A stretch of DNA of 64,000 bases, taken from positions 50,255-114,254 of the forward strand of contig JAFGDV010000012.1 in NCBI GenBank assembly GCA_016931955.1. The letters are read 5' to 3'. The stretch's first letter is position 1. Each line of letters opens with the position of its first letter. The notes under the pieces were generated by a model. The model made no database searches. It was not told the DNA's origin and saw only the letters and a program-made list of their open reading frames with translations. Of the stretch, positions 1 through 64,000 are shown piece by piece. The translations under genes were made by a program, and so were the position numbers. This stretch comes from Candidatus Altiarchaeota archaeon. Lineage in GTDB: Archaea > Altiarchaeota > Altiarchaeia > IMC4 > QMZM01.

Positions 1-152
1 TTTTTAAAAAGGAATCTTTTAAGTTTACTAATCACGTTATCCATCCCCAGTTATTAGAATATCTATGCTATATATAGATAGTTCATTAATATATAAAAAC
101 TGCGCATATATTATCATACATTATCCCATAACTTTATAATTTAAATAAACAA

Positions 153-1043
153 ATGACATATAAAAACCAAAAAATAATTGCTATTGTCCCAGCATACAAC
201 GAGGAGGCAACCATCGGTAGCGTTGTACTAACTGCCAAGAACTATGTGGATAAGGTGGTTATAGTAGATGATGGTAGCAGTGATAAGACTTCCGCGATCG
301 CTGAACTTGCTGGCGCTGAGGTTGCTAGGCATGACGAAAATATGGGCTATGGCGCAGCTATTAAAACTTGTTTTGATGTGGCGAAAAAATATAATGCTGA
401 TGTTATGGTCACATTGGATGGCGATGGTCAGCATAATCCCAGTGAGATAACAAAGGTGGTAAAATCTATAATCAATGGAGAAGCTGACATCGTTATTGGG
501 TCGAGATTTTTGGGTAAGTCAAGCCGTATTCCGGGATACAGGAAATTCGGCATAAAGTTTCTGAATAGGATGACAAATCTATCCTCAAGAAAGGTTTCTG
601 ATACGCAGAGTGGTTTCAGAGCTTATTCACGAAAAGCAATCAACAGCTTGAGGTTAAATGAATCAGGCATGGGTATCGGCTCGGAGATATTAATGAACGC
701 CCAAAAGCTTGATTTGAAGATAGAAGAGGTTCCAATCTCTGTCAGGTATGATGTAAGTAAGCCTTCTCAACATCCATTATCTCATGGAGCTAGTGTTTTG
801 GGTACAGTTTTGAGTTATATTGAAGAGAAACGTCCGCTTGAGTTCTTTGGCTTAATAGGCATATTATGCTTAACATCCGGCGTCGGTTTAGGTTTTTGGG
901 TTTTTCAAAGATACAATGAAGTACATCAGCTTGCTACTGGAAGTGCTGTAATAACGGCCATTCTTGTGCTTACCGGAATCCTCTCTATTTTTTCGGGGAT
1001 CATAATTCACACAATCGTAAGTTCTCTCAGAATAAAGGAATAA
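153..1043 (+). CDS. GT2 glycosyltransferase (DPM1/AglJ-like) with two C-terminal TM helices
   Basis: PAYNE, DDGSSD, DGDGQH and DTQSGFRAY motifs; hydrophobic C-terminus. Confidence 0.9.
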   Translation: MTYKNQKIIAIVPAYNEEATIGSVVLTAKNYVDKVVIVDDGSSDKTSAIAELAGAEVARHDENMGYGAAIKTCFDVAKKYNADVMVTLDGDGQHNPSEITKVVKSIINGEADIVIGSRFLGKSSRIPGYRKFGIKFLNRMTNLSSRKVSDTQSGFRAYSRKAINSLRLNESGMGIGSEILMNAQKLDLKIEEVPISVRYDVSKPSQHPLSHGASVLGTVLSYIEEKRPLEFFGLIGILCLTSGVGLGFWVFQRYNEVHQLATGSAVITAILVLTGILSIFSGIIIHTIVSSLRIKE

Positions 1044-1053
1044 TTCAAAGAAG

Positions 1054-2022
1054 ATGTATCCTTTAGTTTCAGTAGTTGTTGTAGTCTATAATGAAGAAAA
1101 ATATATCCAAGGATGTATTGAATCTCTGTTGAGATTAAACTATCCAAAAAATCGATATGAAGTTGTTGTGGTTGATGGCATGTCAACTGACAGAACACAA
1201 GAAATTGTTAAGAAGTACCCAATTAAGCTTGTAATCAATAAAGCTAGATTTTGTCCACCTGGGAGGAATCTTGGCGTTGAAAATGCGAGAGGGGATTATG
1301 TGGCGTTCACTGATGGGGACTGTGAGGTCGATGTTAACTGGTTGAAAACTTTGGTTGATGAAATCAGGAAATGCCCAGATGAAGTGGTTTCTGTGGGTGG
1401 TCCGAATCTTGTATTTGAGACTGATTCTCTTCTTGCCAGAACGATTGGACACATGCAGGAAACGTATTTAGGTTCTGGTGGCTCGGCACAATCATATAAG
1501 ATTGATGAGCCCCGTTATGTTGAATCAATCCCCACTTGCAATATACTCTACAAAAAAGAGATTTTAGCAAAGGAGAGATATGATGATGAACTCAAAATTG
1601 GCGAAGACGCTGAACTGCATTTTAGGTTGAGGCGACTAGGATATAAATTTTTGTATCTGCCAAACGCTATTGTATGGCATCACAGACGAAGTAAAATAGT
1701 GAATTTCATTGGGCATATATGGACATATGGGAAGGCTATGGGGGGGGTAACGAGAAAACATAAAAAAATCATAAGATTTTATGCCTTTTTACCTCCTTTG
1801 GCGATAATTGCTTTGATATTAGCATACCCTCTAATACTTTATTTTCCACTGATTATTTGGATATATCTACTAGGGATTGGCATATATTCCATTGCTTTAT
1901 TGATATCATCATTGCAAGTCTACAATAGGATAGGTATAACTGGGTTTATACTAACCATGCTACTATTACCCCTACAGCATTTTATTTATGGGGTTGGGTT
2001 TTTAATGGGGGCATTATTATGA
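1054..2022 (+). CDS. GT2 glycosyltransferase, membrane-anchored
   Basis: VYNEE, VVDGMSTD, FTDGDC and GEDAEL motifs; C-terminal TM segments. Confidence 0.9.
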   Translation: MYPLVSVVVVVYNEEKYIQGCIESLLRLNYPKNRYEVVVVDGMSTDRTQEIVKKYPIKLVINKARFCPPGRNLGVENARGDYVAFTDGDCEVDVNWLKTLVDEIRKCPDEVVSVGGPNLVFETDSLLARTIGHMQETYLGSGGSAQSYKIDEPRYVESIPTCNILYKKEILAKERYDDELKIGEDAELHFRLRRLGYKFLYLPNAIVWHHRRSKIVNFIGHIWTYGKAMGGVTRKHKKIIRFYAFLPPLAIIALILAYPLILYFPLIIWIYLLGIGIYSIALLISSLQVYNRIGITGFILTMLLLPLQHFIYGVGFLMGALL

Positions 2023-3095
2023 AAATAATAACAGTTTTGGGGACTAGGCCTGAAATAATTAAACTAAGCCCTTTAATACCCTTGCTTGATAAAAAATTCA
2101 AGAATATAGTCGTCCATACAGGCCAACATTATAATTGGGAGATGGACAAGGTTTTTTTCAAGGAATTGGATCTACGAGAGCCAGATTATAACCTGCATGT
2201 TGGTTCAGGGAATAGTGCGTATCAGATAGGTACAATAATCCTTAGATTAGAAAAAATAATTAAAAAAGAAAAACCAAACGCAGTTATTGTTTATGGGGAT
2301 ACAAATACTACATTGGCTGGAGCACTAGTCGGCTCAAAGATGAATTTAAAAGTAATCCATATAGAAGCAGGATGCAGATCAAGAAATAGAAAAACACCCG
2401 AAGAGATAAATAGGATACTGACGGATCACTGTTCAGATATGTTGTTCAGCATAGACGAAGAGAGTTATAGAAACCTGATTGATGAAGGAATTGATAAAAA
2501 AAGAATATTCTTAAGTGGAAATACAATTACTGAGGTGCTTTCTAGGAATAAGAAACTCAGTAAGAAATCAAAGATACTAAGGGATCTTGGCTTAAAAGAG
2601 AGGGAATACGCTGTTGTTACAATGCACAGAGCAGAAAATACTTCAAAAGAAAACATCAAATGCATTATAAAGGCGCTAAATGAAATCTCCAAGGAGAGTG
2701 ATATTGTATTCCCAATACACCCAAGGACTAAAAAAGTTATTTGTTCTAACAAAATTCAGGTTTCTAAAAAGATAAAGATAACAGAGCCTCTGGGGTATCT
2801 AGATTTTATAAAGCTCTTATCTAACGCCCTATTTGTAATGACCGACAGCGGTGGGATTCAAGCAGAAACAGTCGAATTAAACATTCCATGCTTAGTATTG
2901 AGAAATGAAACAGAATATAACGAATATATTCGCTTGGGTAAAATAATATTGGCTGGAACCGACACGAGGAATATAATAAAAGCTTCAAAGAAATTGAGTA
3001 TAAGCCATGAGAAAATAAGAAAAATAAAGTATAAACCCAAAAAAAACGCATGTAAAAAAATAATAGAAGCAATAGAAAGCATGAGTACATATTAA
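2019..3095 (+). CDS. wecB: UDP-N-acetylglucosamine 2-epimerase (non-hydrolysing)
   Basis: GTRPEIIK, HTGQHY, GDTNTT, HIEAG, PEEINR and TDSGGIQ signatures. Confidence 0.95.
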   Translation: MKIITVLGTRPEIIKLSPLIPLLDKKFKNIVVHTGQHYNWEMDKVFFKELDLREPDYNLHVGSGNSAYQIGTIILRLEKIIKKEKPNAVIVYGDTNTTLAGALVGSKMNLKVIHIEAGCRSRNRKTPEEINRILTDHCSDMLFSIDEESYRNLIDEGIDKKRIFLSGNTITEVLSRNKKLSKKSKILRDLGLKEREYAVVTMHRAENTSKENIKCIIKALNEISKESDIVFPIHPRTKKVICSNKIQVSKKIKITEPLGYLDFIKLLSNALFVMTDSGGIQAETVELNIPCLVLRNETEYNEYIRLGKIILAGTDTRNIIKASKKLSISHEKIRKIKYKPKKNACKKIIEAIESMSTY

Positions 3096-3135
3096 AAACC
3101 GTGAGGATTATCAAGATTTTTATCCAATAGATAGA

Positions 3136-4257
3136 ATGACTACTAAGGTATTATTTGTCAGATCAAATCCTGTTAATCCGGAGCCTAGAGTCGAAAAACA
3201 AGCACTTGCACTTGCTGAAGAAAATTTTGACGTCAACATCCTAGGGTGGGATAGAGAGGGTAGCCATCAGAGGATAGAACATAGAAACGAGTACACGATA
3301 AACAGGTTCCGACTTAAATCCAGTTATGGTTCTCTAAAACTACTTTTTTATATCCCTATCTGGTGGTTTTATGAATTTTATTATTTGATGACACGAGAAT
3401 GGGATATAATACACGCTTGTGATTTTGACACATTATTGCCTGCAATAATTGCAGCAAAAATAAAAAAAAGGAGAATAGTTTACGATATTTTTGATTTTTA
3501 CTCAGGCATGATTCCCACAGGAATCCCAGAAATAGTTATAAAAATCATCACTTTTTTAGAAAACTCCTTTCCGAGATTTGCGGATTTTGTCATTGTTCCA
3601 AATGACAGCATGACAAAACACATAAAAGGCATGAAGTCTAAGAGAATTATAACAATCATGAATATCCCTAAAGACTTAGAGTATAACAATATGTTTATCA
3701 ATTCTGAAAAAATCGATAAATTCCTGATATTTTATGGAGGTACATTTGGAAAAGATCGCGGATTAGATGAGATAATAGGAATAGTCGAAGGTATAGATGA
3801 TGTACAATTAGTTATTGCTGGTTATGGTGCTGACTCAGAAAAAATAAAAGATTTATGCAACAATAGCAATAATTCAACTTTTATTGGTAGATTAAAATAT
3901 GATGAGATTTTAGCTTATACACAAAAAGCAGACATGTTATTTGCATTATATGACCCAAATATAAAAAACAACATCTTCGCCAGCCCCAACAAATTATTTG
4001 AAGCAATGATGTTAAGTAAACCAATTATCGTCAGCGACAAAACATTTATGGCAGATATTGTTAAAAAAGAGAGATGTGGTTTTGTTGTGGATTATAGAGA
4101 TACTAATAGTATAAAAAACGCCATAATTAAACTCAGAGATGATCCCAAACTTTGCAAAGAATTGGGAAAAAATGGGGAAAACGCCCATGAAAAAAAATAC
4201 AATTGGGATATTATGAAAAAAAGATTGCTAGAGATTTACAATTCTTTAAAAGAATAG
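3136..4257 (+). CDS. GT4 glycosyltransferase
   Basis: HACDFDTL, RGLD and SPNKLFEAM...KPII motifs of the GT-B fold. Confidence 0.9.
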   Translation: MTTKVLFVRSNPVNPEPRVEKQALALAEENFDVNILGWDREGSHQRIEHRNEYTINRFRLKSSYGSLKLLFYIPIWWFYEFYYLMTREWDIIHACDFDTLLPAIIAAKIKKRRIVYDIFDFYSGMIPTGIPEIVIKIITFLENSFPRFADFVIVPNDSMTKHIKGMKSKRIITIMNIPKDLEYNNMFINSEKIDKFLIFYGGTFGKDRGLDEIIGIVEGIDDVQLVIAGYGADSEKIKDLCNNSNNSTFIGRLKYDEILAYTQKADMLFALYDPNIKNNIFASPNKLFEAMMLSKPIIVSDKTFMADIVKKERCGFVVDYRDTNSIKNAIIKLRDDPKLCKELGKNGENAHEKKYNWDIMKKRLLEIYNSLKE

Positions 4258-4329
4258 GATAGCTACGGTTACAAATACAAATGTGTGTTGTCACATAACT
4301 CTTTTGTCTTATCACTACAGCGTAAATTC

Positions 4330-5544
4330 TCAATTTCTTCTTAACAAAACTAACTGTGTTAAAAAGAATAATATATTAACGCCAAACAAAATCCAGATTA
4401 TGTTATCCAATGTTAGATGATATAAAAGAATAAACACTATCTCAAATGTTGTTATTGCCAATAGATAGGGGATAAATCCTGTTTTCTTTAATGCTAGGTT
4501 GTAGTTCACTAGAAGCGTATTTACGCCTATGGGTAGCATTGCAACACCCAAGAGTTGTAATAAAGGAACTGAGTTAAGGTATTCTGGGCTGAATAAAACC
4601 CCTATAATAAATCTCGGGAAAAACCAAAAGACTGCCGCTACAAGAATTGACGTAGTTAAAACATAAAAAATGCTTGCGCTTAATATCCCTTTCGTTTCCT
4701 CGCCTTTCGCATAAACCTCAGAGACCTTAGGAAACATAACCATACAAACAGACGAAGTCACAAAAAGAATCAATCGCGCCATCGTCAAAGCAACATTATA
4801 AAAACCAGTCTCCTGAGAACTAAAAAAGTGTTTAACAAACACGGTTGGAGCCTCAACCATAACAGTCATACAAAAGAGAGTTAAAAGAACAGGCCACGTA
4901 TATTTGTATATGGCTGATATATCTATACTGTTATCTGATCGATCAAACAAAAACTTTAGGGGGATGAAAGCTATCAAAAAAGCAAAAAGATAACCCAAAC
5001 CATAAGCAAGAAGAGCCCCATTAACACCCAAACCAAAAAAAACAAGGACTACTCCCAAAACCAATCTTGCTACAGACTCCAGAGAAAAATTCAAACCCAG
5101 TTGATTAAAGTCTTGTATGCCACGAAGAACCCCCCGATTAACAGGTAAAACAACAGCGAACACAATAGAAAAACCAACAATGACTACCGGTGTGATAGAG
5201 GGCAACTTCATGAAATCAGCAATAAACCAACTCAACAATAAGACAATAAAAAAGCCTAAAAAACCATACCTAGAGAGCTTTTTTATAGCTGAAAACATAA
5301 GAGAATTGATCTTCCCATACTGTTCTTTAGCCTTAAACTCGGAAACGAATTTGGTTATAACGGTAGTTATTGTCCCAGACGGAACTGCAAAGATCATAAG
5401 CAACGCCAACATGGAACCCAAGATACCATAGTCAGCAGGCCCTAAAGCCCTTGCCATATAGATGTGATAGATGTAAGCGAAGAGATTGGCTATTACTGTG
5501 GCTATAAACATGATACCAGATTGCTTCATAAGTTGTTTAGACAT
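4330..5544 (-). CDS. Wzx/AglR-like oligosaccharide flippase
   Basis: ARALGPADYG motif, about 12 TM segments, located in a glycosylation cluster; start codon uncertain. Confidence 0.85.
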   Translation of the reverse strand: MSKQLMKQSGIMFIATVIANLFAYIYHIYMARALGPADYGILGSMLALLMIFAVPSGTITTVITKFVSEFKAKEQYGKINSLMFSAIKKLSRYGFLGFFIVLLLSWFIADFMKLPSITPVVIVGFSIVFAVVLPVNRGVLRGIQDFNQLGLNFSLESVARLVLGVVLVFFGLGVNGALLAYGLGYLFAFLIAFIPLKFLFDRSDNSIDISAIYKYTWPVLLTLFCMTVMVEAPTVFVKHFFSSQETGFYNVALTMARLILFVTSSVCMVMFPKVSEVYAKGEETKGILSASIFYVLTTSILVAAVFWFFPRFIIGVLFSPEYLNSVPLLQLLGVAMLPIGVNTLLVNYNLALKKTGFIPYLLAITTFEIVFILLYHLTLDNIIWILFGVNILFFLTQLVLLRRN

Positions 5545-5764
5545 GTTCTGTATCACCACAAAATAAATTGTATATAGTTATATGGAGAGAGATAATAACT
5601 AATCGGGTTTGAATCAATTGCCTTCTTATCCGTACATTTTATATTATATATAATTATTTTCATACAATGTTTATATTTAAGCAATTCAATCCATATATTA
5701 GCATATATCACACACGCTCCAGGTATTTATGCACGAAAATAAAAATAATTTAAAACAAGAGAAC

Positions 5765-8700
5765 ATGCGAAAAACACTCTACTTGATAATAGGCATACTA
5801 ATAACAGTCAGCCTAGCTAACGCACAATGTGGATATTCTGGAACAGGAGACTGGATTATAGATTCTAAGATTGATTGCAAGGACACATCGATTACATTAA
5901 ACGGAAACATACTCATCAACACAGGAGGCTGGCTTAACGCAACCAATGTGTTTTTCACATTCAACAACACTGGTAAAGCCAACGAAACAACAAGAGGCAC
6001 GGCACTTGAAGACGGAGGCAACCTGACTCTTGTGGACTGCCTTTATCAAAGCAACGAACCAGTTGGTGGAACGGATATTGAAGACAACCCAGGCGGTTGG
6101 ACTAACACATGGATCAATGTATGGAATGATGTTGGAAATGCAGACTGTAGGATAATATTGAATAGAACAACCTTCAATGGCATAGGGATGCATCCCTTGA
6201 ACATATTAAATAGTCGCTATGGCATCTACCCTATGGAGGGGCAGATGTGGGTGGACAACTGCACATGCAATAAATCAGTTAACTGTTTCATTTCTACAGC
6301 AGATAGCACAAGAGGGGATAATAGAACAATTCGCTACTTGAAAAACAACAAATTTGAGAACATAAGCACATTCCCCTATGTCTTCCTCTATGATGGAGAC
6401 AGTGAAACAGAATACTTGGAAATAACAGGAAACACCTGGTATGGTAACACATACCGTATGGGGACACTTGATTACACTGAGAAAGTTAAGATATACGACA
6501 ACACCGCAAGCGGCACACCCAACTATGGTTTCAGCAACAACGGAGCAAGTGATGTCTTGATATACAACATGAACATTTCAGGACCGCCAACAGCAGTAGA
6601 GTTAAATTCAGGAAACCATGACTTTGAGATATACAATCTGAATATAACAAACGGCGGAATAGGCTGCAACTACGGCAACCGCAACATAACAATACATGAT
6701 GTAGACGTCACAGGTAAGAAAGCATTTGTAGGAAGCACCGCAGTCGCAGGAAGCCCAAACTACAACAACCACTTCTACAACATGACATACACATTTGTTT
6801 TCGGGGCAGACATAGTAGGCTACCTGATAGCCTACACAGGAGAAAACTCAACAATAGAGGACATCACAATAGTTGGGTCTCCCACAGACCAGACAGCGAT
6901 AACCACAAAACACGCCACAGGAGGGACTGGGGGAAGCGAATACTATGTTAAAAACGTCACATATGAGGACATAAGCATAGACAACATCAACACAGGCATC
7001 CGGATGAAATACTTCAACGACAGCACATTCAGAGACATCAGGATGACCAATGTGAACAGCTACAACATCTACTTCTCAGGGAACAACTACCGAAACAGAT
7101 TCATCAACGTCACACACGACAGCGTTTTCTTCGACAACAACGACGACGTATTCGACTACTACAATTATCTTTCGGTGAATGTGACCGGTGACAACGTGTG
7201 GGGGATAGAAGTGTATAATAGGACTAGCGATTTGTTAACGAGCGGATCCACGACGACGGGGAAAGTCGAGAAACTAGAAGTCAACGAATTCAAGCAGACC
7301 AAGGTGGCGACAAATTTACAGTATCCGCACACGATCAAGGTAACAGGATTGGTGGCGGACACGGACTACAACGTCACAGTAAACGGAGCATACAGTCAAA
7401 CAAAAAAGACAGACGCACTGGGAGTACTGACATTCCAAGAGAATATAACAGACAACACACGGATGACACTGAAGGCGACAACAGACGTATACCCGCCATT
7501 CATCACGATCATTACACCACAGAACACAAAATACGCGCAAGGAGCGCTGACGGCGGAGATCAGCTTAGACGAAGACGGAGACTGGTGCGCATACTCACTA
7601 GAAGGAAACCCCAACAAAACAATGACAGGAGCAGGAAAAAGCTGGACAACACTGCTCACAGAACTCGCGAAGATAGAGTACAGCATAAAGTTCTGGTGCA
7701 ATGACACACAAGGACACATGGGGTCATCCGAGAAACGATATTTTACGATAGTAGAATGCCTGGCAGACGGAGACTGCGGCATAGGACAATACTGCAACAC
7801 AGGAGATGAGTGCAAAGACAAAAAAGGAGACGGAGCACCATGCAGTGCAGATAAGGAGTGCACGTCAAATGAATGCTGCCATTCAATATGTAGAAGTGTG
7901 TGCCCCTACTGCGGAGACGGATACTGCGACGGAGGAGAAACATGCGGAACATGCCCGCTAGACTGCACCTGCGCACCCGGAGGCGGACCAGGAGGAGGAA
8001 CAGGAGGATCCGGAGGAGCCATCGGGACAGGAGGAATAGGGGCGAACTGCTTCGACGGGATAATGAACCAGGGAGAAACCGGAATAGACTGCGGAGGACC
8101 CTGCAAGGCATGTCCTAGTTGCATGGACGGGATACTGAACCAAGGCGAGACCGGAGTAGACTGCGGAGGACCCTGCGGAGAATGCGCCATCGGAGCGACA
8201 GCGGCAAGCTGCTATGACAGAATAAAGAACCAGGGAGAACAAGGAATAGACTGCGGAGGACCCTGCAAGGCATGCAAGACAGGGAACATATTACAGGAGA
8301 AATTCATGATAGGGTTAAATCATCCCAGTGAAGTGGAAGCAGGAGACCACTACACAGTAGGAGTGACAGTAGAGAATACAGGAGACACCACACTAAAAGA
8401 ACTGAACGTGAAAGTAGGCAGCCAGATAAAGACAACCGACTTAGATCTGACAGAGAAAAAGACAGTGGAATTCCAACTAACCGCGCCACGAGAAGAAGGA
8501 GAATACATGATAAAAGTAGAAGCATACAATGGAACCCTAAGAGAAGAAGAACAAACAAAGATACAAGTAAAGCCAACCCCGCTGACGCTGAGAGCCACAA
8601 CAGTAGACAACACAACATATATTATAACGCAGACCAATTACACCGACGCAGTGATAGAATTAATAATCACAAGAGAAAACAAAACAGTATACTGGGACTA

Positions 8701-8920
8701 CATAAGCGAAGAAGAACACATAACACAGATACAGGCAGGAAACTACCAAGTACAAGCCAACCTCAGAGTAGACGGAAAAACACTGAAAACCAAACAAATA
8801 ACGCCGACCACAGAAAAAGAAACAATACCCGAAGACATGACCACGATACTGGCAATACCGTTACTGATAATAAACCTCGCTTTATTAGGAAGCATCACCA
8901 AAAAAATAATAAGAAAATAA
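5765..8920 (+). CDS. Large secreted/surface protein: signal peptide, beta-helix-like Asn/Thr-rich region, Ig-like domain, Cys-rich repeats, CARDB-like domain, C-terminal TM anchor
   Basis: MRKTLYLIIGILITVSLANA signal; three C.DGI.NQGE.G.DCGGPC-type repeats; V.VENTG motif; terminal TM followed by basic tail. Confidence 0.75.
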   Translation: MRKTLYLIIGILITVSLANAQCGYSGTGDWIIDSKIDCKDTSITLNGNILINTGGWLNATNVFFTFNNTGKANETTRGTALEDGGNLTLVDCLYQSNEPVGGTDIEDNPGGWTNTWINVWNDVGNADCRIILNRTTFNGIGMHPLNILNSRYGIYPMEGQMWVDNCTCNKSVNCFISTADSTRGDNRTIRYLKNNKFENISTFPYVFLYDGDSETEYLEITGNTWYGNTYRMGTLDYTEKVKIYDNTASGTPNYGFSNNGASDVLIYNMNISGPPTAVELNSGNHDFEIYNLNITNGGIGCNYGNRNITIHDVDVTGKKAFVGSTAVAGSPNYNNHFYNMTYTFVFGADIVGYLIAYTGENSTIEDITIVGSPTDQTAITTKHATGGTGGSEYYVKNVTYEDISIDNINTGIRMKYFNDSTFRDIRMTNVNSYNIYFSGNNYRNRFINVTHDSVFFDNNDDVFDYYNYLSVNVTGDNVWGIEVYNRTSDLLTSGSTTTGKVEKLEVNEFKQTKVATNLQYPHTIKVTGLVADTDYNVTVNGAYSQTKKTDALGVLTFQENITDNTRMTLKATTDVYPPFITIITPQNTKYAQGALTAEISLDEDGDWCAYSLEGNPNKTMTGAGKSWTTLLTELAKIEYSIKFWCNDTQGHMGSSEKRYFTIVECLADGDCGIGQYCNTGDECKDKKGDGAPCSADKECTSNECCHSICRSVCPYCGDGYCDGGETCGTCPLDCTCAPGGGPGGGTGGSGGAIGTGGIGANCFDGIMNQGETGIDCGGPCKACPSCMDGILNQGETGVDCGGPCGECAIGATAASCYDRIKNQGEQGIDCGGPCKACKTGNILQEKFMIGLNHPSEVEAGDHYTVGVTVENTGDTTLKELNVKVGSQIKTTDLDLTEKKTVEFQLTAPREEGEYMIKVEAYNGTLREEEQTKIQVKPTPLTLRATTVDNTTYIITQTNYTDAVIELIITRENKTVYWDYISEEEHITQIQAGNYQVQANLRVDGKTLKTKQITPTTEKETIPEDMTTILAIPLLIINLALLGSITKKIIRK
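8048..8277 (+). repeat. Three coding Cys-rich repeats (...NQGE.G.DCGGPC..C)
   Basis: gactgcggaggaccctgc occurs three times. Confidence 0.85.
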
Positions 8921-8921
8921 A

Positions 8922-9173
8922 ATGTACATACCCTACCTAAACATAGACATAGACCTAATATGGCTGCTAGTGCTAGGAAACATGGGAATGATACTAGCAC
9001 TAATACTGATACTAATAGAACTACAACAAGTAAGAAAACTGAGGAAAGCATTCGAACACATGTTCGGACACTACGAAGAACTAATGGAAAAAGACACCAA
9101 AATATTCTGGAAAGAACTGGAAGAACTAAAATACATAATAGGAGCAAACAACAACAAATCAACTGAACAATGA
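8922..9173 (+). CDS. Small membrane protein (83 aa), hypothetical
   Basis: One TM segment followed by a helical tail; starts 1 bp after the upstream stop. Confidence 0.6.
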   Translation: MYIPYLNIDIDLIWLLVLGNMGMILALILILIELQQVRKLRKAFEHMFGHYEELMEKDTKIFWKELEELKYIIGANNNKSTEQ

Positions 9174-9179
9174 AGCATA

Positions 9180-9287
9180 CAATCTGACATAGGATACGTG
9201 TTCTACGAGATCGAGCTTGCTCTTACCGCCCCCATGCGGTCGACGAAGGGGATGGAAATAGCCGCAGACCAGGATCTCTAAGAGGAT
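9180..9287 (-). pseudogene. Relic copy 1 of the 3' end of the DPM1-like gene (matches 15624-15751)
   Basis: Minus strand reads PFVDR-(frameshift)-GGKSKLDLVEHVSYVR versus TFIDREGGKSKLNLGEHLSYVR in the intact gene. Confidence 0.85.
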
Positions 9288-9342
9288 AGGGATACAGCCG
9301 CCTGAGACACTAAAAGCCCACCGAAACATCTGATAACGGAGT

Positions 9343-9395
9343 TGTTACTTTCTGGTGTAGCATTTTTAAACATATGTTACGTTATAATGTAACAT
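9343..9395. promoter_or_regulatory. Putative operator: two TGTTAC-N8-GTA(G/A)CA palindromes 32 bp apart
   Basis: tgttactttctggtgtagca at 9343 and tgttacgttataatgtaaca at 9375, abutting the ATG. Confidence 0.6.
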
Positions 9396-10674
9396 GGAAC
9401 TACGTAAATTAGCCGAAGCCAACCCCTGGTGGCAGACCAAAAAAGTACCACAAAACCTCCGAGGACGCGACAGACCCAAATACAGACTACTCCTAAAATC
9501 AATCACACAAAAAGAAGTCACAATAATAACCGGAGTCAGACGCTCAGGAAAAAGCACACTAATGTACCAGACCATAGACAACCTACTCAAAGAAAAAACA
9601 CCCCCAAAACAGATACTATTCGTCAACCTAGAAGACCCAAGACTCACAAACGACACACTAGACGACATATACGAAGCATACAGAAGCGGAATCAACCCCG
9701 ACCAGAAGGCACACATCTTCCTAGACGAAATACACCGAAGAGAAAACTGGGAAAAATGGGTCAAAAGACACTACGACCTCGGCACAGACTGCAAATTCAC
9801 AATCTCAGGATCATGCTCATACCTCCTGAAAAAAGAATACTCAACACTACTCACAGGCAGAAACCTCACCTTCGAAGTATTCCCCCTAAGCTTCCAAGAA
9901 TACCTCACCTTCAAAGGCATCAACTTAGACGCCGAAGCACTGGAAAAAGACATCCTCCTAGAGAAACAGAGACACGAAATCCAGAAGGCGATGAACGAAT
10001 ACATGGAAGAAGGAGGCTTCCCAGACGCGTTCTTCAAAGAAGAAGACTTCAAGAGACTGCTCCTAACACAATACTTCGACGACATAATATACAAAGACAT
10101 CGTAGACCGCCACGAACTAAACAGCCGCAAAACAAGAGACCTTGCACTATACCTCGCATCCAACATCACCTCCCCACTATCCCTCAGAAACATCAGAAAC
10201 ACGCTCGGACTATCCTACGAATCAATAAAAGACTACATCACATACTACGCCGAAGCATTCCTCTTCTTCACAGTCGAACACTTCTCCTACTCCCTCAAAG
10301 AACAGAAGACACGCCCCTCAAAAGCATACTGCATAGACAACGGCCTCCGAAACGCAGTAAGCTTCAAGTTCACAAAAGACGACGGAAAACTAGCCGAAAA
10401 CCTAGCCTACCTCCACCTAAGACAAAACAAAGACGACATATACTACTGGAAAGACAAAAACGAAGTAGACTTCATAACAAAAAACCCCGACCACACACTA
10501 ACCGCCATAAACGTCACATACACAGATGAAGTGGACGAAAGAGAAATAAAGTCGCTCAAAGAATTCAAACAAAAACACAAAAAAACACAAGAACTCATAA
10601 TAATCACAAAAAACACCCAAAAAACACAAGAAGAAATCAAGTACATACCACTATGGAAGTGGCTGCTAGAATAG
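9394..10674 (+). CDS. AAA+ ATPase, AAA_14/DUF4143 family (copy 1)
   Basis: NPWW, GVRRSGKS Walker A, FLDEI Walker B, LTGR, PLSF.EY, GGFP, YCIDNG, EVDF. Confidence 0.9.
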   Translation: MELRKLAEANPWWQTKKVPQNLRGRDRPKYRLLLKSITQKEVTIITGVRRSGKSTLMYQTIDNLLKEKTPPKQILFVNLEDPRLTNDTLDDIYEAYRSGINPDQKAHIFLDEIHRRENWEKWVKRHYDLGTDCKFTISGSCSYLLKKEYSTLLTGRNLTFEVFPLSFQEYLTFKGINLDAEALEKDILLEKQRHEIQKAMNEYMEEGGFPDAFFKEEDFKRLLLTQYFDDIIYKDIVDRHELNSRKTRDLALYLASNITSPLSLRNIRNTLGLSYESIKDYITYYAEAFLFFTVEHFSYSLKEQKTRPSKAYCIDNGLRNAVSFKFTKDDGKLAENLAYLHLRQNKDDIYYWKDKNEVDFITKNPDHTLTAINVTYTDEVDEREIKSLKEFKQKHKKTQELIIITKNTQKTQEEIKYIPLWKWLLE

Positions 10675-10690
10675 AGACTAACCCAGATAC

Positions 10691-10732
10691 TCCGAGGTTT
10701 AATTTACATTTGCCGCCCACGCGGTCGACGAA
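10691..10732 (-). pseudogene. Relic copy 2 of the DPM1-like 3' end (matches 15650-15691)
   Basis: Gapless alignment, 30/42 nt; FVDRVGGKCKLNLG versus FIDREGGKSKLNLG. Confidence 0.75.
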
Positions 10733-10787
10733 TAAACAAAATTTGCCGTTACAAGGGCAAAGTTTTAAAAGAAAATTCACCCACAAA

Positions 10788-10830
10788 TGCAATATTTATG
10801 CATAAATATTGCAATAGACTGCAATATTTA
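10788..10830. promoter_or_regulatory. Putative operator: perfect 26-bp palindrome; TGCAATATTTA repeated 32 bp apart
   Basis: tgcaatatttatgcataaatattgca at 10788-10813; tgcaatattta again at 10820. Confidence 0.65.
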
Positions 10831-10854
10831 AATACAACAACCACTATATATAAC

Positions 10855-12180
10855 ATGGACAAAAACACCCTCAGAGCAACAATAATATCACAAAAAAAAG
10901 AAACAAAAAAAATACTAAAACAAGAAAAAATCATAGAAAGAGAACTACAAAAAGAAACAGAAAAACAACTAAAAAACAACCTCATCAAGATCACCACAGG
11001 CGTCAGAAGATGCGGAAAATCAACCCTCGCCCTACAAACACTCCAAGACAAAGAACACGCCTACATCAACTTCGACGACGAAAGACTCTACAAGATCACG
11101 ACAAAAGACCTCGACACAATCCTAGAAACACTATATGAAGTATACGGAAACTTCAAATACCTCCTCCTAGACGAAATACAGAACATACCTGGATGGGAGC
11201 TATACGCAAACAGACTACAAAGACAAGGCCTCAACCTCATAGTAACCGGAAGCAACGCAAAACTACTAAGCAAAGAACTTGCAACACACCTAACAGGAAG
11301 ACACATCACACTTGAACTATACCCCTTCTCCTTCAGAGAATACCTAAGCTACCACAAAATCAGCCCCCAAAAAGAAGACCTACAAATCGCAGAAGGCATC
11401 GGAAAAATCAAAAAACACCTAAGAGACTACATAGAAAAAGGCGGATTCCCCGAAACATACAAAATCAAAGACAACACAAGATACCTAAAAGACCTCTACA
11501 ACTCCATCATAAACCAAGACATCATAAGCAGATACAACATAAAATACGCAAACACGCTAAGAGAGATAATCTCCTACACCATCTCAAACTACGCAAGCCC
11601 AATAACCTACAAAAAAATAAAAAACATATTCGACATAAAAAGCCAACACACAATAAAAAACTACCTCTACTACGCAGAAGAATCATACCTGATAACCCAG
11701 AGCCTACAATACACACACAAAATAAAAGAACAAACACGACTGCCCAAAAAAATCTACGCCATAGACACAGGCCTCATAAAAGCAATAGGATTCAAGGCAT
11801 CAGAAAACACCGGCAGACTAATGGAAAACCTCATCGCAATAGAACTACAGAGAAAAAAAACACAAAACCCCCTCCTAGAAATATACCACTGGAGAGACTA
11901 CCAAAAAAGAGAAGTCGACTTCGCAGTCAAAGAAGGCCTAAAAGTAAAGGAACTAATCCAGGCATGCTACGACATCGAAGACCCAAAAACAAAGGAGAGG
12001 GAAGAAAAAGCATTGATAAAAGCCGGGAAAGAACTCAGATGCAAAAACCTCAAAATAATAACCTGGGACCACGAAGAAACAGGGAGAATAGAGTATATCC
12101 CACTATGGAAGTGGCTGCTGCAGCCGACGGGTTTTGTCCCGGCGACTGAGGAGAATGTAGTGCCTAACCCAACAAATTAG
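10855..12180 (+). CDS. AAA+ ATPase, AAA_14/DUF4143 family (copy 2)
   Basis: GVRRCGKS, LLDEIQ, TGSNA, LTGR, GGFP, YAIDTG, EVDF; start placed at MDKN because the upstream ATG lies inside the palindrome. Confidence 0.9.
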   Translation: MDKNTLRATIISQKKETKKILKQEKIIERELQKETEKQLKNNLIKITTGVRRCGKSTLALQTLQDKEHAYINFDDERLYKITTKDLDTILETLYEVYGNFKYLLLDEIQNIPGWELYANRLQRQGLNLIVTGSNAKLLSKELATHLTGRHITLELYPFSFREYLSYHKISPQKEDLQIAEGIGKIKKHLRDYIEKGGFPETYKIKDNTRYLKDLYNSIINQDIISRYNIKYANTLREIISYTISNYASPITYKKIKNIFDIKSQHTIKNYLYYAEESYLITQSLQYTHKIKEQTRLPKKIYAIDTGLIKAIGFKASENTGRLMENLIAIELQRKKTQNPLLEIYHWRDYQKREVDFAVKEGLKVKELIQACYDIEDPKTKEREEKALIKAGKELRCKNLKIITWDHEETGRIEYIPLWKWLLQPTGFVPATEENVVPNPTN

Positions 12181-12184
12181 GCAC
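12157..12184. repeat. GTAGTGCCTAAC core with inverted partner (GTGCCTAA-N9-TTAGGCAC)
   Basis: Same 12-mer as at 41622, 51826 and 51927. Confidence 0.7.
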
Positions 12185-12219
12185 CAAACCCAAAAAAAAC
12201 ACCCCGAATAGGGGAAAAC

Positions 12220-13542
12220 CTAAGGCAACCCCAATAAAGAGAAAAGCCACGCCGGAATATAATATATTACTATACTATCTGTTCCCCCTCTCCTCAGCTG
12301 ATTCCTCGTCACCAAAACCGCCTCACCTACACCGTATTTTTCGCAGAATTTAGTTAGGCTACGAATGTCTTTCTTGTTAATGTAGGTCTGATACTTGACT
12401 TCGACAGGCAGCAGCCTTTTGTCCGCTAATACAATATCCACCTCATCCTTCTGCGGCGTACGCCAGAAAGATATCTTCTGCAGACTACCCACTATCTGAG
12501 ACTCTATGAGATGACCTGCTATCCCACCACCTTCAAGCATGCTAAAGGGTTGATCCAATAACGCCAACACAATAGATGGGTGGACTATGAACTGTTTCTT
12601 GCTTGCACGCACCTGCTTAGATACGTTGACAGAGTAGTTGTAGGCCACCTTAATCAGAAAAGATTTCTCTAGTAGGCTTACATACTCTGCCGCCTGATTT
12701 CGGTTAATCCTGAGGTTGCCTGCTATGTTCACCAACTCAAAGAGTTGGGCGTTCGCCGCAGCCAGCAGCCTGAGCAATTCGTAGACCACGTTCTCATTCC
12801 CCCTGCTAGCCCGACTTATGTCTTCGACGGTTTTCTCTATCACCGACTCCCGAATATACTTTTTAATGTATTCTTCGTCGTCTTCGTCAAACAGCTCAGG
12901 GAAGGCGCCCCTCTCCAAGTATTGGATGAACAGTTCCATGTATCTAGCCCTATTCGCAGCGAAATGCAGGTCATATTCTCGTATCATGTTTTCGTTCAAG
13001 GCTATCTCGTCCCTAAGACCAAAGTATCTCACAAACTCCCTGAAGGAAAGTACTGGCAGATGAAAGGATAGTATCCTGCCGGCAAGCGTTTCCCTGTATT
13101 TCCTCAGCTCAAGAGACGATGACCCGGAGACAAAAATCTTCAGGTTCTCTTCGGTGTCATAGACAGTCTTAAGGAGATCAGGGAAGTTAGGAAGCTTCTG
13201 CACCTCGTCGAGGAAAAGATACCTCATACCTTTCCCATCAGAAAACTCCAGAAAGTAGTTGATTAGATCCCATGCCACCTCATACCTCTGGAAGTCTATG
13301 TCGTCGAAGGAGATATAGCAGACGTTCTTTTCTTCGGTCTTCACCAGAAGCTTCTTTATCATCTGCTTGAGTAAGACAGTCTTGCCTACGCGCCGCAGAC
13401 CCACGACTGCCAGAATCTGCCTATTTTGACAGTATTTGAGTAGGTCTCCCATGAGGTCTCTCTCAAACTCTGGAGTAGTGAAGTCTTTTTTCTCCCACCA
13501 CGGGTTCTGCCTGAAAAGCAGTCTACTGTGTCTTTCGTCCAT
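12220..13542 (-). CDS. AAA+ ATPase, AAA_14/DUF4143 family (copy 3)
   Basis: NPWW, GLRRVGKT, FLDEVQ, SGSSS, LAGR, GAFP; EVDIV...PVEVK nuclease-like tail. Confidence 0.9.
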   Translation of the reverse strand: MDERHSRLLFRQNPWWEKKDFTTPEFERDLMGDLLKYCQNRQILAVVGLRRVGKTVLLKQMIKKLLVKTEEKNVCYISFDDIDFQRYEVAWDLINYFLEFSDGKGMRYLFLDEVQKLPNFPDLLKTVYDTEENLKIFVSGSSSLELRKYRETLAGRILSFHLPVLSFREFVRYFGLRDEIALNENMIREYDLHFAANRARYMELFIQYLERGAFPELFDEDDEEYIKKYIRESVIEKTVEDISRASRGNENVVYELLRLLAAANAQLFELVNIAGNLRINRNQAAEYVSLLEKSFLIKVAYNYSVNVSKQVRASKKQFIVHPSIVLALLDQPFSMLEGGGIAGHLIESQIVGSLQKISFWRTPQKDEVDIVLADKRLLPVEVKYQTYINKKDIRSLTKFCEKYGVGEAVLVTRNQLRRGGTDSIVIYYIPAWLFSLLGLP

Positions 13543-13576
13543 CGTATTATCTATTAGGAAGAACATCCTTATAAAG

Positions 13577-13631
13577 TTTATGCACTAAAAACGTGCACAA
13601 AATAAAATTTTATGCACAAAAACTGTGCACA
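13577..13631. promoter_or_regulatory. Putative operator: two TGCAC-N7-GTGCA palindromes 32 bp apart
   Basis: tttatgcactaaaaacgtgcaca at 13577 and tttatgcacaaaaactgtgcaca at 13609. Confidence 0.65.
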
Positions 13632-13670
13632 GAATCTAAAAAGCCACAAGATTAAGAACGACGCTATTGA

Positions 13671-13838
13671 TTATCTCCCCAAAAAACCAGGGAAAGCATT
13701 CAAACACTACGAATAAAAAAAGAACTGGAAAAACTGAAACATATAGTCTACATCACAGAAGAAGAAAAAAACTAAAGGCCGAGCTTGCTCTTACCGCCCC
13801 CATGCGGTCGACGAAGGAGATGGAGATGGCCGCAGACC
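13671..13838. repeat. Duplicated junction: relic of the 83-aa ORF tail plus relic copy 3 of the DPM1-like 3' end
   Basis: 13671-13774 aligns with about 15501-15604; 13780-13838 is 56/59 identical to 9212-9270. Confidence 0.85.
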
Positions 13839-13965
13839 CTCAACTGCCCCAGACCCCTTGCCACAGAATCCTCAGACATTATAAGGTACAGATGACAAAA
13901 AACATAGTATTCCATCAGATACAACCAACAATATTTAAACCCAGAAAACAAAAATAAGATAAAAG

Positions 13966-15348
13966 ATGACAATCATCGACTCCCTGAAAGCCCAAAACGA
14001 ATGGTGGAAGACCGGGAAAGTACCCACAGCACTCCTAAAAAAAACCAAAAGAGAAGAATACAAGACAGCAGAAAAACTCCTCAAAGAAGAAAGAATAACC
14101 GCAATAACCGGACCACGCAGAACCGGAAAAACAACCCTCCAATACCAGCTCATACACCACCTCCTCCAAGAAACCGAACCCAACAAGATACTCTACATAT
14201 CCATGGACGACCCATCACTAAGACCCCACACACAAAACCTCCTACAAGAAATACTGGAAACCTACTACAGAGAAATCCTCCTCGAAGAAAAAAGAAACAC
14301 ACAAGTCCACGTCTTCATAGACGAAATACACTTCCACACAAACTGGGAACAATGGCTGAAAAAATACTACGACCAAAGATACCCAATAAAATTCACGATA
14401 ACAAGCTCATCCTCAGCCCACCTATCACAGAAGTCAAAAGAAAGCCTCGTCGGACGAATCATCGAAATACTACTACTCCCCCTAAGCTTCAGAAGCTACC
14501 TCGCCCTCACAGGAAAAAACCAGCTCACAGAACACTACAACAAACTCAGCCTCGAAACAATAGACGCAGACAAAAGATTCCAGCTGCTAAAACACGAAGA
14601 AGAAGCACGGATCATGTTCTCAAAATACCTCCTATACGGAGGACTGCCCGAGTCCATAAAAACAGGAGAAATACACCTATGGCAGGAAAAACTAATATCA
14701 GACGTCCTAAGAAAAGTTATATACAGAGACATCACAGGACTCTACGACGTCAGAACACCCACAAAACTCGAAGACCTCTTCGTCCACCTCACATACAACA
14801 CCAGCAAAACATTCTCATACACCTCCCTCTCCCAAAACCTCGGCATAAGCACAGAAGCCATAATAAACTACACACGCTACCTCCAGGAATCCTACCTCAT
14901 AGGCGAACTACGACTCCACACAAAAAGCATCGAAAAAAGCCTCCGAGCCAACAGAAAATACTTCATAATGGACTGCGGACTACAGAACGCCATAACAAAA
15001 ACCACCGACCTAACCGAAGCCAACACAGGCCCACTAATAGAATCCACAATCGAAAAACACCTCTACGCATACGCCAAAAAAGAAAACCACAACCTACACT
15101 ACTGGAGAGAAAAAGAAGAAGTAGACATAATACTAGACACCAAAAAAAAGACACTACCAATAGAGGTAAAATACAAAAACAAGATAAAAAAAGAAGACAT
15201 GCGAGGACTACTCAAATTCATGGACAAATACAAAACAGACAAAGGATACATGATAACCAAAGACCTCCTCCAAAAACAAAAAATCAACGGAAAAGAAATC
15301 CAACTAATACCAGCATGGCTATTCCTACTAGCAATACCCGCCGCCTAA
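13966..15348 (+). CDS. AAA+ ATPase, AAA_14/DUF4143 family (copy 4)
   Basis: NEWW, GPRRTGKT, FIDEI, LVGR, GGLP; EVDII...PIEVK. Confidence 0.9.
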   Translation: MTIIDSLKAQNEWWKTGKVPTALLKKTKREEYKTAEKLLKEERITAITGPRRTGKTTLQYQLIHHLLQETEPNKILYISMDDPSLRPHTQNLLQEILETYYREILLEEKRNTQVHVFIDEIHFHTNWEQWLKKYYDQRYPIKFTITSSSSAHLSQKSKESLVGRIIEILLLPLSFRSYLALTGKNQLTEHYNKLSLETIDADKRFQLLKHEEEARIMFSKYLLYGGLPESIKTGEIHLWQEKLISDVLRKVIYRDITGLYDVRTPTKLEDLFVHLTYNTSKTFSYTSLSQNLGISTEAIINYTRYLQESYLIGELRLHTKSIEKSLRANRKYFIMDCGLQNAITKTTDLTEANTGPLIESTIEKHLYAYAKKENHNLHYWREKEEVDIILDTKKKTLPIEVKYKNKIKKEDMRGLLKFMDKYKTDKGYMITKDLLQKQKINGKEIQLIPAWLFLLAIPAA

Positions 15349-15601
15349 AAAAAAAAGACTGAGACAACAGCCTGCTTCTTTCCCGCCTGAACATATAAAA
15401 AGATCACTATTAGCATGATCATGGTTATACAATTCAGAAACCAAGTGACTGAACCCTAAGACCTGAAAGAAATAATAGGAAACAACAACGAATCAGCTTA
15501 TAATCTATCCCCAAAAAAAAACCAGGGAAAGCATTCGAACACTACGAATAAAAAAAGATCCAGGAAAAAACCAGCCTGCATCACAGAAGAAGAAAAAAAA
15601 A

Positions 15602-16318
15602 CTACTTCAGATACAGGCGGAGACAATGCCTGACATAGGATAAGTGTTCTCCGAGATTAAGCTTGCTCTTACCGCCCTCTCGGTCAATGAAAGTGATCGG
15701 GACCTCCTTGACTCGGGAATAGCGGCCGCGAACCAGTATTTCTAAGAGGATCTTGAAGCCGACCGGGTTAAGGACGACGCCGTCAATAACTTCTCTGCGG
15801 AAGAAGAAGAAACCAGAGACCGGATCCCTGACAGAGGTGAGGGGGCGAGCCAAGAGGACAGCACCCCGAGAGGTTAGACGACGACGAAGAGGCCAATTCT
15901 GGATACAACCGCCACGGACATAGCGGCTGCCGACGGAGACATCGGCTTCGCCCCGCAAAATAGGAGCCACCAAAGCAGGAATAGCGTCTAGGGGATGAGA
16001 GAAGTCGGCGTCCATGACGCCAAATATGCCGCCCGAAGCCTGAGAGAAGCCGGCGAGGACGGCAGAGGAAAGACCTAATTTGCCGGAGCGGACGATGATT
16101 TTAAGATCGGGGTAAGGGCTTTGAAGAGAACGGACGACTTCGGCGGAGCCATCTGGGCTGTTGTCGTCTACGATGATCAGTTCACCGCGGAGGTCGTTGC
16201 GGGAAAAAACCTTGAAGAAGGCAGGAATAAGCTTGGATAAGTTCTCGCGTTCATTATAGGTGGGTACGACGACTGAGACCCTGGAGTTCTCCAAGGGAGG
16301 GAAAGAAGTCCTATGCAT
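15602..16318 (-). CDS. Polyprenol-phosphate mannosyltransferase (DPM1-like GT2)
   Basis: PTYNERENL, DDNSPDGS, GLSSA, MDADFSH, GSRY, DPVSGFF, FIDR..G.SK. Confidence 0.9.
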   Translation of the reverse strand: MHRTSFPPLENSRVSVVVPTYNERENLSKLIPAFFKVFSRNDLRGELIIVDDNSPDGSAEVVRSLQSPYPDLKIIVRSGKLGLSSAVLAGFSQASGGIFGVMDADFSHPLDAIPALVAPILRGEADVSVGSRYVRGGCIQNWPLRRRLTSRGAVLLARPLTSVRDPVSGFFFFRREVIDGVVLNPVGFKILLEILVRGRYSRVKEVPITFIDREGGKSKLNLGEHLSYVRHCLRLYLK

Positions 16319-16380
16319 GATAAAGGATATAAACAGATACGGAAATAAATAAGTTTGCTGTTATGAGGTGGGGATAATCT

Positions 16381-16442
16381 ACCCACGGATGCAATAGTTA
16401 TGCATAGATATTGTAATAGACTGCAGTATTTGGATACGATAA
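16381..16442. repeat. Orphan degenerate copy of the AAA copy-2 promoter/operator (10779-10840)
   Basis: acccacggatgcaatagttatgcatagatattgtaatagactgcagtattt versus acccacaaatgcaatatttatgcataaatattgcaatagactgcaatattt. Confidence 0.8.
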
Positions 16443-16479
16443 TAAAAGATCACTGAGGGATAATGGGAGGGGCTGCTAG

Positions 16480-16494
16480 GATAGAGGAGTTGAT
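16480..16494 (+). repeat. Left direct repeat GATAGAGGAGTTGAT flanking the AbiE-like pair (right copy 18428-18442)
   Basis: 15-bp exact match within an imperfect match of about 25 bp. Confidence 0.65.
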
Positions 16495-16562
16495 ACCCCA
16501 GTAGTCGTCGAGGACAAAGGAGAAGAAAGCCCCACGCATTTTACGGAACATACACGGTAATG

Positions 16563-16605
16563 TACTAAAAATAGTAAAAAAAATGATATTTTACTAAAAA
16601 TAGTA
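16563..16605. promoter_or_regulatory. Putative antitoxin operator: TACTAAAAATAGTA twice
   Basis: Identical 14-mers (TACTA-N4-TAGTA) at 16563 and 16592, upstream of the wHTH gene. Confidence 0.6.
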
Positions 16606-16633
16606 TTTATAGGTGAAAAACACATAACATAAC

Positions 16634-17476
16634 ATGCTAGAACTGATCTACGGGACAAAAACAAAGACCAGGATACTGGAAGAGCTCGCAACAGCAGGAA
16701 AACCAAAGACCAGAAAAGAACTAATAGAGCTGACAGGATGCGGCACCAGGGGAGTATACGAGCAGACAGAGGAACTAATAACCCTAGGCATAGTCAAAGA
16801 AACCAAGAAAGGCTGGAAAAAACTAGAGCTAAACCCAGAACACCCACTATACCAGGACATCAAAAACACGGCACTCGCAGCAATAGACTACAAAAAAAAC
16901 CTCATAAAAAACCTCCTCCAGACAATAGACCAAATACTAGAAGACGACTACTATATCGGATTCTACACAGCAGCCACAAAAAAAATCACACCAATCGACT
17001 ACACACCAGAGAAACACGTATACAAGGTACTGGACACAGAATACGAAAAAAAAATAAAGAAAATCAAAACATACGACAAACTAAGGGAAATAGACATACA
17101 AAAAGAGAAAAAAGGGTTGATTAAGGCAGTATTCCTAAAATGCCAGAAAATCCCGGAAGACGTGACAAGAGAAGAAATACAAAACCAGGAAGTGTGGATA
17201 GCAAGCACGGAGAGGGGTATAGTAGAATGCTTCACCCCAGAAAACAAATACTTCACCAGATACGGAAGCTGCCTGGCCCTGCTACAAAACAAAATAGAAA
17301 ACACAATAGACGAAAAACAACTACTGAAAATAGCAGGAGAACTCAACATAAAAAAAGAACTAGTTAAAGTCATGGGCAGCTTCAACCACCACCTCAAAAA
17401 AAGACTATTCAACGCAGAACCCAACACAGAAGAGATCAAAGAAGTCAAACAGGCGATAAACACGGTATTAGGATGA
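16634..17476 (+). CDS. wHTH protein, probable AbiEi-like antitoxin
   Basis: N-terminal HTH-like segment; ASTERGIVEC resembles the AbiEi C-terminal motif; overlaps the start of the AbiEii-like gene. Confidence 0.6.
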   Translation: MLELIYGTKTKTRILEELATAGKPKTRKELIELTGCGTRGVYEQTEELITLGIVKETKKGWKKLELNPEHPLYQDIKNTALAAIDYKKNLIKNLLQTIDQILEDDYYIGFYTAATKKITPIDYTPEKHVYKVLDTEYEKKIKKIKTYDKLREIDIQKEKKGLIKAVFLKCQKIPEDVTREEIQNQEVWIASTERGIVECFTPENKYFTRYGSCLALLQNKIENTIDEKQLLKIAGELNIKKELVKVMGSFNHHLKKRLFNAEPNTEEIKEVKQAINTVLG

Positions 17477-18432
17477 AGACAACATACACGACAGAAGAAA
17501 AAGAAGGGATCCTAGGCATAATAGAAACCTGGGGGAGAGAACAGATAACCCAAGACGTCTTCAGAAAAATACAACTACAGACAGGCATACCTTCAGGACT
17601 GATAGAGACAACATTCTGGCACATAGACACACTCTATCAGCTGAAAAAACTCGAAAAACCACCCATATTCAAAGGAGGAACCTGCGTACAATGCTACATC
17701 CCAGCAGGCCTGCAGAGAGCATCAAACGACCTAGACTTCAATTCAAGGATAGCCAACCCAGCCACCATAAGGGAGCAGATAAAAAAACTAAACAAAAAAC
17801 TGCTAAACAAAGGAAACGCCACACAGATAAAAAAATACGGCGAAAGAATAAGCTATGGAACATTCGACTACCAGCTAAAAGACGAAATATCCGGTGTTAT
17901 AACATTCAACAGGAGAATGCCCTCCCGCCTTGGAGAATACGTCAAAGCAGGCGAACTAGAGGTTCAGGCAAAAAACATGAAAATCCAGGTAAACTACAAA
18001 CACGCCTGGATGCCCGCAATAAAGACGATAGACAAAAAACCAAGATTCTTCATACTCGAACACCAAAAAATGAAAGGATTCACCTACCCAAGCTCAAGCC
18101 TGAACGACCTAATCGCCGACAAAATACTTGCAACAACAAAAGAAACGGGGAGAGAACGATTCAAAGACGTATACGACCTGATGACTCTGTTCATGCAAAA
18201 ATACGAGAAAAAACAGATACTCGAGAAACTGGAGAGGATACTGGAGAAGAAAGGGCAACAACCAGAGACCACGATAAAATCCTCGGCAACGAATATCGGG
18301 AGATTCACAGAAAAAAGCCTCGAAGCACAAGGATTCAAAAGCCTCGTATGCAAAGACGGCAGAAAACTCATAGAAAACTGGGAAACCAACTGCTTAAAGC
18401 TAACAGAGAAGATGAACTCGTTGCTGAGATAG
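17473..18432 (+). CDS. AbiEii/AbiGii-family nucleotidyltransferase toxin
   Basis: FKGGT, RASNDLDF, DKILA and RFKDVYDL motifs. Confidence 0.85.
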   Translation: MKTTYTTEEKEGILGIIETWGREQITQDVFRKIQLQTGIPSGLIETTFWHIDTLYQLKKLEKPPIFKGGTCVQCYIPAGLQRASNDLDFNSRIANPATIREQIKKLNKKLLNKGNATQIKKYGERISYGTFDYQLKDEISGVITFNRRMPSRLGEYVKAGELEVQAKNMKIQVNYKHAWMPAIKTIDKKPRFFILEHQKMKGFTYPSSSLNDLIADKILATTKETGRERFKDVYDLMTLFMQKYEKKQILEKLERILEKKGQQPETTIKSSATNIGRFTEKSLEAQGFKSLVCKDGRKLIENWETNCLKLTEKMNSLLR

Positions 18433-18562
18433 AGGAGTTGATCCCATGGAAGACCCCTTGAGGAGGAGGCTTCTCGATTAATCTTGATTAAAGATCTCAT
18501 GGTATAACCTTTAACTTCAATAGGGAGGTAGGGGTAGGGTGATATGCGTATTTATATACTTA

Positions 18563-18601
18563 TGTTCACTATAGTATACAAAATATGAGGAATTTGTTCA
18601 C
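18563..18601. promoter_or_regulatory. Putative operator: TGTTCAC repeated 32 bp apart
   Basis: tgttcac at 18563 and 18595, downstream of TATA-like tttatata. Confidence 0.5.
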
Positions 18602-18609
18602 CGAATAAG

Positions 18610-19896
18610 ATGGAGCACAGAAAAATCATAATACAATGGAAAGAATACACACCACCGAAGACACAACCCAGAGAAGTGAACATCGACCCCACAACAGACT
18701 TCATCACCACAATAACAGGCCCAAGAAGAGCAGGCAAAACATACCTCTGCTACCAGCTAATGAACCACCTAATAGACAAAGGAACCCCCCGAGAAAACAT
18801 CCTATACGTGAACTTCGAAGACGAAAAACTCATAGGGGCTAAAGCAGCAGACCTCGAAAAACTGATGAACACATTCCAAGAACTAACAGACACCAACCCA
18901 GAACACAACACCTACCTCTTCCTCGACGAAATACAGAACGTCAAAGACTGGGACGCATGGATAAGGAGAATACACGACACCCAAAAAAACGTGAAACTAA
19001 TACTCACAGGCTCATCCTCCAAGATGCTAAGCCGAGAAGTCACAACAAAACTACGCGGCAGAATACTAAACCACGAAGTATACCCCCTAAGCTTCAAAGA
19101 ATACCTCACATGGAAAAACACCCCATACAACCTAAAAACACTAACAGAAAGCAGAGACAGAATCGAAGTAAAAAAACAATACAATGAATACCTGACAAAC
19201 GGAGGCTACCCCACAATAGCACTCAACCAAGCACCCAGAGAACAGATACTCCAAAGCTACTACGAATCAATGATATTCAAGGATGTGGTAGAAAGACACA
19301 ACATCAAAGACGTCAAAAAACTGCGCATACTCGCAAAACTACTATTCGAATCCACATCAAAAGAGATGTCCTACAACAGGCTAGCAAACAAACTCAAATC
19401 CCTCGGATTCACAGCAAGCAAAAACACCATAATAGAACACATCAGCCACTTCGAAGACGCATACCTATTCTTCCAGAACATGAAACACGAGTACTCCATC
19501 ACAAAACGGATGGGTGCGATAAAAAAGATCTACTGCATAGACAACGGACTACTCAACACAGTCAGCTTCAAATTCGCAGAAGACACCGGAAAACTGATGG
19601 AAAACCAAGTCTACATAGAACTAAAACGCAGAAACAAACAAGTCTACTACCACAAAGACAAACACGAATGCGACTTCCTCACACAAGAAAAAAACAAGAT
19701 CACATCAGCCATACAAGTAACCCACACACTAAACGACGAAAACGAAGACCGAGAAATAAACGGCCTACTTGAAGCCATGAGAACCCACAACCTACAAGAT
19801 GGAACCATCCTCACCTTCGAACAAGAAGAGACAAGAAAAAAAGACGACAAAACAATACGGATCACACCAGTCTGGAAGTGGCTGCTGGAGACATGA
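18610..19896 (+). CDS. AAA+ ATPase, AAA_14/DUF4143 family (copy 5)
   Basis: GPRRAGKT, FLDEIQ, TGSSS, LRGR, GGYP, YCIDNG, ECDF. Confidence 0.9.
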   Translation: MEHRKIIIQWKEYTPPKTQPREVNIDPTTDFITTITGPRRAGKTYLCYQLMNHLIDKGTPRENILYVNFEDEKLIGAKAADLEKLMNTFQELTDTNPEHNTYLFLDEIQNVKDWDAWIRRIHDTQKNVKLILTGSSSKMLSREVTTKLRGRILNHEVYPLSFKEYLTWKNTPYNLKTLTESRDRIEVKKQYNEYLTNGGYPTIALNQAPREQILQSYYESMIFKDVVERHNIKDVKKLRILAKLLFESTSKEMSYNRLANKLKSLGFTASKNTIIEHISHFEDAYLFFQNMKHEYSITKRMGAIKKIYCIDNGLLNTVSFKFAEDTGKLMENQVYIELKRRNKQVYYHKDKHECDFLTQEKNKITSAIQVTHTLNDENEDREINGLLEAMRTHNLQDGTILTFEQEETRKKDDKTIRITPVWKWLLET

Positions 19897-19967
19897 GATC
19901 GAAAGAAAAACAGACCAGAGAGTATCTTTGTTGACCAAAATTTATAAATAATGGACAACATAGATGT

Positions 19968-20042
19968 AAAGTGATAACATGGGACCGCGAAGAAAAAGGG
20001 AGAATAGAATACATACCACTATGGAAGTGGCTGCTGGAATAA
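19968..20042 (+). pseudogene. Orphan 3' end of a gene resembling AAA copy 2
   Basis: KVITWDREEKGRIEYIPLWKWLLE* versus KIITWDHEETGRIEYIPLWKWLLQ (12052-12123). Confidence 0.85.
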
Positions 20043-20239
20043 AGAGGTTATTTCATAGATGGCTGCTTGAGGCAGAAAGAGAAGAGCCCAGAAGAGAGCA
20101 AGGTAGTGCCCTGGAAAAGGCAAGATATAAAGGAGGTGAGGGGAAATAGGGGATATAGTAGGGGCTCCGATGAATGCATCCCAACGAGGATAGAGAGAAA
20201 AGCTTTTAATCCCATATCGACAGAATACTTTAAGAGAAG

Positions 20240-20440
20240 ATGAAATGCGCACTGGATAAGGAGGAAGGAATACCAGATAAGAGAAGATGCCCCAAAAAGA
20301 TGCTCAACGGACCATGCGGCGGACAACTAAAGGGAAAATGCGAAGTAAACCCAGGATTAGGGTGCGTGTGGGTGCAGGTATATGAGGAACTCAAGAAGAG
20401 GGGGAAAGAAAAAATACTCAAGGAGCTGTGCATGAGATGA
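20240..20440 (+). CDS. metV: Minimal MetV-like protein (MTHFR C-terminal Cys-rich domain)
   Basis: CPKKMLNGPCGG...GKCEV...CVW; overlaps the start of metF. Confidence 0.75.
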   Translation: MKCALDKEEGIPDKRRCPKKMLNGPCGGQLKGKCEVNPGLGCVWVQVYEELKKRGKEKILKELCMR

Positions 20441-21315
20441 CGCTGAGAAGAGAATTAAAGAAAAAATTCACTTATACGGGAGAACTAGAACCCGGGAAGA
20501 TTTCAGAGTTAAAGGAGATAGTAGAGGAAGCCAGGAAACTGAAGAAGTATGTTACGGCATGTAATGTAACAGACAACCCGCAAGCTTATGCGTACATAAG
20601 CAGCCTGGCGGCGTCGTATATGATACAGGAGAAGGCCGGGATGGAGGCCATATATCAGCTGACTTGCAGAGACAGGAATCGATTAGCGCTGACTTCAGAG
20701 CTGCTGGGGGCGGCGGCGCTGGGGATAAAGAATGTGCTGGCGTTGACTGGAGACTACACTACGTTGGGGGATATGCCTGAGGCGAAGCCTGTATTTGATT
20801 TAGATGCGTGCCGGCTAGTGCATATGATCAAGGAGATGAACGAGGGAAGAGATATAAAGGGGAACCGAATAGAACCTAGGACGGAATTCTTTATCGGAGT
20901 CGCAGCGAACCCCAACGCTATACCATTAGAACCGGAGATACTGAAGCTGGAGAAGAAAGAAAAAGTGGGGGCGGAATTCGTGCAGACTCAGGTAGTGTAT
21001 GAGATGGAGATAGTAGAGAATTTCCTGGAGGCAACGAAGAACGTGGAGATACCGATACTGATCGGGGTGTTCCCGCTGAGATCATACGGGGTAGCGGAGT
21101 ACTTCGACAAGAACGTGCCCGGAGTCAAGGTACCCGAAAAACTGTTGAAGGAACTGAAGGAGATAAAGGAGGCTGGGGGGGCTCGGGAGGAATACGATAA
21201 AGTCAATGAAAGATTCTTTTCCGGACTAATAAAAGGGATAAAGAAGACTGATGCGAGGGGATGCCATATAATGGCGGTGAATTACTCGGAGATTGTGGAG
21301 AAGCTGGTCGTCTAA
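20428..21315 (+). CDS. metF: Methylenetetrahydrofolate reductase
   Basis: NVTDNP, QLTCRDRNR, LALTGD, PVFDLD, GAEFVQTQ, GCHIM. Confidence 0.9.
   Translation: MHEMTLRRELKKKFTYTGELEPGKISELKEIVEEARKLKKYVTACNVTDNPQAYAYISSLAASYMIQEKAGMEAIYQLTCRDRNRLALTSELLGAAALGIKNVLALTGDYTTLGDMPEAKPVFDLDACRLVHMIKEMNEGRDIKGNRIEPRTEFFIGVAANPNAIPLEPEILKLEKKEKVGAEFVQTQVVYEMEIVENFLEATKNVEIPILIGVFPLRSYGVAEYFDKNVPGVKVPEKLLKELKEIKEAGGAREEYDKVNERFFSGLIKGIKKTDARGCHIMAVNYSEIVEKLVV
21260..21308 (+). repeat. metF 3'-end direct repeat, left copy
   Basis: 48/49 identical to 21980-22028. Confidence 0.95.
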
Positions 21316-21653
21316 GTTTTTTCCATAAGGATCTTTTTGATGATGGGTCTGACCACTGGTATGTCCTCCTTCACGACAAGCCACACCCTCTTAGGGTCCA
21401 TCCCAAAGTAGAAATGGATAGCCTTATCCCTCATACCCGCTATATCCCGCCAAGGCACTTCAGGATGCTTATCCTTCACAGGAGAAGGCACGTTTTTTGC
21501 CGCTTCGCCTATGACCTCGACACATCGGATGACGGCTTATTGAGTCTTCTCATCCCCTAAAAACACGTCATAAGACATATCTCTGATGAATTCCTCGGCA
21601 AGCTCCATGTTCTCCAACATATCCTTCAGATAGATTGACACGTTCCTTTTCAT
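21312..21653 (-). pseudogene. HEPN/DUF86 toxin with in-frame stop (absent from the ORF track)
   Basis: MKRNVSIYLKDMLE...KTQ*AVIRCVEVIGEAAKNVP...PW..IAGMRDKAIHFYFG; TAA at 21539-21537. Confidence 0.85.
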
Positions 21654-21943
21654 ACATAAACCGCCTCCTCTAGGACTCTATCCCGCAACTCAGCGCGAAG
21701 ATCCTTTTTAGGAACAACATCAGCCTTAACGCCGAGAACATCACCCAAGAAATTCTCCAAGCCAACAATCCTGAGAAGACTCACCGGCTCCTCGAATTCG
21801 ACGAGGAAGTCAACATCACTTGACTCATCCTGCTCACCCCTGACATAAGACCCAAAAACACCGATACTCTTAACCATAAACCTCCTCGAAAGCTCAGCCC
21901 TATGCTTAGACAAAGCAGTCCTAATGTCACCAAGGGTTACCAT
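21650..21943 (-). CDS. MNT (minimal nucleotidyltransferase) antitoxin
   Basis: FGSYVRGE...SDVD motif, 97 aa, overlaps the HEPN start. Confidence 0.9.
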   Translation of the reverse strand: MVTLGDIRTALSKHRAELSRRFMVKSIGVFGSYVRGEQDESSDVDFLVEFEEPVSLLRIVGLENFLGDVLGVKADVVPKKDLRAELRDRVLEEAVYV

Positions 21944-21979
21944 ATTAGGATATTGGACTTAGAAACTATAAGCCAAGGA

Positions 21980-22032
21980 GATGCCATATAATGGCGGTGA
22001 ATTACTCGGAGATTGTGGAAAAGCTGGTTTAG
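21980..22032 (+). repeat. metF 3'-end direct repeat, right (orphan) copy with its own stop
   Basis: Encodes CHIMAVNYSEIVEKLV*. Confidence 0.95.
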
Positions 22033-22157
22033 AAAAAAAGCTCTCCAGACCATTTCTTTAGTTGGGTGAAACCCCTTTCAGAGAGAATATTGCCTGCAGC
22101 CAAAAAGACCTTGAGGAGAAGGTGATTAAGGATTATGCAGCCTGATATAATACTGTA

Positions 22158-23006
22158 TCACTTAGAGGAATACATCACTCCATTCTTGTCCTTGACAGTT
22201 AATTCAGCGGGGGCGAAGATATCCGCCGGAATATTATAGAAGTCGCGGTCAGCCTGCTGGAAGATGTCGCAGAAAGACCTGCCGAAAGCAGAGGAATTCT
22301 TGGAGACGGACCTCTCAGTCAAGGAAGGAACCCAGTCACTTACCTGAAGAAAGACGTTACCCTTATAGATGATGGCGTCATTGGCCTCGAACATGCAGTC
22401 TTCGCTCAATTCCACCATGGGAACGGAACCCTGAGCGGAGACGATGTTGTTGACGTCAAAGCCCAGGTTAAGGAGACGGAAGACAGCGACCTCGACGACG
22501 CGGGAAAGAACATTGACCAAGCCAGTCAAGGAATTAGGACGAAAAACACCGATGAGAAGGTCAGAGGCGCCAGTATCCCTCAGGATGGATTCAAGAAGAG
22601 GCCTAGGGGGGAAAGAACTGGTCTCAAGCAAGAGGGCGGCAACATCAGAGGACTCAAAGTAGTTGATCCTAGGCAGAAGACCCGGAGGCTTGTCCGCTAG
22701 GATGCGGGCAGGGCCCGAGCCCATGGCGGAAAAATCCCCGGACTTGACACGCCAGCCCGCCATCTGAGATCCAAGGGTTGCGACGGCAGGGGCCTCGTCG
22801 ATCCTGACCTGGACGACGTCGTCTATCATAACCTGACCCAATCCTGCAAGAGAAGCCTCAGCCACCCACAAAGCGGTATCCAAGTCAGGCACAGAATTCA
22901 AGCCGACGTCTAAGACAGAGACTGAGCCAAAATCAAGCTCCAACATAAGGGATGGATCCACCTTAAGGGATTCAAGGATCCCATAAGCGCGCTTGTTTAG
23001 GTTCAT
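22158..23006 (-). CDS. mch: Methenyltetrahydromethanopterin cyclohydrolase (short, divergent)
   Basis: LGSQMAGW, AMGSGPAR, SRVVE, ANDAIIY, FYNIPADIFAPA. Confidence 0.8.
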   Translation of the reverse strand: MNLNKRAYGILESLKVDPSLMLELDFGSVSVLDVGLNSVPDLDTALWVAEASLAGLGQVMIDDVVQVRIDEAPAVATLGSQMAGWRVKSGDFSAMGSGPARILADKPPGLLPRINYFESSDVAALLLETSSFPPRPLLESILRDTGASDLLIGVFRPNSLTGLVNVLSRVVEVAVFRLLNLGFDVNNIVSAQGSVPMVELSEDCMFEANDAIIYKGNVFLQVSDWVPSLTERSVSKNSSAFGRSFCDIFQQADRDFYNIPADIFAPAELTVKDKNGVMYSSK

Positions 23007-24580
23007 TTTCCAACGGAGGGGAAAAGGGTCCCATCCTTGTGAGGAAGATACAATGCGTTAAGATACTCCTCATTAAAATCTTTAGATTCTGAGAGATTAA
23101 AGTATGTGACCTTTTTGGCGAGGGATTCCGCCCCCTTCTTCACCTCGTCGTCGACCAACGCCATATATGCGCCCCTGAGGGAGCCGTTGCCGATGAACTC
23201 GAACCTCTCCCTTGGGATATCAGGAAGCAAGCCAATGGTTATCGCCTTCTCCAAGTCGATGTGGTAGCCAAAGCCGCCTGCTATGTAGATCTTCTGCAGA
23301 TCATTGAAGTCAACGCCCACCCTGGAAAGGGTTCTGGCGCCGGCATAGATGGCGGCCTTACCCAACAGGATATTGCGGACGTCCTTCTCGTTCAAGGAAA
23401 TATCCCTGCCGTTGACGGTTTCGTCTCCGAAGACGACTACGAATTCGAGGCCGTTGGCTCCGGACCGCAACCTATCAGAGGGCATGTCGGAGAACCTGCC
23501 CTGGTGGTCTATTACATCCCTCCTGAATAGGCCAGCAAGTAAACTGATCAAACCGGAGCCGCATACGCCGGCAGGCTTCTCATTGCCTACGGTAGAGTAG
23601 ACCACGTTAAGGTCTTCGTCTACGTCGATGCGCTCAATGACTCCCATAACAGCAGGCATGCCGCAGCTGACCTCGCCCCCCTCAAAGGCCGGGCCGGCTG
23701 AGGTAGAACATGCAAGAAGCCATTCACTGCAGCCTAAGACGACTTCGCCGTTGGTACCCACGTCGACCAGCATGGAAGGCTTCTCTGATTTATGCAAGCC
23801 GCTGACAAGGATGTCAGCTACCACATCCCCGCCAACGAAGCCGGCGATGCCCGGCATAGAATAGAGGCTGCCAGAGCAATTCAACCTGAGTTTCTCCGCA
23901 TCCAGGCGGCGAGGTAATCTAAACTCTGAAAGTTCAGGGTCCTCCAAGACAATACGAGGATCCCGGTCCAATAGGATGTAGGTCATGATGGTGTTGCCTG
24001 CAGTGACAATGTGCTTTACCCGCACATGCTCTCTGCCCTCGATGAGGGAAGCGATGACTGAGTTGACTGTATCGATGATTGATCTGTTAAGGGATTCCAC
24101 GCCTATGTGCTCAGCGTATTTCAAGCGAGTCAATACGTCGCCGCCGTAGGTTACCTGCCTGTTGTATTCAGAGGCATAGGCCACAGGCTTCTTGGTCGAG
24201 AGGTCGACGAGGTAGGCGAATACAGTAGTCGTGCCGACGTCGACCGCCACGCCGACGTCGAAGCCCGACAATTCAGACAATTCCAGACTAGGAGACTCGG
24301 AAAGGATCTGATGCTCACCCAAGCGGCTCTCAGGCGGGACGAAGACGATCAAGTCAGACGCTGGAAAGGTCTGGCATGCCAGGTGCAGGTCACCTGATTT
24401 AGGCTTCAAGGACCTGACCCTGCCCTCCTCGATTCTGACACCGCATCTGCCGCATCTGCCTTTGCCATAGCAGAGGGCGGACAAGCATATGCCTGCTTCC
24501 ATGGCTGCATCAAGGAGGGACCTGTCTTCCCCGATCCTGACAACCCTGCCATCCGGTTGAAAGGTTACAATGTACTCCAT
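23003..24580 (-). CDS. ASKHA-domain corrinoid reductive activator (RACo/AcsV) with N-terminal 2Fe-2S domain
   Basis: C.G.G.CGRC, LACQ, DVGTTT, GFVGGD, DVGTNGE, AGPAFEG, GVCGSG, AGGFG. Confidence 0.9.
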   Translation of the reverse strand: MEYIVTFQPDGRVVRIGEDRSLLDAAMEAGICLSALCYGKGRCGRCGVRIEEGRVRSLKPKSGDLHLACQTFPASDLIVFVPPESRLGEHQILSESPSLELSELSGFDVGVAVDVGTTTVFAYLVDLSTKKPVAYASEYNRQVTYGGDVLTRLKYAEHIGVESLNRSIIDTVNSVIASLIEGREHVRVKHIVTAGNTIMTYILLDRDPRIVLEDPELSEFRLPRRLDAEKLRLNCSGSLYSMPGIAGFVGGDVVADILVSGLHKSEKPSMLVDVGTNGEVVLGCSEWLLACSTSAGPAFEGGEVSCGMPAVMGVIERIDVDEDLNVVYSTVGNEKPAGVCGSGLISLLAGLFRRDVIDHQGRFSDMPSDRLRSGANGLEFVVVFGDETVNGRDISLNEKDVRNILLGKAAIYAGARTLSRVGVDFNDLQKIYIAGGFGYHIDLEKAITIGLLPDIPRERFEFIGNGSLRGAYMALVDDEVKKGAESLAKKVTYFNLSESKDFNEEYLNALYLPHKDGTLFPSVGK

Positions 24581-25941
24581 TCTTTCCCCAGGAAAACACC
24601 CAACTGAGAGGAATCCTGCGGACCAACGATGACATCCCAGCCAGTTCGGCGCTCCAGTTCCTCCTTCAGGGACTCCATCACCCCGGGAATGATCAATTTT
24701 TTGTGATTGACGCGCTCGGAGAGACGGCTTTTCTCCAACGCCCTGCTGATGGCTTCCACAGATAACTTGTCGGCTGCGACGGCGACCGTCGCTGCGAGGC
24801 CGCCGGAGTCTATTATTAATAGAAAACAGGAAACACCCGACCTCCTAAGATCGTCTGAGACGCTGAAGTAGGTGAGGGTGAAGTTAGTGGACAGCAAGAC
24901 AGGAGAGAACTCGTTGGGTTCACCGATCTCATAGAGCTTAGGCTCCACTGTAGGCTCGACGCGAGGATCACCGTAGATGTTCGACCTAAGGATTAGGAGA
25001 GGTAGGAGAGACCACCGCTCGATGGAGTGCACGATGAAGAGGCTGGCGAAGCGGTGCAGTAGGAGGGATGCAATCGTGGATTCTAGGTAGGGCTTCGATT
25101 CGTCACCGCAACCCCTCATCCAGACGGAGGCCGTAGACGCCATTAGAGGGAACCCAAGTTCTCCAACGCCGTCTAAGGCAGCCTTCCTCAGGAGGGTGAA
25201 CTTGTTGACGGTACGGGCAAGACCATCATCCCTTACATCGATCCCAGGATCGAGGATCAGGTTGCTGAAACCCTCAGAGATGATCCTCTTGGAGAGGGAG
25301 GAGAGACCCTCCACCGTGGGAGAATAGACGACGAAGGCTGTATCGTATTTGCGGGCAAGCTTCAACACAGCAGACCAGTTCTCGCTGTCGGCTGCGTAGA
25401 GCAGAGGCCTGCGAGAGCCCACAAGCTCCAAGCCATCCCTGAGGACCTCAGGTTTAAAGGAGCAGAGAATCAATGGACCAGAGAAGTTCTCCGATACCAG
25501 TTCAAGGGCCTTCCTAAAGCGGTAATCTTTATTAGATGCAGACCTGACCGAGACACCGTCCAAGGACAATCTCATGCCAGCCCGCTCCACAGAAAAATCC
25601 TTGACCAATTTTATTCTATCCAGTATTTCCTCCTCAGGCATAAGGTCGCTGACGTCCATGAAGAAAGGCGGGGGATTGAAGAACCTGAACTCGTGACGAT
25701 AGAGGACCTCTTCGCCGCCGACTGATAGATTAGAGAAGGATGAAGCTTGGACAGGCGGCATCAAGAGTTTATTTAATGTGTTCCATTGCTCATCTGATAG
25801 TAGAGGGCAATCAGAGGGCTTGGCTTCTCGCTCCAGGAGCTTCAAGGCATAAGACATGCAGGTCTTAAAACCACATCTGCCGCAGTCCGTCTTCGGAAGA
25901 TGCCCGTACAATTGAAGAGCTGTCAGCCTTTTCACGTTCAT
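24565..25941 (-). CDS. cdhE: Corrinoid Fe-S protein large subunit (CdhE/AcsC)
   Basis: LPKTDCGRCGFKTC...CP, GGEEVLYRHE, IYGDPR, SPVLLSTNFTLTYF, GWDVIVGP; start set at MNVKRL. Confidence 0.9.
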   Translation of the reverse strand: MNVKRLTALQLYGHLPKTDCGRCGFKTCMSYALKLLEREAKPSDCPLLSDEQWNTLNKLLMPPVQASSFSNLSVGGEEVLYRHEFRFFNPPPFFMDVSDLMPEEEILDRIKLVKDFSVERAGMRLSLDGVSVRSASNKDYRFRKALELVSENFSGPLILCSFKPEVLRDGLELVGSRRPLLYAADSENWSAVLKLARKYDTAFVVYSPTVEGLSSLSKRIISEGFSNLILDPGIDVRDDGLARTVNKFTLLRKAALDGVGELGFPLMASTASVWMRGCGDESKPYLESTIASLLLHRFASLFIVHSIERWSLLPLLILRSNIYGDPRVEPTVEPKLYEIGEPNEFSPVLLSTNFTLTYFSVSDDLRRSGVSCFLLIIDSGGLAATVAVAADKLSVEAISRALEKSRLSERVNHKKLIIPGVMESLKEELERRTGWDVIVGPQDSSQLGVFLGKEWSTL

Positions 25942-26948
25942 CCCTCCACCCACATGGAATAGGGCGAGTGGGTGCTGTAAAGATCCCCGGGCTTGAACAA
26001 GGCATCGAATAGAGACTCCAAGCAGTCGACTGCGAAGGGGTGCAGCATCATGAACAGGTCGGCGCCGGACAGCAAGGCCATGGAGGCGGTAGAGGACTCC
26101 CACAGGGGACCCCGCAGCTCCCTTGGACCCCATTCTTCGTTGTGCATCCACGCCTCCCTGGCACTCCAGGCATTGGAGGTTGCGGACGCGATAGGCAGTG
26201 AAAGGAAGGGATCGCCCTGGAGACCCAGAAGCCGGCAACGCTCCATCGCAGAGATGGAGTATTCAACACCATAGCCTATGCCGCCAGTAAATAGATCCAT
26301 TATGATGTTCGAAGGCTTAACGCCCAGCTTCATCAGGTTCCTGTTGAAGCGGCGCATCTCGTCAGGGTTCATCGATATGAGAGAGACAAGGGATTGATCA
26401 TGTTTAACCGCGGCTTCCGCAACCTGCCTGTAATTCATGTCGGGGCCGACCGAGGACAAGACAACGGATTCGCCGGAGCATACCTCAGCAGCCTTGGAAA
26501 GCAGTTCCGGATCCTTGTCTGGGTTGCCGGAGCCGCCTATTATCAATGGAACCTTGACCGCCTGCAATACATCCTCTATCGTTTTACAGGCCTCTGCTAT
26601 GGATGTATTCCCCACCTTCGGGTCAGTGCTCACCAAGTGAAGTGTTATCATCTTGGCAGCGTATTTTTTGACGCGCAGCCTCGCCCAATCGCGGGGGTCC
26701 TCCATGGCGTCGCCGAAGCAATGCCTCACGTTCCCAGGAAGATGGATCGGGATATCAAAGACGTCCTCCGAGATCACTGGATGACATGCCTTGAAGCCGT
26801 CAAAGTAGTGGAAGGCTGGCGTGTTTTCTCCGCCGATCCTATAGGACTTGTCTCTGGTCCCGCCATCCCGCCTAGTGGCTCCTATGGACACGACACTGAT
26901 CCTCTGCTTGTATCCCTCCTTCGGCAGCTTGAATCTGGGAGAAGCCAT
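25938..26948 (-). CDS. cdhD: Corrinoid Fe-S protein small subunit (CdhD/AcsD)
   Basis: IGAT...GGTR, PLIIGGSGNPDKD, GYGVEYS, NAWSAREAW, RGPLWE, MMLHP; start set at MASPR. Confidence 0.9.
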   Translation of the reverse strand: MASPRFKLPKEGYKQRISVVSIGATRRDGGTRDKSYRIGGENTPAFHYFDGFKACHPVISEDVFDIPIHLPGNVRHCFGDAMEDPRDWARLRVKKYAAKMITLHLVSTDPKVGNTSIAEACKTIEDVLQAVKVPLIIGGSGNPDKDPELLSKAAEVCSGESVVLSSVGPDMNYRQVAEAAVKHDQSLVSLISMNPDEMRRFNRNLMKLGVKPSNIIMDLFTGGIGYGVEYSISAMERCRLLGLQGDPFLSLPIASATSNAWSAREAWMHNEEWGPRELRGPLWESSTASMALLSGADLFMMLHPFAVDCLESLFDALFKPGDLYSTHSPYSMWVEG

Positions 26949-26955
26949 CGTTAAA

Positions 26956-27534
26956 TTATTTAGTGTAGACAGAATAAAACCAGCTAACATCATCCAATGT
27001 GTTGATGCTCCTGAAGGAAAGAAGCTGAGGATCATATTTTAACAGACGCTCTGGTCTCACCTTAAGGACATCCATTCGGTCGATCAACGAGGTTATCCTC
27101 TGATTCAGTTCAATAGTTTTGAGGACGTCGAGGACCTTCTCCCTCCGGTAGAAGGCATGCAGTGGCTCCAATAAACCCGCGGGATTCAGGGGGACCACGC
27201 CGTCGCCTTCGAGGAGGGAGTAGAGGAAACGGATCAGTTCAGTGTTGAGGAAGGGCATGTCACATCCTGCGACGAAGAGGAAATCTGCATTGGAGGCTTG
27301 GACGCCGGCATAGATAGCGCCCAGGGGGCCCGCATCGTAGTCTTCGGGGATAATATGGGGATAATCCGATAACCTGGATTCCAGGCCGCGGGCGCAGACG
27401 AGGAAGGTCTTATCAAAAAGGGAAGAAAGGATATCGTAGCCGAAGGAGAACAGGGGCTTGCCTCTGAAGGGGATGAATGGTTTGTCTCTGATCCTTTTAC
27501 TCTTGCCCAAGAGCATCAAGGCATCAACCATCAT
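26956..27534 (-). CDS. MobA-like NTP transferase (molybdenum cofactor guanylyltransferase family)
   Basis: G.S.R...DK, GPLGAI, GCDMPFL, EPLHAFY, SINT. Confidence 0.8.
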   Translation of the reverse strand: MMVDALMLLGKSKRIRDKPFIPFRGKPLFSFGYDILSSLFDKTFLVCARGLESRLSDYPHIIPEDYDAGPLGAIYAGVQASNADFLFVAGCDMPFLNTELIRFLYSLLEGDGVVPLNPAGLLEPLHAFYRREKVLDVLKTIELNQRITSLIDRMDVLKVRPERLLKYDPQLLSFRSINTLDDVSWFYSVYTK

Positions 27535-28835
27535 GTAAACTTATTCACGACGGACGCTGAAATAAGGGAACAAGACAGGCCGATGAATAATGGATCGACT
27601 GCCGCTAGGGGGAGAAAATGCCAAAAGACTGCGGCAAGGGAGCCGCACAGTATGGAGGAAAAAGCTGCGGAAGAAGACAACCTGATAGAGAACAAGGCTG
27701 AGAGAATGGGGACGAGGATGCCTGAAGTCCACACAGTGGAGAGGAATATCAATGCGGGAATGATCCTCTGGAGGTACAAAGCAAGTAAGAGACTTAGAAA
27801 GCCGAGGGAGAAAACCATAAGCCGGCTGAAGGGTACAAGAAATCTGTCGTCATCAGAGAACCTGCGGAAGAGGTCATGGGAGAGGCTGCTGGCGCCCGCA
27901 TGCAGGAAGGAGTCCGCTGTGCTCATTATCGCGGAGAGCAATCCAATATAGAAGACCGCCTGGAGGATTGGGGGTAAGAGATTGGAGCCAACGGCAAAGA
28001 TCGCCTGGTCTGGGTCGTCTAAGCCGTATTGGATCGATACGAGACCGGATAATACAACCACTGAGTCTATCAGCATCCAGACCACGATAGAGAGGAGGAT
28101 CGCCTTCCTCAAGTCGACTGACGGGGCTGAGGCGAAGATCCTCTGATAGATTGGAGAAGAAGTGATGGGCAGAAAAAACAGGAGGACACACCAGACAAGG
28201 ATCTCCTGAGGGTCCATCAAGGAGACCGGGTTCAGGAATTCATGCGGCAGAGATCCAGGGCCAGCGGAGAGGAGGTAAGGTAGGAGGATGAGTAGAGAGA
28301 GTAACATAAAACCCAGCTGCAGGAAATCGGATACGACGACTGAACGCATGCCTCCGAGGAGGGTGTAGAAGACTACGACGACTGAAAACAACAGCATCGA
28401 AGAATTGAAGGATAGGGACGTCGTGAGCTCCAGCAATCTGCCGCCCGCGATGATGGACTCAGGAACAAGACAGAGAACAGCCAGTAAGAGAGAAGATGAG
28501 ACAACTACTCTATTATCATAGAAGCCGCCGAGGAAGTCCGGCAAGGTGAACCTGTCGCCCTTGATCCTTGGAAGAAGCCACATCAGGAAAATATTTCCTG
28601 AATAGAAGGGAAGGATGAACCAGAGGACTCCCAAGCCTGTCTGGTTGGCGATGCTTACACCGCCTATCAAAGCAGAGGCTCCATAGAAGGTCGAGACGAC
28701 GGTCGCAACCAGGAGGGGAAAGGAAAGCTGGGTGTCCGCTAAGATAAAGGATCGCTCACTGCCGACGCTCCTGAAGAACAAGCCGACCAACAAGAGCAAG
28801 ACAAAGTAGGCCGCAAACAAGAGGGTTAAGTCCAT
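27531..28835 (-). CDS. Sodium:solute symporter family transporter
   Basis: STFYGA, TLPDF, YTLLGGMRSVVVSDFLQ, YQRIF, SAIMSTADS. Confidence 0.85.
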   Translation of the reverse strand: MDLTLLFAAYFVLLLLVGLFFRSVGSERSFILADTQLSFPLLVATVVSTFYGASALIGGVSIANQTGLGVLWFILPFYSGNIFLMWLLPRIKGDRFTLPDFLGGFYDNRVVVSSSLLLAVLCLVPESIIAGGRLLELTTSLSFNSSMLLFSVVVVFYTLLGGMRSVVVSDFLQLGFMLLSLLILLPYLLSAGPGSLPHEFLNPVSLMDPQEILVWCVLLFFLPITSSPIYQRIFASAPSVDLRKAILLSIVVWMLIDSVVVLSGLVSIQYGLDDPDQAIFAVGSNLLPPILQAVFYIGLLSAIMSTADSFLHAGASSLSHDLFRRFSDDDRFLVPFSRLMVFSLGFLSLLLALYLQRIIPALIFLSTVWTSGILVPILSALFSIRLSSSAAFSSILCGSLAAVFWHFLPLAAVDPLFIGLSCSLISASVVNKFT

Positions 28836-28843
28836 AAGACTAC

Positions 28844-29761
28844 TCAATAGACAATCCTAGAGGATTCAACCGATTCAGGCTTCACGGTTATCTGTTTAGG
28901 GGATACAAGACTCCGCCAGAGAAGGATCTCAGAAAACAGGCGGACTGGGAGGATCAGGAGATAGGAGATGGCTGGGCCGACGATGAATGCCAGACAGCAG
29001 GTGAAAAATGCCAGGACTGCAAGCACCAAGCTGATGAGGAGCCATATAAGATGGAAGACGAAGACCTTACCGGCATTGTTCTTGACTATCTCCACCGAAT
29101 TCCTGACGGCATCCATAAGGCCCCTATTCGATAAAACAAGTTCGATGCGGACGAAGGTGAATAGCAGGACAAGGACCGTCTCTATTAGGACCACGATAAA
29201 GACACCGACGACGAAGACCAACAGACCCTGCATGATGTTGTCCATAAATACGCGTAACTGCTCCTCTGAGGCTGAAGAGAGCACAGACGCCGTCCCGGGG
29301 ACCCAGAGCAAAAAAAACAACAATATAGGCAGGATGGTGATGATGCCAACAAAAAGCTCGAAGAAGAAGAGCTTCACCGCATTGGAAAACTGAGTCCCTA
29401 GATGGGAGGTCCACTCAGAAACATTCTTCTTCGATGCGGTCTCCTCCAGGGGCTTTATGACTGACAACGTTATGAGGATGACGACGATGCTAGAAAGCCA
29501 GCCCAACGCCGTCCTGACGAAGAAGGAAGGCTTCGTGTACTCGCAGACCATCAGGGATACTAGTGAGGAGAGGAAATCAGCCCCCGAGGGTGTGAACTCG
29601 CATGGCCGCTCCACGAGGTTGAATGCGAAATTCAGGCCCATCGACAGTATGGAAACGAGGAAGATGAAGACAAACAACGCAATAAAGGCAGACAAGACCC
29701 TGTTATAGTTCTCCTTGTAGAGGTTGTATCCTGATTTTATGGCATCGGTTACATCATCCAT
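28844..29761 (-). CDS. Multi-pass membrane protein, hypothetical
   Basis: Several TM segments; start uncertain. Confidence 0.6.
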   Translation of the reverse strand: MDDVTDAIKSGYNLYKENYNRVLSAFIALFVFIFLVSILSMGLNFAFNLVERPCEFTPSGADFLSSLVSLMVCEYTKPSFFVRTALGWLSSIVVILITLSVIKPLEETASKKNVSEWTSHLGTQFSNAVKLFFFELFVGIITILPILLFFLLWVPGTASVLSSASEEQLRVFMDNIMQGLLVFVVGVFIVVLIETVLVLLFTFVRIELVLSNRGLMDAVRNSVEIVKNNAGKVFVFHLIWLLISLVLAVLAFFTCCLAFIVGPAISYLLILPVRLFSEILLWRSLVSPKQITVKPESVESSRIVY

Positions 29762-29792
29762 GTAACTTAATTGTAGACTGGAATATAAATAC

Positions 29793-30956
29793 ATGGACGA
29801 GATAGGCATTGTGGGGATAAACTCGAGGGCGGCGGCAGACAGCGCCCGAAGTCTTGGATTAAAGGTTTATCTGGTAGACTACTTCGACGACGTGGACGTC
29901 AAAGCGGAGAGACGTTATTCACTGCAGAGCGAGCCATTAAAGCCCAACCTCGAGGTAGAGTACACCTCAGACAAGCTGGTGGACGCAGCCATAGAAAAAC
30001 TCGGGGGAGAAGTCAGTTCACTGATAACGACTTCAGACATAGGCTGCAATCCAAGGCTCATAGAAAAACTCGAAAAACACTTCACTGTTCTTGGGAACAA
30101 CTCAGGGCAGGTGAAGAAGGCAAAAAACTGGAGGACGCTGAAGAAGGCCCTGGACGAGGAGGGTATAAGGCATCCGAAGACGGAGACCGCAAGATCTACC
30201 AGAGAAATAGAAAAAAAACTGGGAGAGATTAAGACGCCTGCGGTGGTCAAGGGTGTGGGGATTCAGCCGAGGCTCATAAGGGGTCTGGAAGACATGGAAG
30301 GGCTTAAAGACCTCAGGATAGAGGATGAGGCCCTGATCCAGGAATACATCAAGGGGGTGGAGGTAAGCGCATCGGTCATGGCCGACGCCGAAAAAACGAC
30401 GACGCTCTCAGTTAACAGACAACTGGTGGGGATAGACTGGTTATTCGCCAAAGAGATGGCATACTGCGGGAACATCGTGCCACTGGATTCAATGTATGAC
30501 GAAAAAATAGCGGAAAAATCAGCAGGGATAATAGATAGACTAGGGTTGATAGGTTCGAATGGAGTCGACTACATAATATCAGAGGATGGACTGTACTTCA
30601 TGGAAGTGAACACCAGACTCCAGGACACACTTGAATGCGTCGAAAAATACAGGGGAATAAACATGGTAAGAGAACACCTGAAGGCCTTGGAGGGAAACAC
30701 TGACATACATGGAAAGGCTGGAGGATGCTATGGTAAAGGGATACTGTATGCGAGGGAAAGGCTGAGGGTCGAGGATCTAAGGAGGATAGACGGGGTGAAG
30801 GACATACCACAGAAAGATTCAACCATCAGGATAAACGAGCCCGTATGCAGCATCTACGCCTCGGGGAACACACACGACGAAGTATTGGAAAAACTCAGGG
30901 AGAAAGCCAATCTTTTAGACAAACACTACAAAATAGTTACAGGATGGGGATACTAG
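29793..30956 (+). CDS. ATP-grasp protein of the methanopterin/C1-linked family
   Basis: DYFDDVD, QEYIKG, YCGNIVP, GSNGVD, EVNTR, DIP...EPVCS. Confidence 0.8.
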   Translation: MDEIGIVGINSRAAADSARSLGLKVYLVDYFDDVDVKAERRYSLQSEPLKPNLEVEYTSDKLVDAAIEKLGGEVSSLITTSDIGCNPRLIEKLEKHFTVLGNNSGQVKKAKNWRTLKKALDEEGIRHPKTETARSTREIEKKLGEIKTPAVVKGVGIQPRLIRGLEDMEGLKDLRIEDEALIQEYIKGVEVSASVMADAEKTTTLSVNRQLVGIDWLFAKEMAYCGNIVPLDSMYDEKIAEKSAGIIDRLGLIGSNGVDYIISEDGLYFMEVNTRLQDTLECVEKYRGINMVREHLKALEGNTDIHGKAGGCYGKGILYARERLRVEDLRRIDGVKDIPQKDSTIRINEPVCSIYASGNTHDEVLEKLREKANLLDKHYKIVTGWGY

Positions 30957-31678
30957 AAACAAGGAATCTGGGCATAGAATTCAATGGGAAAAAGATACTG
31001 GATGACGTGAACATCGACCTATGGGAGGGACACGTGCATGCAATAGTAGGCCCCAACGGCGCGGGGAAGTCAACGCTGGCTTACACGATAATGGGGCTTG
31101 GAGGATACAGGAACATCTCAGGGGATATCCTATTCCAGGGAGAGTCGATAAAGGATCTCAGAATAGATGAGAGGGCTAGGAGGGGTATGACGCTCGGATG
31201 GCAGGAGCCCGCCCGCTACGAAGGGCTCTCAATAGAAAAATTCGTCACCGCCGCGGTAGAAGACAAAAGCCACAAAAAGATCAGGGAGGTATTGGGGAAG
31301 GCGGGGTTGAACCCGAACCTCTACCTCAAGAGGGCGGTAGACAGAACCCTGAGCGGAGGCGAGAGGAAGAAGATAGAATTGGCATCGATTCTTGCTTTGA
31401 AACCGAAGCTTGTGATGCTGGACGAACCGGACTCTGGGATAGACGTGGCCTCCCTCAGAAACATATTTGATGCCATAAAGCTACTGAAGGAAAACGGGTC
31501 AACCGTTGTATTGATCACGCACAGCCTGGAGGTATTGAATCAGGCAGAACACGCATTCCTTATGTGTTGTGGAAAGATAGTGGAGCAAGGCAAAATCGAG
31601 AAGATACGGAAATACTTCGAGAAAAAATGCATACCCTGCACCCACGAGAACATACCAGATCTGAACGGTGGAGCCTAG
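30944..31678 (+). CDS. sufC: SufC/SmsC-like ABC ATPase (Fe-S assembly)
   Basis: GPNGAGKS, LSGGERK, LDEPDSG; C-terminal Cys motif. Confidence 0.85.
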   Translation: MGILETRNLGIEFNGKKILDDVNIDLWEGHVHAIVGPNGAGKSTLAYTIMGLGGYRNISGDILFQGESIKDLRIDERARRGMTLGWQEPARYEGLSIEKFVTAAVEDKSHKKIREVLGKAGLNPNLYLKRAVDRTLSGGERKKIELASILALKPKLVMLDEPDSGIDVASLRNIFDAIKLLKENGSTVVLITHSLEVLNQAEHAFLMCCGKIVEQGKIEKIRKYFEKKCIPCTHENIPDLNGGA

Positions 31679-32603
31679 AATGGATGGTGTAGAGGAACTA
31701 TATAGGCTGAGTAAGCTGGACAAGGCCTTAGAGGACCCAAATGTAGGGCACATAGTGATCAATCTGAATAAGATACTCGATAAAAGGCTTATCCCCGGCC
31801 TGGAGATAGATGCACGAGAGCTTGAGGACGGGATCGATGCAAGGATCACGGTCAGAGAAGGCACGGTGATAGAAAAACCCGTGCACCTATGTTTTGGGGT
31901 GACGCATGAAAAAGCAGTCCAGAGGATAAAAACTGAGGTGGAGATACAGGAGAATGCTGAGGTATTGTTTCTGGCACACTGCATCTTTCCCAACGCAGTT
32001 GATGTGACGCATATAATGGATGCGAGGATAACAGTAGGAGAGAACGCGAAATACACCTACCTGGAGAAGCACATACACGGAGAATACGGGGGGACAAAGG
32101 TCTACCCCAAAGCCAGGGTCGAGCTCGGGAAAAACTCAAGATTCAAGACCGAATTCGAGCTATTAAGTGGGAGGGTTGGGCTGATAGAGATAGACTATGA
32201 GACAGTCTGCAGGGAAGAGAGCGTGATGGAGATGACCTCCAAGGTAAGTGGGAGAGGCAACGACATAATAAGGATAAGTGAGGTAGGGCACCTGGTGGGG
32301 GAGCATGCGAGGGGTGTGCTGACCTCCAGGGTGGCGGTAAGGGAGAACGCGAAGGCCGAAGTCCACAATAAACTGAATGCCACAGCAGCCTACGCCAGAG
32401 GCCACGTAGACTGCAAGGAGATCATACAGGACAACGGGATAGCGACCGCTATACCAATAGTGCAGGTAAGCCACCCCAAGGCGCACATAACACACGAGGC
32501 ATCGATAGGGAGCGTGGACACTAAACAGTTGGAGACATTGATGGCAAGGGGCCTCACAGAAGACGAAGCAGTTGAGCTTATAATAGAGGGCCTGTTAAGC
32601 TGA
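31668..32603 (+). CDS. SufB/D-family (SmsB) Fe-S scaffold
   Basis: HLCFG, RGHVDC, THEASIGSV, LMARGL. Confidence 0.9.
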   Translation: MEPRMDGVEELYRLSKLDKALEDPNVGHIVINLNKILDKRLIPGLEIDARELEDGIDARITVREGTVIEKPVHLCFGVTHEKAVQRIKTEVEIQENAEVLFLAHCIFPNAVDVTHIMDARITVGENAKYTYLEKHIHGEYGGTKVYPKARVELGKNSRFKTEFELLSGRVGLIEIDYETVCREESVMEMTSKVSGRGNDIIRISEVGHLVGEHARGVLTSRVAVRENAKAEVHNKLNATAAYARGHVDCKEIIQDNGIATAIPIVQVSHPKAHITHEASIGSVDTKQLETLMARGLTEDEAVELIIEGLLS

Positions 32604-32614
32604 AGAGATCCTGA

Positions 32615-33673
32615 TCAGAGCATGTCCAGCAGGTGAGAGGGTAGCTGTAAGAGGAATCTTGCAGTGAATGTTGGACTGCAGAATAATGAGTGGACTGTTT
32701 TTGAGGCGGAATCCATGTCGCCTCCGTTCTCCAAGAGTTGCTTATGTTCTGATATTAGGGAGAATAAGCGATCCTTGCTATTGTCCGAAAGCCTGGAGAG
32801 GAGGTTATGGATCCAAAGATGAAGGCGAAGCTCCCAGCCGATAGCTGACCTCCAACTGCGCTCATAATCTGGGAGACTGGAAAAACCTGCTGCGATACCG
32901 CCCATGACGATACCCCCACCAGAGGAAGCCTTCACCTGACCTGCGGCATCGCCCACGGTAATGATCCTCCCATAGTCCGTCCTCAGATTGGGCTCATGGA
33001 GGGGTATGACACCATAATTCCGGGCTAATATCCTAGGATCCCTTACCCTGCCAGCCGCAGAAAGCCCCTTCAGGAAGCGGTCCAGGTGAGGGGTTGGATT
33101 CAGCATAGAACAGCAGCCTACGCGAGCATAATCCCTGACAGGAATGACCCATGAAAAAAAACCAGGTACATTGAAGTGCAGTTCCACAACGTCTGGATCA
33201 GATTCCACCTCCAATTCATACTGCACCCCCACGAGGAACCTAGTGGGCTTATCCAAGCCAAGTCTATGCTGGATTTGGTAGTTTGTGCCAGTAGCCAGAA
33301 CCACCCTGTCAGCTTCTATGCTATTGAGATCCCTCACGCCCTCGTTCACGAGAACTGCGCCGGCATCTACTGCCGAATCCAAGAGGAAGCGGTCGAACTT
33401 TCTTCTGTCCAAGACGTAGGCCTTTATCTCTCTACCATCCACGAGAAAGGACTCACCTGAAGGGGAGAAGATCCGGGCAGATGACACGCCGTTGAGTATG
33501 AAATCCTTACTAGGGGATATGTTAAGCCGCTGAAGACCAGACTTGCTCACCAAACCGGCACACTGTACTGGCTGAGTCAGATGCTCCTCGTAGATCTCAA
33601 CACTATGCTCTCTAACACAGCTTAAGGCTGCGAGGCTGCCAGCAGGCCCGCCTCCGATAACAGAGATTTTCAT
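32615..33673 (-). CDS. Geranylgeranyl reductase family flavoprotein
   Basis: GGGPAG, CAGL, DRRKFD, WVIP, GDAAGQVK..GGGI. Confidence 0.85.
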   Translation of the reverse strand: MKISVIGGGPAGSLAALSCVREHSVEIYEEHLTQPVQCAGLVSKSGLQRLNISPSKDFILNGVSSARIFSPSGESFLVDGREIKAYVLDRRKFDRFLLDSAVDAGAVLVNEGVRDLNSIEADRVVLATGTNYQIQHRLGLDKPTRFLVGVQYELEVESDPDVVELHFNVPGFFSWVIPVRDYARVGCCSMLNPTPHLDRFLKGLSAAGRVRDPRILARNYGVIPLHEPNLRTDYGRIITVGDAAGQVKASSGGGIVMGGIAAGFSSLPDYERSWRSAIGWELRLHLWIHNLLSRLSDNSKDRLFSLISEHKQLLENGGDMDSASKTVHSLFCSPTFTARFLLQLPSHLLDML

Positions 33674-34752
33674 TATACCCTGAGGTCGACTATGTCTCCA
33701 GGATTCGGTCCAGTAGAGATGAGGGTGGCTTTTATACCTACTCCATCTTCGATCCCCCTCACATAATCCCTCGCCCTATGGGATAGTTTATGGTATTCTC
33801 TCACGCCATTACATTCAGGGAAGATCTTGTCCAAACAGGTGATGCCGATCTGTGTGGCTCCGTTGACCATTGCAGAATACTTTGCTAGTTCAAGATCGAA
33901 GTCGCCTATGCGTCTCTGTCTCTGGGTCACTGTCCCCTTCTCCCCCAGGTACTTCGCAAGGACATCATTCACGGAAGATCCCTTGATGCCCTTCTTCTCA
34001 GCCGCCCCCAAGACCTCCTGCCAGAGGGGGTATTGGGATATGTTTTCTTCAGTTATCAGGGTATTTTGGGGGCCTTCGCCGACGCGAGTAGTATACGCCT
34101 TATAGATCACAAGCACGTCGTCTACCTTCGTCGGCCCGATGCCTACGTCGACTGCGGCCATGCCCGCTGAGGTGTCCTTTGACGTGACATAGGGGTAGGT
34201 TCCATAGAATAGGGAAAGCCCGAAGCCCTGACTAGCTTCCACGAGAACCTCCTTACCTGAATCAATAGCTGAATTAACCTCCAACGGCACATCAGCCAGG
34301 TACTCCCTCAGTTCGGGAAAGTCCCTGGCAAGCTTTATCGTGCGGTGAGCGCGTTCAGCATTAGCCGGACCGCAGCCGCTCCCTGTGGTGCCGACCTTTG
34401 TGTGCAGGAATTTGTCTCCAGCATCCTCCTCTTTGTGTCTCTGTTCTATGACCGCGCATCTGCTGTCGACGAAGATCCTGCCTTCAGTACCGGTCATCTT
34501 GACCTCCTCCTGGAACCTCTTAGGGTCGACGAGGACGCCGGCTCCTACCAGGAGCCTTGAGGCCTCATTAACGAAGCCGCATGGTATCATCCTCAGACCG
34601 TATTCCCTTCCCTCCCAGTAGACGGTGTGCCCCGCATTCGGTCCAACACCCGCCCGCGCGATTATGTCGGGTCTATCCTTCAAAGCCAGATAGGATATGA
34701 TCTTGCCCTTGCCTTCGTCGCCGAAGTGTCCACCGACAACAATGGTGGTCAT
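33673..34752 (-). CDS. purA: Adenylosuccinate synthetase
   Basis: GDEGKGK, GPNAGHT, GTTGSGCGPA, YPYVTS, TTRVGEGP. Confidence 0.95.
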   Translation of the reverse strand: MTTIVVGGHFGDEGKGKIISYLALKDRPDIIARAGVGPNAGHTVYWEGREYGLRMIPCGFVNEASRLLVGAGVLVDPKRFQEEVKMTGTEGRIFVDSRCAVIEQRHKEEDAGDKFLHTKVGTTGSGCGPANAERAHRTIKLARDFPELREYLADVPLEVNSAIDSGKEVLVEASQGFGLSLFYGTYPYVTSKDTSAGMAAVDVGIGPTKVDDVLVIYKAYTTRVGEGPQNTLITEENISQYPLWQEVLGAAEKKGIKGSSVNDVLAKYLGEKGTVTQRQRRIGDFDLELAKYSAMVNGATQIGITCLDKIFPECNGVREYHKLSHRARDYVRGIEDGVGIKATLISTGPNPGDIVDLRV

Positions 34753-35105
34753 TTTCGTCTCCTGTAGTCGTCTTCCACCCTGACCACGTCATCCAGTTCA
34801 GGGGTGCTGGATTCAAGGATCCTTGAATCCTGGAGGGGGATTATCCTGTGTTTCTCTCCCGGATTTATGGTGATGCATTGACCCATCTTCAAGGTGAATG
34901 CTTCGCCGTTTTCCCTCTCGATCCTGACCTCGCCCGCTATCACGCACATGGTCTCCTTTTTCTTTTCGTGGTAGTGGAGGCTGGACCTACATCCTTTCTT
35001 CATCTCAAGAACCTTTCCAGCATATTCCTTTTCCGCAGCATACCATAGCTCGCTGCCCCATGGTTTCTCAACAATCTTAGCCTTCTCGACCTTCAATTTA
35101 GTCAC
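34749..35105 (-). CDS. Cupin (mannose-6-phosphate isomerase-like)
   Basis: KPWG, SLHYH..K.E, H, E.ST...DVVR..DDY. Confidence 0.8.
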   Translation of the reverse strand: MTKLKVEKAKIVEKPWGSELWYAAEKEYAGKVLEMKKGCRSSLHYHEKKKETMCVIAGEVRIERENGEAFTLKMGQCITINPGEKHRIIPLQDSRILESSTPELDDVVRVEDDYRRRK

Positions 35106-35802
35106 CGCCTTTAAGTACTACTACGTTTGTCGGATACTGAACGCCTAGGGATTCTATCCCGCTGTTGTTTATCCTGAACCTCAGCTTCATCCCCTCCGGG
35201 AGGAATTTATGCTTCCTAAGTATCACCGTCCTGAGGTCTGTTCCCTCCTCCTTGATGAACTCCAAGATGATCTTAGACCAATAGCGTGTCAGGTCCCCGC
35301 CGACGGGCACAATCCTGCCTGAGTCGATGTCGGTGTAGACTTGGTTGGTTATAAGGACAGGTATGTCATGCCTTCTGGCGATCCGCAGAAGCTGAGCTAT
35401 CAGTCTACCCAGTTCCCGGGTATCCTTCTCCTCCTGCAGCCTATACAGTACCGATATGGAGTCGACGATGATGAGGCTGACATCTGAACCCGAGACAATA
35501 TCCGATAGCTTCTTTATGGCAAGCTTCTGTTCGTCGAAGTCAGTGGGCTCGAAGAGCAGCACATTGCTTAGAACGTCCTTGAGTTTTTTTCCGCAAATCT
35601 GCTTCAATCTCTCAGTGGAGAAGCCGCCTTCGCAGTCCATGTATATCACCTTCCCCTTACCGAGAGCGGCCGTTGTCGCCATCAAGGCAAAGTTTGTCTT
35701 CCCCGAAGCCGGCACCCCGTAGATATGCGTTATGGTCTTCGGCTGCAGGCCCCCTCCGAGGAGGACGTCAAAATCCCTTTCTACACTGATCATCTTATGC
35801 AT
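35098..35802 (-). CDS. radB: DNA repair protein RadB
   Basis: LLGGG, G.PASGKT, DCEGGFS.ER, VDSIS, TNQVY, LRKH. Confidence 0.9.
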   Translation of the reverse strand: MHKMISVERDFDVLLGGGLQPKTITHIYGVPASGKTNFALMATTAALGKGKVIYMDCEGGFSTERLKQICGKKLKDVLSNVLLFEPTDFDEQKLAIKKLSDIVSGSDVSLIIVDSISVLYRLQEEKDTRELGRLIAQLLRIARRHDIPVLITNQVYTDIDSGRIVPVGGDLTRYWSKIILEFIKEEGTDLRTVILRKHKFLPEGMKLRFRINNSGIESLGVQYPTNVVVLKGGD

Positions 35803-35820
35803 GAGTTAAGTTATTCTACT

Positions 35821-36927
35821 TCAGGATATAAAATTATTTCCATGCTTTTTGTACATCTCCTTGCACAGCTCCTTCAGCTCCTCCCTATTAGACAATCCCA
35901 TCTTCTCGAAGTATTCGTCGAAGATGCTGTCTTCGTTGAGGTCCAGGATCTTGAGGCTTAACAGCTCGTTCGATGCGGTCGGCATGATCGATACATCAAG
36001 GATGGTGTAGTCAGGATAACGGCTGTCCCAGTCATGGAAGACATCAAAGTAGTCGCCGTCCACCTCAGCAGACAGGGAAACTCGGAGACACTTGCAGTCC
36101 CGGTTTTCTTCTATGATGTCTTCAACCATCTTGTTTATCTCAGATGGCTTCTTCCTCCCAGCGGATTCCCTGACGACCCTCATCGGAGAGGACTCCACTG
36201 GAATGAATTCAGGCCTATCGAAGCGGAAGTTTTCGAAAAAAAGAAAACCGTTTACGTTCATCGACTCGTTGAAGCTTATCCTCTCGGTGCTGCCGATATA
36301 GAATGCCGATGTGGTGTCTGAGACCTCCTCTATGGGCTGGTGCCTGTGAAAATGCCCTGATAGTATGAGGTCGTATTTTTCTGCAACGCCCCTCAACGCC
36401 GCCAGAGAGATCTCATGGGGCTCAAGGTAGTGTTCTATCGCCTGATGGATGCACAGTATGTCGTAGTCGTTGCCTGAGACCTCGGACGAGATCTCCCCAA
36501 GTTTCTCCTCAGCCATCCTCTTGTCTCTGGTGTATTGGAAGCCATGGACACCAACCCTCTTTCCATCGATGTCGAAGACTAGGTGAGGGCTTTCAGAGGT
36601 CAACACATGTATGTTTTCGTGTATATCAGAGAGTATCGGGGTATAGCTGCTGCCTATGTAGGTCTCTATCTCATGGTTCCCGATACACAGGATACAGGGT
36701 GTTGAATCAGCCACCTCCATCAGCCTTCTGACTGCAACCTGCATGCTCTTCGGATCGGGTCTCGTGTGATGGAAAAGGTCCCCGCCGAAGATGAACAATG
36801 AGGGATCACGGGCTAATGCCTTATCCAGTGCCTCATTGAAGGCCTTCTCGTAGTCTTTGAGCCTCTGCTTCTTCAGCCTGTGCCTGAAACCCAGGTGGCA
36901 GTCGCTGATGCAGCAAATGGATGCCAT
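35821..36927 (-). CDS. mre11: Mre11/SbcD-family metallophosphoesterase nuclease
   Basis: DCHLG, GDLFH, GNHE, GHFH, GSTER.SF.E. Confidence 0.85.
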   Translation of the reverse strand: MASICCISDCHLGFRHRLKKQRLKDYEKAFNEALDKALARDPSLFIFGGDLFHHTRPDPKSMQVAVRRLMEVADSTPCILCIGNHEIETYIGSSYTPILSDIHENIHVLTSESPHLVFDIDGKRVGVHGFQYTRDKRMAEEKLGEISSEVSGNDYDILCIHQAIEHYLEPHEISLAALRGVAEKYDLILSGHFHRHQPIEEVSDTTSAFYIGSTERISFNESMNVNGFLFFENFRFDRPEFIPVESSPMRVVRESAGRKKPSEINKMVEDIIEENRDCKCLRVSLSAEVDGDYFDVFHDWDSRYPDYTILDVSIMPTASNELLSLKILDLNEDSIFDEYFEKMGLSNREELKELCKEMYKKHGNNFIS

Positions 36928-36971
36928 AAAATCCTCCCTATATACGCCTATGACTAATATAATTAAGGATT

Positions 36972-37490
36972 ATGATGGCATTAAACTACAGCGAGCTCCA
37001 GGGCATATACAGGTCGGAGAAGACGTCAGCTGCCCTGCATAAGGTCCCTAACAACTTCTATTCAGAGCTATCCGAGCTACTCTCCAAGGTAGACCCCGAA
37101 TACAGGGAATCAACATCGAAGCTCGCAGAAGAGATATACCTGATGAGGATAGGCAAGATCATGAGACTGGTATTGAGGAGGGGAGATGCCACCCCTCCGA
37201 TGAACATGACACCACCCGAAAAGGAGGTATATGGAGAATTCACTTCCACCCTATCAAGGCACAGGGAAAGAATCCTGGGCATAGGGGGTAGGGAGGAAAA
37301 AACTGAAGAGAAGAGGGAGGTGGAAGACTACGACAAGGTCGCTGTTAGGATTATTGCATCAATACCAGCCATAATCGGCTCAGACATGAAACACTACGGG
37401 CCCTTCAGAGAGGATGAGGAGGTGAAACTCCCAAAGGCCACAGCAAGGATCCTTGTAGGGCAGGGTGTTGCGGAGGAGGTCTCAGGGTAG
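36972..37490 (+). CDS. GINS51-like replication factor
   Basis: R.EK, NFY, R.GKI, NMTPPEK; B-domain YGPF...LP...A..L...G. Confidence 0.75.
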   Translation: MMALNYSELQGIYRSEKTSAALHKVPNNFYSELSELLSKVDPEYRESTSKLAEEIYLMRIGKIMRLVLRRGDATPPMNMTPPEKEVYGEFTSTLSRHRERILGIGGREEKTEEKREVEDYDKVAVRIIASIPAIIGSDMKHYGPFREDEEVKLPKATARILVGQGVAEEVSG

Positions 37491-38261
37491 TTTACTGTCT
37501 GCGATCCCCCTCACCAGATCCGTCTTCGTTAGGACCCCAAATTCCTTGGTTATCACGGGTAAACCTGATATCCTCTTCTCAAGCATCAAGGTCGCTGCCT
37601 CTCCGACCGTTGTTTCAGGCGTTACCGTTACGGGATTGCGGGTCATAAGATGCTCCACCCTCAGGCCCTTTATGTCCTGGTGAGTGCCTTTATCAAGCGC
37701 CTTCCTGAAGGTCTTAAAGCCCCTCGCTATATCCCTCTCCGTCAGTATCCCAACCAACATGCCCTTATCCGTCACCAATAGACGGTGTATTCCATGCTCC
37801 AGCATCAGCTTTCTAGCGGATACTATGGTATCCGCTGGATTCACCAGCACCGGCTTCTTTGTATAGAAATCCCCCACAATCTTGTCTGAATAGAGGAGTT
37901 TTATCACCAGATCGGTCTTCGTTATCAAGCCCACGATTTCTTCGTCCTCCACCACGGGAAGGGAAGAAAAACCGTATTCGAGCATGATCCTCGCAGCGTC
38001 CCTGAAGTCGGCCTTCAGGGGGATGACCACCAGGTCTTTAGTCATCGCTGCTGAAACGTGTATCTGCGTGGACTTGAGTTTCCTCTCCCTGCCTGTTGCA
38101 AGCCTGTTGGCTATGTCTTCCTCGGCCAGTATGCCCACAACAAATCCTTCATCGGTCACCAGAAGCCTTGAGACATGGTTTTTCTCCATCAATGCGAGCG
38201 CATGGCTCAGGTTCTGGTCCTTGTCTATCTTAACCGGCGCCCTCTGCACTATAGTCTCCAT
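37482..38261 (-). CDS. Protein with four CBS domains
   Basis: Repeated LPV..../GI.T..D CBS motifs. Confidence 0.9.
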   Translation of the reverse strand: METIVQRAPVKIDKDQNLSHALALMEKNHVSRLLVTDEGFVVGILAEEDIANRLATGRERKLKSTQIHVSAAMTKDLVVIPLKADFRDAARIMLEYGFSSLPVVEDEEIVGLITKTDLVIKLLYSDKIVGDFYTKKPVLVNPADTIVSARKLMLEHGIHRLLVTDKGMLVGILTERDIARGFKTFRKALDKGTHQDIKGLRVEHLMTRNPVTVTPETTVGEAATLMLEKRISGLPVITKEFGVLTKTDLVRGIADSKLP

Positions 38262-38264
38262 CTT

Positions 38265-39173
38265 TCATCTACCCTCCTTGTCTATGATATATTTCTTAAG
38301 CTCATCGTATCTCTCCTTTATGGTCGATTTTGTGGTTCCGGGAAACCCCTTGATCTTCTGTGGGATGTTCTTGTCCCCCACCGTATGGCCTGCGAGGTAT
38401 ACTGCTGCGGCTGCGACGCTTATCGGGACCTTGCCGGAGATGATAGAAAGGTCAGTGGCCTCTTTAACGATATCTGTCGCCCTGGCGAGCGTCATGCCGG
38501 AGGCGTTGAGTTTTATCGCCAGCCTGGGAACGTATTCTATCGCTCCTGCAGTAGGTATCTTCAAGTCAAAGCCCTGAGCTATCTTCCTGTAGCTTTTCCC
38601 TATGTCCTTCTTCGCTCTCCCCGAGACCTCCTCCAACTCCTCCAGTGTAACAGGAACGTGATGTTGTCTTGTTATTATGTAGATCACTGCAGCGACCATG
38701 CTCTCAATTGACCTGCCCTTGACGAGGCCTTCCGCGGCACATTTTCGGTAGAGGCGGGCGCATTCCTCCTTCATGTTCATCGCTATGTTCAGGTAGGAAC
38801 ACATCCTGTCCAGCTCAGGTAAAGCCACCGAGAGATTCCTCTGGAGAGAGGTGGCCATCCTCGACCTCTTCTGCCATCTACGCAGACGATACCATTTAGC
38901 CTTCTTCTCGACGGGGATAGCTTTCCCCTTTATGTCTCTATCATATTTGTCTATCTCAGTGGTCAAACCCTTAGTGAGCTTCCCATACCTCAGGAGACCC
39001 CCAGTCCTTGACCTCTTGTCCACGTCCTCCCTATCGAACGCCCTCCACTCGGGCCCGAAATCGAATAGCTTCTCTTCTAAGACAAGACCGCAGTTTTTGC
39101 AAAAATTTTCGCCGTGAACGTAATCGCTTACTATTCTATTGCTCCCGCAGTTCGTGCACTTTTTCTCTGGCAT
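38265..39173 (-). CDS. tfb: Transcription initiation factor IIB
   Basis: C..CGS...C..CGLV zinc ribbon, GPEWRAF, RLRRWQ, GRSIES. Confidence 0.9.
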   Translation of the reverse strand: MPEKKCTNCGSNRIVSDYVHGENFCKNCGLVLEEKLFDFGPEWRAFDREDVDKRSRTGGLLRYGKLTKGLTTEIDKYDRDIKGKAIPVEKKAKWYRLRRWQKRSRMATSLQRNLSVALPELDRMCSYLNIAMNMKEECARLYRKCAAEGLVKGRSIESMVAAVIYIITRQHHVPVTLEELEEVSGRAKKDIGKSYRKIAQGFDLKIPTAGAIEYVPRLAIKLNASGMTLARATDIVKEATDLSIISGKVPISVAAAAVYLAGHTVGDKNIPQKIKGFPGTTKSTIKERYDELKKYIIDKEGR

Positions 39174-39244
39174 TTTTTGTGGGATTATGAATTATGAGGG
39201 ATAGTAAAAAAGGTTATATATCATGTAAAACAAAGAAAAAGGGT

Positions 39245-40810
39245 CTATTTCCTCCTTAAAGCTGCTCGAACCAGGCCGACGAAGAGGGGGGCAGGTCTAT
39301 CGATCCTCGACTTGAATTCAGGATGGAACTGTGACGCAATAAAGTGGGGATGCTTAGATAACTCGGCGATCTCCATGAGATCCTTCTCAGGATACCTGCC
39401 AGAAAACCTCAGACCATGCTTCTCCAAGGTTTCAATGTACTTCGGATTAACCTCCCAGCGGTGCCTGTGTCTCTCAGATATCTGTCGTTCACCGTAGATG
39501 GTGTATGCTAGACTATCATCCGCTATCTCACATGGGTAGGCGCCAAGACGCATAGTCCCACCCTTTCTGTGTATGTCCTTCTGCTCCGGTATCAGGTCTA
39601 TCACAGGATGAGGTGTTTTTGGGTTGGCTTCCGTGGTGTCGGCTCCCTCAAGCCCGCAGACGTTTCTCGCAAATTCTACGACAGAGAGTTGGAAACCGAA
39701 ACATATCCCTAAGAAGGGGATGTTGTTTTCTCGTGCATACTTTATCGCCTGGATCTTGCCTTCAACGCCCCTGTCTCCGAAGCCCCCTGGCACAAGTATG
39801 CCGTCTACCATGCGCAGATCATCCGCAGTCGTTTCCTCCGATTCAAGCCATCTGATGTTCACCCTGCAGGAGCATGGTATGCTCGCATGCTTGAGTGCCT
39901 CCTTGATGCTCAAATATGCGTCAGATAGTGCAGTATATTTCCCGACTATGCCAATGGTGACCTCCTGCTTGAATTCATGCATCTTATCAACGAGGTTCTG
40001 CCACTTGAAGGTATACGATGCCTTCCGGGTGAGCTTCAATTTTTTTATGATAATGTTGTCCAGATTCTGTTTCTTAAGTATGGCCGGGAGATCGTATATC
40101 TCATCCAGGTCGGGATTGGAGAGAACACCCTCTTCGCCTACGCCGCAGAAGAGGGAGATCTTATGTTTTGTCTTCTTGCTCAGTTGCTCCTTGCATCTGC
40201 CGACGACTATGTCAGGCTGTATTCCGAGGCTCTGCAGTTCCTTCACTGAATGCTGCGTCGGCTTGGTCTTCTGTTCGCCGGAGATTATGACAGGGACATA
40301 GGATAGGTGGATGAACAGGAAGTCGTTTTCAGGTTCACGGCTCATCTGCCTCAAGGCTTCGATGAATATCATGTTCTCCATGTCCCCTACAGTGCCTCCA
40401 ACCTCCACCATGACCACTTCGGCTTTAAGTCGGCTGAGCCTTTCCTTTATCTCACATGTGACTTGGGGTATCATCTGGACCGTCTTCCCCAAGTAGTCCC
40501 CCCTCCTCTCCTTCTCTATAACCGCCTTGTATATTTGGCCGGTTGTTATGTTGGAGTCCCCGGTAAGGTCGGTGCTCAGGAAACGCTCATAGTGTCCCAG
40601 GTCGAGGTCGGTTTCGCTGCCGTCGTCTAGGACGTAGACTTCGCCATGTTCGTAGGGGTTCATGGTCCCCGGGTCGACGTTCACGTAGCCGTCAATCTTT
40701 ATCGGCAAAACAGAGTAGCCTGAGTCTTTGAGAATCCTTCCTATTGAAGCAGTGGTGACGCCTTTTCCCAGGCCAGACAAGACCCCACCTGTCACGATAA
40801 TGTATTTCAT
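39245..40810 (-). CDS. pyrG: CTP synthase
   Basis: TGGVLSGLGKG, DLDLGHYERF, KTKPTQHS, GICFG, RHRHR, QFHPE. Confidence 0.97.
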   Translation of the reverse strand: MKYIIVTGGVLSGLGKGVTTASIGRILKDSGYSVLPIKIDGYVNVDPGTMNPYEHGEVYVLDDGSETDLDLGHYERFLSTDLTGDSNITTGQIYKAVIEKERRGDYLGKTVQMIPQVTCEIKERLSRLKAEVVMVEVGGTVGDMENMIFIEALRQMSREPENDFLFIHLSYVPVIISGEQKTKPTQHSVKELQSLGIQPDIVVGRCKEQLSKKTKHKISLFCGVGEEGVLSNPDLDEIYDLPAILKKQNLDNIIIKKLKLTRKASYTFKWQNLVDKMHEFKQEVTIGIVGKYTALSDAYLSIKEALKHASIPCSCRVNIRWLESEETTADDLRMVDGILVPGGFGDRGVEGKIQAIKYARENNIPFLGICFGFQLSVVEFARNVCGLEGADTTEANPKTPHPVIDLIPEQKDIHRKGGTMRLGAYPCEIADDSLAYTIYGERQISERHRHRWEVNPKYIETLEKHGLRFSGRYPEKDLMEIAELSKHPHFIASQFHPEFKSRIDRPAPLFVGLVRAALRRK

Positions 40811-40855
40811 CTACGGTATAATATTTTCTCTTACCCTCTTATATATTATCTGGAG

Positions 40856-41404
40856 ATGAGAGTAAAATTCGCGACCTCCAACAGGCACAAGGTCCAGGAA
40901 GGCAACGTCGTCGGCGGAGAGTATGGTATAGAGTTCATCCAGTTGAAGGAACCCTATCCTGAGATAAGGGACGACGACGTCAGGGAAGTTGCGAGAGAAG
41001 GTGCTGGATTCGTCTACGATAAGGTTAAGTTTCCAGTGATAGTGGAAGACACCGGCTTATTCATCGAGTCCTTGAAGGGATTCCCCGGATCCTATTCCGC
41101 CTTCGTCTACGGTAAGATCGGATGCGAGGGCATATTAAGGCTTCTATCAGGGATAGAAGACAGGAAAGCATGGTTCACCTCAGCCATAGGATTCTGCGAT
41201 GAGTCCGGTGTCCGGATCTTTGTGGGAGAAGCCCGGGGAACGATCTCTGAGGAAGCCAGGGGAAATGCAGGATTCGGGTATGATCCAATCTTTGTTCCTG
41301 GAGGCTACGAGAAAACGTTCGCCGAAGACCCTCAACTGAAGAACCAGGTCTCACACCGTAGGAAGGCGTTCCAGAAATTCTGTCAGTGGATCAGTAGTAG
41401 GTGA
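40856..41404 (+). CDS. rdgB: XTP/dITP diphosphatase (Ham1 family)
   Basis: ATSN.HK, EDTGL, GFPG.YS, GFGYDPIF, SHR. Confidence 0.95.
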   Translation: MRVKFATSNRHKVQEGNVVGGEYGIEFIQLKEPYPEIRDDDVREVAREGAGFVYDKVKFPVIVEDTGLFIESLKGFPGSYSAFVYGKIGCEGILRLLSGIEDRKAWFTSAIGFCDESGVRIFVGEARGTISEEARGNAGFGYDPIFVPGGYEKTFAEDPQLKNQVSHRRKAFQKFCQWISSR

Positions 41405-41436
41405 GGGAGACTATGTATTGCTGCTAAGCGATTTGG

Positions 41437-41633
41437 TCGAGCTTTTCTAAAGCTCGAGGGTGAACCTTTAGCAAAGGTTGCTGGCGGATGGATCGGTAAC
41501 AGGTGAATCTGCGGAAGCAGATTCCATTCTTTTTCGCCAATGTTTTCCGTCAAAACTGCTGTAGCAGTTTTGGGCGCCAAAATCGGAGATTTTGAGTGTC
41601 TTTCTAGGAAAAAGGTTGCTGGTAGTGCCTAAC
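41437..41633. repeat. Cluster of short hairpins ending in GTAGTGCCTAAC
   Basis: tcgagcttt-tct-aaagctcga, aaccttt-agc-aaaggtt, gaatctgc-ggaa-gcagattc, caaaactgct-gt-agcagttttg, caaaatc-gga-gattttg; core at 41622. Confidence 0.75.
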
Positions 41634-41641
41634 TGGGAGAG

Positions 41642-41769
41642 TATATCAATATATTTATATATCAATATAGTTTCATATAACTACATTTACATACTGAAGT
41701 AGAACTATGATAGCATACTAGCATATCCACATATCAACATAATTCTATATGACCATATCTGCATGTCAA
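41642..41769. repeat. 16 x 8-bp degenerate tandem array (YATA-type, e.g. CATATCAA)
   Basis: 14 of 16 in-phase octamers begin with YAT. Confidence 0.7.
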
Positions 41770-41773
41770 GGGT

Positions 41774-43045
41774 TCAGACTTGTTCGCCGCCTAGGACGTA
41801 TATTTGTTCGCCGAACTGCAGCACGTTCAGTGAGATGTTCACCTTATCGCCTACTTCGGTGTCAGCCTTCAATAGTGCGCTGAAGTTCTCGTTGTTTGGT
41901 ACCATGACCACTTGGTTGCTGATGACTACCTTAGATGGCAGTATGACGTATCCCGTCTTGCTGAAGGAGGCATTCGTCATGCCCGCGTTTTTTAGTGTTT
42001 CCCCTATTTCCATGAGGTCTGATTCCTTTGAAGCCGTGAACATGATACCCCCAGGGTTCAGGGAATAGTTCACCCCCACAGCAGCCAGGATCTCCTTAAC
42101 CCCTGAGTGAGATTTGTTGGCGTATATTATCGTCCTATTGTCTGAGTGCGAAGCCGACACCCCCTCAAGTCTATTTACCCTCTCGAGGGTTTCGTTGTCT
42201 ATTGTCTTGTTCACCATGAACCTTGGCGGCATTACCTCGACCTCCGTTGCCTGCAGCCCGGAGAGCATCTCAGGATGGAAGTCCGATTCTATGACTGCCT
42301 GCGCTAGTATCCCTGTTATGTTTATTGCTTCTGCGTTAACGACTTGGCCTGAAGGGACCCTCTCACTAACGAAGCCGAGCACTCCGCTAAAGAAGCCCTC
42401 TTTTGTTTTCATGAGTGGGAAGGCCAGGAAGTATTCCCCCACCCGGGTATCGAAGCTGCATGGTATGTAGGCTGTGTCGGTTCCAGGACCTGAGATATTC
42501 ACTGGCAGGGTGCCGATGCATGCCCTCATGAAGTCGTGGTTGCCTCTCCCAACATTTGAGTCCATTATCTTCTTCAATGTAAGCGTCTGGTTTTCATCAA
42601 CCTCGTCGAATATGAACCTGCATAGTAGGTAGGTCCCTGACAGGAAACGCTCTCCAGTGTAGGGGTTCTCCACTATTTGTGGATTACCCACTTCGATGAT
42701 TATCTCCTTAAGCCCTGGGAGTGATGTGTTCTGGATAGCCTCTATCGTGTCGAATTCGACGGCTGCTGTGATCCTCGAGATCAGCTCGGGTCTTACTTCC
42801 CTGATCGATGTGAGTATGGTAGAATTGAATATCTCTTCAACAGTGTAGGCATCCACTTCTGGGAAGCTGGATTCCCCCCCAGAGGAGGTTCTGTCGGAGA
42901 GGAACAGTATAGACAAGGCTGACAACAGCATGACGCCTATGATGACATAGATCAGTATATTTGAGCCTTTCTTTCCCTCCTTCTGCTTTGAGCCTTTCTT
43001 CTCCTCCTGCTGCGTCGCCCTGAACTTTTTCTTCTTTTTCGCCAT
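41774..43045 (-). CDS. Membrane-anchored hypothetical protein
   Basis: Basic N-terminus, a single TM segment, many N-x-S/T sites. Confidence 0.65.
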   Translation of the reverse strand: MAKKKKKFRATQQEEKKGSKQKEGKKGSNILIYVIIGVMLLSALSILFLSDRTSSGGESSFPEVDAYTVEEIFNSTILTSIREVRPELISRITAAVEFDTIEAIQNTSLPGLKEIIIEVGNPQIVENPYTGERFLSGTYLLCRFIFDEVDENQTLTLKKIMDSNVGRGNHDFMRACIGTLPVNISGPGTDTAYIPCSFDTRVGEYFLAFPLMKTKEGFFSGVLGFVSERVPSGQVVNAEAINITGILAQAVIESDFHPEMLSGLQATEVEVMPPRFMVNKTIDNETLERVNRLEGVSASHSDNRTIIYANKSHSGVKEILAAVGVNYSLNPGGIMFTASKESDLMEIGETLKNAGMTNASFSKTGYVILPSKVVISNQVVMVPNNENFSALLKADTEVGDKVNISLNVLQFGEQIYVLGGEQV

Positions 43046-43090
43046 TCTACGGTTGTTAAGTTATTAATTTTAAATGATAAATCATTAAAA

Positions 43091-43765
43091 ATGGCTGAGT
43101 TTATCAAGATATCATACACGGGCAGCTTGGATGATGGGCGAGTATTCGATACGACAAGCGAGGAAGTGGCTAAAAAGGAGGGCATCTACGACGAAAAAAG
43201 GGTCTATGGTTTCCTCTATATGATAGTCGGCGAGGGGCAGGTCATCAAAGGACTTGATGAAGCCTTAAAGGATATGAAGGTGGGTGAAGAGAAAACCGTC
43301 AAGATCCCGCCAGAAAAAGCCTACGGTAAACGGAATCCTGAACTCATCAGGATCGTTCCATTAAAGAAGTTCAAGGAACAGAAGATAAACCCGATACCTG
43401 GAATGCCAATCGACATCGATGGCCAGATTGCCCGGGTTCAGACCGTCGCCGGCGGACGGGTCAGAGTCGACTTCAACCATGAACTGGCTGGCAGAACCCT
43501 CACATTTAACGCCAAGGTTGAGGTAAAAGCTGAGACAGAAGACGACAAAGTGAAGTTCCTATTAGAGAAGAACTTCAACAAAGTAGAGGGCTTCAACTCG
43601 AAGGTGGATGGTCAGGAGTTATCTGTTACAATACCTGAGAAAGCCTACAAGGACAGGAATCTATTGCTGAGGAAGGCTGCGTTCTCGGCAGAAGCCTTCA
43701 AACACCTCAACATTGGCAAGATAACCTTCTGTGAGGTCTGGGGGAAACCTGAAAAGAAAAAATGA
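43091..43765 (+). CDS. FKBP-type peptidyl-prolyl isomerase (archaeal long SlyD-like)
   Basis: YTG.L.DG.VFDT, GLDEAL, PEKAYG, VDFNHELAG. Confidence 0.9.
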   Translation: MAEFIKISYTGSLDDGRVFDTTSEEVAKKEGIYDEKRVYGFLYMIVGEGQVIKGLDEALKDMKVGEEKTVKIPPEKAYGKRNPELIRIVPLKKFKEQKINPIPGMPIDIDGQIARVQTVAGGRVRVDFNHELAGRTLTFNAKVEVKAETEDDKVKFLLEKNFNKVEGFNSKVDGQELSVTIPEKAYKDRNLLLRKAAFSAEAFKHLNIGKITFCEVWGKPEKKK

Positions 43766-44631
43766 TCGGTGCCGCTCAGAGAGAGATCCTGGAAGTCCTA
43801 ATCGAGTTATACGACAAAAAAAAGGACTCCATTAAGGGCGAAGACATATCCCAGGTTCTCAAGAGGTCTCCTGGGACCATACGGAACCAGATGCAGACCC
43901 TCCGCGCACTGGGCTACGTCGACGGCGTACCAGGCCCCAAGGGAGGCTACACTCCCTCAATGAAGGCCTATCAAGTGCTTGGCATAGAACCTGTTGAGAA
44001 ACCACACGACGTTCCCCTCTATAAAGAGGGTGTGAGGATCGAAGGGGTATCGGCACACAAGATACTCTTCATGAAGGTCACGCACCCAAGCGAATGCCGG
44101 GCGGTGATAAGCATCCTCGGCGACACCCGTAAGATGGAGGACGGAGACGTTATAACGATCGGGCCGACACCCGTGAACCACGTCATCATAAAGGGCAAAG
44201 TGACTGGCAGAGACGACGTTAAAAGGGAGATAATGGTGGACACATACAGCATCACAAGCATACCCAAGGGCAAGGTGTGCGACATCGCAACAAGAAAGCT
44301 CATAAGCCTCAGATCAGACATGGATATAAAGGAATGCGGCAAGACTCTACTAGCGAATAGAATCAACGCAGCCCCAATAATCGACGACGAACGGCTTAAG
44401 GGGATAGTAACCGTCGAAGAGATCGTCAGGGCGATAACCAACGACAAGAAGAACATCAAAGCGAAGGACATAGCAATAAGGGACATCTTCACCATCGGCA
44501 AAGAATCCAAGCTGCTCACCTGCATAAAAAAGATGGAAAAACTAGACGTTGGGCGGTTGATTGTCACAGATGAGGGAAGACCCGTCGGCATAATAACCAG
44601 GACAGACATCCTCCAGAGGATGGTGAAGTGA
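43762..44631 (+). CDS. HrcA-type HTH regulator with CBS pair
   Basis: PGTIRNQMQ.LR.LG.V.GVPGPKGGY.P; C-terminal CBS pair. Confidence 0.85.
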   Translation: MIGAAQREILEVLIELYDKKKDSIKGEDISQVLKRSPGTIRNQMQTLRALGYVDGVPGPKGGYTPSMKAYQVLGIEPVEKPHDVPLYKEGVRIEGVSAHKILFMKVTHPSECRAVISILGDTRKMEDGDVITIGPTPVNHVIIKGKVTGRDDVKREIMVDTYSITSIPKGKVCDIATRKLISLRSDMDIKECGKTLLANRINAAPIIDDERLKGIVTVEEIVRAITNDKKNIKAKDIAIRDIFTIGKESKLLTCIKKMEKLDVGRLIVTDEGRPVGIITRTDILQRMVK

Positions 44632-44771
44632 GCTGGGGAAACCAAGATTACCATACCCTCTTGTAATCATTCTCACAATAGTCTTCGGGGTCCACAGCTT
44701 GTCTCTTCTGAGCCCGTATCCCCCACTGGATCTCATTTTTAGTCTCCCGGATAAATTAAATACAGAAAGAG

Positions 44772-45446
44772 ATGAAAAAACTGTTTATCCCAGCCTATCT
44801 GAGAAAGAATCCTCTGCCAGCGGTTGAAAAAGCATTGAGTCTCATACAGGGATATGAGAGGATCGGTTTGCTGACCACCAGCCAACACCTGAACCAGCTT
44901 GATTCAGTCAGCGAATTCCTGGAAAAAAAGGGCAAGAAAGCGTTGATCGGTGGCCAGATACTGGGCTGCGACATAGAAAATGCCGCTAAGATCGAAGAAC
45001 AAGTCGACTGTTTTTTATACATCGGCTCAGGCAGATTCCATCCCCTGGGGGTGGCATTGAAGACGGATAAGCCAGTAGTGGTCTCCAACCCCTACTCGGA
45101 TTCCGCCAACATGATAACCGAGGATGAGAAACAGAAATACCTGAAGAAGAGGAAGGGCAGACTGTTGAAGGCCCTTCAAGCAGAGGTTTTTGGAGTGATT
45201 GTCTCAACCAAAAGCGGACAGTTCAGCCTCGAAAAAGCATTGAGGATAAAGGAGAGGCTCGAAGATAGGGGCAAAAAGGCCTTCATATTCGCCGGCTCAG
45301 AGATCAATCCGGGAAACCTGCTGCCCTTCAAAGTGGATGCGTGGATCAACACAGCATGTCCTCGTTTAGTGGACGACCACTTCAGTAAACCGATACTGAA
45401 TCCAGAAGAATTAGACACGCTTGAGGAACTGCTTAGAGGAACCTGA
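44772..45446 (+). CDS. dph2: Short diphthamide synthesis protein (Dph1/Dph2 family)
   Basis: GQILGC, GSGRFH, STKSGQ, NTACPR. Confidence 0.85.
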   Translation: MKKLFIPAYLRKNPLPAVEKALSLIQGYERIGLLTTSQHLNQLDSVSEFLEKKGKKALIGGQILGCDIENAAKIEEQVDCFLYIGSGRFHPLGVALKTDKPVVVSNPYSDSANMITEDEKQKYLKKRKGRLLKALQAEVFGVIVSTKSGQFSLEKALRIKERLEDRGKKAFIFAGSEINPGNLLPFKVDAWINTACPRLVDDHFSKPILNPEELDTLEELLRGT

Positions 45447-46935
45447 TCTCCCCTGGAAGCTCACCCAATCTTTTCCTGAACCCCTTAGGCCAGTTTTCAG
45501 GGTCAAGGCCTTTCTGGGCTGTGAATGCTGCAAGCCATCTCTCCAATCCTATGCCAGTGCAGCCCGAATAAAGTTCACCCCCTTGAGCCTTCACATTGAA
45601 GCCCTTTGGATATTTGTCCCCATTATTTGAGGCATTCTGGAACTCCAGCCACTCAGATTCCTCACGTGAACCCTTATAGGGCATGTATGCTTCAAAGTCT
45701 ATCGTCCCTATCTTCTTTTCTTCGTCGGCTATTCCAACCATGCCCTCCTGCGCCATGAACCAGGGGGTCACGAAGGCCATCCTCCACTCAAGTTCCAGTA
45801 TTCCATTGAAGATCTTCTTATAGTGTTCCACGATCTCCTTATGTAATCGCTCTACTTGCTCAGGGTAACCGATCCATACAAACTCTATGCGGTGGAATTC
45901 GTCAACGCGTTCTATGCCATGTATGCCGCCGGATTCATACCTCATCGAGGTGCCGGAGCGGTCGAATACCTTCAGGGGCAGGCTTTCCTCAGCTATCATC
46001 TTACCCGCCAGATAGGGCCAGAACGGCGGACACTGAGCGTAACACATTCCGCCAATGGGTTCCTTTATCCGCTCCTTCACCAACTCCGTAGGAACCTCAC
46101 CCGTTATCTTGTATACGTCTATCACCTCCTCCCAGAGTTCCGGGTCGCGGCTCTGCGGCGGGCATAGGTAGTATATCTCACCGTATAGATTCTTCGCGTG
46201 ACCTGACTTCTTCCACACATCCCATGTCACGGCCTTCGGGATTACGACTTCGTCCACGTCTAGGGGCTTCAATAGTTCGTCTACGACGATCTGCTCCATC
46301 GTCTTCATCATCTTCGTGGCTATTGGACCGAATATCCACTGGCCTCTGCCACGGTGCATTATCCAGTCCCTTTTCTCCATCTCCAGGCTGGGGTCCTTAT
46401 CCCAGGCATGTTTTTTCTCCTCAGAAGACCATATGAGTTCCCAATGCTCTTCCTTTCCCTCATAGTATTGTTTGTCTACTTTCTCCTGGATCAGGCTTAT
46501 CATTCGGTCCACGTAATTCCTCTGCAGGAATTCCTCGTCCAAGTTTTCTAATTCGAGAACACAGTTTTTTTCTTTGAATTCCAGTTTTTTCGCGTATGCT
46601 ATGTCTATCTTTTTCTTCGGCTCCTTCTCTAGCTCGAATTCTATCTTATACTTTTCTGCCCTGACCTCTCTCACACCTACGTGGTGTTTCTTTCCCAGCT
46701 CGGCCGCCAGAAGGTTTTTCATGCGGAAGACTGCGTCATGTGGGCGCACATGTCTTCCAGAAGTGATCCTAAGCATCAGGCGATCGCCTTCCAGTTTGGA
46801 GGACTCTATCTTAGCGCCCTCACCCTTGGGTGCGCCCTTCTCCAGGACAGAAGAAGACTTCAACAGAATATCTCGGACATCAACGCCCTCCAAGGGCTTG
46901 TTGAAAACCAATGTACAATCAAGAATGAACCTCAT
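45433..46935 (-). CDS. serS: Seryl-tRNA synthetase, methanogen type
   Basis: SGRHVRPHD, YAQCPPFW, DRSG.S.RYESGG.HGIERVDEFHRIE, WLEFQN, SGCTGIGLERW. Confidence 0.9.
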   Translation of the reverse strand: MRFILDCTLVFNKPLEGVDVRDILLKSSSVLEKGAPKGEGAKIESSKLEGDRLMLRITSGRHVRPHDAVFRMKNLLAAELGKKHHVGVREVRAEKYKIEFELEKEPKKKIDIAYAKKLEFKEKNCVLELENLDEEFLQRNYVDRMISLIQEKVDKQYYEGKEEHWELIWSSEEKKHAWDKDPSLEMEKRDWIMHRGRGQWIFGPIATKMMKTMEQIVVDELLKPLDVDEVVIPKAVTWDVWKKSGHAKNLYGEIYYLCPPQSRDPELWEEVIDVYKITGEVPTELVKERIKEPIGGMCYAQCPPFWPYLAGKMIAEESLPLKVFDRSGTSMRYESGGIHGIERVDEFHRIEFVWIGYPEQVERLHKEIVEHYKKIFNGILELEWRMAFVTPWFMAQEGMVGIADEEKKIGTIDFEAYMPYKGSREESEWLEFQNASNNGDKYPKGFNVKAQGGELYSGCTGIGLERWLAAFTAQKGLDPENWPKGFRKRLGELPGEIRFL

Positions 46936-46989
46936 GTAATATAATTAAGCAGAGAACACATTTAAGTCTATAACATACCATATTGCCTG

Positions 46990-47781
46990 CTAGGATATAA
47001 TAGCCATCATAGTACGTCTAAAGCTTCCCGTTTCCCTTATCAGTGTTTCTTCGCCATTGATTTTTTGAATGTATGTGACCTCTACAGTAAATTCTTCTTC
47101 CTCAAACCAGTCAGGACAGTTCTGTCTTAACACGACCTTTGTAGATTCCCCAAGCTTCAGGGGCTTGTCAAATTTTCGTGAACAGCTATTACCTTCATTA
47201 TCTATAACTTTAATAGACTTCAATGTTATGGGAGTGCCAGCAGCATTTAGAGTGGTGTCGATGGCATCACATAAGAGCACGTCTCCGAAACCTATGCTGG
47301 AAAAATTCCTTACTTCATATATCCGGCCCAGTCCATAACATCCTCTATCGCTTTCCCAGCCAAAGGCTGAAAAGACGAATACTGAGTTTAGGATAAACAC
47401 AAGGATGAATAACCCCGCCAGTATTCTTACGATATTTCTGAAACCCCTCCTATCGAAGAACGAACGAGAAAGCAAACTGGCAATAAACCACCAGTAAATC
47501 AAAAACAGGATACTTAGTATTACTACTCCCCCAATATTCACAGTAGCCAACAATAGGATTACCAATATGACAGGCAGATTGGGGATAATGAATGGCCATC
47601 CAAAGTATGTGAAGGTGGTCATCTGATGTGAATACATCGGGAGTTGGTAGGGAACCCCAAACTTTAGGAATCTGTATATATGATACAGGATATCCGGATA
47701 CAGGATAAGGTTAGCCGCCAGAATAACTGTAAAAAACTTGATTTTGTTTTTAGTCGGCTTCAGGAATTCCTTAAAGCTCAT
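46990..47781 (-). CDS. Membrane protein with extracellular C-terminal beta-domain, hypothetical
   Basis: KEFLKP..KI N-terminus and four TM segments. Confidence 0.55.
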   Translation of the reverse strand: MSFKEFLKPTKNKIKFFTVILAANLILYPDILYHIYRFLKFGVPYQLPMYSHQMTTFTYFGWPFIIPNLPVILVILLLATVNIGGVVILSILFLIYWWFIASLLSRSFFDRRGFRNIVRILAGLFILVFILNSVFVFSAFGWESDRGCYGLGRIYEVRNFSSIGFGDVLLCDAIDTTLNAAGTPITLKSIKVIDNEGNSCSRKFDKPLKLGESTKVVLRQNCPDWFEEEEFTVEVTYIQKINGEETLIRETGSFRRTMMAIIS

Positions 47782-47813
47782 GTTAGGTTATCTGTGCGAG
47801 TAGATAAATACGT

Positions 47814-48581
47814 TCAGCCTACGTACGCCCTTAGTATGTCTTCTATGTCGACTATGCCTTGGAGGTGTCCTTTTTCGTCGGTGACGGGCAGCCGTATGAT
47901 GTCTCTTTCAAGCATCAGGGCTGCTGCTTCCTTGACGTCTGCTCCAGGTTTTATGGTCACCGCTGGCGTCCTCATCGCCTTCTCCACGTGGACTATCTTG
48001 GGCCTGCCGGACTCCTTCGACAACCTTACGGAGCCCGCCCTGATCATGTCCATCCTGGTAAGCACGCCGATGACCTTCTTCTTTTTTAGTACAGGGAAGC
48101 CTGAGAAGTTGCTGGCGTACATCTTATCCCATATCCCAGAAATCTCATCCCCGGGTTCGCAGAATACCACTTCAGATGTCATGACGTCGGCTATTTTCTT
48201 CTTCACAGGATTGTGGGAGTGTTTCATGAATGCAGCAAGCAGGTCACGGGCTGAGATGATGCCTACGATCCTGTCGTCTGCTACGACAGGCAGCTGTCTT
48301 ATCCCTGCTTTTATCATTTTCTGGGCGCATGAGAGCAAGTCTTCCTCAAGCCCTGAGGTGACGACGTTCTTCACCATTATGCCCCCCACCAGGAGGTTTG
48401 CCTTGTTTGAGGTGACCCTCATCACGTCGCCTCTAGTGATGATGCCAACAAGTTTGTCTTCTTCGACGACTGGAAGAGACCGCCTGCGGTGACGACGCAT
48501 GATGGACCTTGCTTTCGTTACCAGATCCGATGCATGAATGCATTCCGGATCCGCCGTCATAACATCTTGGACTAAGACCAT
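47814..48581 (-). CDS. Protein with four CBS domains
   Basis: Repeated CBS motifs. Confidence 0.9.
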   Translation of the reverse strand: MVLVQDVMTADPECIHASDLVTKARSIMRRHRRRSLPVVEEDKLVGIITRGDVMRVTSNKANLLVGGIMVKNVVTSGLEEDLLSCAQKMIKAGIRQLPVVADDRIVGIISARDLLAAFMKHSHNPVKKKIADVMTSEVVFCEPGDEISGIWDKMYASNFSGFPVLKKKKVIGVLTRMDMIRAGSVRLSKESGRPKIVHVEKAMRTPAVTIKPGADVKEAAALMLERDIIRLPVTDEKGHLQGIVDIEDILRAYVG

Positions 48582-48630
48582 TTTTCAGGTTTGGTTCCTA
48601 GAATCCAGGAGACGAAAAAGCCCTAGAAGA

Positions 48631-49176
48631 TTAATCCTCGCTTGCACACTCTTCACACATCAATCTTCCATTGAAGGGTCTCAGGTTCTCTGAATAGTTA
48701 CTGCAGACCTCACACACCCCTGAGATAGTTACTTCGGGGGATGGTATGTCGGCTATATCCCATTGACTATGTTCTCTTATCAGTAGATGGAGTGCCGGCT
48801 CAACGCGAACCAGATCAAATTCCGAGAGTATTCCGATGATGTTGCTATCCTTTGTGACCACAAGCCTCCTCACCTCGTTGTCTCTCATCTTCCTGGCTGC
48901 GTCGTCGATGTCCTGTTCAGGCTTTATCGTTATGAGGGGTGAAGTCATTGTCTCTGACACCTTCACTTGTTTTGGATCTTTTCCGTCTGCAACCACTTTT
49001 GCGATTATGTCGGTGTTTGTTATTATTCCCACGCCGACGCCATTGTCTATAACGATCACTGAATCTATGTCGTTCTTTTTCATGACTGATGCAACCCTCT
49101 GAATGTTTTCATCAGGCGTCACATAGATGACTCCTCTAGTCATAGCATCCCCAACCTTTAGTTCCATTTTAGCCAT
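48631..49176 (-). CDS. CBS pair plus C-terminal Zn-ribbon protein
   Basis: CBS pair; GVCEVC...MCEEC. Confidence 0.85.
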   Translation of the reverse strand: MAKMELKVGDAMTRGVIYVTPDENIQRVASVMKKNDIDSVIVIDNGVGVGIITNTDIIAKVVADGKDPKQVKVSETMTSPLITIKPEQDIDDAARKMRDNEVRRLVVTKDSNIIGILSEFDLVRVEPALHLLIREHSQWDIADIPSPEVTISGVCEVCSNYSENLRPFNGRLMCEECASED

Positions 49177-49222
49177 TCATTTAATTTGTTTCAATAAAGT
49201 ATAAAGGAACTGGGGTTAAAAT

Positions 49223-50941
49223 ATGGGACCTGACTTTGAAGTGAGGGATAAAGACGTCGGCGGGAGGATTGGGAAGCTCAACATAGATAATAAGACCGTT
49301 GAAACGCCGTTGCTGATGCCGGTATACAATCCAAACAAGCCCCTGATAAGCATAGAAGAACTGAGGGATAGATTCAACCTAAAGGCCTTGATGACTAATT
49401 CCTACCTTATGTTGAAGGATGACACCCTCAGGGAGAAGGTGCTCGCGGAGGGCGTCCACAAGTACCTGAACTTCGATGGTTTAATAGCAACTGATTCAGG
49501 CTCATTTCAGCTGATGTCGTATGGGAGCGTTTCCACGACGAATAGGGGGATAATAGAGTTCCAGGAAAGGATCGGCTCAGACATAGGCTCCTTCCTCGAT
49601 ATACCCTCGCTGCCAGATTCTTATAAGCCCCGGGCGGCTGAGGAATTAGATACCTCCTTGGAGAGGGCTAAGGAAGCATTGAACGCAAAGTTTGTCGTCA
49701 ACGCCGGCATTCAGGGTTCAACGCACCTCGACCTCAGGAAGAAGGCTGCCTTAGGAATCGGGGGAAACTTCAGGCTGTGCGCCGTTGGTGGCATCGTCAG
49801 GTTGATGGAGGATTACCGTTTCTCTGACCTCGTGGATATCATCGCAACGGTGAAAGAGAATCTGCCTTCAGATAGGATTGTTCACGCCTTCGGCTTAGGT
49901 CATCCTATGGTTTTTTCTCTCGCTGCCGCCCTCGGATGCGACCTTTTTGATTCCGCTGCCTACGCCCTCTACGCCCAAGATGGTAGGTATATGACTGAGG
50001 CTGGGACGAAGAGGCTGGACAACTTGGATTATCTGCCGTGCTCCTGTCCAATCTGCAGTAAGTATGGTATGGAACTAAGGGAGTTAGAGGAGGGGGAACG
50101 GATTAAAAACCTGGCCTTACATAATCTCTACATCAGCTTTGAGGAATTGAACAGGGTCAAGCAGGCTATCAGGGAGGGTAGTCTCTGGGAGCTGTTGTCC
50201 ATGCGCACCAGATCACATCCAGGGCTTTTTTCAGCCCTCAGTAGGTTATCTGACCATAGTGGATGGCTTTCCAGGCTCGACCCCATCACAAAGAAGACAC
50301 CATTCTATTACACGGGAAGGGAATCCAGGTACAGATCCGAGGTCGTGAATGCGCGTAAAAGGATGAAGAGGGTTTCATCCGTTAACAGGATAAGACTTCA
50401 GCCCTTTGGCAGAGTGCCTGTTGAAGTCTTGGACGTCTACCCCTTCGGGAGCTTCAGTTCGCCTGAGGGTGTGGTCAGAGAGGATCCACCTTTTAGCGTT
50501 AGAGACATCGAGAAGTTACGAGCCATTATGGAGTACCAGTTCGGCAGTGGTGCCTCAGACCTTATAGAGGATGGCTTCAGGATAAAGAAGTCCAGGAAGA
50601 CTGGGAGGATCAGATGGATTTATAGGAAAAAAGAACTTGTCGCCTCAGTGCGCGCATCGGATCACATGATAATACCCAAACAGTATCTTGCGGAAAAACT
50701 CAGGGAGAGATTCAAGTACCCGAAGCTTAGGGTTGTCATTGATGATGAAGCTGTTCCCTTTGTCTCCGAGGGGAAGAGCGTCTTCGCCAGATTCGTTGTA
50801 TGGGTGGATCCTGATTTGAGGGCTAATGACGAGGTCTTAGTAGTTGATCGAAAGGACGAGCTTATCAGGACCGGTACATTGGTTCTCGCACCTAAGGAGG
50901 CTATTGATTTTAGTAGGGGTGTTGCCGTCAGGGTCAGATGA
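49223..50941 (+). CDS. tgtA: Archaeosine tRNA-guanine(15) transglycosylase with PUA domain
   Basis: ETP..MPV, TDSGSFQL, HAFGLGHP, DLFDSAAYALYA, CSCPIC; PUA GKSVFARFV. Confidence 0.95.
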   Translation: MGPDFEVRDKDVGGRIGKLNIDNKTVETPLLMPVYNPNKPLISIEELRDRFNLKALMTNSYLMLKDDTLREKVLAEGVHKYLNFDGLIATDSGSFQLMSYGSVSTTNRGIIEFQERIGSDIGSFLDIPSLPDSYKPRAAEELDTSLERAKEALNAKFVVNAGIQGSTHLDLRKKAALGIGGNFRLCAVGGIVRLMEDYRFSDLVDIIATVKENLPSDRIVHAFGLGHPMVFSLAAALGCDLFDSAAYALYAQDGRYMTEAGTKRLDNLDYLPCSCPICSKYGMELRELEEGERIKNLALHNLYISFEELNRVKQAIREGSLWELLSMRTRSHPGLFSALSRLSDHSGWLSRLDPITKKTPFYYTGRESRYRSEVVNARKRMKRVSSVNRIRLQPFGRVPVEVLDVYPFGSFSSPEGVVREDPPFSVRDIEKLRAIMEYQFGSGASDLIEDGFRIKKSRKTGRIRWIYRKKELVASVRASDHMIIPKQYLAEKLRERFKYPKLRVVIDDEAVPFVSEGKSVFARFVVWVDPDLRANDEVLVVDRKDELIRTGTLVLAPKEAIDFSRGVAVRVR

Positions 50942-51752
50942 ACTGGAGGGGAAAATAGATTTCATACCGCTCCTGTCTGCTTTTTTCTTCTCCTTGCAGG
51001 TAGTTGCATAGGTAGTATGGTAGGTAGACTATTCCGTCAAAGACTGCCTCAGCTAGGAAAAGTTTCCCAAGGAGCTCGGATACCTCCCCACTTGAGTGCT
51101 CGACTGGGTCTTTTGGGTATGTTGTGTGTTGTACTTCATCTACTTTTAGAAGGGATTCCAGGTCATAGGCTTTGTCTTCAATCTTTGGCACATGTATCTT
51201 TGACCGTACATAGTAGTTCTCTTCAGGGTAACCGTAGCCCCTGGATGCGACCTCTGCTATTCCCATGACGCTGTCGGTTTTTGATGAATAGGCTTCAATG
51301 AGGCCTCTCTGCATTAGTAGTACCATGTTCTTTTCATCCAGTTGATTTTGGAGTTGCTCGTATCTGACGCTCCCGAATTCAATAAGATCCAGCAGGAGAT
51401 CGCTTGCTTCCTCTGGCAGATCTTTGAGTACTATGAGGATGTCTGAATGCTCGACAGCTGGTTTAGAAAGCAACGCTTTTTTGACGTAGAAGAGCTCTAA
51501 ATGGGCTAGGTCGGCGTAGACTGTGTTTTGTTTCTCTTCGTGGGCTTGCTTCCTGAATACTGCCCCCTTTTTTTTCTTTTCTTCTCTAAAAACGTTGAAT
51601 CTGCCAAGTGGTATGTATCTCTTCTCTATCTGATCGATTCTTTCCTCTGAACCTAGGAACAGGATCTTCTTTTTTCTCTTGGATTCGAAATATCTCTTGG
51701 CTTCTTCAGAGTTTTCTGTGAGAGCGAATGCTTTCTCAGCCGAGTCATCCAT
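50934..51752 (-). CDS. Hypothetical protein
   Basis: 272-aa ORF with protein-like composition and no recognised motif. Confidence 0.6.
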   Translation of the reverse strand: MDDSAEKAFALTENSEEAKRYFESKRKKKILFLGSEERIDQIEKRYIPLGRFNVFREEKKKKGAVFRKQAHEEKQNTVYADLAHLELFYVKKALLSKPAVEHSDILIVLKDLPEEASDLLLDLIEFGSVRYEQLQNQLDEKNMVLLMQRGLIEAYSSKTDSVMGIAEVASRGYGYPEENYYVRSKIHVPKIEDKAYDLESLLKVDEVQHTTYPKDPVEHSSGEVSELLGKLFLAEAVFDGIVYLPYYLCNYLQGEEKSRQERYEIYFPLQFI

Positions 51753-51825
51753 GGTTATCTCTTATGTGCGAGTGCGTATAAATCCAATGGAAAAAATTGC
51801 TGATATTTTGAGATGGCGAGATATT

Positions 51826-52219
51826 GTAGTGCCTAACTGAGATGGTGTTGATACACAAAAAATCCATTGTGTGTTATCGAGCGCGGCGAAGATAACACCT
51901 TTGATCAACCTTTAGCAAAGGTTCCTGTAGTGCCTAACTATCAATCCTAGATGTATGGTATCAACATACCAATATACCAACATGTTTTTGTATTGCCATA
52001 TCAATATGTTATTCTTAGATACGTCTATGGTGCGGCTAAGCGTAAGCGCATGCCGCACATTTGATCAACCTTTAGCAAAGGTTGTTATAGTGCCTAACGC
52101 GAGGATATGCAAACGTATCAAATGACAAAGTACCCACGTCTATGGATTGTCGAAACTTGCTTTGCAAGTTTCCTTTGGGATGATAACCCTTTTCTAAAGG
52201 GTTATCTGTAGTGCCTAAT
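51826..52219. repeat. Array of four (G/A)TAGTGCCTAA cores, three of them preceded by a double hairpin
   Basis: Cores at 51826, 51927, 52087 and 52208; tttgatcaacctttagcaaaggtt identical at 51900 and 52060. Confidence 0.85.
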
Positions 52220-52244
52220 ATATCTTTGTGTGTAATACTATACA

Positions 52245-52415
52245 ATGTCCTACATTCGAACCAAGAGGATTAAGGGTGGGATCTATTATTACCTGGTGAA
52301 GTCTGTTAGGGAGGGTAGGAGGGTTTATCAGGTTAATCTCGCATATATTGGTGCTGTGAAGCCCAGCAAGGAGGCGGTCAGGAAACTGAAGAAGAAGTAT
52401 GATAGGGCTACTTGA
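52245..52415 (+). CDS. Small basic protein (56 aa) resembling the N-terminal segment of IS1634-type transposases
   Basis: MSYIRTKRIKGGIYYYLVKSVREGRRVYQVNLAYIG...; shorter than any ORF in the track. Confidence 0.6.
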   Translation: MSYIRTKRIKGGIYYYLVKSVREGRRVYQVNLAYIGAVKPSKEAVRKLKKKYDRAT

Positions 52416-53187
52416 CGACGCCTATCCTGTTGACTGGGCAGCTTTTTTTCTCACTGATCCTTGAGAGGGCTTCATATTCTTTCTCTGAAGCGAAGACTAT
52501 GAAGTTGTCCAGGTTCCGTGTCATGGGGAACTGAATCCCTGACTCAAGCTGGAATCTGAGGCCTGACTTCTCAGACATCTCGTATAGTGTTGATACCAGC
52601 CCCCCTTTTGTCACATCCTTTGCAGCATGTATCTCCACCTTCTCCAGGACCTCAAACCATGTCTCGAAGAGTTTCTGCGCCTTCAGTATTCTTTCTTCTT
52701 GGCTGCCCCAGATGGGCTCACCCACTAACGTCATTATGTCGCCTGGTTTCATGGAATTATCCCTGATGGGTTCATCCAACAAAAGCTCGCCGAAGACTGT
52801 TATGCTGCACCTGGGTTCGACCTCTTCGAAGAGCGTGTTTCCTCCGAGGATGGGTATCCTCATGGCCAAAGCCTGCCTTTTAAGGCTCTCAGCCATCTCC
52901 TTGACCTCCTCCCTGGTTCCGATCAACGTGTCTAAGGCGAACAATGGCCTGCCTCCTTTGACGACGACATCCGTTACTGCATGTATCAAAGCCGACTTCA
53001 TGACCAGCCTCTTGGTGTAGGGGCCGTCTACGCTGGCCAGAAGCTTTTTGTCTCCGAATCCTATGCAGACTGAATCATCCCAGTCCCTGATGCCCATTAT
53101 CGGCTTCAGTAGATCATCCATCTCAGAGAAATAGGCGTGAAGCCAGTCCAGTGATTTCACGTACCTCTCTATGAGTTCTTCCTCCAT
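52408..53187 (-). CDS. AIR synthase-related (PurM/ThiL superfamily) protein
   Basis: DDSV, SVDG, D.VVKGGRP, ILGGNT, KDVTKGGL. Confidence 0.8.
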   Translation of the reverse strand: MEEELIERYVKSLDWLHAYFSEMDDLLKPIMGIRDWDDSVCIGFGDKKLLASVDGPYTKRLVMKSALIHAVTDVVVKGGRPLFALDTLIGTREEVKEMAESLKRQALAMRIPILGGNTLFEEVEPRCSITVFGELLLDEPIRDNSMKPGDIMTLVGEPIWGSQEERILKAQKLFETWFEVLEKVEIHAAKDVTKGGLVSTLYEMSEKSGLRFQLESGIQFPMTRNLDNFIVFASEKEYEALSRISEKKSCPVNRIGVVK

Positions 53188-53275
53188 CCCTTAAGATATT
53201 TTCGGTGAATGACTAATAAGCTTGGGTGCTATTTTTATATAATGCTGCCTAAATCCTAAAGCGATTTAGTTTGAG

Positions 53276-54529
53276 ATGATGGACAGAAGCTCTCGATTCC
53301 CGGGTTTTTACAAGCTGAGCGTCGACGAAAGAATCGACAAGGTGAGGGATTTCTCCAAGCTGGGGGACGAAGATGTCAAGACCCTGAGTGGGGGGCTGAC
53401 GTTAGAGCAGGCTGATAGGATGATAGAGAACGTCATAGGCGTGATAAACATTCCTTTAGGTGTTGCCACAAACTTCCTGATCAATGGTAGAGACTACTTG
53501 GTACCTATGGCGACTGAGGAGCCTTCTATTGTGGCGGCAGCAAGCAACGCAGCTAAATTGGTTAGAGAAGGCGGCGGCTTCAGGACCTCCAGTACCGAGC
53601 CTGTGATGATCGGGCAGATTCAACTGATTGCGGAAGACCCTGAGGGCTCAGTGGAGAATATACTGAAAAACAAGGAACGCATCATCGAGTTGGCGAATGA
53701 ACAGGATCCTACCTTAGTATCTTTGGGCGGCGGCGCAGAGGACTTGGACGTTAGGATCATCGACAACGGAATGCTAGTAGTTCACCTCTACGTCAATGTC
53801 CAAGACGCCATGGGTGCCAACGCCGTGAACACCATGTGTGAGGCGGCCGCCCCCTACATAGAAGAATTAACCAATAGTGTAATATATCTAAGAATCTTAA
53901 GCAACCTGGCGACTGAGAGGATAGCCATGGCCGAGTGCGTGATTCCAACGAAAGTTATCGGTGAAGAGGCTGTTGAGGGGATAGTTCAGGCCTACGAATT
54001 CGCCGCAGCCGACATTTATCGGGCAACAACACACAACAAGGGCATAATGAATGGTATAACGGCCGTCGCCTTGGCTACTGGGAACGACACGCGCGCCGTC
54101 GAAGCCGGAGCACACGCCTACGCAAGCATTAACGGCGGATACATGCCTTTGACCAAGTGGGCTGAGAACGATACAGGAGACCTTATGGGGGAAATAATGC
54201 TTCCATTGGCTGTGGGGACCTTCGGCGGCGCAACGATGAACCCTGTCCAGAGGGTGGTGCTCAAAATCCTTGGCGTCCAAAGGGCTAAGGAGTTATCTGA
54301 GGTGATGGCCGCCGTCGGCTTGGCGCAGAATCTTGCGGCATTGAAAGCTTTGACCAGTGAAGGGATCCAGAGGGGTCATATGGCATTGCACGCGAAGAAC
54401 GTGGCCATGATGGCTGGAGCCAGGGATGATGAAATAGAGGGCATAGCGGAAAAACTCATCGAAGAGAAAAACATCAGAGTCGATCGAGCAGCGGAGCTGT
54501 TAAAGAAACTGAGGGGGAAACAAGAATGA
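53276..54529 (+). CDS. mvaA: HMG-CoA reductase, class II
   Basis: [42 protein letters not shown]. Confidence 0.93.
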
Positions 54530-55650
54530 AATCTTACAGGATTGGATTGATTCCAGGCGACGGCATAGGCCCTGAGATCATCGAAGAGGGTAGGAGGGTT
54601 ATTGAAGCCGTTTCCGAGATTGAGGGATTCAAGGTAAAGTGGGATATCTATCCATTCGGGGCAGACCATTATCTTGAGATAAAGGAGTTGTTGCCGGAGG
54701 ACTCTCTTAAAGAGATGAAAAAACTGGATGCCATCTACCTTGGAGCATTGGGTGATCCTCGAGTGAAGCCCGGGATCTTGGAGAAGGGCATTCTCTTGGC
54801 TTTGAGATTCTACTTCGACCAGTTTGTGAATCTTCGACCTATAAAACTCTTGGAGGGGGTAGATTGCCCACTCAAAGACAAGAGACCGGAGGACATAAAT
54901 TTTTTCGTCGTTCGAGAGAACACGGAAGACTTCTATGTCGGCATCGGGGGGCGTGCACCTAGGGGGAGCAGCAGAGAAGTTCTCGAAATCAAGAGGCACC
55001 TATACAACATCAGATTCAACCTCGACATTGAAGCTGACGGGGATGAGATCGCTTACCAGATCGGCGTCCTGAGCAGGAAAGGGACGGAGAGGGTTATCCG
55101 ATACGCCTTCGAATTGGCTAAGAAGAAGGGTAAGACGAGAGTCACCTCAGTCGACAAAGCCAACGTACTCACTCACGCCTATGGCTTCTGGAGGGAGATA
55201 TTTGAGAAAGTTGCAAAAGACTACACTGGAATCGAGACCGAGTTCAGTTTTGTGGACGCCATCACTATGTGGTTCTTGCGCAAACCTGAGTGGTATCAGG
55301 TCGTCGTAGCACCGAACATGTTCGGCGACATAATAACAGATTTGGGGGCCATGATCCAGGGTGGCTTAGGCCTCGCCCCGGGCGGGAACATCAATCCAGG
55401 AGGTGTTTCCATGTTCGAACCAATCCATGGTTCGGCTCCGAAGTATAAGGGCTTGAATACCGCTGATCCGATTGCGACGATCTGGGCTGGGGCGATGATG
55501 CTTGATGAATTGGGTGAAGAAAAAGCTGGGGAAAAAATAGTCTCCGCAATAGAAGCAGTGCTCAAAGAGGGGAAGACTAGAACCAGAGACCTTGGCGGTT
55601 CCTCTAAGACCTCGGAGATGGGCGACGCCATCATTGAAAAACTGAGATGA
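54526..55650 (+). CDS. leuB: 3-isopropylmalate/tartrate dehydrogenase family protein
   Basis: [40 protein letters not shown]. Confidence 0.8.
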
Positions 55651-56600
55651 CAACCAAAGCCTCTGCCCCGGGTAAGGTCATCCTACTGGGTGAGCATGCT
55701 GCAGTCTACGGCAACCCTGTGCTTGTGGCCTCGGTTGCCTTGCGCACCTACGTAAAAATCGATAGGAGAGGCGACGACGAATACACTCTCAACAACAGAT
55801 CTACCAACATAAAGAATCTTAGATTCTCTTTCTCCGATCTTCCCAAACTGAAGAAGGAGTGGGGTACTGTTCTTACTGCCGAATGTATAGACAAAACACT
55901 CCAGAAGCTCGATGAGAAATCAGGTCTCGACATCGAATTGTTTTCCGAGATTCCCGTAGCCTCTGGTATGGGTAGCTCGGCTTCGGCTTCCTCCGCCCTC
56001 TGCTACTCCATAGCGAAGGAACTGGGACATGAACTTGAGAAGAAGGAGATCGCTGATCTGGCGTGGAGCGTCGAGAACATTGTCCACGGCAGATCTTCCG
56101 GCGTTGACCCGTATGCTGTCACATTCGGCGGCGTCTTACGTTACAAAAAAGGCGACTTCGTCCACCTCAAGATCAAAGAATACCCTGAGGTCACAGTAGG
56201 CAATACCGGCGTCAAATCTAATACCCTGGAATCCGTTGGCGACGTAATGAAACTGAAAGAAGCGTATCCGGAATTCTTCGACGATTATCTTTCGGCTATG
56301 AAGCACATCGTAGACTATGGTCAACGGTTTCTGGAAGAAGGCGACTTCAGGAAATTTGGCGAGATCATGAACGTAAACCATGGTTTACTCTCTTCTATAG
56401 GCGTCTCCTCGCCTGAGTTAGAAAGACTGGTCTGGGCTGCACGTAAGGTTTCTCTTGGAGCCAAATTATGCGGCGCCGGCCGCGGCGGAATAATGGTCGC
56501 CCTAGGAGACGCAAGCAAGGAGATAGAGAAAGCAGGCGGCAAAGTCATAAAGACAAAAATCACGGATGACGGAGTGAGAATAGAATCTAACGGGTCGTGA
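55647..56600 (+). CDS. mvk: Mevalonate kinase
   Basis: [43 protein letters not shown]. Confidence 0.92.
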
Positions 56601-56632
56601 CTTCGCATTACCTCATTACTAACTTGATTGCA

Positions 56633-57904
56633 TTAGTCTCCTCCAGAAACTTCTGAATAACACACGTCTCTTGTGGTGTTTTCTTTGATGAAGTCACAGA
56701 TTGTAGCATTGGCTAAATCGACTGCGATTTTTTTGTAGCAGTAATCTTTTAATCCCATGATCTCGTGGACATTTTCACAGAGCCTGGGGTCGGGATTTGA
56801 TTTAAGCAATGACCAGATGCATCTTTCGTTCCATGCAGGGTTTGTCATCGACCCACATATTGATGGATTGTTTGTCTTTCTCGCAACGGCCATTCTGCAC
56901 ATGTAATTTTCCTCGTAACCAGAAACTGAATTACATATCCTTAATTCCCCTAGTTTTCCAGCTAGATCTATGAGACAGTAGGTCTTCTCTCTTGTATCGT
57001 TGATTTTATTGCAGATTGCTGGGTCTCCCTTTTTCATAGCCACATAACGGTAGCAACCTTCTTTGGAGAAGTTGACACTTTCTTGTATCTTCTCACATAT
57101 TTTTGAGTTTTCTGTAACATTAACAATAGTATGGTAGCACAAGTTTCTATATTCCAGGTCTTGTATTTTTTCGCAGATGCTAGCGTCTTGTTTGGCTACT
57201 GCTATGTCTGTGTAGCAGTTTATGATTCTTGCTTCGCTGACCTCTGAGCCCGCACATAATGGGCACAGGGAGGTGTTCTGTGTTGCTACGGCGACTTCAC
57301 AGTAGCAGGAAGCTTGTTGATCCTGATAGTGCCGAAACATGGATGTGCCTGTCGTCCCGCTGGGCGCTGGAGGTGCCTCCAGTTTCTTGCATAATTCCAG
57401 GTTTTTCTGTTCTTTAGCCAGCTTTATGTAGCATTCGTTTTTCTGGTACGATCCCTCAATTCCATCACATTCTGTCGTTGTCGTGGTTGTAGTAGTGTTT
57501 CTCAGCACACTCTCAACCCGTTCTTTGCACTGAGGATGGAAGAATGTGCTATAACCCAGATCCCTGTCACATATGGAAGGATCCTTAAGTGCATATGCTA
57601 CCTCAGTGAAACAATAAAAACGACCATGACCAGACATTTCATAGTCTCCGATCAATTCACATAAATCCGGATCTAAGAACCTGACTGCCACAGCTGAGAT
57701 ACTGCCTACGCTGTCTCCGCTGAGGGAGTCGAACTTTAGCCCCGTATAGCAAGCAAACCTCTCACTCAGGTTTTCGATACCAGAACATATTGATGCATTG
57801 AGGGTTGCTTTTGTCGTTGTTGTCGTCGTCTCTTCAACGGTTTCCTCCACGCACCCGCCCCACAGGGTCAGCAATATCGTCACTACTGCCATAACCTTTC
57901 TCAT
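56633..57904 (-). CDS. Cys-rich repeat lipoprotein/surface protein
   Basis: LWGGC lipobox-like segment, poly-Thr linkers, repeated C..I......CY..(I/V)A. Confidence 0.7.
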   Translation of the reverse strand: MRKVMAVVTILLTLWGGCVEETVEETTTTTTKATLNASICSGIENLSERFACYTGLKFDSLSGDSVGSISAVAVRFLDPDLCELIGDYEMSGHGRFYCFTEVAYALKDPSICDRDLGYSTFFHPQCKERVESVLRNTTTTTTTTECDGIEGSYQKNECYIKLAKEQKNLELCKKLEAPPAPSGTTGTSMFRHYQDQQASCYCEVAVATQNTSLCPLCAGSEVSEARIINCYTDIAVAKQDASICEKIQDLEYRNLCYHTIVNVTENSKICEKIQESVNFSKEGCYRYVAMKKGDPAICNKINDTREKTYCLIDLAGKLGELRICNSVSGYEENYMCRMAVARKTNNPSICGSMTNPAWNERCIWSLLKSNPDPRLCENVHEIMGLKDYCYKKIAVDLANATICDFIKENTTRDVCYSEVSGGD

Positions 57905-57943
57905 GTTAGACTATTGGATGAAAAAGAGATAAAACCGCTTCGA

Positions 57944-57994
57944 AAAATCATAAAGACGAAGATAACGAACGGAGGAGTGAGGATAGAAACTTAG
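57944..57994 (+). pseudogene. Orphan diverged copy of the mvk 3' end
   Basis: KIIKTKITNGGVRIET* versus [16 protein letters not shown] (56541-56588); gapless, 38/48 nt. Confidence 0.85.
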
Positions 57995-57995
57995 A

Positions 57996-58382
57996 CTATA
58001 CTAGTCTACAGTGCAATATCAACATTATCAATCCAACTGCTATGCAGATTAAACCAAGTGCATAGGTACTGTATATATGTATCACAGTCCTCGGGCGCAG
58101 CCTTCCTCTTATGCTACCCGAGAGTTCCTGCTCCCAGCCTATCCAGAGTTCAGCTACAAGAAAGAAAAAAGCACCGAAAAATACCGAAAACAATGCAGGA
58201 CCCAAACAGAATCTATAAGATGTTGTAGAATAGATTAACAGGAGGAGTAGAGACAAGAGAACACTCACTATCTTCAATGTCTTCCGTACTATTCCGAGCT
58301 TAAGCCAATTTATCGTGTTACCCTCAGACAATTCCTTTTTTAAAAGACACAACCCCTTCTTGAATTCCTCCAGGATACTCAT
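57996..58382 (-). CDS. Small membrane protein, hypothetical
   Basis: Three TM segments; start overlaps the map stop. Confidence 0.5.
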   Translation of the reverse strand: MSILEEFKKGLCLLKKELSEGNTINWLKLGIVRKTLKIVSVLLSLLLLLIYSTTSYRFCLGPALFSVFFGAFFFLVAELWIGWEQELSGSIRGRLRPRTVIHIYSTYALGLICIAVGLIMLILHCRLV

Positions 58383-59269
58383 CTTGTCGTGACCTCGCAT
58401 CCTTCCGCTGTGACTATCATTGTGTGTTCGAATTGGCTGACGATGCCTTTCTCTCTTTCGTGGAGTATGGGGTGAGCCTTCAGTGTTTCTTCTGAGACCA
58501 GGTTTCTCAAGACGAGGCTCAACCTCATCGGATTAATCTTTTTCGCAAACCAGCGTTCGGCGAAGGGTAATTTCTTCCTCTTCTCGACCTCGTTCAGCAG
58601 AATCCTGGCTTCCCTCATCCTCGTGGGCTTCATCTCTTTAAGGGAGAATATCTCAGCCTGCTTTGACTCAATGACTCTACCATATCCAGTGGTCGCAAAG
58701 GGTTCTATTGCGATTACCATATCCTCCTCCAGCCGCCAATCATATGGCACCTTTATGTTTGGAATCGATATCCCCGCATGGAGGTCGTATTGTTTGACCT
58801 CGTGTCCGGTGAGGTTCTCTATTGGTTTATAGCCGGAGCCTTGTATGGTCTCCTGCACGGCCGCCCCAATATCTGAGACAGATGCTCCAGGCTCTATGAG
58901 GCTTATAGCTTTCTCTAATGCTTCCTCGTTCGCCTTAAGCATCTCCTCGTAGTCCCCGGACAGATCAATGGTATAGGCGGTGTCTGCAATGTAGCCGTCT
59001 ACGTGCACTCCAAGGTCTATTGTAACCACATCATTCTCCTGTATCACTGTCTCATCGTTGTATTTAGGCGCATAGTGGGCTGCCACATCATTCAAACAGG
59101 TGTTAACCGGGAAGGCTACTTCAGCCCCGAGGTCCTTTATCTTCGTCTCTATACCGTCTGCAATATCCAGCAGCCTAGCATCCTTCTTCAACAGCTCCCT
59201 GCTCCATTCCCTCACCTCAGAGGCTATTTTTCCCGCCTTCCTGTATGCCTCCAACTCAGCTTCTTCCAT
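58379..59269 (-). CDS. map: Methionine aminopeptidase, type II
   Basis: AFPVN, AAHY, DLGVHVDGYIADTA, NLTGH, AIEPF, QFEHT. Confidence 0.95.
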   Translation of the reverse strand: MEEAELEAYRKAGKIASEVREWSRELLKKDARLLDIADGIETKIKDLGAEVAFPVNTCLNDVAAHYAPKYNDETVIQENDVVTIDLGVHVDGYIADTAYTIDLSGDYEEMLKANEEALEKAISLIEPGASVSDIGAAVQETIQGSGYKPIENLTGHEVKQYDLHAGISIPNIKVPYDWRLEEDMVIAIEPFATTGYGRVIESKQAEIFSLKEMKPTRMREARILLNEVEKRKKLPFAERWFAKKINPMRLSLVLRNLVSEETLKAHPILHEREKGIVSQFEHTMIVTAEGCEVTTR

Positions 59270-59301
59270 GTTTATAACTTGGAGAACAATATATTTAAGA
59301 G

Positions 59302-59949
59302 ATGAAAAACGCTTTATGGGTTGAATTGAAGAACATCGTAGGCGCGTTGAAGGCCATATCCAGCACTATAGCAGACCACAAGATCAACATCAGCTATATT
59401 GAGGAGATCGGGGAAGGCAAAGCCGTGCACCTATACCTAGAAGTCGAGGAAGTGAAGGATTTGAATAAACTGATCTCTGATCTACGAAAGTTGGAGGTGG
59501 TCTTATCCATTGAACCAATCCCGACCTTCCAGCAGATATACGGTAAACGCGTCATCGTAGTCGGCGGCGGCGCACAGGTAGCTGAGGTCGCGAAAGGTGC
59601 CATCTCTGAAGCAGACCGACACAATATTCGAGGAGAAAAAATCTCCGTCGACACTATTCCACTGGTAGGGGAAAAGGAAATAGCAGAGGCGGTTCGCGCG
59701 GTTGCCAGACTGCCTAGGGCAGCTATATTGATCTTAGCAGGCTCCTTGATGGGTGGAGAAATAACCAAAGCTGTTAGAGAAATCCAGTCTGCGGGAATAA
59801 AGGTTGTTTCCCTTAATATGGCAGGCTCCGTCCCCGCCGCAGCCGATTTAGTGGTCTCTGACCCCATCCAAGCAGGCGTCATGGCGGTTATGTCGATCGC
59901 CAACACCGCCAAATTCGACATAGAAAAACAAAAAGGCAGACGATACTAA
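59302..59949 (+). CDS. ACT domain plus conserved archaeal C-terminal domain (DUF5612-like)
   Basis: GGGAQVA, EADRHNIRGE.ISVDTIPLVGE, LAGSLMGG, DPIQAGVMAV. Confidence 0.8.
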   Translation: MKNALWVELKNIVGALKAISSTIADHKINISYIEEIGEGKAVHLYLEVEEVKDLNKLISDLRKLEVVLSIEPIPTFQQIYGKRVIVVGGGAQVAEVAKGAISEADRHNIRGEKISVDTIPLVGEKEIAEAVRAVARLPRAAILILAGSLMGGEITKAVREIQSAGIKVVSLNMAGSVPAAADLVVSDPIQAGVMAVMSIANTAKFDIEKQKGRRY

Positions 59950-61926
59950 CTATCTTCTCTTCACTGATTTGATGAGTATCTCAGCTATTTTTTCCGCGTT
60001 CTCGGTGTTAACTCCGTCTATGTGGGCGTTCAATATGGAGCGTTGTGTCACAGTTGAAACATAGACATCCCTTAAACCCAGTATCCTGTCCAGGATGTCC
60101 TGGTCTACGAATATGTCCTGTATCTTCGTGAATGGCACAGTTATCTCTCTGAACCCAAAGACTCCCTTCTTTATCACCAATACCTGGTCGTTCACGTCAT
60201 AGAAGTACCTCTTATAGTAGTAGTATTCGTAGACGTATTTTACAGCGAGGAGGATCAGGGAGAACAAGACGGGGAGAAGCTTCACCTCAAGACCTGCAGG
60301 AATAAGAACTACTGCGAGAGCGGCTATGGGCAGCAGGAGCATAGCCCACCAGAGGGTCTTCTTCAAGGGCTTTACGTCTTCTATGGGGAATTTTTTCACG
60401 AGAGGATTATCGCCTATACAGGATGAGGATATCCTCATGTAATCCGCGATCTTCCTCCTTAATTCGACGGCGTCTCCGAGGTTCAGGTCTGGAACGGATT
60501 CAACTGGAGAAGACAGTGAAGTGAATTGCATTTGAGTAGAATACTGTCTGGATTGACCTTTAGCAACCACCTCCTTGGAGCCGGTGTCGAATTTTAGGGT
60601 CGCTAGTCCGGCGAAAAATTGGGGGAATGACACTGCTAATATGATATCCTGCATCTTTCCGTAGCTTATCTGTTTTCTTTGGACGTTTAATATTCCCTTC
60701 TTTATGATGACGTAGTGCGGGGATATCTCATAGGCGTATGATAGTAGGTGGCTGATGGTCTGAGAGAGTAACCCAAGGTTTATTGATGCACTGATTAGGG
60801 CGACGACTAATAGAGCAAGGAAGAAGCCAGGATTCACAAAAAACCCTAAGAGGATCAGAGGCACTGCTGCAATGAACACCACACCTAATCCTGCAGAACC
60901 GATAAGTAGACCGTAGAGGAAAGACTTAAGGAAGTGGTTTGTGTAGGGTGATTTCACGTAATCCTCCGGCTTCTCCACGACCTCTTCTGTCACTGCTGTC
61001 TCCTCGGTTGCTGGTTTTTCTTCCACGCTGGTCCGGCACCTCTTCAATACCTCCTCTCTTATATTCTTCGAATCTTCCGGGGTCAGGTAGAGCATGCGCG
61101 CATCTGCTGCGGAGAGGCTTGTCATGGTCTTCACTGTGAGGGTCCTCAGCTGGAGGATCCTTGACAGTATATCATAGCTTTCCTCCACGTCCTGTATGTT
61201 TCTATACAGGAAGAGGCTTTCTTTGGGTGTTAGGAATCCTTTACGTATGTAGACGCCTTCATCCCTCAACTCGTACCGTATGACTGTGAAGTCTAGCAGG
61301 CTTAGTATCAGGGCCGGGATGAGTATGACCAAAAACCATGTGAAGAAGATCGCCACAAAGATAAGCCCGAATATGCCCCCTAGGAGTATCATGAGTATGC
61401 CCCTGTTGGAGGGCTTGTAGACTTCTGCTTTAATTCCTTCTCCACTTGGCTTAGAAACTGTTTCCCCCAGCAGTAGATTACGCATGATCATCCCGTCTTC
61501 TCTGCTGACGCCGTCTATGTGGGCCTCGAATCCCGACACTGTGGTGGCGCTGGATATGTGCAGGTCCCATAGACCGAATATTCTGTCGAATATGTCCTGG
61601 TCCAAGTAGATGTCTTGTATCTTATTCAAGGGGACTATCGTCTGCTTTGTGCTGAAAACCCCTTTCTGTATGATAAGACCCTCCCCTGTTAGGTCGTAGA
61701 AGTACTTCTCGAAGTAGACGCTCTGATACCAGTAGACCAAGGCCGCTAGAACCAACACCATGAATAAGACGCCTAAGATGATGCCTTTAACCGCTGCATC
61801 TGAGACAAAGAATCCAACTAAGAGGAATGGAGCTACAGGCACAAGAAACATTAGGGTCTGTATGGTCTTCTTCAGTATCTTCGCTTTCTTGAGGGGGTAC
61901 TTTGTGCGGAGGGTTTCAGTCGACAA
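59950..61926 (-). CDS. Membrane protein with multiple bacterial PH (bPH_2) domains
   Basis: Four repeats of TM pair + I.KG...(I/M)QD. Confidence 0.75.
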   Translation of the reverse strand: MSTETLRTKYPLKKAKILKKTIQTLMFLVPVAPFLLVGFFVSDAAVKGIILGVLFMVLVLAALVYWYQSVYFEKYFYDLTGEGLIIQKGVFSTKQTIVPLNKIQDIYLDQDIFDRIFGLWDLHISSATTVSGFEAHIDGVSREDGMIMRNLLLGETVSKPSGEGIKAEVYKPSNRGILMILLGGIFGLIFVAIFFTWFLVILIPALILSLLDFTVIRYELRDEGVYIRKGFLTPKESLFLYRNIQDVEESYDILSRILQLRTLTVKTMTSLSAADARMLYLTPEDSKNIREEVLKRCRTSVEEKPATEETAVTEEVVEKPEDYVKSPYTNHFLKSFLYGLLIGSAGLGVVFIAAVPLILLGFFVNPGFFLALLVVALISASINLGLLSQTISHLLSYAYEISPHYVIIKKGILNVQRKQISYGKMQDIILAVSFPQFFAGLATLKFDTGSKEVVAKGQSRQYSTQMQFTSLSSPVESVPDLNLGDAVELRRKIADYMRISSSCIGDNPLVKKFPIEDVKPLKKTLWWAMLLLPIAALAVVLIPAGLEVKLLPVLFSLILLAVKYVYEYYYYKRYFYDVNDQVLVIKKGVFGFREITVPFTKIQDIFVDQDILDRILGLRDVYVSTVTQRSILNAHIDGVNTENAEKIAEILIKSVKRR

Positions 61927-62401
61927 CCTGCTTCACCTCCTTCATCTTCTTGAACAATGAATCCTTGAAGGCTTCCGCGTTTTTCCAGCTCAGGCCGGGT
62001 ATCATGTCAGATCCTCTGCCCGAGAAGGTCGCAGTGTATACCCTAACAGTTGAGAGACCCAGCATCTTTTCCAGAATGCCCTGGTTTATATGAACATCCT
62101 GTATGTTTTCATATGGTATTATGGTATAGCTTGGAGTGATCACTCCCTTCTTGGAGAAAAAATAGTCGCCTCTCAACTCGAAGAGAAAGGTCTTAAAGAA
62201 TTCCCTCGCATACAGGTAAAGAATTATAAGCAGCAGAAGGAACAGAAGAATCATGATTACTGGATTGACCCCCAAAGCCAATAGAATCAACGAGATAACT
62301 AGAGATAAGAAGAACAGGATGAATATCCATGACAGCACGAAAGCTACTGAAGCAGTATTCTCAAACGACGCATAGTTCCGGACGCCTTCCTCATTTAGCA
62401 T
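61916..62401 (-). CDS. bPH_2 (YdbS-like) membrane protein
   Basis: KGVIT...IPYENIQDV...QG.LE..LGL..V.V.TA. Confidence 0.8.
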   Translation of the reverse strand: MLNEEGVRNYASFENTASVAFVLSWIFILFFLSLVISLILLALGVNPVIMILLFLLLLIILYLYAREFFKTFLFELRGDYFFSKKGVITPSYTIIPYENIQDVHINQGILEKMLGLSTVRVYTATFSGRGSDMIPGLSWKNAEAFKDSLFKKMKEVKQVVD

Positions 62402-62453
62402 AATTAGTTAATCAACGTCGCGGTATAAAAACATTTTAATCGATGTATATATC

Positions 62454-62768
62454 ATGGACTCAGATGATTGGCTGCTGCTTAGAAAGGGTATCTGGAGGAA
62501 GCCTCTTGCAGCGGATCCCTTGAAGGGCTTTCAAATGGATCTGATCAGGATAGAACCCAACTTTAAAGACCGACCTCATACCCACGACGGCTTCGAATGG
62601 GTCTACATCCTTGAAGGAGGCTTCAAAGACCAGAAGGGCGTACACAGGAAAGGCGACTTCATCGTGAACACCTCAGAAGGCATACACCAGGCCTCTACAG
62701 GCAAAGACGGATGTCTTATGTTGATAGTCTGGACGGGCAGCGTGACTGAAGTCGGAGACAAGATCTAA
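62454..62768 (+). CDS. ChrR-like cupin
   Basis: H.H.G.E...LEG.F.D, GDF, H, GCL. Confidence 0.75.
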   Translation: MDSDDWLLLRKGIWRKPLAADPLKGFQMDLIRIEPNFKDRPHTHDGFEWVYILEGGFKDQKGVHRKGDFIVNTSEGIHQASTGKDGCLMLIVWTGSVTEVGDKI

Positions 62769-63884
62769 TCACTTAGAGAGCTTTCGTTCATGTATCTTGG
62801 TGCGGGCCCTGTGTTCTATCAGCCATAAATCGTGTATCTGGGATGGACTGATGAAAGTAATCGCCGTACCTTTTTTTCCTATGCGAGCTGTTCGTCCGAT
62901 TCTATGCACGTAGGTCAGAGGCTCCTGAGGTATGTCGTAGTTGAAGACGTGGCTGATATCAGATATGTCGATGCCACGTGCTACAACGTCAGTGCATATC
63001 AAGTATTTTATCTTGCCCTGACGCAGTCTTTCAATCGCTTTCTTCCTTGCAGCCTGGGTGAGGTCGCCGTGTATTCGGTCAACTGAAAACCCACGCCTCT
63101 TGAGTATTCCATAAAGCACCTCAACCCATTTCTTTGTCTTGCAGAAGACAAGAGCCTTCGACGGCCGCTCCTCTTTTGCGACCTTGAAAAAAGCGTCCAT
63201 CTTCTCCTTCTGGTCGACTTCAACGTAAAACTGCTGGACTTCGTCGACCGTTAATTCGTCGTTGTCGGAGTTGACTGAGACAAATTCCGGACTACGCATG
63301 TATCTTTCAGCCAGCCGGCGGATCTCATCCGGAATGGTCGCAGAAAACAGCATCGTCTGTCTCTTCCTTGGAGTCTTCTCAATAATCCACTCCACATCCT
63401 GGATGAAGCCCATGTCGAGCATGCGGTCTGCTTCGTCTAAGACCAGGGTTTCCACTCTGTCGATTCTGAGCGTCCCCCTCTTCAGGTGGTCTATTACTCT
63501 GCCTGGTGTGCCCACTACGACGTGAACGCCTCTACGAAGCAGATCTATCTGAGAATTAATGGATGCTCCACCATAGGTCAAAGCCACGCGAACCCCTGAA
63601 CCCGCCAATTTCTCGAATTCCAGGCCAACCTGGACGGCAAGCTCCCGCGTCGGTGTCAATACAAGTGCTTGAACGAATCTATCTTCCAATCGTATCTTCT
63701 CTATCAATGGTATAGCAAACGATAGAGTCTTACCAGTGCCTGTTTTGGCCTGGCCTATTATATCCTTTCCTTCAAGGGCTGGCGGAAGTGCCATCCCCTG
63801 GATGGGCGTCATCTCCTCAAAGCCGAGTAAGCGTATGTTCTGGAGAATAGCTGGTTGAATCGTTAGTGAATCAAAATCTTTCAT
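62769..63884 (-). CDS. DEAD-box RNA helicase
   Basis: TPIQ, AKTGTGKT, PTRELA, TPGR, DEADRM, SAT, ARGID, HRIGRTAR. Confidence 0.95.
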   Translation of the reverse strand: MKDFDSLTIQPAILQNIRLLGFEEMTPIQGMALPPALEGKDIIGQAKTGTGKTLSFAIPLIEKIRLEDRFVQALVLTPTRELAVQVGLEFEKLAGSGVRVALTYGGASINSQIDLLRRGVHVVVGTPGRVIDHLKRGTLRIDRVETLVLDEADRMLDMGFIQDVEWIIEKTPRKRQTMLFSATIPDEIRRLAERYMRSPEFVSVNSDNDELTVDEVQQFYVEVDQKEKMDAFFKVAKEERPSKALVFCKTKKWVEVLYGILKRRGFSVDRIHGDLTQAARKKAIERLRQGKIKYLICTDVVARGIDISDISHVFNYDIPQEPLTYVHRIGRTARIGKKGTAITFISPSQIHDLWLIEHRARTKIHERKLSK

Positions 63885-64000
63885 TTTCTGGTTTTTCCTC
63901 TTATAGTAAAGTGAAATAAAGATAAAATAAAAAAAATACAAATTCGCATCTAAGAATCGATATGATGATCCTCTACATCTATTAGAAAATAGCGTATAAC

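Follow-up and report, generated by a model that had tools for sequence, protein, structure and literature searches.

How does an archaeal chromosome come to carry a stack of AAA-ATPase genes interrupted by relic copies of the 3' ends of neighbouring genes? This question arises from a 64-kb window (the whole stretch of DNA that was analysed) of a contig from an uncultured Altiarchaeales archaeon, whose MAG is 92% complete. Between S, an 83-aa membrane ORF, and a convergent GT2 glycosyltransferase gene lie four intact AAA_14-DUF4143 genes, and this series is interrupted by relic tails, three of them from GT2 and two to three from S, arranged as follows (strand is given for genes).

5729-8920, plus strand: surface protein of 1063 aa (beta-helix, CARDB, Cys-rich repeats), left-hand context
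8922-9173, plus strand: S, intact ORF of 83 aa (membrane helix at the N-terminus, charged helix at the C-terminus), forming the left half of junction copy A
9179-9287: GT2-tail relic 1; right half of copy A
9394-10674, plus strand: AAA1 (PDC-S01; AAA_14 + DUF4143)
10690-10732: GT2-tail relic 2, in frame, truncated on both sides
10771-10840: P1, the AAA2 upstream region, which has a TATA-like box and, at 10788-10813, a perfect palindrome of 26 nt
10855-12180, plus strand: AAA2 (PDC-S01); ORF readable from 10798
12220-13566, minus strand: AAA3 (PDC-S01), inverted
13670-13771: S-tail relic; left half of copy B
13780-13838: GT2-tail relic 3; right half of copy B
13966-15348, plus strand: AAA4 (PDC-S01)
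15458-15498: short fragment, tentatively matched to the extreme end of S
15500-15599: S-tail relic; left half of copy C
15602-16318, minus strand: intact GT2 gene, its last ~150 nt being the right half of copy C
16373-16442: P2, a second copy of the palindrome-bearing upstream region
16463-16486: 24-nt relic of an AAA1-type gene end
16634-17476, plus strand: AbiEi-like gene, weak match (E 5e-4); the AbiE pair spans 16634-18432
17473-18432, plus strand: AbiEii gene (E 2e-16)
18610-19896, plus strand: AAA5 (PDC-S01)
19968-20045: 78-nt relic of an AAA1/AAA2-type 3' end; right edge of the island

Positions 8501-17000 contained 10 dispersed direct repeats, compared with 0-3 per segment in the 13 remaining segments (8.5 kb, overlapping) of the window. 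The stop codon of the surface-protein gene lies 1 nt ahead of the S start, and a homologue of this protein was found near S copies in a relative (G002:C28). A preliminary description had placed four AAA/DUF4143 genes between the small ORF and the convergent gene and had seen no recombinase or transposase gene in the 64 kb; both statements held, with AAA1-AAA4 matching AAA_14 (E 3e-35 to 3e-38) and DUF4143 (E 1e-20 to 1e-29). The span that it gave was too short, as the island reaches ~20.05 kb and also takes in AAA5, the AbiE pair and two relics of AAA 3' ends.

All five AAA genes matched PADLOC models for PDC-S01 (E 1e-57 to 1e-118), and we regard them as candidate defence genes of this PADLOC candidate family, in which an ATPase is fused to a PD-(D/E)XK domain and which is described as abundant, enriched in Archaea and often multi-copy (available text of PMC12988326). 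Walker A, Walker B and the K-x-E-x-D motif were retained in every paralogue. Since the five are merely 24-37% identical to one another, the locus appears to be a stack of independently acquired units with no recent tandem duplication, a reading that the sequence comparisons support. Each cassette has its own TATA-like box in front, and the AAA2 start at 10855 was preferred over 10798 because it lies after this box. T-ending codons were nearly absent from cassette genes (1% in AAA1, 0% in AAA4), and the codon composition of AAA3 was ordinary. To the right of the GT2 gene, P2 (z 24 for P1 vs P2) and the 24-nt relic (z 6.1) together look like a cassette minus its ORF body, and the relic at the right edge resembles the ends of AAA2 (87% over 69 nt, z 31) and AAA1 (94% over 36 nt, z 18).

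The GT2 gene, called DPM1 in the preliminary description, appears DPM1/AglJ-like at the level of family only, and no close orthologue of it was found, even in a genome of the same genus. Three orphan copies of its tail are present, as first described, and all outscored shuffled sequences. Relic 1 aligned to the intact tail at 81.8% over 77 nt (9179-9253 vs 15623-15697, E 2e-14; z 30) and to relic 3 at 94.9% over 59 nt (9212-9270 vs 13780-13838, 56/59 nt, E 6e-21; z 38), and relic 3 aligned to the intact tail with z 13; in 1000 shuffles of both sequences, 0/1000 reached the observed score in any of these three comparisons. Relic 2 is more diverged (~72% to the intact tail) and exceeded its shuffles narrowly (score 26 vs 15649-15691, maximum 25 in 300 shuffles, z 5.0; z 7.3 vs relic 1). 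The finer details also stood: all three relics encode FVDR where the intact gene has FIDR, and relics 1 and 3 have the same 2 extra bases and the same ~20-nt deletion relative to the intact tail. Relic 3 is without ~45 nt of the extreme end of the GT2 gene.

For S, pN was 0.06-0.28 vs pS 0.41-1.0 among six orthologues, and 29 relatives were found among 5.8 billion proteins, all named ones coming from Ca. Altiarchaeales. The two S-tail relics aligned to each other at 83.5% (13681-13771 vs 15516-15599, E 2e-21; z 26). Their DNA similarity to the intact S tail was weaker (z 3.8 and 4.2, with 7 and 2/1000 shuffles reaching the score) and includes a 17-nt identical run and an in-frame KAFEH..YE; the tentative fragment at 15458-15498 aligned at 79.5% over 44 nt (E 4e-4; z 8.8).

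Together these tails form three junction copies: A is intact S followed by a relic GT2 tail, B is a relic S followed by a relic GT2 tail, and C is a relic S followed by the intact GT2 gene. The left half of B aligned solely with the left half of C (13670-13771 vs 15500-15599), with which it has the same 12-nt deletion relative to intact S and other indels in common, and its right half has the GT2-relic lesions of A. An 18-nt stretch is identical in all three copies (9214-9231, 13782-13799 and 15660-15677), and identity between A and C was highest in a 50-nt block around it (46/50, 92%), dropping on either side. Because B is a hybrid of the left half of C and the right half of A, we interpret the junction copies as insertion scars that travel with the units, and A, B and C form the attL, chimeric att and attR pattern that two tandem Campbell-type insertions of circular cassettes would leave. 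The lesions common to relics imply that relics were copied as relics, which is exactly what a circle carrying the junction predicts, although such sharing could also result from gene conversion across the 4.5 kb between relics.

Similar arrangements recur in relatives. Among same-family genomes, the two flanks had a direct repeat (29-178 nt, 75-100% identity) in common at 9/18 PDC-S01 loci where each flank measured 500 nt or more, and at none of the conserved-gene controls from related genomes (0/14 housekeeping-gene loci and 0/9 GT2-homologue loci, 0/23 in total; one-sided Fisher p ~1.4e-4, with kin that are not independent). Clear gene-tail duplication was confined to two of the nine repeat-positive loci and the S arrays; at both L116 and L127, the 3' end of a neighbouring intact ORF makes up one copy of the repeat, and three of the repeats are intergenic and could be regulatory. 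In two other genera, S-tail relics are interspersed among toxin-antitoxin/defence cassettes beside a different convergent gene. The conserved anchor is thus S and not the GT2 tail, as had been suggested, and of the proposed array built by repeated insertion the separately acquired units and the junction copies as scars were retained. In another relative (G004:C88), a TumE-type cassette lies between S-tail copies (75% over 194 nt) and a UPF0175-PIN cassette between copies of the tail of a neighbouring gene (96% over 120 nt). G002 and G004 share a 798-nt segment, made up of a PIN-like pair and the beginning of an S-like relic, at 89% identity, vs 71% at a housekeeping locus of these two genomes; this one cassette is thus shared across genera, which argues for mobility.

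Campbell-type insertion-duplication is the textbook outcome for a non-replicating circle that carries a gene fragment: one crossover between circle and chromosome duplicates the shared segment on either side of the insert, and the gene stays intact only if the fragment includes the gene end. To tandem insertion of circular cassettes by host homologous recombination, acting on junction homology that the cassettes carry, which is the reading that we favour, we give about an even chance, and we infer its circular intermediates, order of events and enzyme as follows. Small self-contained cassettes of one to three PDC-S01 ATPase-nuclease genes with their own promoter would arrive as circular DNA, each bringing a ~300-bp decayed junction copy in which the S tail abuts the convergent GT2 tail. 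A single reciprocal crossover between the carried copy and the chromosomal junction, at or near the 18-nt stretch in the GT2 tail, would insert the circle and duplicate the junction while S and GT2 both remain intact. Two tandem insertions would give A (attL-like), unit E1 (AAA1, relic 2, AAA2 and AAA3; ~4.6 kb), B (chimeric), unit E2 (AAA4; ~1.9 kb) and C (attR-like), with relic 2 as an older, further decayed junction within E1. The crossover enzyme would be that of general homologous recombination in the host, with no cassette-specific integrase, and the scars would be gene 3' ends because selection discards any insertion that breaks a flanking gene. Hybrid B, the differing units, the lack of a linked recombinase and the family-wide flanking repeats argue for insertion driven by homology. 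At ~80-92% identity to the resident junction, the carried homology would recombine poorly by the homologous route, unless insertion happened long ago or the donors were more similar at that time. Assembled contigs of the probable source run showed no circular form, empty site or population variant.

The main rival, which we consider unlikely, keeps the same tandem accretion but has a site-specific recombinase act in trans on cassettes that are integrase-less cis-mobilizable (CIME-like) elements. The att-like pattern and the 18-nt identity inside the 92% block are also what a site-specific core could produce, and streptococcal elements are described as accreting in tandem, with an internal att that is chimeric and decayed partners that lack an integrase (available text of PMC5704250). 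The preliminary description had raised a tyrosine or serine recombinase acting in trans, and six-frame searches of the whole MAG gave half of this: one tyrosine recombinase, a 403-aa ORF on contig C38 that was the sole PF00589 match, and no match to PF00239, PF07282, PF01867, PF01609, PF00665 or PF00078 (serine recombinase, TnpB, Cas1, DDE_Tnp_1, rve and RT). The enzyme could be that of C38, one that may sit on an unassembled piece of the incomplete MAG, or a low-specificity integrase of the pTN3 type. The C38 ORF, however, matches XerA structures weakly (E 2e-6) and adjoins tRNA-Cys, and a tRNA gene next door is the usual mark of a tRNA-targeting integrase. No integrase remnant was found in the island by six-frame search. 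Moreover, the repeats at other loci come from various genes and lack a common core, which counts against one site-specific enzyme and would require several specificities of a recombinase in trans. The low-specificity recombination of Int-pTN3 in Thermococcales, a cause of inversions, reportedly extends to any homologous pair down to 104 bp (available text of PMC5495485).

A scenario without circles is improbable: unequal crossing-over or replication slippage would have duplicated the junction where it stood, and recombination with DNA of other strains would later have replaced the content between copies. Unequal crossing-over between A and C in a single-insert ancestor would yield exactly hybrid B, junction copies could serve as homology arms in later exchange, and the relics at 16373-16486 (P2 and AAA tail) and 19968-20045 show local deletions and replacements; but a first insertion is still required, and the units should initially have been identical, whereas E1 and E2 resemble each other at DNA level in the junction copies alone and have genes that are 25-32% identical. 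The repeats around single PDC-S01 genes elsewhere would also be left unexplained.

We place very little weight on homing-like or transposition-like mobilisation of PDC-S01 genes by their own ATPase-nuclease products. DUF4143 has been placed in the PD-(D/E)XK superfamily (available text of PMC3424549), the AAA proteins have weak Hjc/Mrr_cat matches, and the genes are enriched for flanking repeats and multi-copy in the archaeal family of the host. Against this, the AAA-less cassettes of G004:C88 are similarly bracketed, the repeats are target-derived and of variable length (29-194 nt), unlike a fixed target-site duplication, and homing leaves no duplication. An assembly artefact, in which E1 (9232-13799) is a free 4.6-kb circle or DNA of another strain threaded in through a 38-nt repeat, is just as improbable. 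In the probable source run, independent contigs at unitig level stop within this identical stretch in both places (9220-9241 and 13788-13809), and the graph fits a chromosome plus a circle equally well; however, read depth over the run's assembled contigs is flat across the locus, with near-equal values for the three pieces (38.3, 39.7 and 41.0), the four flanks of the repeat are all distinct, and an assembler word of more than 38 nt resolves it. If the artefact were real, E1 would be the predicted circle with a hybrid junction, favouring mobile cassettes. Finally, the array is cassette-like with short accessory units, and integrons and integrase-less attC clusters are reported from archaeal MAGs (available text of 10.1101/2022.02.06.479319, in whose main text 'Altiarchae' is absent), but a true integron or CALIN, and with it the earlier label 'integron-like', can practically be dismissed, given no IntI, mixed orientation (AAA3 inverted), a promoter with a TATA-like box per cassette, repeats that are gene-tail copies and not imperfect palindromes, and junction copies that fold as single strands no better than shuffles (8 folds, z -1.8 to +1.4).

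Homology-driven insertion of cassettes would resemble several known systems in part. Streptococcus islands related to ICESt1/ICESt3 with CIMEs likewise insert at the 3' end of a gene kept intact, are bounded by direct repeats, contain a chimeric internal att and include units that lack an integrase; unlike them, as far as the available text of PMC5704250 describes, the units here hold one to three genes in 1.9-4.6 kb, carry no remains of an integrase or transfer module, have long imperfect copies of two convergent gene tails in place of a short exact core, have no integrase-bearing partner that we found, and occupy targets that vary by locus in an archaeal host. In Prochlorococcus tycheposon islands, successive same-site insertions also push older elements outward, with only partial target copies between elements, degenerate remnants and defence cargo (available text of 10.1101/2020.12.28.424599), but tycheposons use tyrosine recombinases, tRNA-gene targets and ~40-nt att motifs, whereas here the targets are protein-gene tails and no recombinase is linked. 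As in integrons and CALINs, small accessory cassettes are arrayed at one chromosomal platform, and the arrays of relatives often carry toxin-antitoxin and defence genes; here, unlike there (available text of 10.1101/2022.02.06.479319), no attI or attC fold is present, cassettes lie in either orientation, and decayed copies of neighbouring genes are the punctuating repeats. Flanking repeats or cassette behaviour, as seen here, are not mentioned for PDC-S01 in the available part of PMC12988326.

Laboratories use Campbell-type insertion as a tool, and pTN3 is known for causing inversions; neither is the natural build-up of defence-gene stacks considered here. To our knowledge, Campbell-type insertion has not been described as a natural route to such stacks. 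We propose that the region from ~8.9 to ~20 kb is a hotspot of defence-gene accretion on the Altiarchaeales chromosome.

Four intact genes encoding AAA_14-DUF4143 proteins (AAA1-AAA4) lie between S, an 83-aa membrane-protein ORF (8922-9173), and GT2, a convergent glycosyltransferase gene (15602-16318, minus strand), according to the ORF list and Pfam. They are accompanied by three fragments of the GT2 3' end (9179-9287, 10690-10732 and 13780-13838) and by fragments of the S tail at 13670-13771 and 15500-15599, with a tentative additional S-tail piece at 15458-15498. The preliminary description, which had read these fragments as relics punctuating a stack of ATPase cassettes, was correct in every detail that could be checked. 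The island region has 10 dispersed direct repeats; 13 other segments of 8.5 kb in the window have between 0 and 3 each. The source MAG (1.55 Mb, 46 contigs, 92% complete, 0.4% contamination) and the assembled contigs of one run define the scope of the analysis. To the left of the island are a glycosylation cluster and a 1063-aa surface protein, to the right are the core genes MTHFR and methenyl-H4MPT cyclohydrolase, and the ORFs of 8.9-20.4 kb comprise AAA, GT2 and AbiE genes only. The surface-protein gene (5729-8920) contains a 3-copy internal repeat (8003-8274), and towards S its T content falls from 0.22 to 0.13 while its AT skew rises from +0.26 to +0.51, as a gradient with no step. The S-to-GT2 part of the locus is organised as follows.

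Junction copies and units between S and GT2 (window positions)
9032-9287: junction A, intact S, then a GT2 tail that carries two extra bases and lacks ~20 nt
~9232-13799: unit E1, comprising AAA1, relic 2, the palindrome-bearing upstream region P1, AAA2 and the inverted AAA3
13670-13838: junction B, an S relic, then a GT2 relic bearing the two lesions of A
~13800-15659: unit E2, AAA4 alone
15500-15751: junction C, an S relic followed by intact GT2

Relics were compared with 1000 composition-matched shuffles in which both partners were shuffled. The preliminary description had proposed this comparison for its relics, and their similarity withstood it: GT2 relics gave z values of 13-38 and the two S relics matched each other with z 26, with 0/1000 shuffles reaching the score in either case. 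The match of the S relics to intact S was weaker (z ~4, with the score reached by 7/1000 and 2/1000 shuffles). The GT2 relic of B is identical to that of A at 56/59 nt, including a 38-nt identical run. Compared with intact S, the S relics of B and C share a 12-nt deletion along with several further indels. B is thus a chimera, with its left half as in C and its right half as in A; ~45 nt of the extreme GT2 end are missing from it. Since these lesions are common to several relics, the fragments were copied as relics and are not independent wrecks of the resident gene. Relic 2 (10690-10732) is in frame and more diverged than the other GT2 relics, and looks like the remains of an older junction within E1. 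A candidate GT2 relic following an AAA-tail relic at 16487-16640 was discarded (z 0.4). The S and GT2 ORFs are both intact, and the direct repeats at the two ends (A and C) are built from the 3' ends of these target genes.

The order A-E1-B-E2-C is the arrangement that would be expected from two tandem insertions of circles carrying decayed copies of the whole junction. Each circle would have borne a decayed copy of the complete S|GT2 junction, and two insertions in tandem would yield an attL-like A, unit E1, the chimeric B, unit E2 and an attR-like C. A hybrid junction needs a reciprocal crossover between circle and chromosome, because a linear fragment that recombines at two points could not leave its target duplicated. 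Whether host homologous recombination on the carried junction copy drives the insertion is, in our judgement, an evenly balanced question; this route is favoured because targets and repeat lengths vary and no linked enzyme or enzyme remnant was found. The bias of the scars to gene ends would follow from selection against gene disruption.

In the main rival reading, which we consider rather unlikely, the insertions were instead made by a recombinase supplied in trans, in the style of CIME accretion, or by a low-specificity enzyme like Int-pTN3. An 18-nt stretch identical in A, B and C (9214-9231, 13782-13799 and 15660-15677) falls within the 50-nt block of highest A-C identity (46/50), which would also fit a trans-acting recombinase, and the available parts of the respective papers provide precedents in CIME accretion (PMC5704250) and in Int-pTN3 (PMC5495485). 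The absence of a recombinase from the window, noted in the preliminary description, was borne out by a six-frame PF00589 search, in which the one match of the MAG was on another contig, C38. A six-frame search of the MAG for the tyrosine or serine recombinase that might act in trans recovered this one tyrosine recombinase and no serine recombinase. The C38 enzyme (contig positions 51049-52456; 1050-2457 of fetched locus L107) is a 403-aa protein encoded directly downstream of tRNA-Cys, has weak similarity to XerA structures and is probably the integrase of an integrated element. In the same MAG (92% complete), six-frame searches recovered no TnpB, Cas1, DDE_Tnp_1, rve or reverse transcriptase, and a PF00589 search reading through stops found no integrase remnant in the island. 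An Rfam scan of 5000-21500 returned a single sub-threshold match (E 0.89).

As far as the available text on CIME tandem accretion goes (PMC5704250), the locus resembles it in having 3'-end direct repeats at both ends with the target gene intact, and a chimeric internal att between two tandem units. Unlike CIME, the island has no int or transfer-gene remnants, and the C38 recombinase is a possible partner enzyme for such a reading. Island building by repeated insertion is likewise a feature of tycheposons in the available part of their description (10.1101/2020.12.28.424599), but those elements carry a tyrosine recombinase and target a tRNA, whereas the window has no recombinase and no tRNA. 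We place the locus in neither group, having found neither a recombinase nor a tRNA target nor an exact short core. Duplication of the junction in place, with the content between the copies replaced later, is a further route to the repeated junctions, and we consider it quite unlikely.

The island continues to the right of GT2 with the following elements.

Island elements to the right of GT2 (window positions)
16373-16442: P2, the second copy of the P region (z 24 vs P1)
~20 nt beyond P2: 24 nt of an AAA1-type gene end (z 6.1)
18610-19896: AAA5, the fifth PDC-S01 gene
last element of the island: 78-nt AAA1/AAA2-type 3' fragment (z 31)
~20.05 kb: right edge of the island

P2 and the 24-nt gene end look like a cassette whose ORF has been lost. 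The order after this gene end is an AbiEi-like/AbiEii pair, AAA5 and the 78-nt AAA fragment; AbiEii has a Pfam match above cut-off (E 2.2e-16), and the 280-aa ORF upstream of it has a weak AbiEi match (PADLOC E 5e-4) and no Pfam match. A putative remnant promoter and start of an AAA2-like gene at 19897-19975 was discarded (z 0.3). The recurrence of gene-3'-end fragments across the island marks them as general litter of the locus. A 26-nt perfect palindrome at 10788-10813 and its degenerate second copy at 16390-16413 are the only two in the genome; both are in the island, upstream of AAA2 and of the lost cassette, and the palindrome may be a recombinase site or an operator bound by the winged-helix part of the ATPases. 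Upstream of the inverted AAA3, at 13575-13635, a TGCAC-N7-GTGCA inverted repeat was read twice.

All five AAA proteins, which are 24-37% identical to each other, match PADLOC PDC-S01 (PDLC04787; E 2.6e-57 to 2.4e-118), with AAA_14 and DUF4143 Pfam matches above gathering scores, and a five-way alignment contains invariant G-x-R-R-x-G-K (Walker A), D-E (Walker B) and K-x-E-x-D motifs. These genes are candidate defence genes. In the accessible part of a 2026 survey, PDC-S01 ranks fourth in frequency among prokaryotic defence candidates and is enriched in Archaea, with nothing said there of the route by which it spreads (PMC12988326). DUF4143 has been placed in the PD-(D/E)XK superfamily (PMC3424549, available portion), and mobilisation of each gene by its own AAA-nuclease is a very improbable explanation of the array. 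AAA gene-end DNA was rejected as a recombination site: the PLWKWLL motif is spelled with other codons in relatives, which indicates that conservation of the gene end is at the protein level. The upstream regions of the AAA genes are unlike each other, P1 and P2 excepted.

Independent unitig-level contigs of the probable source run cover the locus in three pieces, with the breaks falling exactly in the 38-nt repeat, as might occur if the array were an assembly artefact, but the depths of the three pieces are nearly equal (38.3, 39.7 and 41.0), and we regard an artefact as highly improbable. Taken alone, the unitig-level contigs fit an integrated E1 and a free circle equally well. The contig joints listed at the locus were one 21-nt-side skip, two short go-backs and one foreign contig with 12 mismatches; none of the four is a relic-to-relic joint or a cassette skip among these assembled contigs, in which rare variants are not visible.

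The preliminary description had likened the array to an integron, a comparison that failed on all three features tested (IntI, attC fold, and co-oriented promoterless cassettes). The PF00589 search of the window placed no integron integrase beside the array, and eight DNA folds covering four junction regions on both strands gave no attC-like structure (z -1.77 to +1.36, 200 shuffles each). The cassettes are neither co-oriented, as AAA3 is inverted, nor promoterless, as TATA-like boxes were read 20-40 nt upstream of AAA1, AAA2 and AAA4, which suggests that the units are self-contained. A true integron is next to impossible.

A DNA search for an empty site, made with the junction in 49 genomes of the order, recovered only the source genome itself and one 31-nt chance-level match. 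In G001, a genome of the same genus (73% complete), there is no S, no close GT2 orthologue and no DNA synteny with either flank, and MTHFR loci compared at the protein level either end at contig edges or have no island. Among metagenome contigs with the GT2 protein, the best matches were 52-54% identical, with AAA, S or AbiE nearby in 0/80 kept loci. Viral contigs gave no match to the 26-nt relic pattern, AAA1 or AAA4.

S was found in 6/21 other genomes of the family and in 0/27 from other families of the order. Among 5.8 billion proteins, 29 relatives of S were detected, the named ones all being Altiarchaeales hypothetical proteins; its orthologues differ by 0.06-0.28 amino acids per site with synonymous sites saturated, and S is, on these comparisons, a real, lineage-restricted gene. 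A genome-contig search with S alone returned nothing, and one with the S alignment returned only five family contigs already known. In the relative G002, contig C28 has five S copies or tails among an AbiE-like pair, a PIN-like pair, a DUF4258 pair, a PDC-S01 gene and a small ORF, with cassettes in both orientations. Contig C88 of G004 has four S copies; its TumE-type cassette is flanked by S-tail copies (75% over 194 nt), and its UPF0175-PIN cassette lies between copies, 96% identical, of the final 120 nt of another convergent neighbour. The PIN-like/VapB-like pairs of both contigs, a 95-aa ORF (L150:6534-6821) and a KaiC-like ORF in the fetched G002:C28 locus L150, and 317-aa epimerase-like and 429-aa dehydrogenase-like genes of G004:C88 were annotated by eye. 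A 798-nt segment containing a PIN-like/antitoxin-like pair and the start of an S-like relic (L150 2408-3205; 2603-3400 of L151, from G004:C88) is 89% identical between G002 and G004, compared to 71% at a housekeeping locus, which implies that cassettes and the attached S fragment moved between genera and points to a recent cross-genus transfer. It is the S tail that is conserved as the anchor, and the GT2 tail serves as a local partner in the source MAG only.

Flanking repeats were also sought at 28 PDC-S01 loci from relatives (1.5-kb flanks), of which 18 were kept after exclusion of 10 with a flank <500 nt. Direct repeats between the upstream and downstream flanks were present at 9/18 loci (29-178 nt, 75-100% identity). 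The controls gave no repeat, with 0/14 for a conserved 521-aa gene (18 loci fetched, 4 excluded for short flanks) and 0/9 for GT2 homologues (11 loci fetched, 2 excluded as lying at contig ends); the one-sided Fisher test of PDC-S01 vs these controls (P ~1.4e-4, by hand) overstates the evidence, since the genomes are kin. For two of the nine repeats, one copy coincides with the 3' end of a neighbouring ORF that is intact (loci L116 and L127); the other seven comprise one S array (L134), one fragment of a neighbouring AAA paralogue (L135), two in small ORFs and three intergenic. Repeats at different loci derive from different genes and have no common core. PDC-S01 genes of the family often lie at the ends of contigs or form clusters of two to five. 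Further copies are located in the source MAG (C11:265-2694, C5:977-1138 and C46:32422-33624) and in relatives (G010:C24, G015:C96, G003:C28 and G033:C94); a 40-nt repeat (87.5% identity) stands on both sides of the C46 copy and recurs a third time 1.9 kb further. Literature searches on DUF4143, PDC-S01 and COG1373 with defense yielded no description of flanking repeats in the text available.

The genes S, AAA1, AAA2, AAA4, AAA5 and the AbiE pair are nearly devoid of T-ending codons (37/2437 pooled, 1.5%), with GAC:GAT 114:3, TTC:TTT 76:1, CAC:CAT 55:0 and 270 Leu CTN vs 7 TTR codons. G-ending codons number only 282/2437, 71 of them ATG or TGG. AAA3, the GT2 gene and several intergenic stretches are of ordinary composition. 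This A/C-rich sense-strand pattern covers ~27 kb of the source genome in 11 patches, whose genes are mostly nucleotidyltransferase, HEPN, PIN, AbiE, YhcG and PDC-S01.

T-poor stretches in the source MAG
In the window: 8922-12180, 13966-15348 and 16634-19896
Elsewhere: C23:12-26 kb, C40:5-8 kb, C17:0-3 kb, C15 and C39

The pattern is partly regional and strand-specific. On C23, the contig of the window (which spans C23:50255-114254), third-position AT skew (plus-strand reference) ranges from -0.3 to -0.96 in the 0-28 kb domain and from +0.2 to +0.99 in the 52-83 kb domain (window ~2-33 kb), its sign being kept across genes of both orientations within each domain; C40:0.8-11 kb is a further skewed domain, and adjacent genes on opposite strands correlate in skew (r 0.43, n 459). 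Plus-strand AT skew switches at window 33000-34000, from positive (2-33 kb) to negative (34-43 kb). A mirror class is present, including a thermosome gene with 4% A-ending codons, and the minus-strand epimerase-like gene of G004:C88 has T3 0.50 and G3 0.39. S orthologues are A/C-ending in G000 (the source MAG) and G004 and G-ending in G002, G011 and G017, from which we infer that the bias is derived, by G-to-A and T-to-C changes on the sense strand. Ideas as to its cause are deamination of the complementary strand while single-stranded, palindrome avoidance and U-poor mRNA; for a retro-element origin, no RT was found in the MAG (92% complete). No title on strand bias was among the matches listed for Altiarchae skew. 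The skewed composition yields long stop-free non-gene frames (9429-10529, 14001-15362, 17691-18461 and G000:C40:4699-5181), including alternative AAA frames and an antisense frame inside a thermosome gene, and ORF lists therefore over-call in such regions.

Defence islands are usually explained by integrase-bearing mobile elements, and are otherwise left unexplained. Here the scars are legible enough to reconstruct a route, namely insertion of circles that bring along a copy of their landing site, no dedicated enzyme being seen, and bracketing scars of this kind occur at half of the examined PDC-S01 genes in the family. Altiarchaeales may possess an integron without an integrase, in which circles would carry small defence and toxin-antitoxin cassettes from strain to strain and from genus to genus, to be stacked next to S. 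The saturating G-to-A and T-to-C bias on the sense strand of the same cassettes could be the footprint of repeated single-stranded passage with deamination of the complementary strand. The joint reading, in which circles with portable landing-junction homology are stacked by general recombination and bear a signature of single-strand deamination, is tentative and on the whole unlikely. The literature searched, so far as its accessible text extends, revealed no prior description of such an arrangement. If the circle route and the deamination footprint are both true, they would constitute a new route of cassette capture that carries its own mutational signature. That these genes nearly lack T-ending codons is a separate anomaly, through which a strand-asymmetric mutational process might come to light in these archaea. 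Homology-carrying circles, if they are the vehicle, would explain the turnover of defence genes in genomes that are poor in transposases and integrases.

Follow-up and report, generated by a model that had tools for sequence, protein, structure and literature searches.

Duplicated gene tails flank small accessory cassettes in an Altiarchaeales genome

In the genome of an uncultured Altiarchaeales archaeon, small accessory cassettes lie between two direct copies of the end of a resident gene, one copy serving as the working tail of that gene and the other stranded beyond the cassette as an orphan tail. Some 10 cassette-bearing loci have this architecture, with in-frame stops in the orphans. Their cargo is dominated by toxin-antitoxin, Abi and ATPase genes, recombinase genes are absent from the sites, and the copies range from identical to well diverged. 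We favour, with some reserve, the interpretation that these are scars left where small, mostly selfish cassettes were inserted at host gene ends independently of a recombinase.

Three loci and their duplicated tails

The window analysed here, a stretch of 64,000 nucleotides, contains three sites at which, as the first-pass annotation had described, gene tail, cassette and orphan tail follow one another; each orphan has its own in-frame stop (Table 1). The repeats measure 53 nt at metF, 48 nt at mvk and 59-102 nt at the GT2 glycosyltransferase gene, the "DPM1-like" gene of that annotation.

Table 1. Features at the cassette loci, numbered by position in the window
Feature	Position	Strand	Remarks
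Small ORF, 83 aa, no Pfam family	8922-9173	+	Convergent with GT2 locus
Orphan GT2 tail, relic A	9184-9282	-	In frame; reads ...GGKSKLDLVEHVSYVRLYASLFS, then stop
Cassette 1, three AAA_14-DUF4143 ATPase genes (Pfam)	9394-13566	+, +, -	9394-10674 (+), 10798-12180 (+), 12220-13566 (-)
Middle repeat unit	13681-13838	-	Flank F_B (13681-13771) and relic B, orphan GT2 tail (13780-13838), reading ...GGKSKLGL, then stop
Cassette 2, AAA_14-DUF4143 ATPase (Pfam)	13966-15348	+	
GT2 glycosyltransferase gene with current tail, and downstream flank	15516-16318	-	Gene 15602-16318; flank F_G 15516-15599, past the stop
Orphan copy of upstream/5' region of ATPase gene at 10798	16373-16442	+	81%
AbiE cassette (Pfam), repeat-bracketed	16474-18445	+	AbiEi-like 16634-17476; AbiEii 17473-18432; repeat copies 16474-16497 and 18422-18445
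AAA_14-DUF4143 ATPase, then orphan ATPase tail	18610-20036	+	ATPase 18610-19896; orphan tail 19968-20036
metF (MTHFR)	20428-21315	+	Repeated tail 21256-21308
metF cassette	21312-21943	-	Intact MNT antitoxin gene 21650-21943; broken partner 21537-21653, 21312-21491
Orphan metF tail	21976-22032	+	Repeat copy 21976-22028; own stop TAG 22030-22032
mvk (mevalonate kinase)	55647-56600	+	Repeated tail 56541-56588
mvk cassette, 423-aa protein, no Pfam family	56633-57904	-	
Orphan mvk tail	57944-57994	+	Repeat copy 57944-57991; reads KIIKTKITNGGVRIET, then own stop TAG 57992-57994

At metF the two copies agree at 51 of 53 bases, where 49 bp with one mismatch had first been reported; the convergent mch gene (22158-23006, minus strand) follows the orphan. 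The final codon and stop of metF are derived from the insert, and the gene ends in KLVV where the orphan ends in KLV. The partner of the MNT gene, broken and with no Pfam match, appears HepT-like from a reading of its two translations. For mvk, 38 of 48 bases are identical, exactly the 48 bp with 10 mismatches claimed, and the last three residues (NGS) and the stop fall outside the repeat. The orphan has the length of the mvk C-terminus in six of seven relatives, the working tail being three residues longer. Both cases bear out the expectation that the host gene is kept intact with only its extreme C-terminus altered. The 423-aa protein of the mvk cassette has only seven distant homologues besides itself, all at ≤30% identity.

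The GT2 locus does contain three copies of the tail, but only two are orphans, the third of the supposed relics being the gene's own tail. Relic A is 85% identical to that tail across 102 nt, with 22 gap nt, and relics A and B share 95% identity across 59 nt. The flank F_G beyond the GT2 stop recurs as F_B with 91% identity, so the middle unit is chimeric, its tail part resembling relic A (95%) and its flank part the gene-proximal flank (91%). A distant homologue of both flanks occupies the last ~140 nt of the small convergent ORF; this copy, F_A, matches F_B at 79% and F_G at 74%, with 14-16 gap nt. Nearby, an orphan ATPase tail lies 72 nt past an ATPase gene and shares 88% identity with the tail of the paralogue at 10798-12180. 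The AbiE pair is indeed bracketed by a direct repeat, of 24 nt (21/24 identical) and not of 15 bp.

Frequency, cargo and the absence of recombinases

The genome under study (G000) is a 1.55-Mb metagenome bin of 46 contigs. An amino-acid scan of the whole of it found 17 orphan tails downstream of 12 of 1492 genes, compared with two to nine matches in five control geometries (tail upstream, 3; head downstream, 3; head upstream, 9; mid-gene, 2 and 3). Among 91 isolated short direct repeats within 10 kb, 11 have a tail followed by a downstream orphan, one of these actually being a head duplication and one the tail of a paralogue, and two have a tail with its copy upstream. This phenomenon is not confined to one genome. 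In a relative of the same order and a different family (G026), complete in a single contig, 25 of 1302 genes have orphan tails, against three of 1008, only one of them clean, in two unrelated archaea used as controls; the controls were incomplete (740 kb and 400 kb) and differed in composition, and the counts depend on crude in-house ORF calls. The excess over the controls predicted for this lineage is found for the relative (p=0.0003) and when both Altiarchaeales genomes are taken together (odds ratio 4.5, Fisher p=0.0037), but the frequency in the genome under study alone is not significantly higher (p=0.12). The orphan-tail scar is unusually frequent in this lineage.

The genes between the copies, whose enrichment for accessory functions had been suggested as a check, were assigned by Pfam: nine of the ten loci in the genome under study have toxin-antitoxin, Abi or ATPase (AAA_14-DUF4143) genes as cargo, and eight of its 12 matches to PF01909 (MNT) lie in or beside such cassettes. 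Cassettes of the relative hold the same gene classes. In both genomes the MNT/HEPN, AAA_14 ATPase and AbiE families are bracketed by the tails of many unrelated host genes.

No mobility gene was found in Pfam scans of the ORFs of all cassettes, the genome-wide searches covering the tyrosine recombinase (PF00589), Cas1, reverse transcriptase and TnpB families, and no site has a cognate integrase. The only match to PF00589 in the entire genome under study lies 47 kb from the nearest site, and the relative has two; from their number and size these look like housekeeping Xer-type enzymes. Cas1, reverse transcriptase (RVT_1) and TnpB have no match in the genome under study, nor has RVT_1 in the relative. 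The lengths of the repeats are 36-276 nt in 34 pairs from the two genomes (24-276 overall, with the AbiE bracket), and the 34 duplicated stretches have no shared k-mer beyond shuffled controls, no boundary consensus and no common 7-mer. The claims that the targets share no obvious sequence and that the route is not site-specific thus hold up, as does that of divergences from recent to old, identities running from 79 to 100%.

Three candidate systems were rejected on these grounds. A diversity-generating retroelement is contradicted by the lack of RVT_1 in either genome and by differences that affect all bases and fall mostly at third codon positions. A site-specific element using a tyrosine recombinase or casposase does not fit cassettes with no recombinase, repeats with no shared k-mer and boundaries that vary at a single gene. 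An integron, judged on gene content and sequence, is disfavoured by a sole PF00589 match in another contig region and by the absence of a shared 7-mer.

Proposed origin and spread of the scars

How might such scars arise? On the interpretation that we favour, each insertion would duplicate 24-276 bp of the target as direct repeats on either side of the insert. If that stretch includes a stop codon, the repeat nearer the gene would remain its working tail, sometimes reading a few codons into the insert, and the far repeat would be stranded as an orphan tail that keeps the old stop. Since the host gene would remain whole only there, survivors would cluster at 3' ends, particularly between convergent genes. 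The inserted cargo is made up of toxin-antitoxin/Abi pairs and of AAA_14-DUF4143 ATPases, to which bare hairpin elements are added in relatives. The duplication may come from a staggered break with fill-in, or from template switching in break repair. Host homologous recombination between the repeated tails would then amplify units in tandem and create chimeric ones. A cassette with one tail copy, presumably in the form of a circular intermediate, probably moves between related cells and imports a silently different tail allele; we place a single crossover in spread and turnover, not in origin.

The first-pass annotation had made that crossover the route itself. In this alternative, which we find doubtful as the main route, circles of a cassette plus one tail copy enter by a single Campbell-type crossover within ~50-150 bp of tail homology, the C-terminus is swapped and the resident tail becomes the orphan. 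The divergence of the copies speaks for it: 79 of 147 mismatches between tail and orphan (54%) fall at third codon positions (p=3e-7 against one third), and at six sites 26 differing codons are synonymous and two non-synonymous. Over all sites 58 of 116 differing codons are synonymous, above the roughly 38% to be expected if a duplication formed in situ and its orphan then drifted, which suggests that many tails may have been imported from outside at the start. The chimeric middle GT2 unit, the canonical length of the orphan mvk tail and the lack of integrases at the sites point the same way. At the AbiEii/ParE site all five mismatches are confined to the final 28 of 100 nt, after an identical block of 72 nt, and the proximal repeat runs without a seam into the insert; homologous crossover explains this pattern better than target duplication does. 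Invasion, repeat-mediated amplification and release are also hypothesised in the available text of Furuta et al. (PMC2853133).

Such a crossover, however, cannot be the sole or initial step. It does not produce a first tail-cassette-tail unit at a new gene, and the same cassette families are bracketed by the tails of many unrelated genes. Homologues of one cassette protein sit away from the orthologue of the host gene in three of three other genomes. The same architecture is seen around inserts of only 7-69 nt, for which circles of 100-250 bp would be needed. In the relative, one hairpin element has two insertion sites and is bracketed at one by 134-nt and at the other by 88-nt copies of the local gene tail, the two tails being different. 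Behind a gene for a 696-aa protein, finally, relics H2 and H3 of a nested array carry the first 12-14 nt of an older cassette, and this composite junction of tail and earlier cassette start exists only in this lineage. The relics there change stepwise, from CCGAG..GAAGG to CCGAG..GACGG and then to CAAGG..GACGG, and the repeat boundaries differ among events (-91, -91, -48, -46). Copying of local composite junctions is what duplication of the target in place would give, and the crossover proposal accounts for the synonymous divergence and the chimeric unit but not for these junctions or the smallest inserts. Stacked arrays reach four cassettes, and a 779-nt tandem copy comprises one cassette plus a tail. 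This tandem copy, the chimeric GT2 unit and the excess of third-position and synonymous differences also count as signs of the later homologous recombination included in the interpretation favoured here.

It is improbable that the repeats are relics of attL/attR type left by a site-specific recombinase acting in trans on non-autonomous or decayed elements. Archaeal elements that integrate 3'-distally in protein genes, replace the stop and stack are described in the available text of PMC6563490, and one tyrosine recombinase gene is present in the genome under study and two in its relative. Against this are the missing core or motif in 34 repeats, the shifting boundaries at the 696-aa gene, the variable lengths (24-276 nt), the cassettes with no recombinase gene and the apparently housekeeping nature of the few PF00589 genes.

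Still less probable is a combination of two unlinked processes, in which tails duplicate locally, through slippage or unequal crossing-over at hairpin-rich terminators, and cassettes land in the gap later. Near-tandem tail duplications with tiny spacers do occur in both genomes (C37, C13, C17 and C4 in the genome under study; several in the relative, including a triple 125-nt array), and a palindromic motif adjoins the orphan copy at C4, C13 and C17. The gaps, however, make up a tiny fraction of the non-coding sequence but hold most of the strong AAA_14 matches, eight of the 12 MNT matches lie in or beside such cassettes, and cassette and repeat boundaries coincide at every locus.

DNA of the region is present in one sequencing run only, probably that of the source sample. 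Independent reassembly of that run at k=31 gave an even depth of ~40x across the region, was interrupted solely at shared repeats and contained no joint that skips a cassette. An empty site was not found among the closest genomes, which have 64% (metF) and 69% (mvk) protein identity, or in a metagenome scan (≤60%). A chimeric joining of strains of one population, with duplications present in no real chromosome, is the least probable explanation: the sequence is a 46-contig bin and the k=31 assembly breaks at metF, where 40 nt in the core of the repeat are identical, but the mvk and GT2 repeats (79-85%) are too diverged to mislead an assembler, cassettes have the depth of their flanks, the pattern is commoner in the single-contig relative, and a chimeric path would still require a real junction of cassette end and orphan start.

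Relation to known systems and implications

Insertion with long target duplication was reportedly recognised for bacterial restriction-modification units by Nobusato et al. (2000, Gene 259:99). For such units, Furuta, Abe and Kobayashi (2010, NAR 38:2428, PMC2853133) describe, in the text available, repeats of over 30 bp and up to ~400 bp, variable in length and often spanning a start or stop codon, with the target gene left intact; no archaeal case is recorded there as passing the screen. Since the same footprint is published, the route is not undescribed, as the first-pass annotation had supposed. Our repeats are likewise locus-unique and over 30 bp, only the 24-nt AbiE bracket falling short. 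Both sets combine a selfish unit of the post-segregational-killing type, no other mobile element, long variable target repeats, an intact target gene and tandem amplification, as far as that text goes. The Altiarchaeales sites are not simply cases already known, since their cargo is toxin-antitoxin/Abi genes and AAA_14-DUF4143 ATPases, in contrast to the restriction-modification units of PMC2853133. They also differ in being archaeal, with about 10-25 loci for every 1.4-1.5 Mb in this order, in stacking as many as four cassettes, and in many silently differing repeat pairs that hint at imported tail alleles. New here are the kind of cargo, an archaeon as host, the density of the loci and their stacking in arrays.

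Integrated elements of archaea share the duplicated tail, the stop sometimes replaced by the element and the arrays formed by re-use of a site; of 68 thaumarchaeotal elements, 14 lie in 3'-distal regions of protein genes, according to the available text of Krupovic et al. (2019, PMC6563490). Those elements are described there as kilobases long, with an integrase or casposase and defined, mostly short sites (13-69 bp), whereas the inserts here are about 0.06-4.5 kb, with no recombinase, no core and variable boundaries. Rhs/CDI and T6SS effector loci (PMC3150448, PMC5361080) are reportedly alike in that DNA enters by recombination with the conserved end of a resident gene and displaces the previous end downstream, building orphan arrays without a dedicated recombinase. 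There the toxin itself is the host gene, and its tip is displaced along with the immunity gene; here the hosts are unrelated housekeeping and surface-protein genes that have only their last 10-50 codons displaced.

With integrons the loci share small, promoter-poor cassettes, many of them toxin-antitoxin genes, separated by repeats beside a fixed chromosomal point. Integron repeats are attC hairpins, and IntI is found with attI beside the array. Here, in a comparison of genes and sequence, there is no IntI by the arrays and no conserved core, and the repeats are the local gene tail.

To our knowledge, the movement of toxin-antitoxin and small defence-type cassettes without a transposase or integrase is poorly understood. 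We propose, tentatively, that Altiarchaeales may run an integrase-free gene-cassette shuttle, in which a cassette that has once gained a flanking tail copy loops out as a circle with one such copy and enters a related cell at the same gene. If so, entry would take place by one homologous crossover within the final 50-150 bp of that gene, gene tails would be private attachment sites, and arrays would grow in integron-like fashion, driven by host recombination. In the genome under study almost all cassettes of this type bear the scar; it is found again in another family of the order, and stacked arrays record a succession of states of the host gene tail. The lineage is therefore a good natural system, suited to probing the mechanism of insertion with long target duplication and to asking whether the repeats then act as homology handles in horizontal spread. 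For uncultured archaea, orphan tails offer a cheap annotation marker of recently inserted accessory DNA, and they caution that the very last residues of a conserved enzyme may come from an insert.

Orphan gene tails in the window

Three host genes of the window, GT2 ('DPM1-like'), metF and mvk, are each followed by inserted accessory DNA (a cassette) and then by a stranded copy of their own 3' end (an orphan tail, or relic), as the first-pass annotation had described, and all three have a convergent neighbour. The repeat reported at mvk, 48 bp with 10 mismatches, is exactly as found; those at metF and around the AbiE pair are likewise present, but longer than the 49 bp with one mismatch and the 15 bp that had been read (Table). 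The 64-kb window has no tRNA. A Pfam scan of 61 ORFs identifies it as archaeal chromosomal DNA, with genes for glycosyltransferases, MCH, MTHFR, CODH/ACS subunits, the mevalonate pathway, TFB, GINS and RadA-like proteins. Its CTP synthase is 66-75% identical to proteins of Candidatus Altiarchaeales and Altiarchaeota MAGs. Two ORFs with CdhD matches, 24565-26238 and 25938-27035 (minus strand), overlap by about 300 nt; they could be adjacent CODH/ACS gamma and delta subunits, one start having been called too far upstream, or the result of a frameshift.

Host genes, tail relics and related elements. C numbers denote contigs, C23 being that of the window, which spans its positions 50255-114254; unprefixed coordinates are window positions. 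G026 is a second genome of the order.
Feature	Position	Strand	Remarks
GT2 ('DPM1-like') gene	15602-16318	-	
GT2 tail relic A	9184-9282		aligned to gene tail, 102 nt, 85%, 22 gap nt
GT2 tail relic B	13780-13838		95% vs relic A over 59 nt
metF	20428-21315		final 53 nt ahead of last codon recur at 21976-22028, 51/53 identical
mvk	55647-56600		48-nt repeat again at 57944-57991, 38/48 identical, then TAG
AbiE pair			bracketed by 24-nt repeat, 21/24 identical
696-aa beta-propeller gene	C23:15514-17604	-	just upstream of window; four tail relics follow
AbiEii gene			100-nt repeat enclosing ParE-type pair
354-aa beta-helix gene			two relics around ATPase, MNT-HEPN, AbiE pair
C24 site	C24		AbiE pair
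C38 site	C38		MazE-like
C39 site	C39		MNT/HepT
C40 site	C40		HicB, MazE-PIN
Palindromic motif TTGATCAAC-CTTT..AAAG-GTTG	41452-41494, 51896-51938, 52056-52098		other copies on C4, C13, C17 and further contigs
G026 hairpin-rich MITE-like element	C1 198538-198639 (L049), 738635-738847 (L076)		shared 5' and 3' ends, interiors differ

The orphan metF tail is directly followed by TAG, the working gene now ending in KLVV* and the orphan in KLV*. The 660-nt insert between them holds an intact MNT antitoxin gene and a HepT-like partner (21312-21653, minus strand) broken into two reading frames of 38 and 59 aa; at its 3' end this partner gene overlaps with the new terminus of metF. At mvk the orphan ends in RIET*, the length seen in six of seven relatives, and the working gene in RIESNGS*; the insert encodes one 423-aa protein that belongs to no family and has just seven distant homologues. 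The GT2 repeat units, which have four AAA_14-DUF4143 ATPase genes between them, extend past the gene tail: about 85 nt beyond the stop (15516-15599) recur with 91% identity at 13681-13771, and a more distant copy (74-79%) lies within the 3' part of a convergent small ORF, 8922-9173.

The GT2 gene is best matched (51-61% identity) in families other than its own within the order (f7 and f4); genomes of its own family give 45% at most. This suggests that the gene was itself gained or exchanged in a variable glycosylation cluster. An ATPase orphan tail (19968-20036), 72 nt behind the ATPase at 18610-19896, matches the tail of a paralogue (10798-12180) at 88%, and the region upstream of that paralogue has an orphan copy (16373-16442) ahead of the AbiE cassette; the ATPase cassettes have thus themselves been displaced or replaced.

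Contigs of k=31 (Logan) from the probable source sample cover 8800-22300 evenly, at a depth of 38-43, ending only at the shared repeats and containing no joint that skips a cassette; the repeats are unbridged, so the order of the pieces is not decided by them. The diverged repeats at mvk and GT2 could not have misled an assembler. No sufficiently close cassette-free allele was present among GTDB representatives, metF-bearing metagenome contigs (best 60%) or the public runs with this DNA, namely the probable source sample plus a sister run with next to none of it.

Frequency in this genome and its relatives

The same architecture recurs across the genome bin (1.55 Mb, 46 contigs, 92% complete), at sites that carry mostly toxin-antitoxin, Abi and ATPase genes (Table). 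The array behind the 696-aa gene comprises, in gene orientation, a HepT/MNT unit, a 779-nt tandem copy of it, a lone MNT gene, and MNT-HEPN with HicAB. Genome-wide, at least eight of 12 PF01909 matches lie in or adjoin such cassettes. The six strong AAA_14 matches on C23 all fall in such arrays; three more are on C11 and C46. On C4, C13, C17 and C37 the inserts are just 47-100 nt long.

For 1492 crude ORF calls, 16-residue windows from the last 32 residues were compared, ungapped and with BLOSUM62, with the same strand over 10 kb downstream, an orphan being counted only if the remaining protein was unmatched within 1.5 kb. This gave 17 orphan matches in 12 genes. Control geometries gave three (tail upstream), three (head downstream), nine (head upstream), two (mid-gene downstream) and three (mid-gene upstream). 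The fair mirror image, in which the orphan is a head lying upstream, also occurs but is rarer. Of 91 short, isolated direct repeats compared as nucleotides, 11 were of the type 'tail then orphan downstream' and two of the reverse type; among the 11, one is really a head duplication and one a paralogue's tail.

In G026, a complete genome of 1.39 Mb from another family of the order, an orphan tail lies downstream of 25 of 1302 genes, the five control geometries giving 2-9 matches. A Methanomassiliicoccales contig (740 kb) had two among 640 genes, one of them clean, and the first 400 kb of a Halorutilales chromosome one among 368, not clean. The control-genome comparison proposed in the first-pass annotation favours the two Altiarchaeales genomes when pooled (37/2794 vs 3/1008; odds ratio 4.5, p=0.0037) and G026 alone (p=0.0003), but not the present genome alone (p=0.12). 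These two genomes thus show the pattern more often than the two partial controls do, and it is not exclusive to the order. Of 27 nucleotide-level pairs in G026, three were later removed as paralogue or internal repeats; the apparent orphan tails at 292876 and 1079052 are really paralogue fragments, and these two, together with 1005118, C2:7370 and C23:60896, were left out of the boundary, motif and codon counts.

Inserts in G026 measure between 7 nt and about 6 kb. The long ones encode HEPN, MNT/HepT, two AAA_14-DUF4143 ATPases, RhuM and small unnamed ORFs, one pair of which has a RelE-type look by eye; the short ones are rich in dispersed hairpin repeats. Templating of the short inserts from other loci was considered: many do carry dispersed 25-70-nt hairpin repeats, but no clear donor locus was found.

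Some tails may have another explanation. Two surface-type proteins of the present genome (C23:24833-25897 and C21:23455-24045) have similar hydrophobic-basic ends (..PGIAYLITRKR and ..PGMIYLIRKRE) that resemble a C-terminal sorting signal, and a gene adjacent to the latter has the same tail; because of this neighbour, some 'orphan tails' of such proteins may be shared anchor modules.

Proposed insertion without a recombinase

A cognate integrase at each site, raised by the first-pass annotation as evidence that would count against its proposal, was looked for: no recombinase family occurs among the cassette ORFs, and the single PF00589 match of the genome (C38:51698) is far from all sites. G026 has two PF00589 matches, and Cas1, RVT_1 and TnpB have no match in either genome. 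No 6- to 8-mer is common to the 34 duplicated stretches (36-276 nt) beyond the level in shuffled controls, and there is no boundary consensus, which bears out the earlier remark that the targets have no obvious common sequence; left boundaries at one gene vary (-91, -91, -48, -46). Apart from the one tandem copy, the cassettes of the present genome have neither mutual nucleotide similarity nor common ends, and no transposon-like termini were found. Taken together, these results disfavour integrons, DGRs, casposons and self-encoded site-specific integration.

The palindromic motif listed in the Table has about 15 copies in the genome, nearly all intergenic, and lies beside an ARAGORN-called tRNA in one of 13 places checked. 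It stands immediately before the orphan gene tail on C4, C13 and C17, and orphan copies in G026 have a similar element ahead of them; the motif may be a terminator, a promoter or a break-prone site.

Several observations point to a duplication made on insertion. Behind the 696-aa gene, the tail states of the relics follow one another in order, from the most distant relic up to the working tail. One of them, H3, ends in ...TTAGGGTTTAAATAC and continues into the oldest cassette; another, H2, ends in ...CCTAGGTTTAATAC and is followed by the next cassette. H2 has therefore copied a junction, namely the end of the gene together with 12-14 nt from the start of the older insert, and this junction exists only in that array. 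In G026, two copies of a MITE-like element with common ends lie at different loci, and each is flanked by a duplicate of the gene tail found there (134 nt and 88 nt); fragments of the element are scattered over dozens of intergenic sites. Many unrelated genes have tails that bracket cassettes of the same families. One G026 cassette protein has homologues in just four of 48 genomes of the order, and in the three others they do not adjoin the orthologue of the host gene. The first-pass annotation had proposed single-crossover integration of circles through about 50 bp of tail homology, but inserts of 7-69 nt cannot be former circles, and that model does not account for the origin of the duplications.

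Proposed exchange through the repeats

A second set of observations is that expected of homologous exchange, for which the circle model is a fair description. Working tails and orphans differ at 147 coding bases, 40, 28 and 79 of them at codon positions 1, 2 and 3 (third positions 54%, p=3e-7 vs one third), and 58 of 116 differing codons are synonymous; for a duplication made in situ with a drifting orphan we would expect some 38-44% synonymous, a rough estimate of our own rather than a computed model. No premature stop has arisen in any of the orphans compared. At six sites the differing codons comprise 26 synonymous and two non-synonymous ones, whereas other sites are reversed (e.g. 4 vs 14). 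The middle GT2 unit is mixed, its tail part being like the distal relic (95%) and its flank part like the proximal copy (91%), with distal and proximal flanks just 74% alike; gene conversion could also have been the source. In the 100-nt AbiEii/ParE repeat the first 72 nt are identical and all five mismatches fall within the last 28, and the proximal copy runs seamlessly into the insert start, a relic of another gene's tail. The 779-nt tandem copy shows that the repeats recombine.

The first-pass annotation had suggested that the route may be undescribed, but the same footprint appears as 'long target duplication' in Furuta, Abe and Kobayashi 2010 (PMC2853133). There the repeats measure from 45 to over 400 bp, no archaeal case is said to have passed the screen, and the mechanism is left open, with a double-strand break suggested; the life cycle hypothesised is one of invasion, amplification via the repeats and release. 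Integrated archaeal elements, as described in PMC6563490, likewise occupy the 3'-distal portions of protein genes and can form stacked arrays, but carry integrases or casposases, in contrast to the present cassettes.

A two-stage picture accommodates both local duplication and homologous exchange. In the first stage, a recombinase-free insertion step would duplicate local target DNA, possibly by a staggered break with fill-in or by template switching during break repair. In the second, host homologous recombination acting on the repeats could amplify and shuffle the cassettes, and would probably also export and re-import a cassette together with one copy of the tail.

Follow-up and report, generated by a model that had tools for sequence, protein, structure and literature searches.

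The four-unit array at positions 51825-52219 of the window (the whole 64,000-nucleotide stretch of DNA that was analysed) is made of composite units, each a combination of two elements, a 13-base core and hairpins, and the core is a lineage-wide cis-element under purifying selection. We consider the chances about even that the array represents four operators for a sequence-specific factor, most likely the 56-aa protein encoded just downstream, with hairpins of the tRNA-trailer type placed between them. The core is an unusual word in several respects: it is exact across genera and apparently phyla, it is frozen in trpC, its polarity is near-perfect, and it is tied to one tiny gene.

Layout of the array

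Re-reading of the sequence recovered the four same-strand cores placed by an earlier, sequence-only reading of this DNA, at spacings of 101, 160 and 121; these spacings and the constancy of just 13 nt differ from the identical 24-48 nt repeats and unique, similarly long spacers of CRISPR arrays, which that reading had rightly excluded. Copies 1 (51825-51837) and 2 (51926-51938) match TGTAGTGCCTAAC exactly, and copies 3 (52086-52098) and 4 (52207-52219) are the variants TATAGTGCCTAAC and TGTAGTGCCTAAT, all on the plus strand. Copy 4, whose last bases merge into the TATA-like TAATATAT, lies 26 nt upstream of the start codon of the small gene (52245-52415, plus strand), which belongs to the 'YYYLV' family and encodes the candidate core-recognising protein. 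When the 11-mer was searched with at most one mismatch, six sites were found in the window, all on the plus strand, where 0.55 were expected, and none of 100 shuffles reached six.

The two series of hairpins that had been described are likewise present on the plus strand. In unit 1 (51871-51923), gtgttatc/gataacac (51871-51878/51891-51898) is followed by the linker ctttgat and the palindrome aaccttt-agc-aaaggtt. Unit 2 opens with an A+T-rich spacer (51939-52029) that contains ATATCAATAT (51998-52007) and acgtctatgg, and its hairpin region (52030-52083) consists of gtgcggc/gccgcac (52030-52036/52052-52058) with an inner GTAA-loop stem, the linker atttgat and caaccttt-agc-aaaggttg, a second occurrence of the unit 1 palindrome. 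Unit 3 (52152-52206) combines gaaacttgc/gcaagtttc (52152-52160/52164-52172), the linker ctttggg and gataacccttt-tct-aaagggttatc. The common tttg of the linkers and the occurrence of acgtctatgg in two units (52021-52030 and 52136-52145) also agree with the earlier description. The unit proposed there, two hairpins followed by a core, stands for the array, in which two hairpins precede three of the four cores, but it does not extend to the core in general, as hairpins are not obligatory: one of at least 6 bp lies within 6 nt upstream of only 10 of the 93 exact cores (about 11%), compared with 7 of 300 random positions.

Folded as RNA and compared with shuffles, units 2 and 3 gave z = -2.4 and z = -4.6, while the unit 1 fold was no better than shuffles (z = -0.66), though both of its inverted repeats exist in the sequence. 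Homologues of unit 2 are found on contigs C28 and C4 and in genome G024, and the stems covary (gtgcGgc/gcCgcac here, gtgcAgc/gcTgcac in G024, gtgcAAc/gTTgcac on contig C4), compensatory changes that bear out the earlier view of hairpins conserved in structure and variable in sequence. The hairpins are terminator-like palindromes of a T-run and an A-run, and hairpins of this kind also trail 12 of 14 tRNA genes. Furthermore, chains of small hairpins with short conserved linkers stand directly downstream of tRNA genes, and the second hairpin of unit 3 recurs at six other places in the genome, three of which adjoin tRNA genes; a tRNA scan of the window itself detected no tRNA gene. A separate observation is that at 8 of 21 tRNA genes the same modules separate the gene from a direct repeat of the tRNA's 3' end that begins in the T-loop, and terminator-like cassettes in this position may matter for the stability of archaeal tRNA genes or for integration.

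The array is flanked by two genes on the minus strand. The AIR-synthase-related gene (52408-53187) turns its 3' end towards the array, which is the usual polarity of the core, and a 272-aa gene of no known family (50934-51752) is divergent from it, a synteny that is kept in G001 and G002. Between genomes, unit number and content vary with breaks at cores, as the sequence-only reading had anticipated, from a single core with no hairpins in G001 and two cores in G002 (about 275 bp apart at the syntenic locus) and in G024 to the four found here. Among the DNA contigs of run X1, one of 394 nt corresponds exactly to 51825-52218 and has roughly double the depth of the flank, a value that is not informative on copy-number variation, and no variant joint at the array was seen among these contigs. 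Two metatranscriptome runs from the same study gave no match to this DNA, a result with no bearing on its expression.

Two more cores of the window are found away from the array, both on the plus strand. A second hairpin chain (41436-41633; RNA fold z = -3.0) follows the Ham1 gene, ends in GGTAGTGCCTAAC (41621-41633) and faces the 3' end of a minus-strand gene (41774-43045). The other (12156-12168) is a solo core with no hairpin, which is located at the end of an AAA_14 ATPase gene and faces the 3' end of the next one, again on the minus strand.

The core across genomes and inside genes

A logo of 117 sites defines the constant word as an asymmetric, sharp-edged sequence of 13-14 nt, TGTAGTGCCTAAC(T), and no conservation was detected beyond 14-16 nt around these cores. 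The exact 13-mer has 15 copies in the 1.55 Mb genome and the reversed control none; with at most one mismatch the counts become 19 and 2. Because the counts at up to two mismatches are only 32 and 20, the core has almost no halo of decayed copies. The 13-mer is present in 32 of 41 relatives and in all 21 family genomes, and at the level of the phylum it occurs in 38 of 61 genomes, giving about 440 matches where the control gives 2. In addition, 2 to 20 copies are carried by five genomes that range from 33 to 60% in G+C and were traced from MAGs bearing the labels Iainarchaeum, Micrarchaeota or 'archaeon'. Copy number varies from 1 to 58 per genome, or approximately one per 25-100 kb or fewer, and the orientation of the cores is mixed along long contigs. 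Pairs at close distance are direct and not inverted repeats, tandem cores 17-40 nt apart and partial cores beside full ones are seen in other genomes, and many cores are found near contig ends in draft genomes. Taken on its own, the proposition that the core is a real, selected cis-element is highly probable.

The copies inside genes illustrate this selection. In trpC, the codons TTA GGC ACT ACA (LGTT) are identical in 9 of the 12 parsed family orthologues, whereas neighbouring synonymous sites vary, and both in trpC and in the aspartate dehydrogenase gene the core is present without any insertion. In counts that include orthologous loci and are therefore not independent, 24 of 95 unique cores lie inside ORFs of at least 100 aa, in 20 of these 24 the sense strand carries the reverse complement (translated for the most part as LGTT, in roughly a dozen genes that are unrelated), and a core drawn on the plus strand has a 3'-side neighbour gene on the minus strand in 46 cases and on the plus strand in 2, the 5'-side neighbour being on the plus strand in 31 and on the minus strand in 25. 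The polarity is the same when only the loci of this genome are considered. G041 is an exception, as it holds two in-gene cores on the sense strand that read VVPN, and the TnpB gene of G018 merely holds a core in frame. Two simple accounts were rejected. Chance does not explain the in-gene copies, given that 2 of the 15 exact cores are in genes against about 0.05 13-mers expected genome-wide and that the trpC site is conserved; similarly, neither a promoter BRE nor a usual terminator for the upstream gene agrees with a TATA-like run that follows about half of the cores only, or with the rarity of downstream genes in the same direction (2 of 48 cases).

In the full text of articles, searches with the 11-mer of either strand and with the 10-mer returned unrelated primers only, and a word search on Altiarchaeota repeats gave nothing relevant. 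A description of the motif in print was not found by these searches, in keeping with the earlier opinion that the system is undescribed.

The 56-aa gene and its link to the core

In several lineages, the position at which the core is best conserved lies 0-45 nt ahead of the 56-aa gene. Of about 31 small-gene loci examined, approximately 13 have a core (at least a 10-mer) within about 100 nt upstream, namely those of this genome (G000), G001, G002, G005, G010, G012, G014/G018, G015, G019, G024 and G030, the last in reversed orientation, and about 18 have none, including most of family f7. The association reaches genomes with other labels, as cores lie 2-11 nt upstream of the small gene in G041 (Iainarchaeum label), in G044 (Micrarchaeota label, two cores) and in G042, where the only two exact cores of the genome are both upstream of the small gene and the small domain is fused to glycyl-tRNA synthetase. 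In the set of 61 genomes, 30 have both the core and a strong stand-alone homologue, 8 have only the core, 4 only the homologue and 19 neither. At least three cores with no strong homologue found are seen in G016, G017, G036, G039 and G052, which are 70-89% complete.

G022 lacks an exact core, and its homologue forms the first ORF of an insertion sequence that has 11-bp terminal inverted repeats. The variant words TAATGCCTAAT and AATGTCTAA are located upstream of this homologue, and the variant has 9 copies in comparison with 2 for the control. In this element, the variant word precedes the first ORF, is outside the terminal inverted repeats and is missing from the other end.

The AF2 model of the protein (pLDDT 90) has three long antiparallel strands and a helix. 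The family comprises 2403 cluster representatives, and the domain is also found at the N-terminus of a DDE transposase (P0142) and of Fic, Zeta-toxin and ART proteins, a distribution that fits a nucleic-acid-binding module. The 56-aa protein matched no family in Pfam or NCBIfam, a word-indexed homologue search returned the protein itself only, and a PDB sequence search gave chance matches only. Foldseek reported nothing at E <= 0.001 for the model, with PC4- and Pur-alpha-like single-strand binders among the weak matches. In structural comparison with VIA, the best Z was 5.5; the three-stranded sheet and helix fit the topology of the AP2/integrase arm-type fold, although the scores are weak and that of the integrase arm-type domain 3jtz (Z 3.5) stands among many ties and is non-specific. 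A 13-14 bp asymmetric site is long for a single 56-aa monomer. On balance, we slightly favour the view that the small protein is the reader of the core, and the core its cognate site.

Explanations of the core and known systems

In the explanation that we prefer, the 56-aa beta-sheet protein would bind the core word on DNA and control its own gene. The other copies, at the 3' ends of genes and in frame within genes, would act as one-way barriers or insulators that stop polymerases moving in the direction of the core, antisense into the 3'-side gene, as at Tus-Ter and TTF-I/Reb1 sites, and tandem cores together with intrinsic-terminator-like hairpins may strengthen the block. Drawn by analogy, a polar-barrier function of the cores is a tentative suggestion, possible and not probable; the analogy does not alone explain the conservation of the in-gene sites, and cassette inversion and variable unit number are also compatible with a role in recombination. 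It is more doubtful that all of these parts belong to one unrecognised archaeal protein-DNA system, in which a 56-aa protein related to IS first ORFs would bind a 13-14 bp word that the host would have distributed over gene ends and coding regions as a one-way barrier against antisense transcription or head-on traffic.

Recombination at the core, which the sequence-only reading had proposed, appears unlikely. The core would then resemble an att site or transposon end at which hairpin mini-cassettes have been inserted and gene cassettes inverted, and the small protein would assist as a DNA-binding accessory of IS descent, in line with the insertion sequence of G022 and the transposase fusion in P0142. 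One example is a two-gene cassette (OB-fold and serB) that has inverted cores on its two sides in G000, G006, G013, G015 and G017; among the four of these genomes whose flanks were compared, it is inverted relative to the flanking genes between G000 and G013/G015/G017. The differences in units between genera with breaks at cores, the tandem and partial cores elsewhere and the modules between tRNA genes and repeats of their 3' ends also suit this explanation. Strict gene polarity is nevertheless unexpected for att sites, hairpins accompany only about 11% of cores, and the G022 word lies outside the inverted repeats and at one end only. Furthermore, no recombinase or HUH gene tracks the core, contrary to the co-distribution for which the earlier reading had called: in this 92%-complete genome there is no Y1 HUH transposase (PF01797, 0 matches), no TnpB (PF07282, 0 matches, with positive controls found), no serine recombinase and no IS1634-like transposase. 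The single PF00589 gene lies beside tRNA-Cys on a contig other than that of the array, and this tyrosine recombinase was rejected as a partner, its family being patchy (20 of 41 relatives), integrating at tRNA genes and not tracking the core. Elsewhere, the IS1634-like element of G026 has 34-bp inverted repeats whose inner ends, GTAGTG..., show a weak likeness, and those of G010 and G019 have no clear terminal repeats. The core behaves unlike a mere insertion scar, because it is letter-exact in housekeeping genes without an insertion, where selection keeps it, strictly polar and tied across phyla to one small gene. Least probable of all, and already largely refuted, is that the units belong to a known mobile family as its ends or targets (integron attC, IS200/IS605, REP/RAYT (HUH) or MITEs). 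Their hairpin-rich, extragenic, BIME-like mosaic character and the many cores near draft-genome contig ends invite such an assignment, and so do GCCTAAC, which we take to fit the RYYYAAC inverse core, and GTAG, presumably the conserved REP tetranucleotide. The units are not attC sites, however, because the partner GTTRRRY is missing and only an RYYYAAC-like half is present, with all four cores on one strand; the HUH class, also raised earlier, fails on the lack of a Y1 enzyme and of a hairpin at a fixed distance from the core. IS or MITE ends are no full explanation either, in view of the sharp limit of conservation, with no shared internal sequence beyond it, the direct orientation of nearby pairs and the conserved in-gene copies.

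Two further explanations leave DNA recombination aside. A signal at the RNA level is a minor prospect: the reverse complement GUUAGGCACUACA would serve in 3'-UTRs and coding regions in processing, stability or small-RNA seed pairing, and the array would encode sibling small RNAs or a structured trailer. The bias relative to transcription (46 against 2 between genes, 20 against 4 within them) is what such a signal would leave, and tRNA likeness adds to it, as the reversed core takes the place of the tRNA 3' end before the same trailer hairpins, and its 13 nt equal the 3' strand of the T-stem (5), the 3' strand of the acceptor (7) and the discriminator (1). The GNRA- and UUCG-like loops with compensatory stem changes, the glycyl-tRNA synthetase fusion of G042 and the single-strand binders among the weak fold matches point the same way. 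Upstream of the small gene, however, the sense strand of nearly all lineages carries the core and not its complement, and therefore one RNA orientation cannot explain both classes of site. A processing signal within coding regions would moreover be harmful, no guide RNA locus was found, Rfam covariance models gave nothing at gathering score in the window and nothing at E <= 5 in 51700-52300, and the core or its complement pairs with 16S rRNA at no more than 11-12 of 13 positions, G-U pairs included, with no exact match. It is very improbable that the core is a self-propagating word, comparable to DNA-uptake sequences or gene-conversion drives, that persists through biased transmission and not through the function of its sites. 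Exactness in many genera, several phyla and very different G+C contents, a preferred reading frame in genes and a patchy distribution across phyla are features of such words, but at 1 to 58 copies per genome the core is far sparser than known uptake sequences, which occur about once per kb, and neither the strong transcription polarity nor the fixed tie to one small gene would be expected.

If the wider and more doubtful system, an operator read by the 56-aa protein and spread as a polar barrier, is real, the core would be an archaeal counterpart of Tus-Ter/Reb1-type insulators that arose from a domesticated transposon regulator and its operator, in Altiarchaeota and in Micrarchaeota- and Iainarchaeum-labelled MAGs. 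It could show by what means convergent genes are insulated in compact archaeal genomes, or how a transposon regulator becomes domesticated, and the motif may serve as a metagenome marker for these lineages. To our knowledge, very few dispersed cis-elements with a known reader have been described in archaeal genomes, and we know of no Ter-, parS- or insulator-like sites established in the uncultured lineages considered here.

Among known elements, MITEs combine terminal inverted repeats with shared internal sequence, a combination that the core units do not have. With integron attC sites the array has in common a short fixed core beside hairpins conserved in structure and variable in sequence, and arrays in one orientation; it differs in the absence of an R'/L' partner and of a single long imperfect hairpin and in cores that are single and inside genes, and the genome has no identified integron integrase but a lone tyrosine recombinase at a tRNA gene. 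REP/BIME-RAYT systems are similar in their dispersed extragenic word, mosaic palindromic units and small gene beside a presumed cognate word, whereas no HUH or GIY-YIG enzyme is found here, the core is not palindromic, its in-gene copies are selected and its polarity is strict. The first-ORF proteins of OrfA-type IS elements and the arm-type sites of lambda-like integrases pair a small N-terminal-domain protein with direct-repeat sites. The core resembles them in its direct-repeat sites just upstream of the protein's own gene, in the IS first ORF of G022, in the P0142 fusion and, weakly, in 3jtz (Z 3.5), but the gene here is chromosomal, syntenic across genera and without a transposase link, and the sites are genome-wide.

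Further parallels are protein-bound barriers. In eukaryotic rDNA, the TTF-I 'Sal box' and Reb1 sites are terminator or insulator sites that work with T-rich release elements; the likeness lies in short, oriented sites in tandem after transcription units, with one just upstream of a promoter, whereas the archaeal element is genome-wide and not restricted to rDNA, and its function is proposed from sequence. Tus-Ter of E. coli and RTP-Ter of B. subtilis are polar protein-DNA barriers, in which the gene for the binding protein is autoregulated by a site directly upstream. The candidate reader is unrelated to these proteins (56 aa, beta-sheet and helix), the orientation of the core follows neighbouring genes and not the direction of replication, and tandem arrays with hairpin modules are found here, where any arrest of a fork or polymerase would be a prediction. 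The non-random orientation of the core (46 against 2) and the copy upstream of the candidate reader gene are Tus-Ter-like as a resemblance only, and all three kinds of site are asymmetric, have about 13 conserved bases, number from a few to tens per genome and lie in part within genes.

The array locus and the spread of its core word

The array region (51753-52244) is flanked by a 272-aa gene of no known family on the - strand (50934-51752) and by a 56-aa ORF on the + strand (52245-52415), which shares 8 nt with the 3' end of an AIR-synthase-related gene on the - strand (52408-53187). The sequence-only reading had proposed a stack of recombination or nick sites here, and the features that it described are present in the sequence: four same-strand copies of a 13-mer core (51825-51837, 51926-51938, 52086-52098 and 52207-52219) spaced 101, 160 and 121 bp apart, two hairpins with a tttg linker ahead of each of cores 2, 3 and 4, and the word acgtctatgg. 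The hairpin units preceding cores 3 and 4 fold better than shuffled sequences (z = -2.4 and -4.6), while the unit preceding core 2 does not (z = -0.66). With at most one mismatch allowed, the window contains six copies of the corresponding 11-mer, always on the + strand, where 0.55 would be expected. No tRNA genes and no Rfam matches were found in the window, and over the array there was no Rfam match even at E ≤ 5. The housekeeping genes nearby are archaeal, and include those for archaeosine tRNA-guanine transglycosylase, O-phosphoseryl-tRNA synthetase, diphthamide synthesis and HMG-CoA reductase.

Several further features of the window were recorded. Among the contigs of the X1 DNA run, a 394-nt record covers exactly the first to the last core (51825-52218) and is about twice as deep as the contig that flanks it. 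In the region 6001-20000, which contains a solo core at 12156, A strongly exceeds T on the + strand (AT skew up to 0.50) and the G+C content is lower than elsewhere in the window. Another short word, ATATCAAYAT, is present five times in the window (0.34 expected; places include 41643-41740 and 51998-52007), four times within about 130 nt downstream of a core, and similar gatatcaacat repeats are found after a core in another genome (G002, locus L029) and in a tRNA-Val trailer. Immediately ahead of the core at 41621, about 137 bp rich in hairpins carry the word aaggttgctgg at either end (41463-41484 and 41601-41622), which looks like an insertion accompanied by an 11-bp duplication.

The 13-mer, TGTAGTGCCTAAC, occurs exactly 15 times in the 1.55 Mb assembly (92% complete), and the reversed word is absent. 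At ≤1 mismatch the counts are 19 versus 2 and at ≤2 mismatches 32 versus 20, so there is nearly no halo of decayed copies. The logo built from 117 unique sites, with the central 10-mer as anchor, reads T89 G98 TAGTGCCTAA C91 T80 followed by pyrimidines, with no information further out. Exact copies are present in 32 of 41 relatives, including all 21 genomes of the family, with a maximum of 58 per genome; across the phylum, 38 of 61 genomes carry the word, with about 440 matches against 2 for the control. Among the matches listed for a 14-mer in named public genomes, many are single bacterial hits, presumably due to chance, and repeated hits fall in MAGs labelled Ca. Altiarchaeota/Altiarchaeales, Micrarchaeota, Iainarchaeum or 'archaeon'. 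Exact copies number 2, 2, 6, 7 and 20 in five such genomes, whose G+C contents range from 33 to 60%; the control gives 1 in total.

Hairpins and tRNA trailers

A hairpin of at least 6 bp lies within 6 nt upstream of 10 of 93 exact cores, as compared to 2 of 93 on the opposite side and 7 of 300 at random positions, and CTTT...AAAG palindromes make up eight of those ten. Palindromes of the type atagCCCTTTTCTTTT-nnn-AAAAGAAAAGtgctat, with a T-run on either strand, directly follow 12 of the 14 tRNA genes found without an intron search; after them come catcccaaaag and more small hairpins. Eight of 21 tRNA genes have their own 3' end repeated in direct orientation 79-130 nt downstream; the repeat is 10-25 nt long, begins in or just past the T-loop and is followed by another such palindrome. 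Examples in this genome outside the window are found on contigs C9 (19072-19350), C30 (18450-18720), C22 (7591-7860) and C24 (27171-27565). These trailers look like cassettes of about 100 nt inserted at tRNA 3' ends, or like tandem duplication. Read on the opposite strand, the core occupies the exact place that the tRNA 3' end or its repeat has in the trailers, and one chain over two overlapping contig ends has the order tRNA, hairpins, core. The stems covary among copies (gtgcGgc/gcCgcac in the window, gtgcAgc/gcTgcac in G024, gtgcAAc/gTTgcac on contig C4), and the loops are often GNRA- or UUCG-like. The hairpins are an element separate from the core: since few cores have them and the same blocks follow tRNA genes, the unit of the sequence-only reading is a local combination in which terminator-like palindromes accompany the 13-mer.

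The sole tyrosine recombinase of the genome (403 aa; L068/L081, C38 51049-52453) lies 120 nt past tRNA-Cys, one of the two among those 14 tRNA genes that lack a hairpin trailer, and this locus is probably an integrated element.

A selected, polar word upstream of one small gene

The word is selected, polar and asymmetric, and the place where it is best conserved is the control region of a single small gene. Among 95 unique cores from this genome and the fetched loci, 24 fall inside ORFs of at least 100 aa, and in 20 of these the sense strand carries the reverse complement, almost always as xxG TTA GGC ACT ACA, encoding LGTT. The genes are unrelated (trpC, aspartate dehydrogenase, TatD-like, TnpB, TiaS-like and others). 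Of the 15 exact cores of the genome under study, 2 are intragenic, one in trpC and one in a glycogen synthase gene, although chance alone would give only about 0.05 exact 13-mers over the entire genome. Nine of the 12 parsed trpC orthologues of the family share all four codons, and two further genomes are one synonymous base off; synonymous sites nearby vary freely, and genomes with an altered word have altered amino acids too. The aspartate dehydrogenase alignment contains no insertion at the core site. This in-gene pattern is one of purifying selection on a nucleic-acid word, not an insertion scar. A full-length 394-aa TnpB gene of G018 (L030 832-2016) holds the core in frame (EKLGTTGKK) just before the GIDLN motif, as does a paralogue (L033, in frame too); no TnpB was found in the genome under study.

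To score polarity, cores were written on the + strand and the nearest ORF of at least 100 aa within 400 nt was taken. In counts that include orthologous loci and are thus not independent, 3'-side neighbours number 46 on the - strand and 2 on the + strand (no call in 23), and 5'-side neighbours 31 on the + strand and 25 on the - strand. What stays constant is therefore that a gene ends toward the core's 3' side; restated, the reverse complement lies on the sense strand of the facing gene, just past its stop or within it. Distances cluster between -4 and about 30 nt, and the stop codon is often supplied by the core. The loci of the genome under study, taken alone, follow the same pattern. Long contigs carry cores in both orientations, an argument against a link with replication direction. 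At the array, it is the AIR-synthase-related gene that faces the cores, and the 56-aa ORF sits between the two on the opposite strand.

This 56-aa gene is conserved through the order, and an alignment of 28 sequences (A2) has invariant R5, K7, G11, Y14, Y16, V18, Q29, Y34 and G36. The gene is preceded by a same-strand core, at a distance of up to about 100 nt, in G000 (the genome under study), G001, G002, G005, G010, G012, G014/G018, G015, G019 and G024, and this core usually has a TATA-like TTTTATA at once after it; in G030 the 10-mer is upstream and reversed. About 18 of about 31 small-gene loci have no upstream core, including most of family f7, in which the small gene comes after another gene. 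G024, from another family, has one unit in the same order as the window: hairpin, tttgat, hairpin, core. The arrangement also occurs outside the phylum. The core is 8 nt ahead of the ATG in G041 (Iainarchaeum label), and the nearer of two cores is 8-11 nt ahead in G044 (Micrarchaeota label). G042 has the small domain joined to glycyl-tRNA synthetase in a 543-aa open frame (L263, C4 23114-23260); this genome contains just two exact cores, which sit 2 and 67 nt ahead of the fusion gene's ATG.

Among 61 genomes, 30 have both a strong stand-alone homologue (E ≤ 1e-17) and an exact core, 4 the homologue alone, 8 the core alone and 19 neither; three of the four homologue-only genomes hold the 11-mer, and the eight core-only genomes are incomplete. 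G022 has no exact core, and its homologue (35% identical) is the first ORF (58 aa, of the YYYLV family) of a 2.1 kb insertion sequence with a 555-aa transposase (L300, G022:C234, about 852-2939, reverse strand) and 11-bp terminal inverted repeats, GGCTGTCCGAC. The end of this insertion sequence is found at six or more contig ends of G022. Variant words, TAATGCCTAAT and AATGTCTAA, lie 11 and about 60 nt upstream of this homologue; the variant occurs 9 times in the genome versus 2 for the control, mostly in copies of the insertion-sequence end.

AlphaFold2 with the alignment predicts three long antiparallel strands (2-9, 12-23 and 26-36) and a helix (42-55) at pLDDT 90. Pfam, NCBIfam and PDB sequence searches gave no match, nor did Foldseek give a significant one with the model. 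The VIA-align matches are weak (top Z 5.5), and 3jtz, an integrase arm-type DNA-binding domain, is among many ties at Z 3.5; a likeness of the strand pattern to AP2 or arm-type domains is therefore not established. A profile search of 1.84 billion representatives returned 2403 relatives at E ≤ 0.001, many of them stand-alone proteins of 50-75 aa and others with the domain N-terminal to DDE transposase (P0142), Fic, Zeta-toxin, ART or ATLF-like domains; the genome under study itself has a 298-aa Fic fusion (C35, about 3100-3985). These architectures fit a predicted, portable nucleic-acid-binding module.

Possible roles of the word

In the reading that we hold most likely, the small protein would bind the word and control its own gene; the four array copies would form an operator stack, the last of which runs into the TATA-like box. 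At dispersed copies, the same protein would act as an orientation-dependent obstacle to polymerases travelling in the core direction, shielding the gene on the core's 3' side from antisense or convergent transcription. Such a polar obstacle would be harmless to sense transcription at in-gene copies and repressive ahead of the protein's own gene, and T-run palindromes beside some cores would contribute intrinsic termination both ways. The polarity may possibly be the reverse, with the site terminating the facing gene.

The rival reading, with a recombination role for the core, has real support. Core number at the array locus differs between genera (1, 2, 2 and 4), very close tandem and partial cores exist elsewhere, and five genomes (G000, G006, G013, G015 and G017) have an OB-fold/phosphoserine-phosphatase (serB) cassette with inverted cores on its two sides (L001, G000:C28 9948-11601; L069, L070, L071 and L072). 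In the four of these genomes whose flanks were compared, the cassette is inverted relative to its AAA-ATPase/aspartate-dehydrogenase flanks in G000 versus G013, G015 and G017. However, no recombinase was found that accompanies the core, and neither polarity nor conservation within genes would be expected of att sites. An element acting at the RNA level fits the strand bias and the analogy with tRNA trailers, but not the core orientation upstream of the small gene. The array and its cores do not show the sequence features that define the known mobile families attC, IS200/IS605, REP/RAYT and MITE, or CRISPR.

Within the portions of the full-text literature available, the word and its complement match unrelated primers only, and the accessible parts of the literature on Altiarchaeota repeats yielded nothing relevant. 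If the small protein recognizes the word, the two would form a variant within a known kind of system, that of a dispersed cognate word together with a small binding protein.
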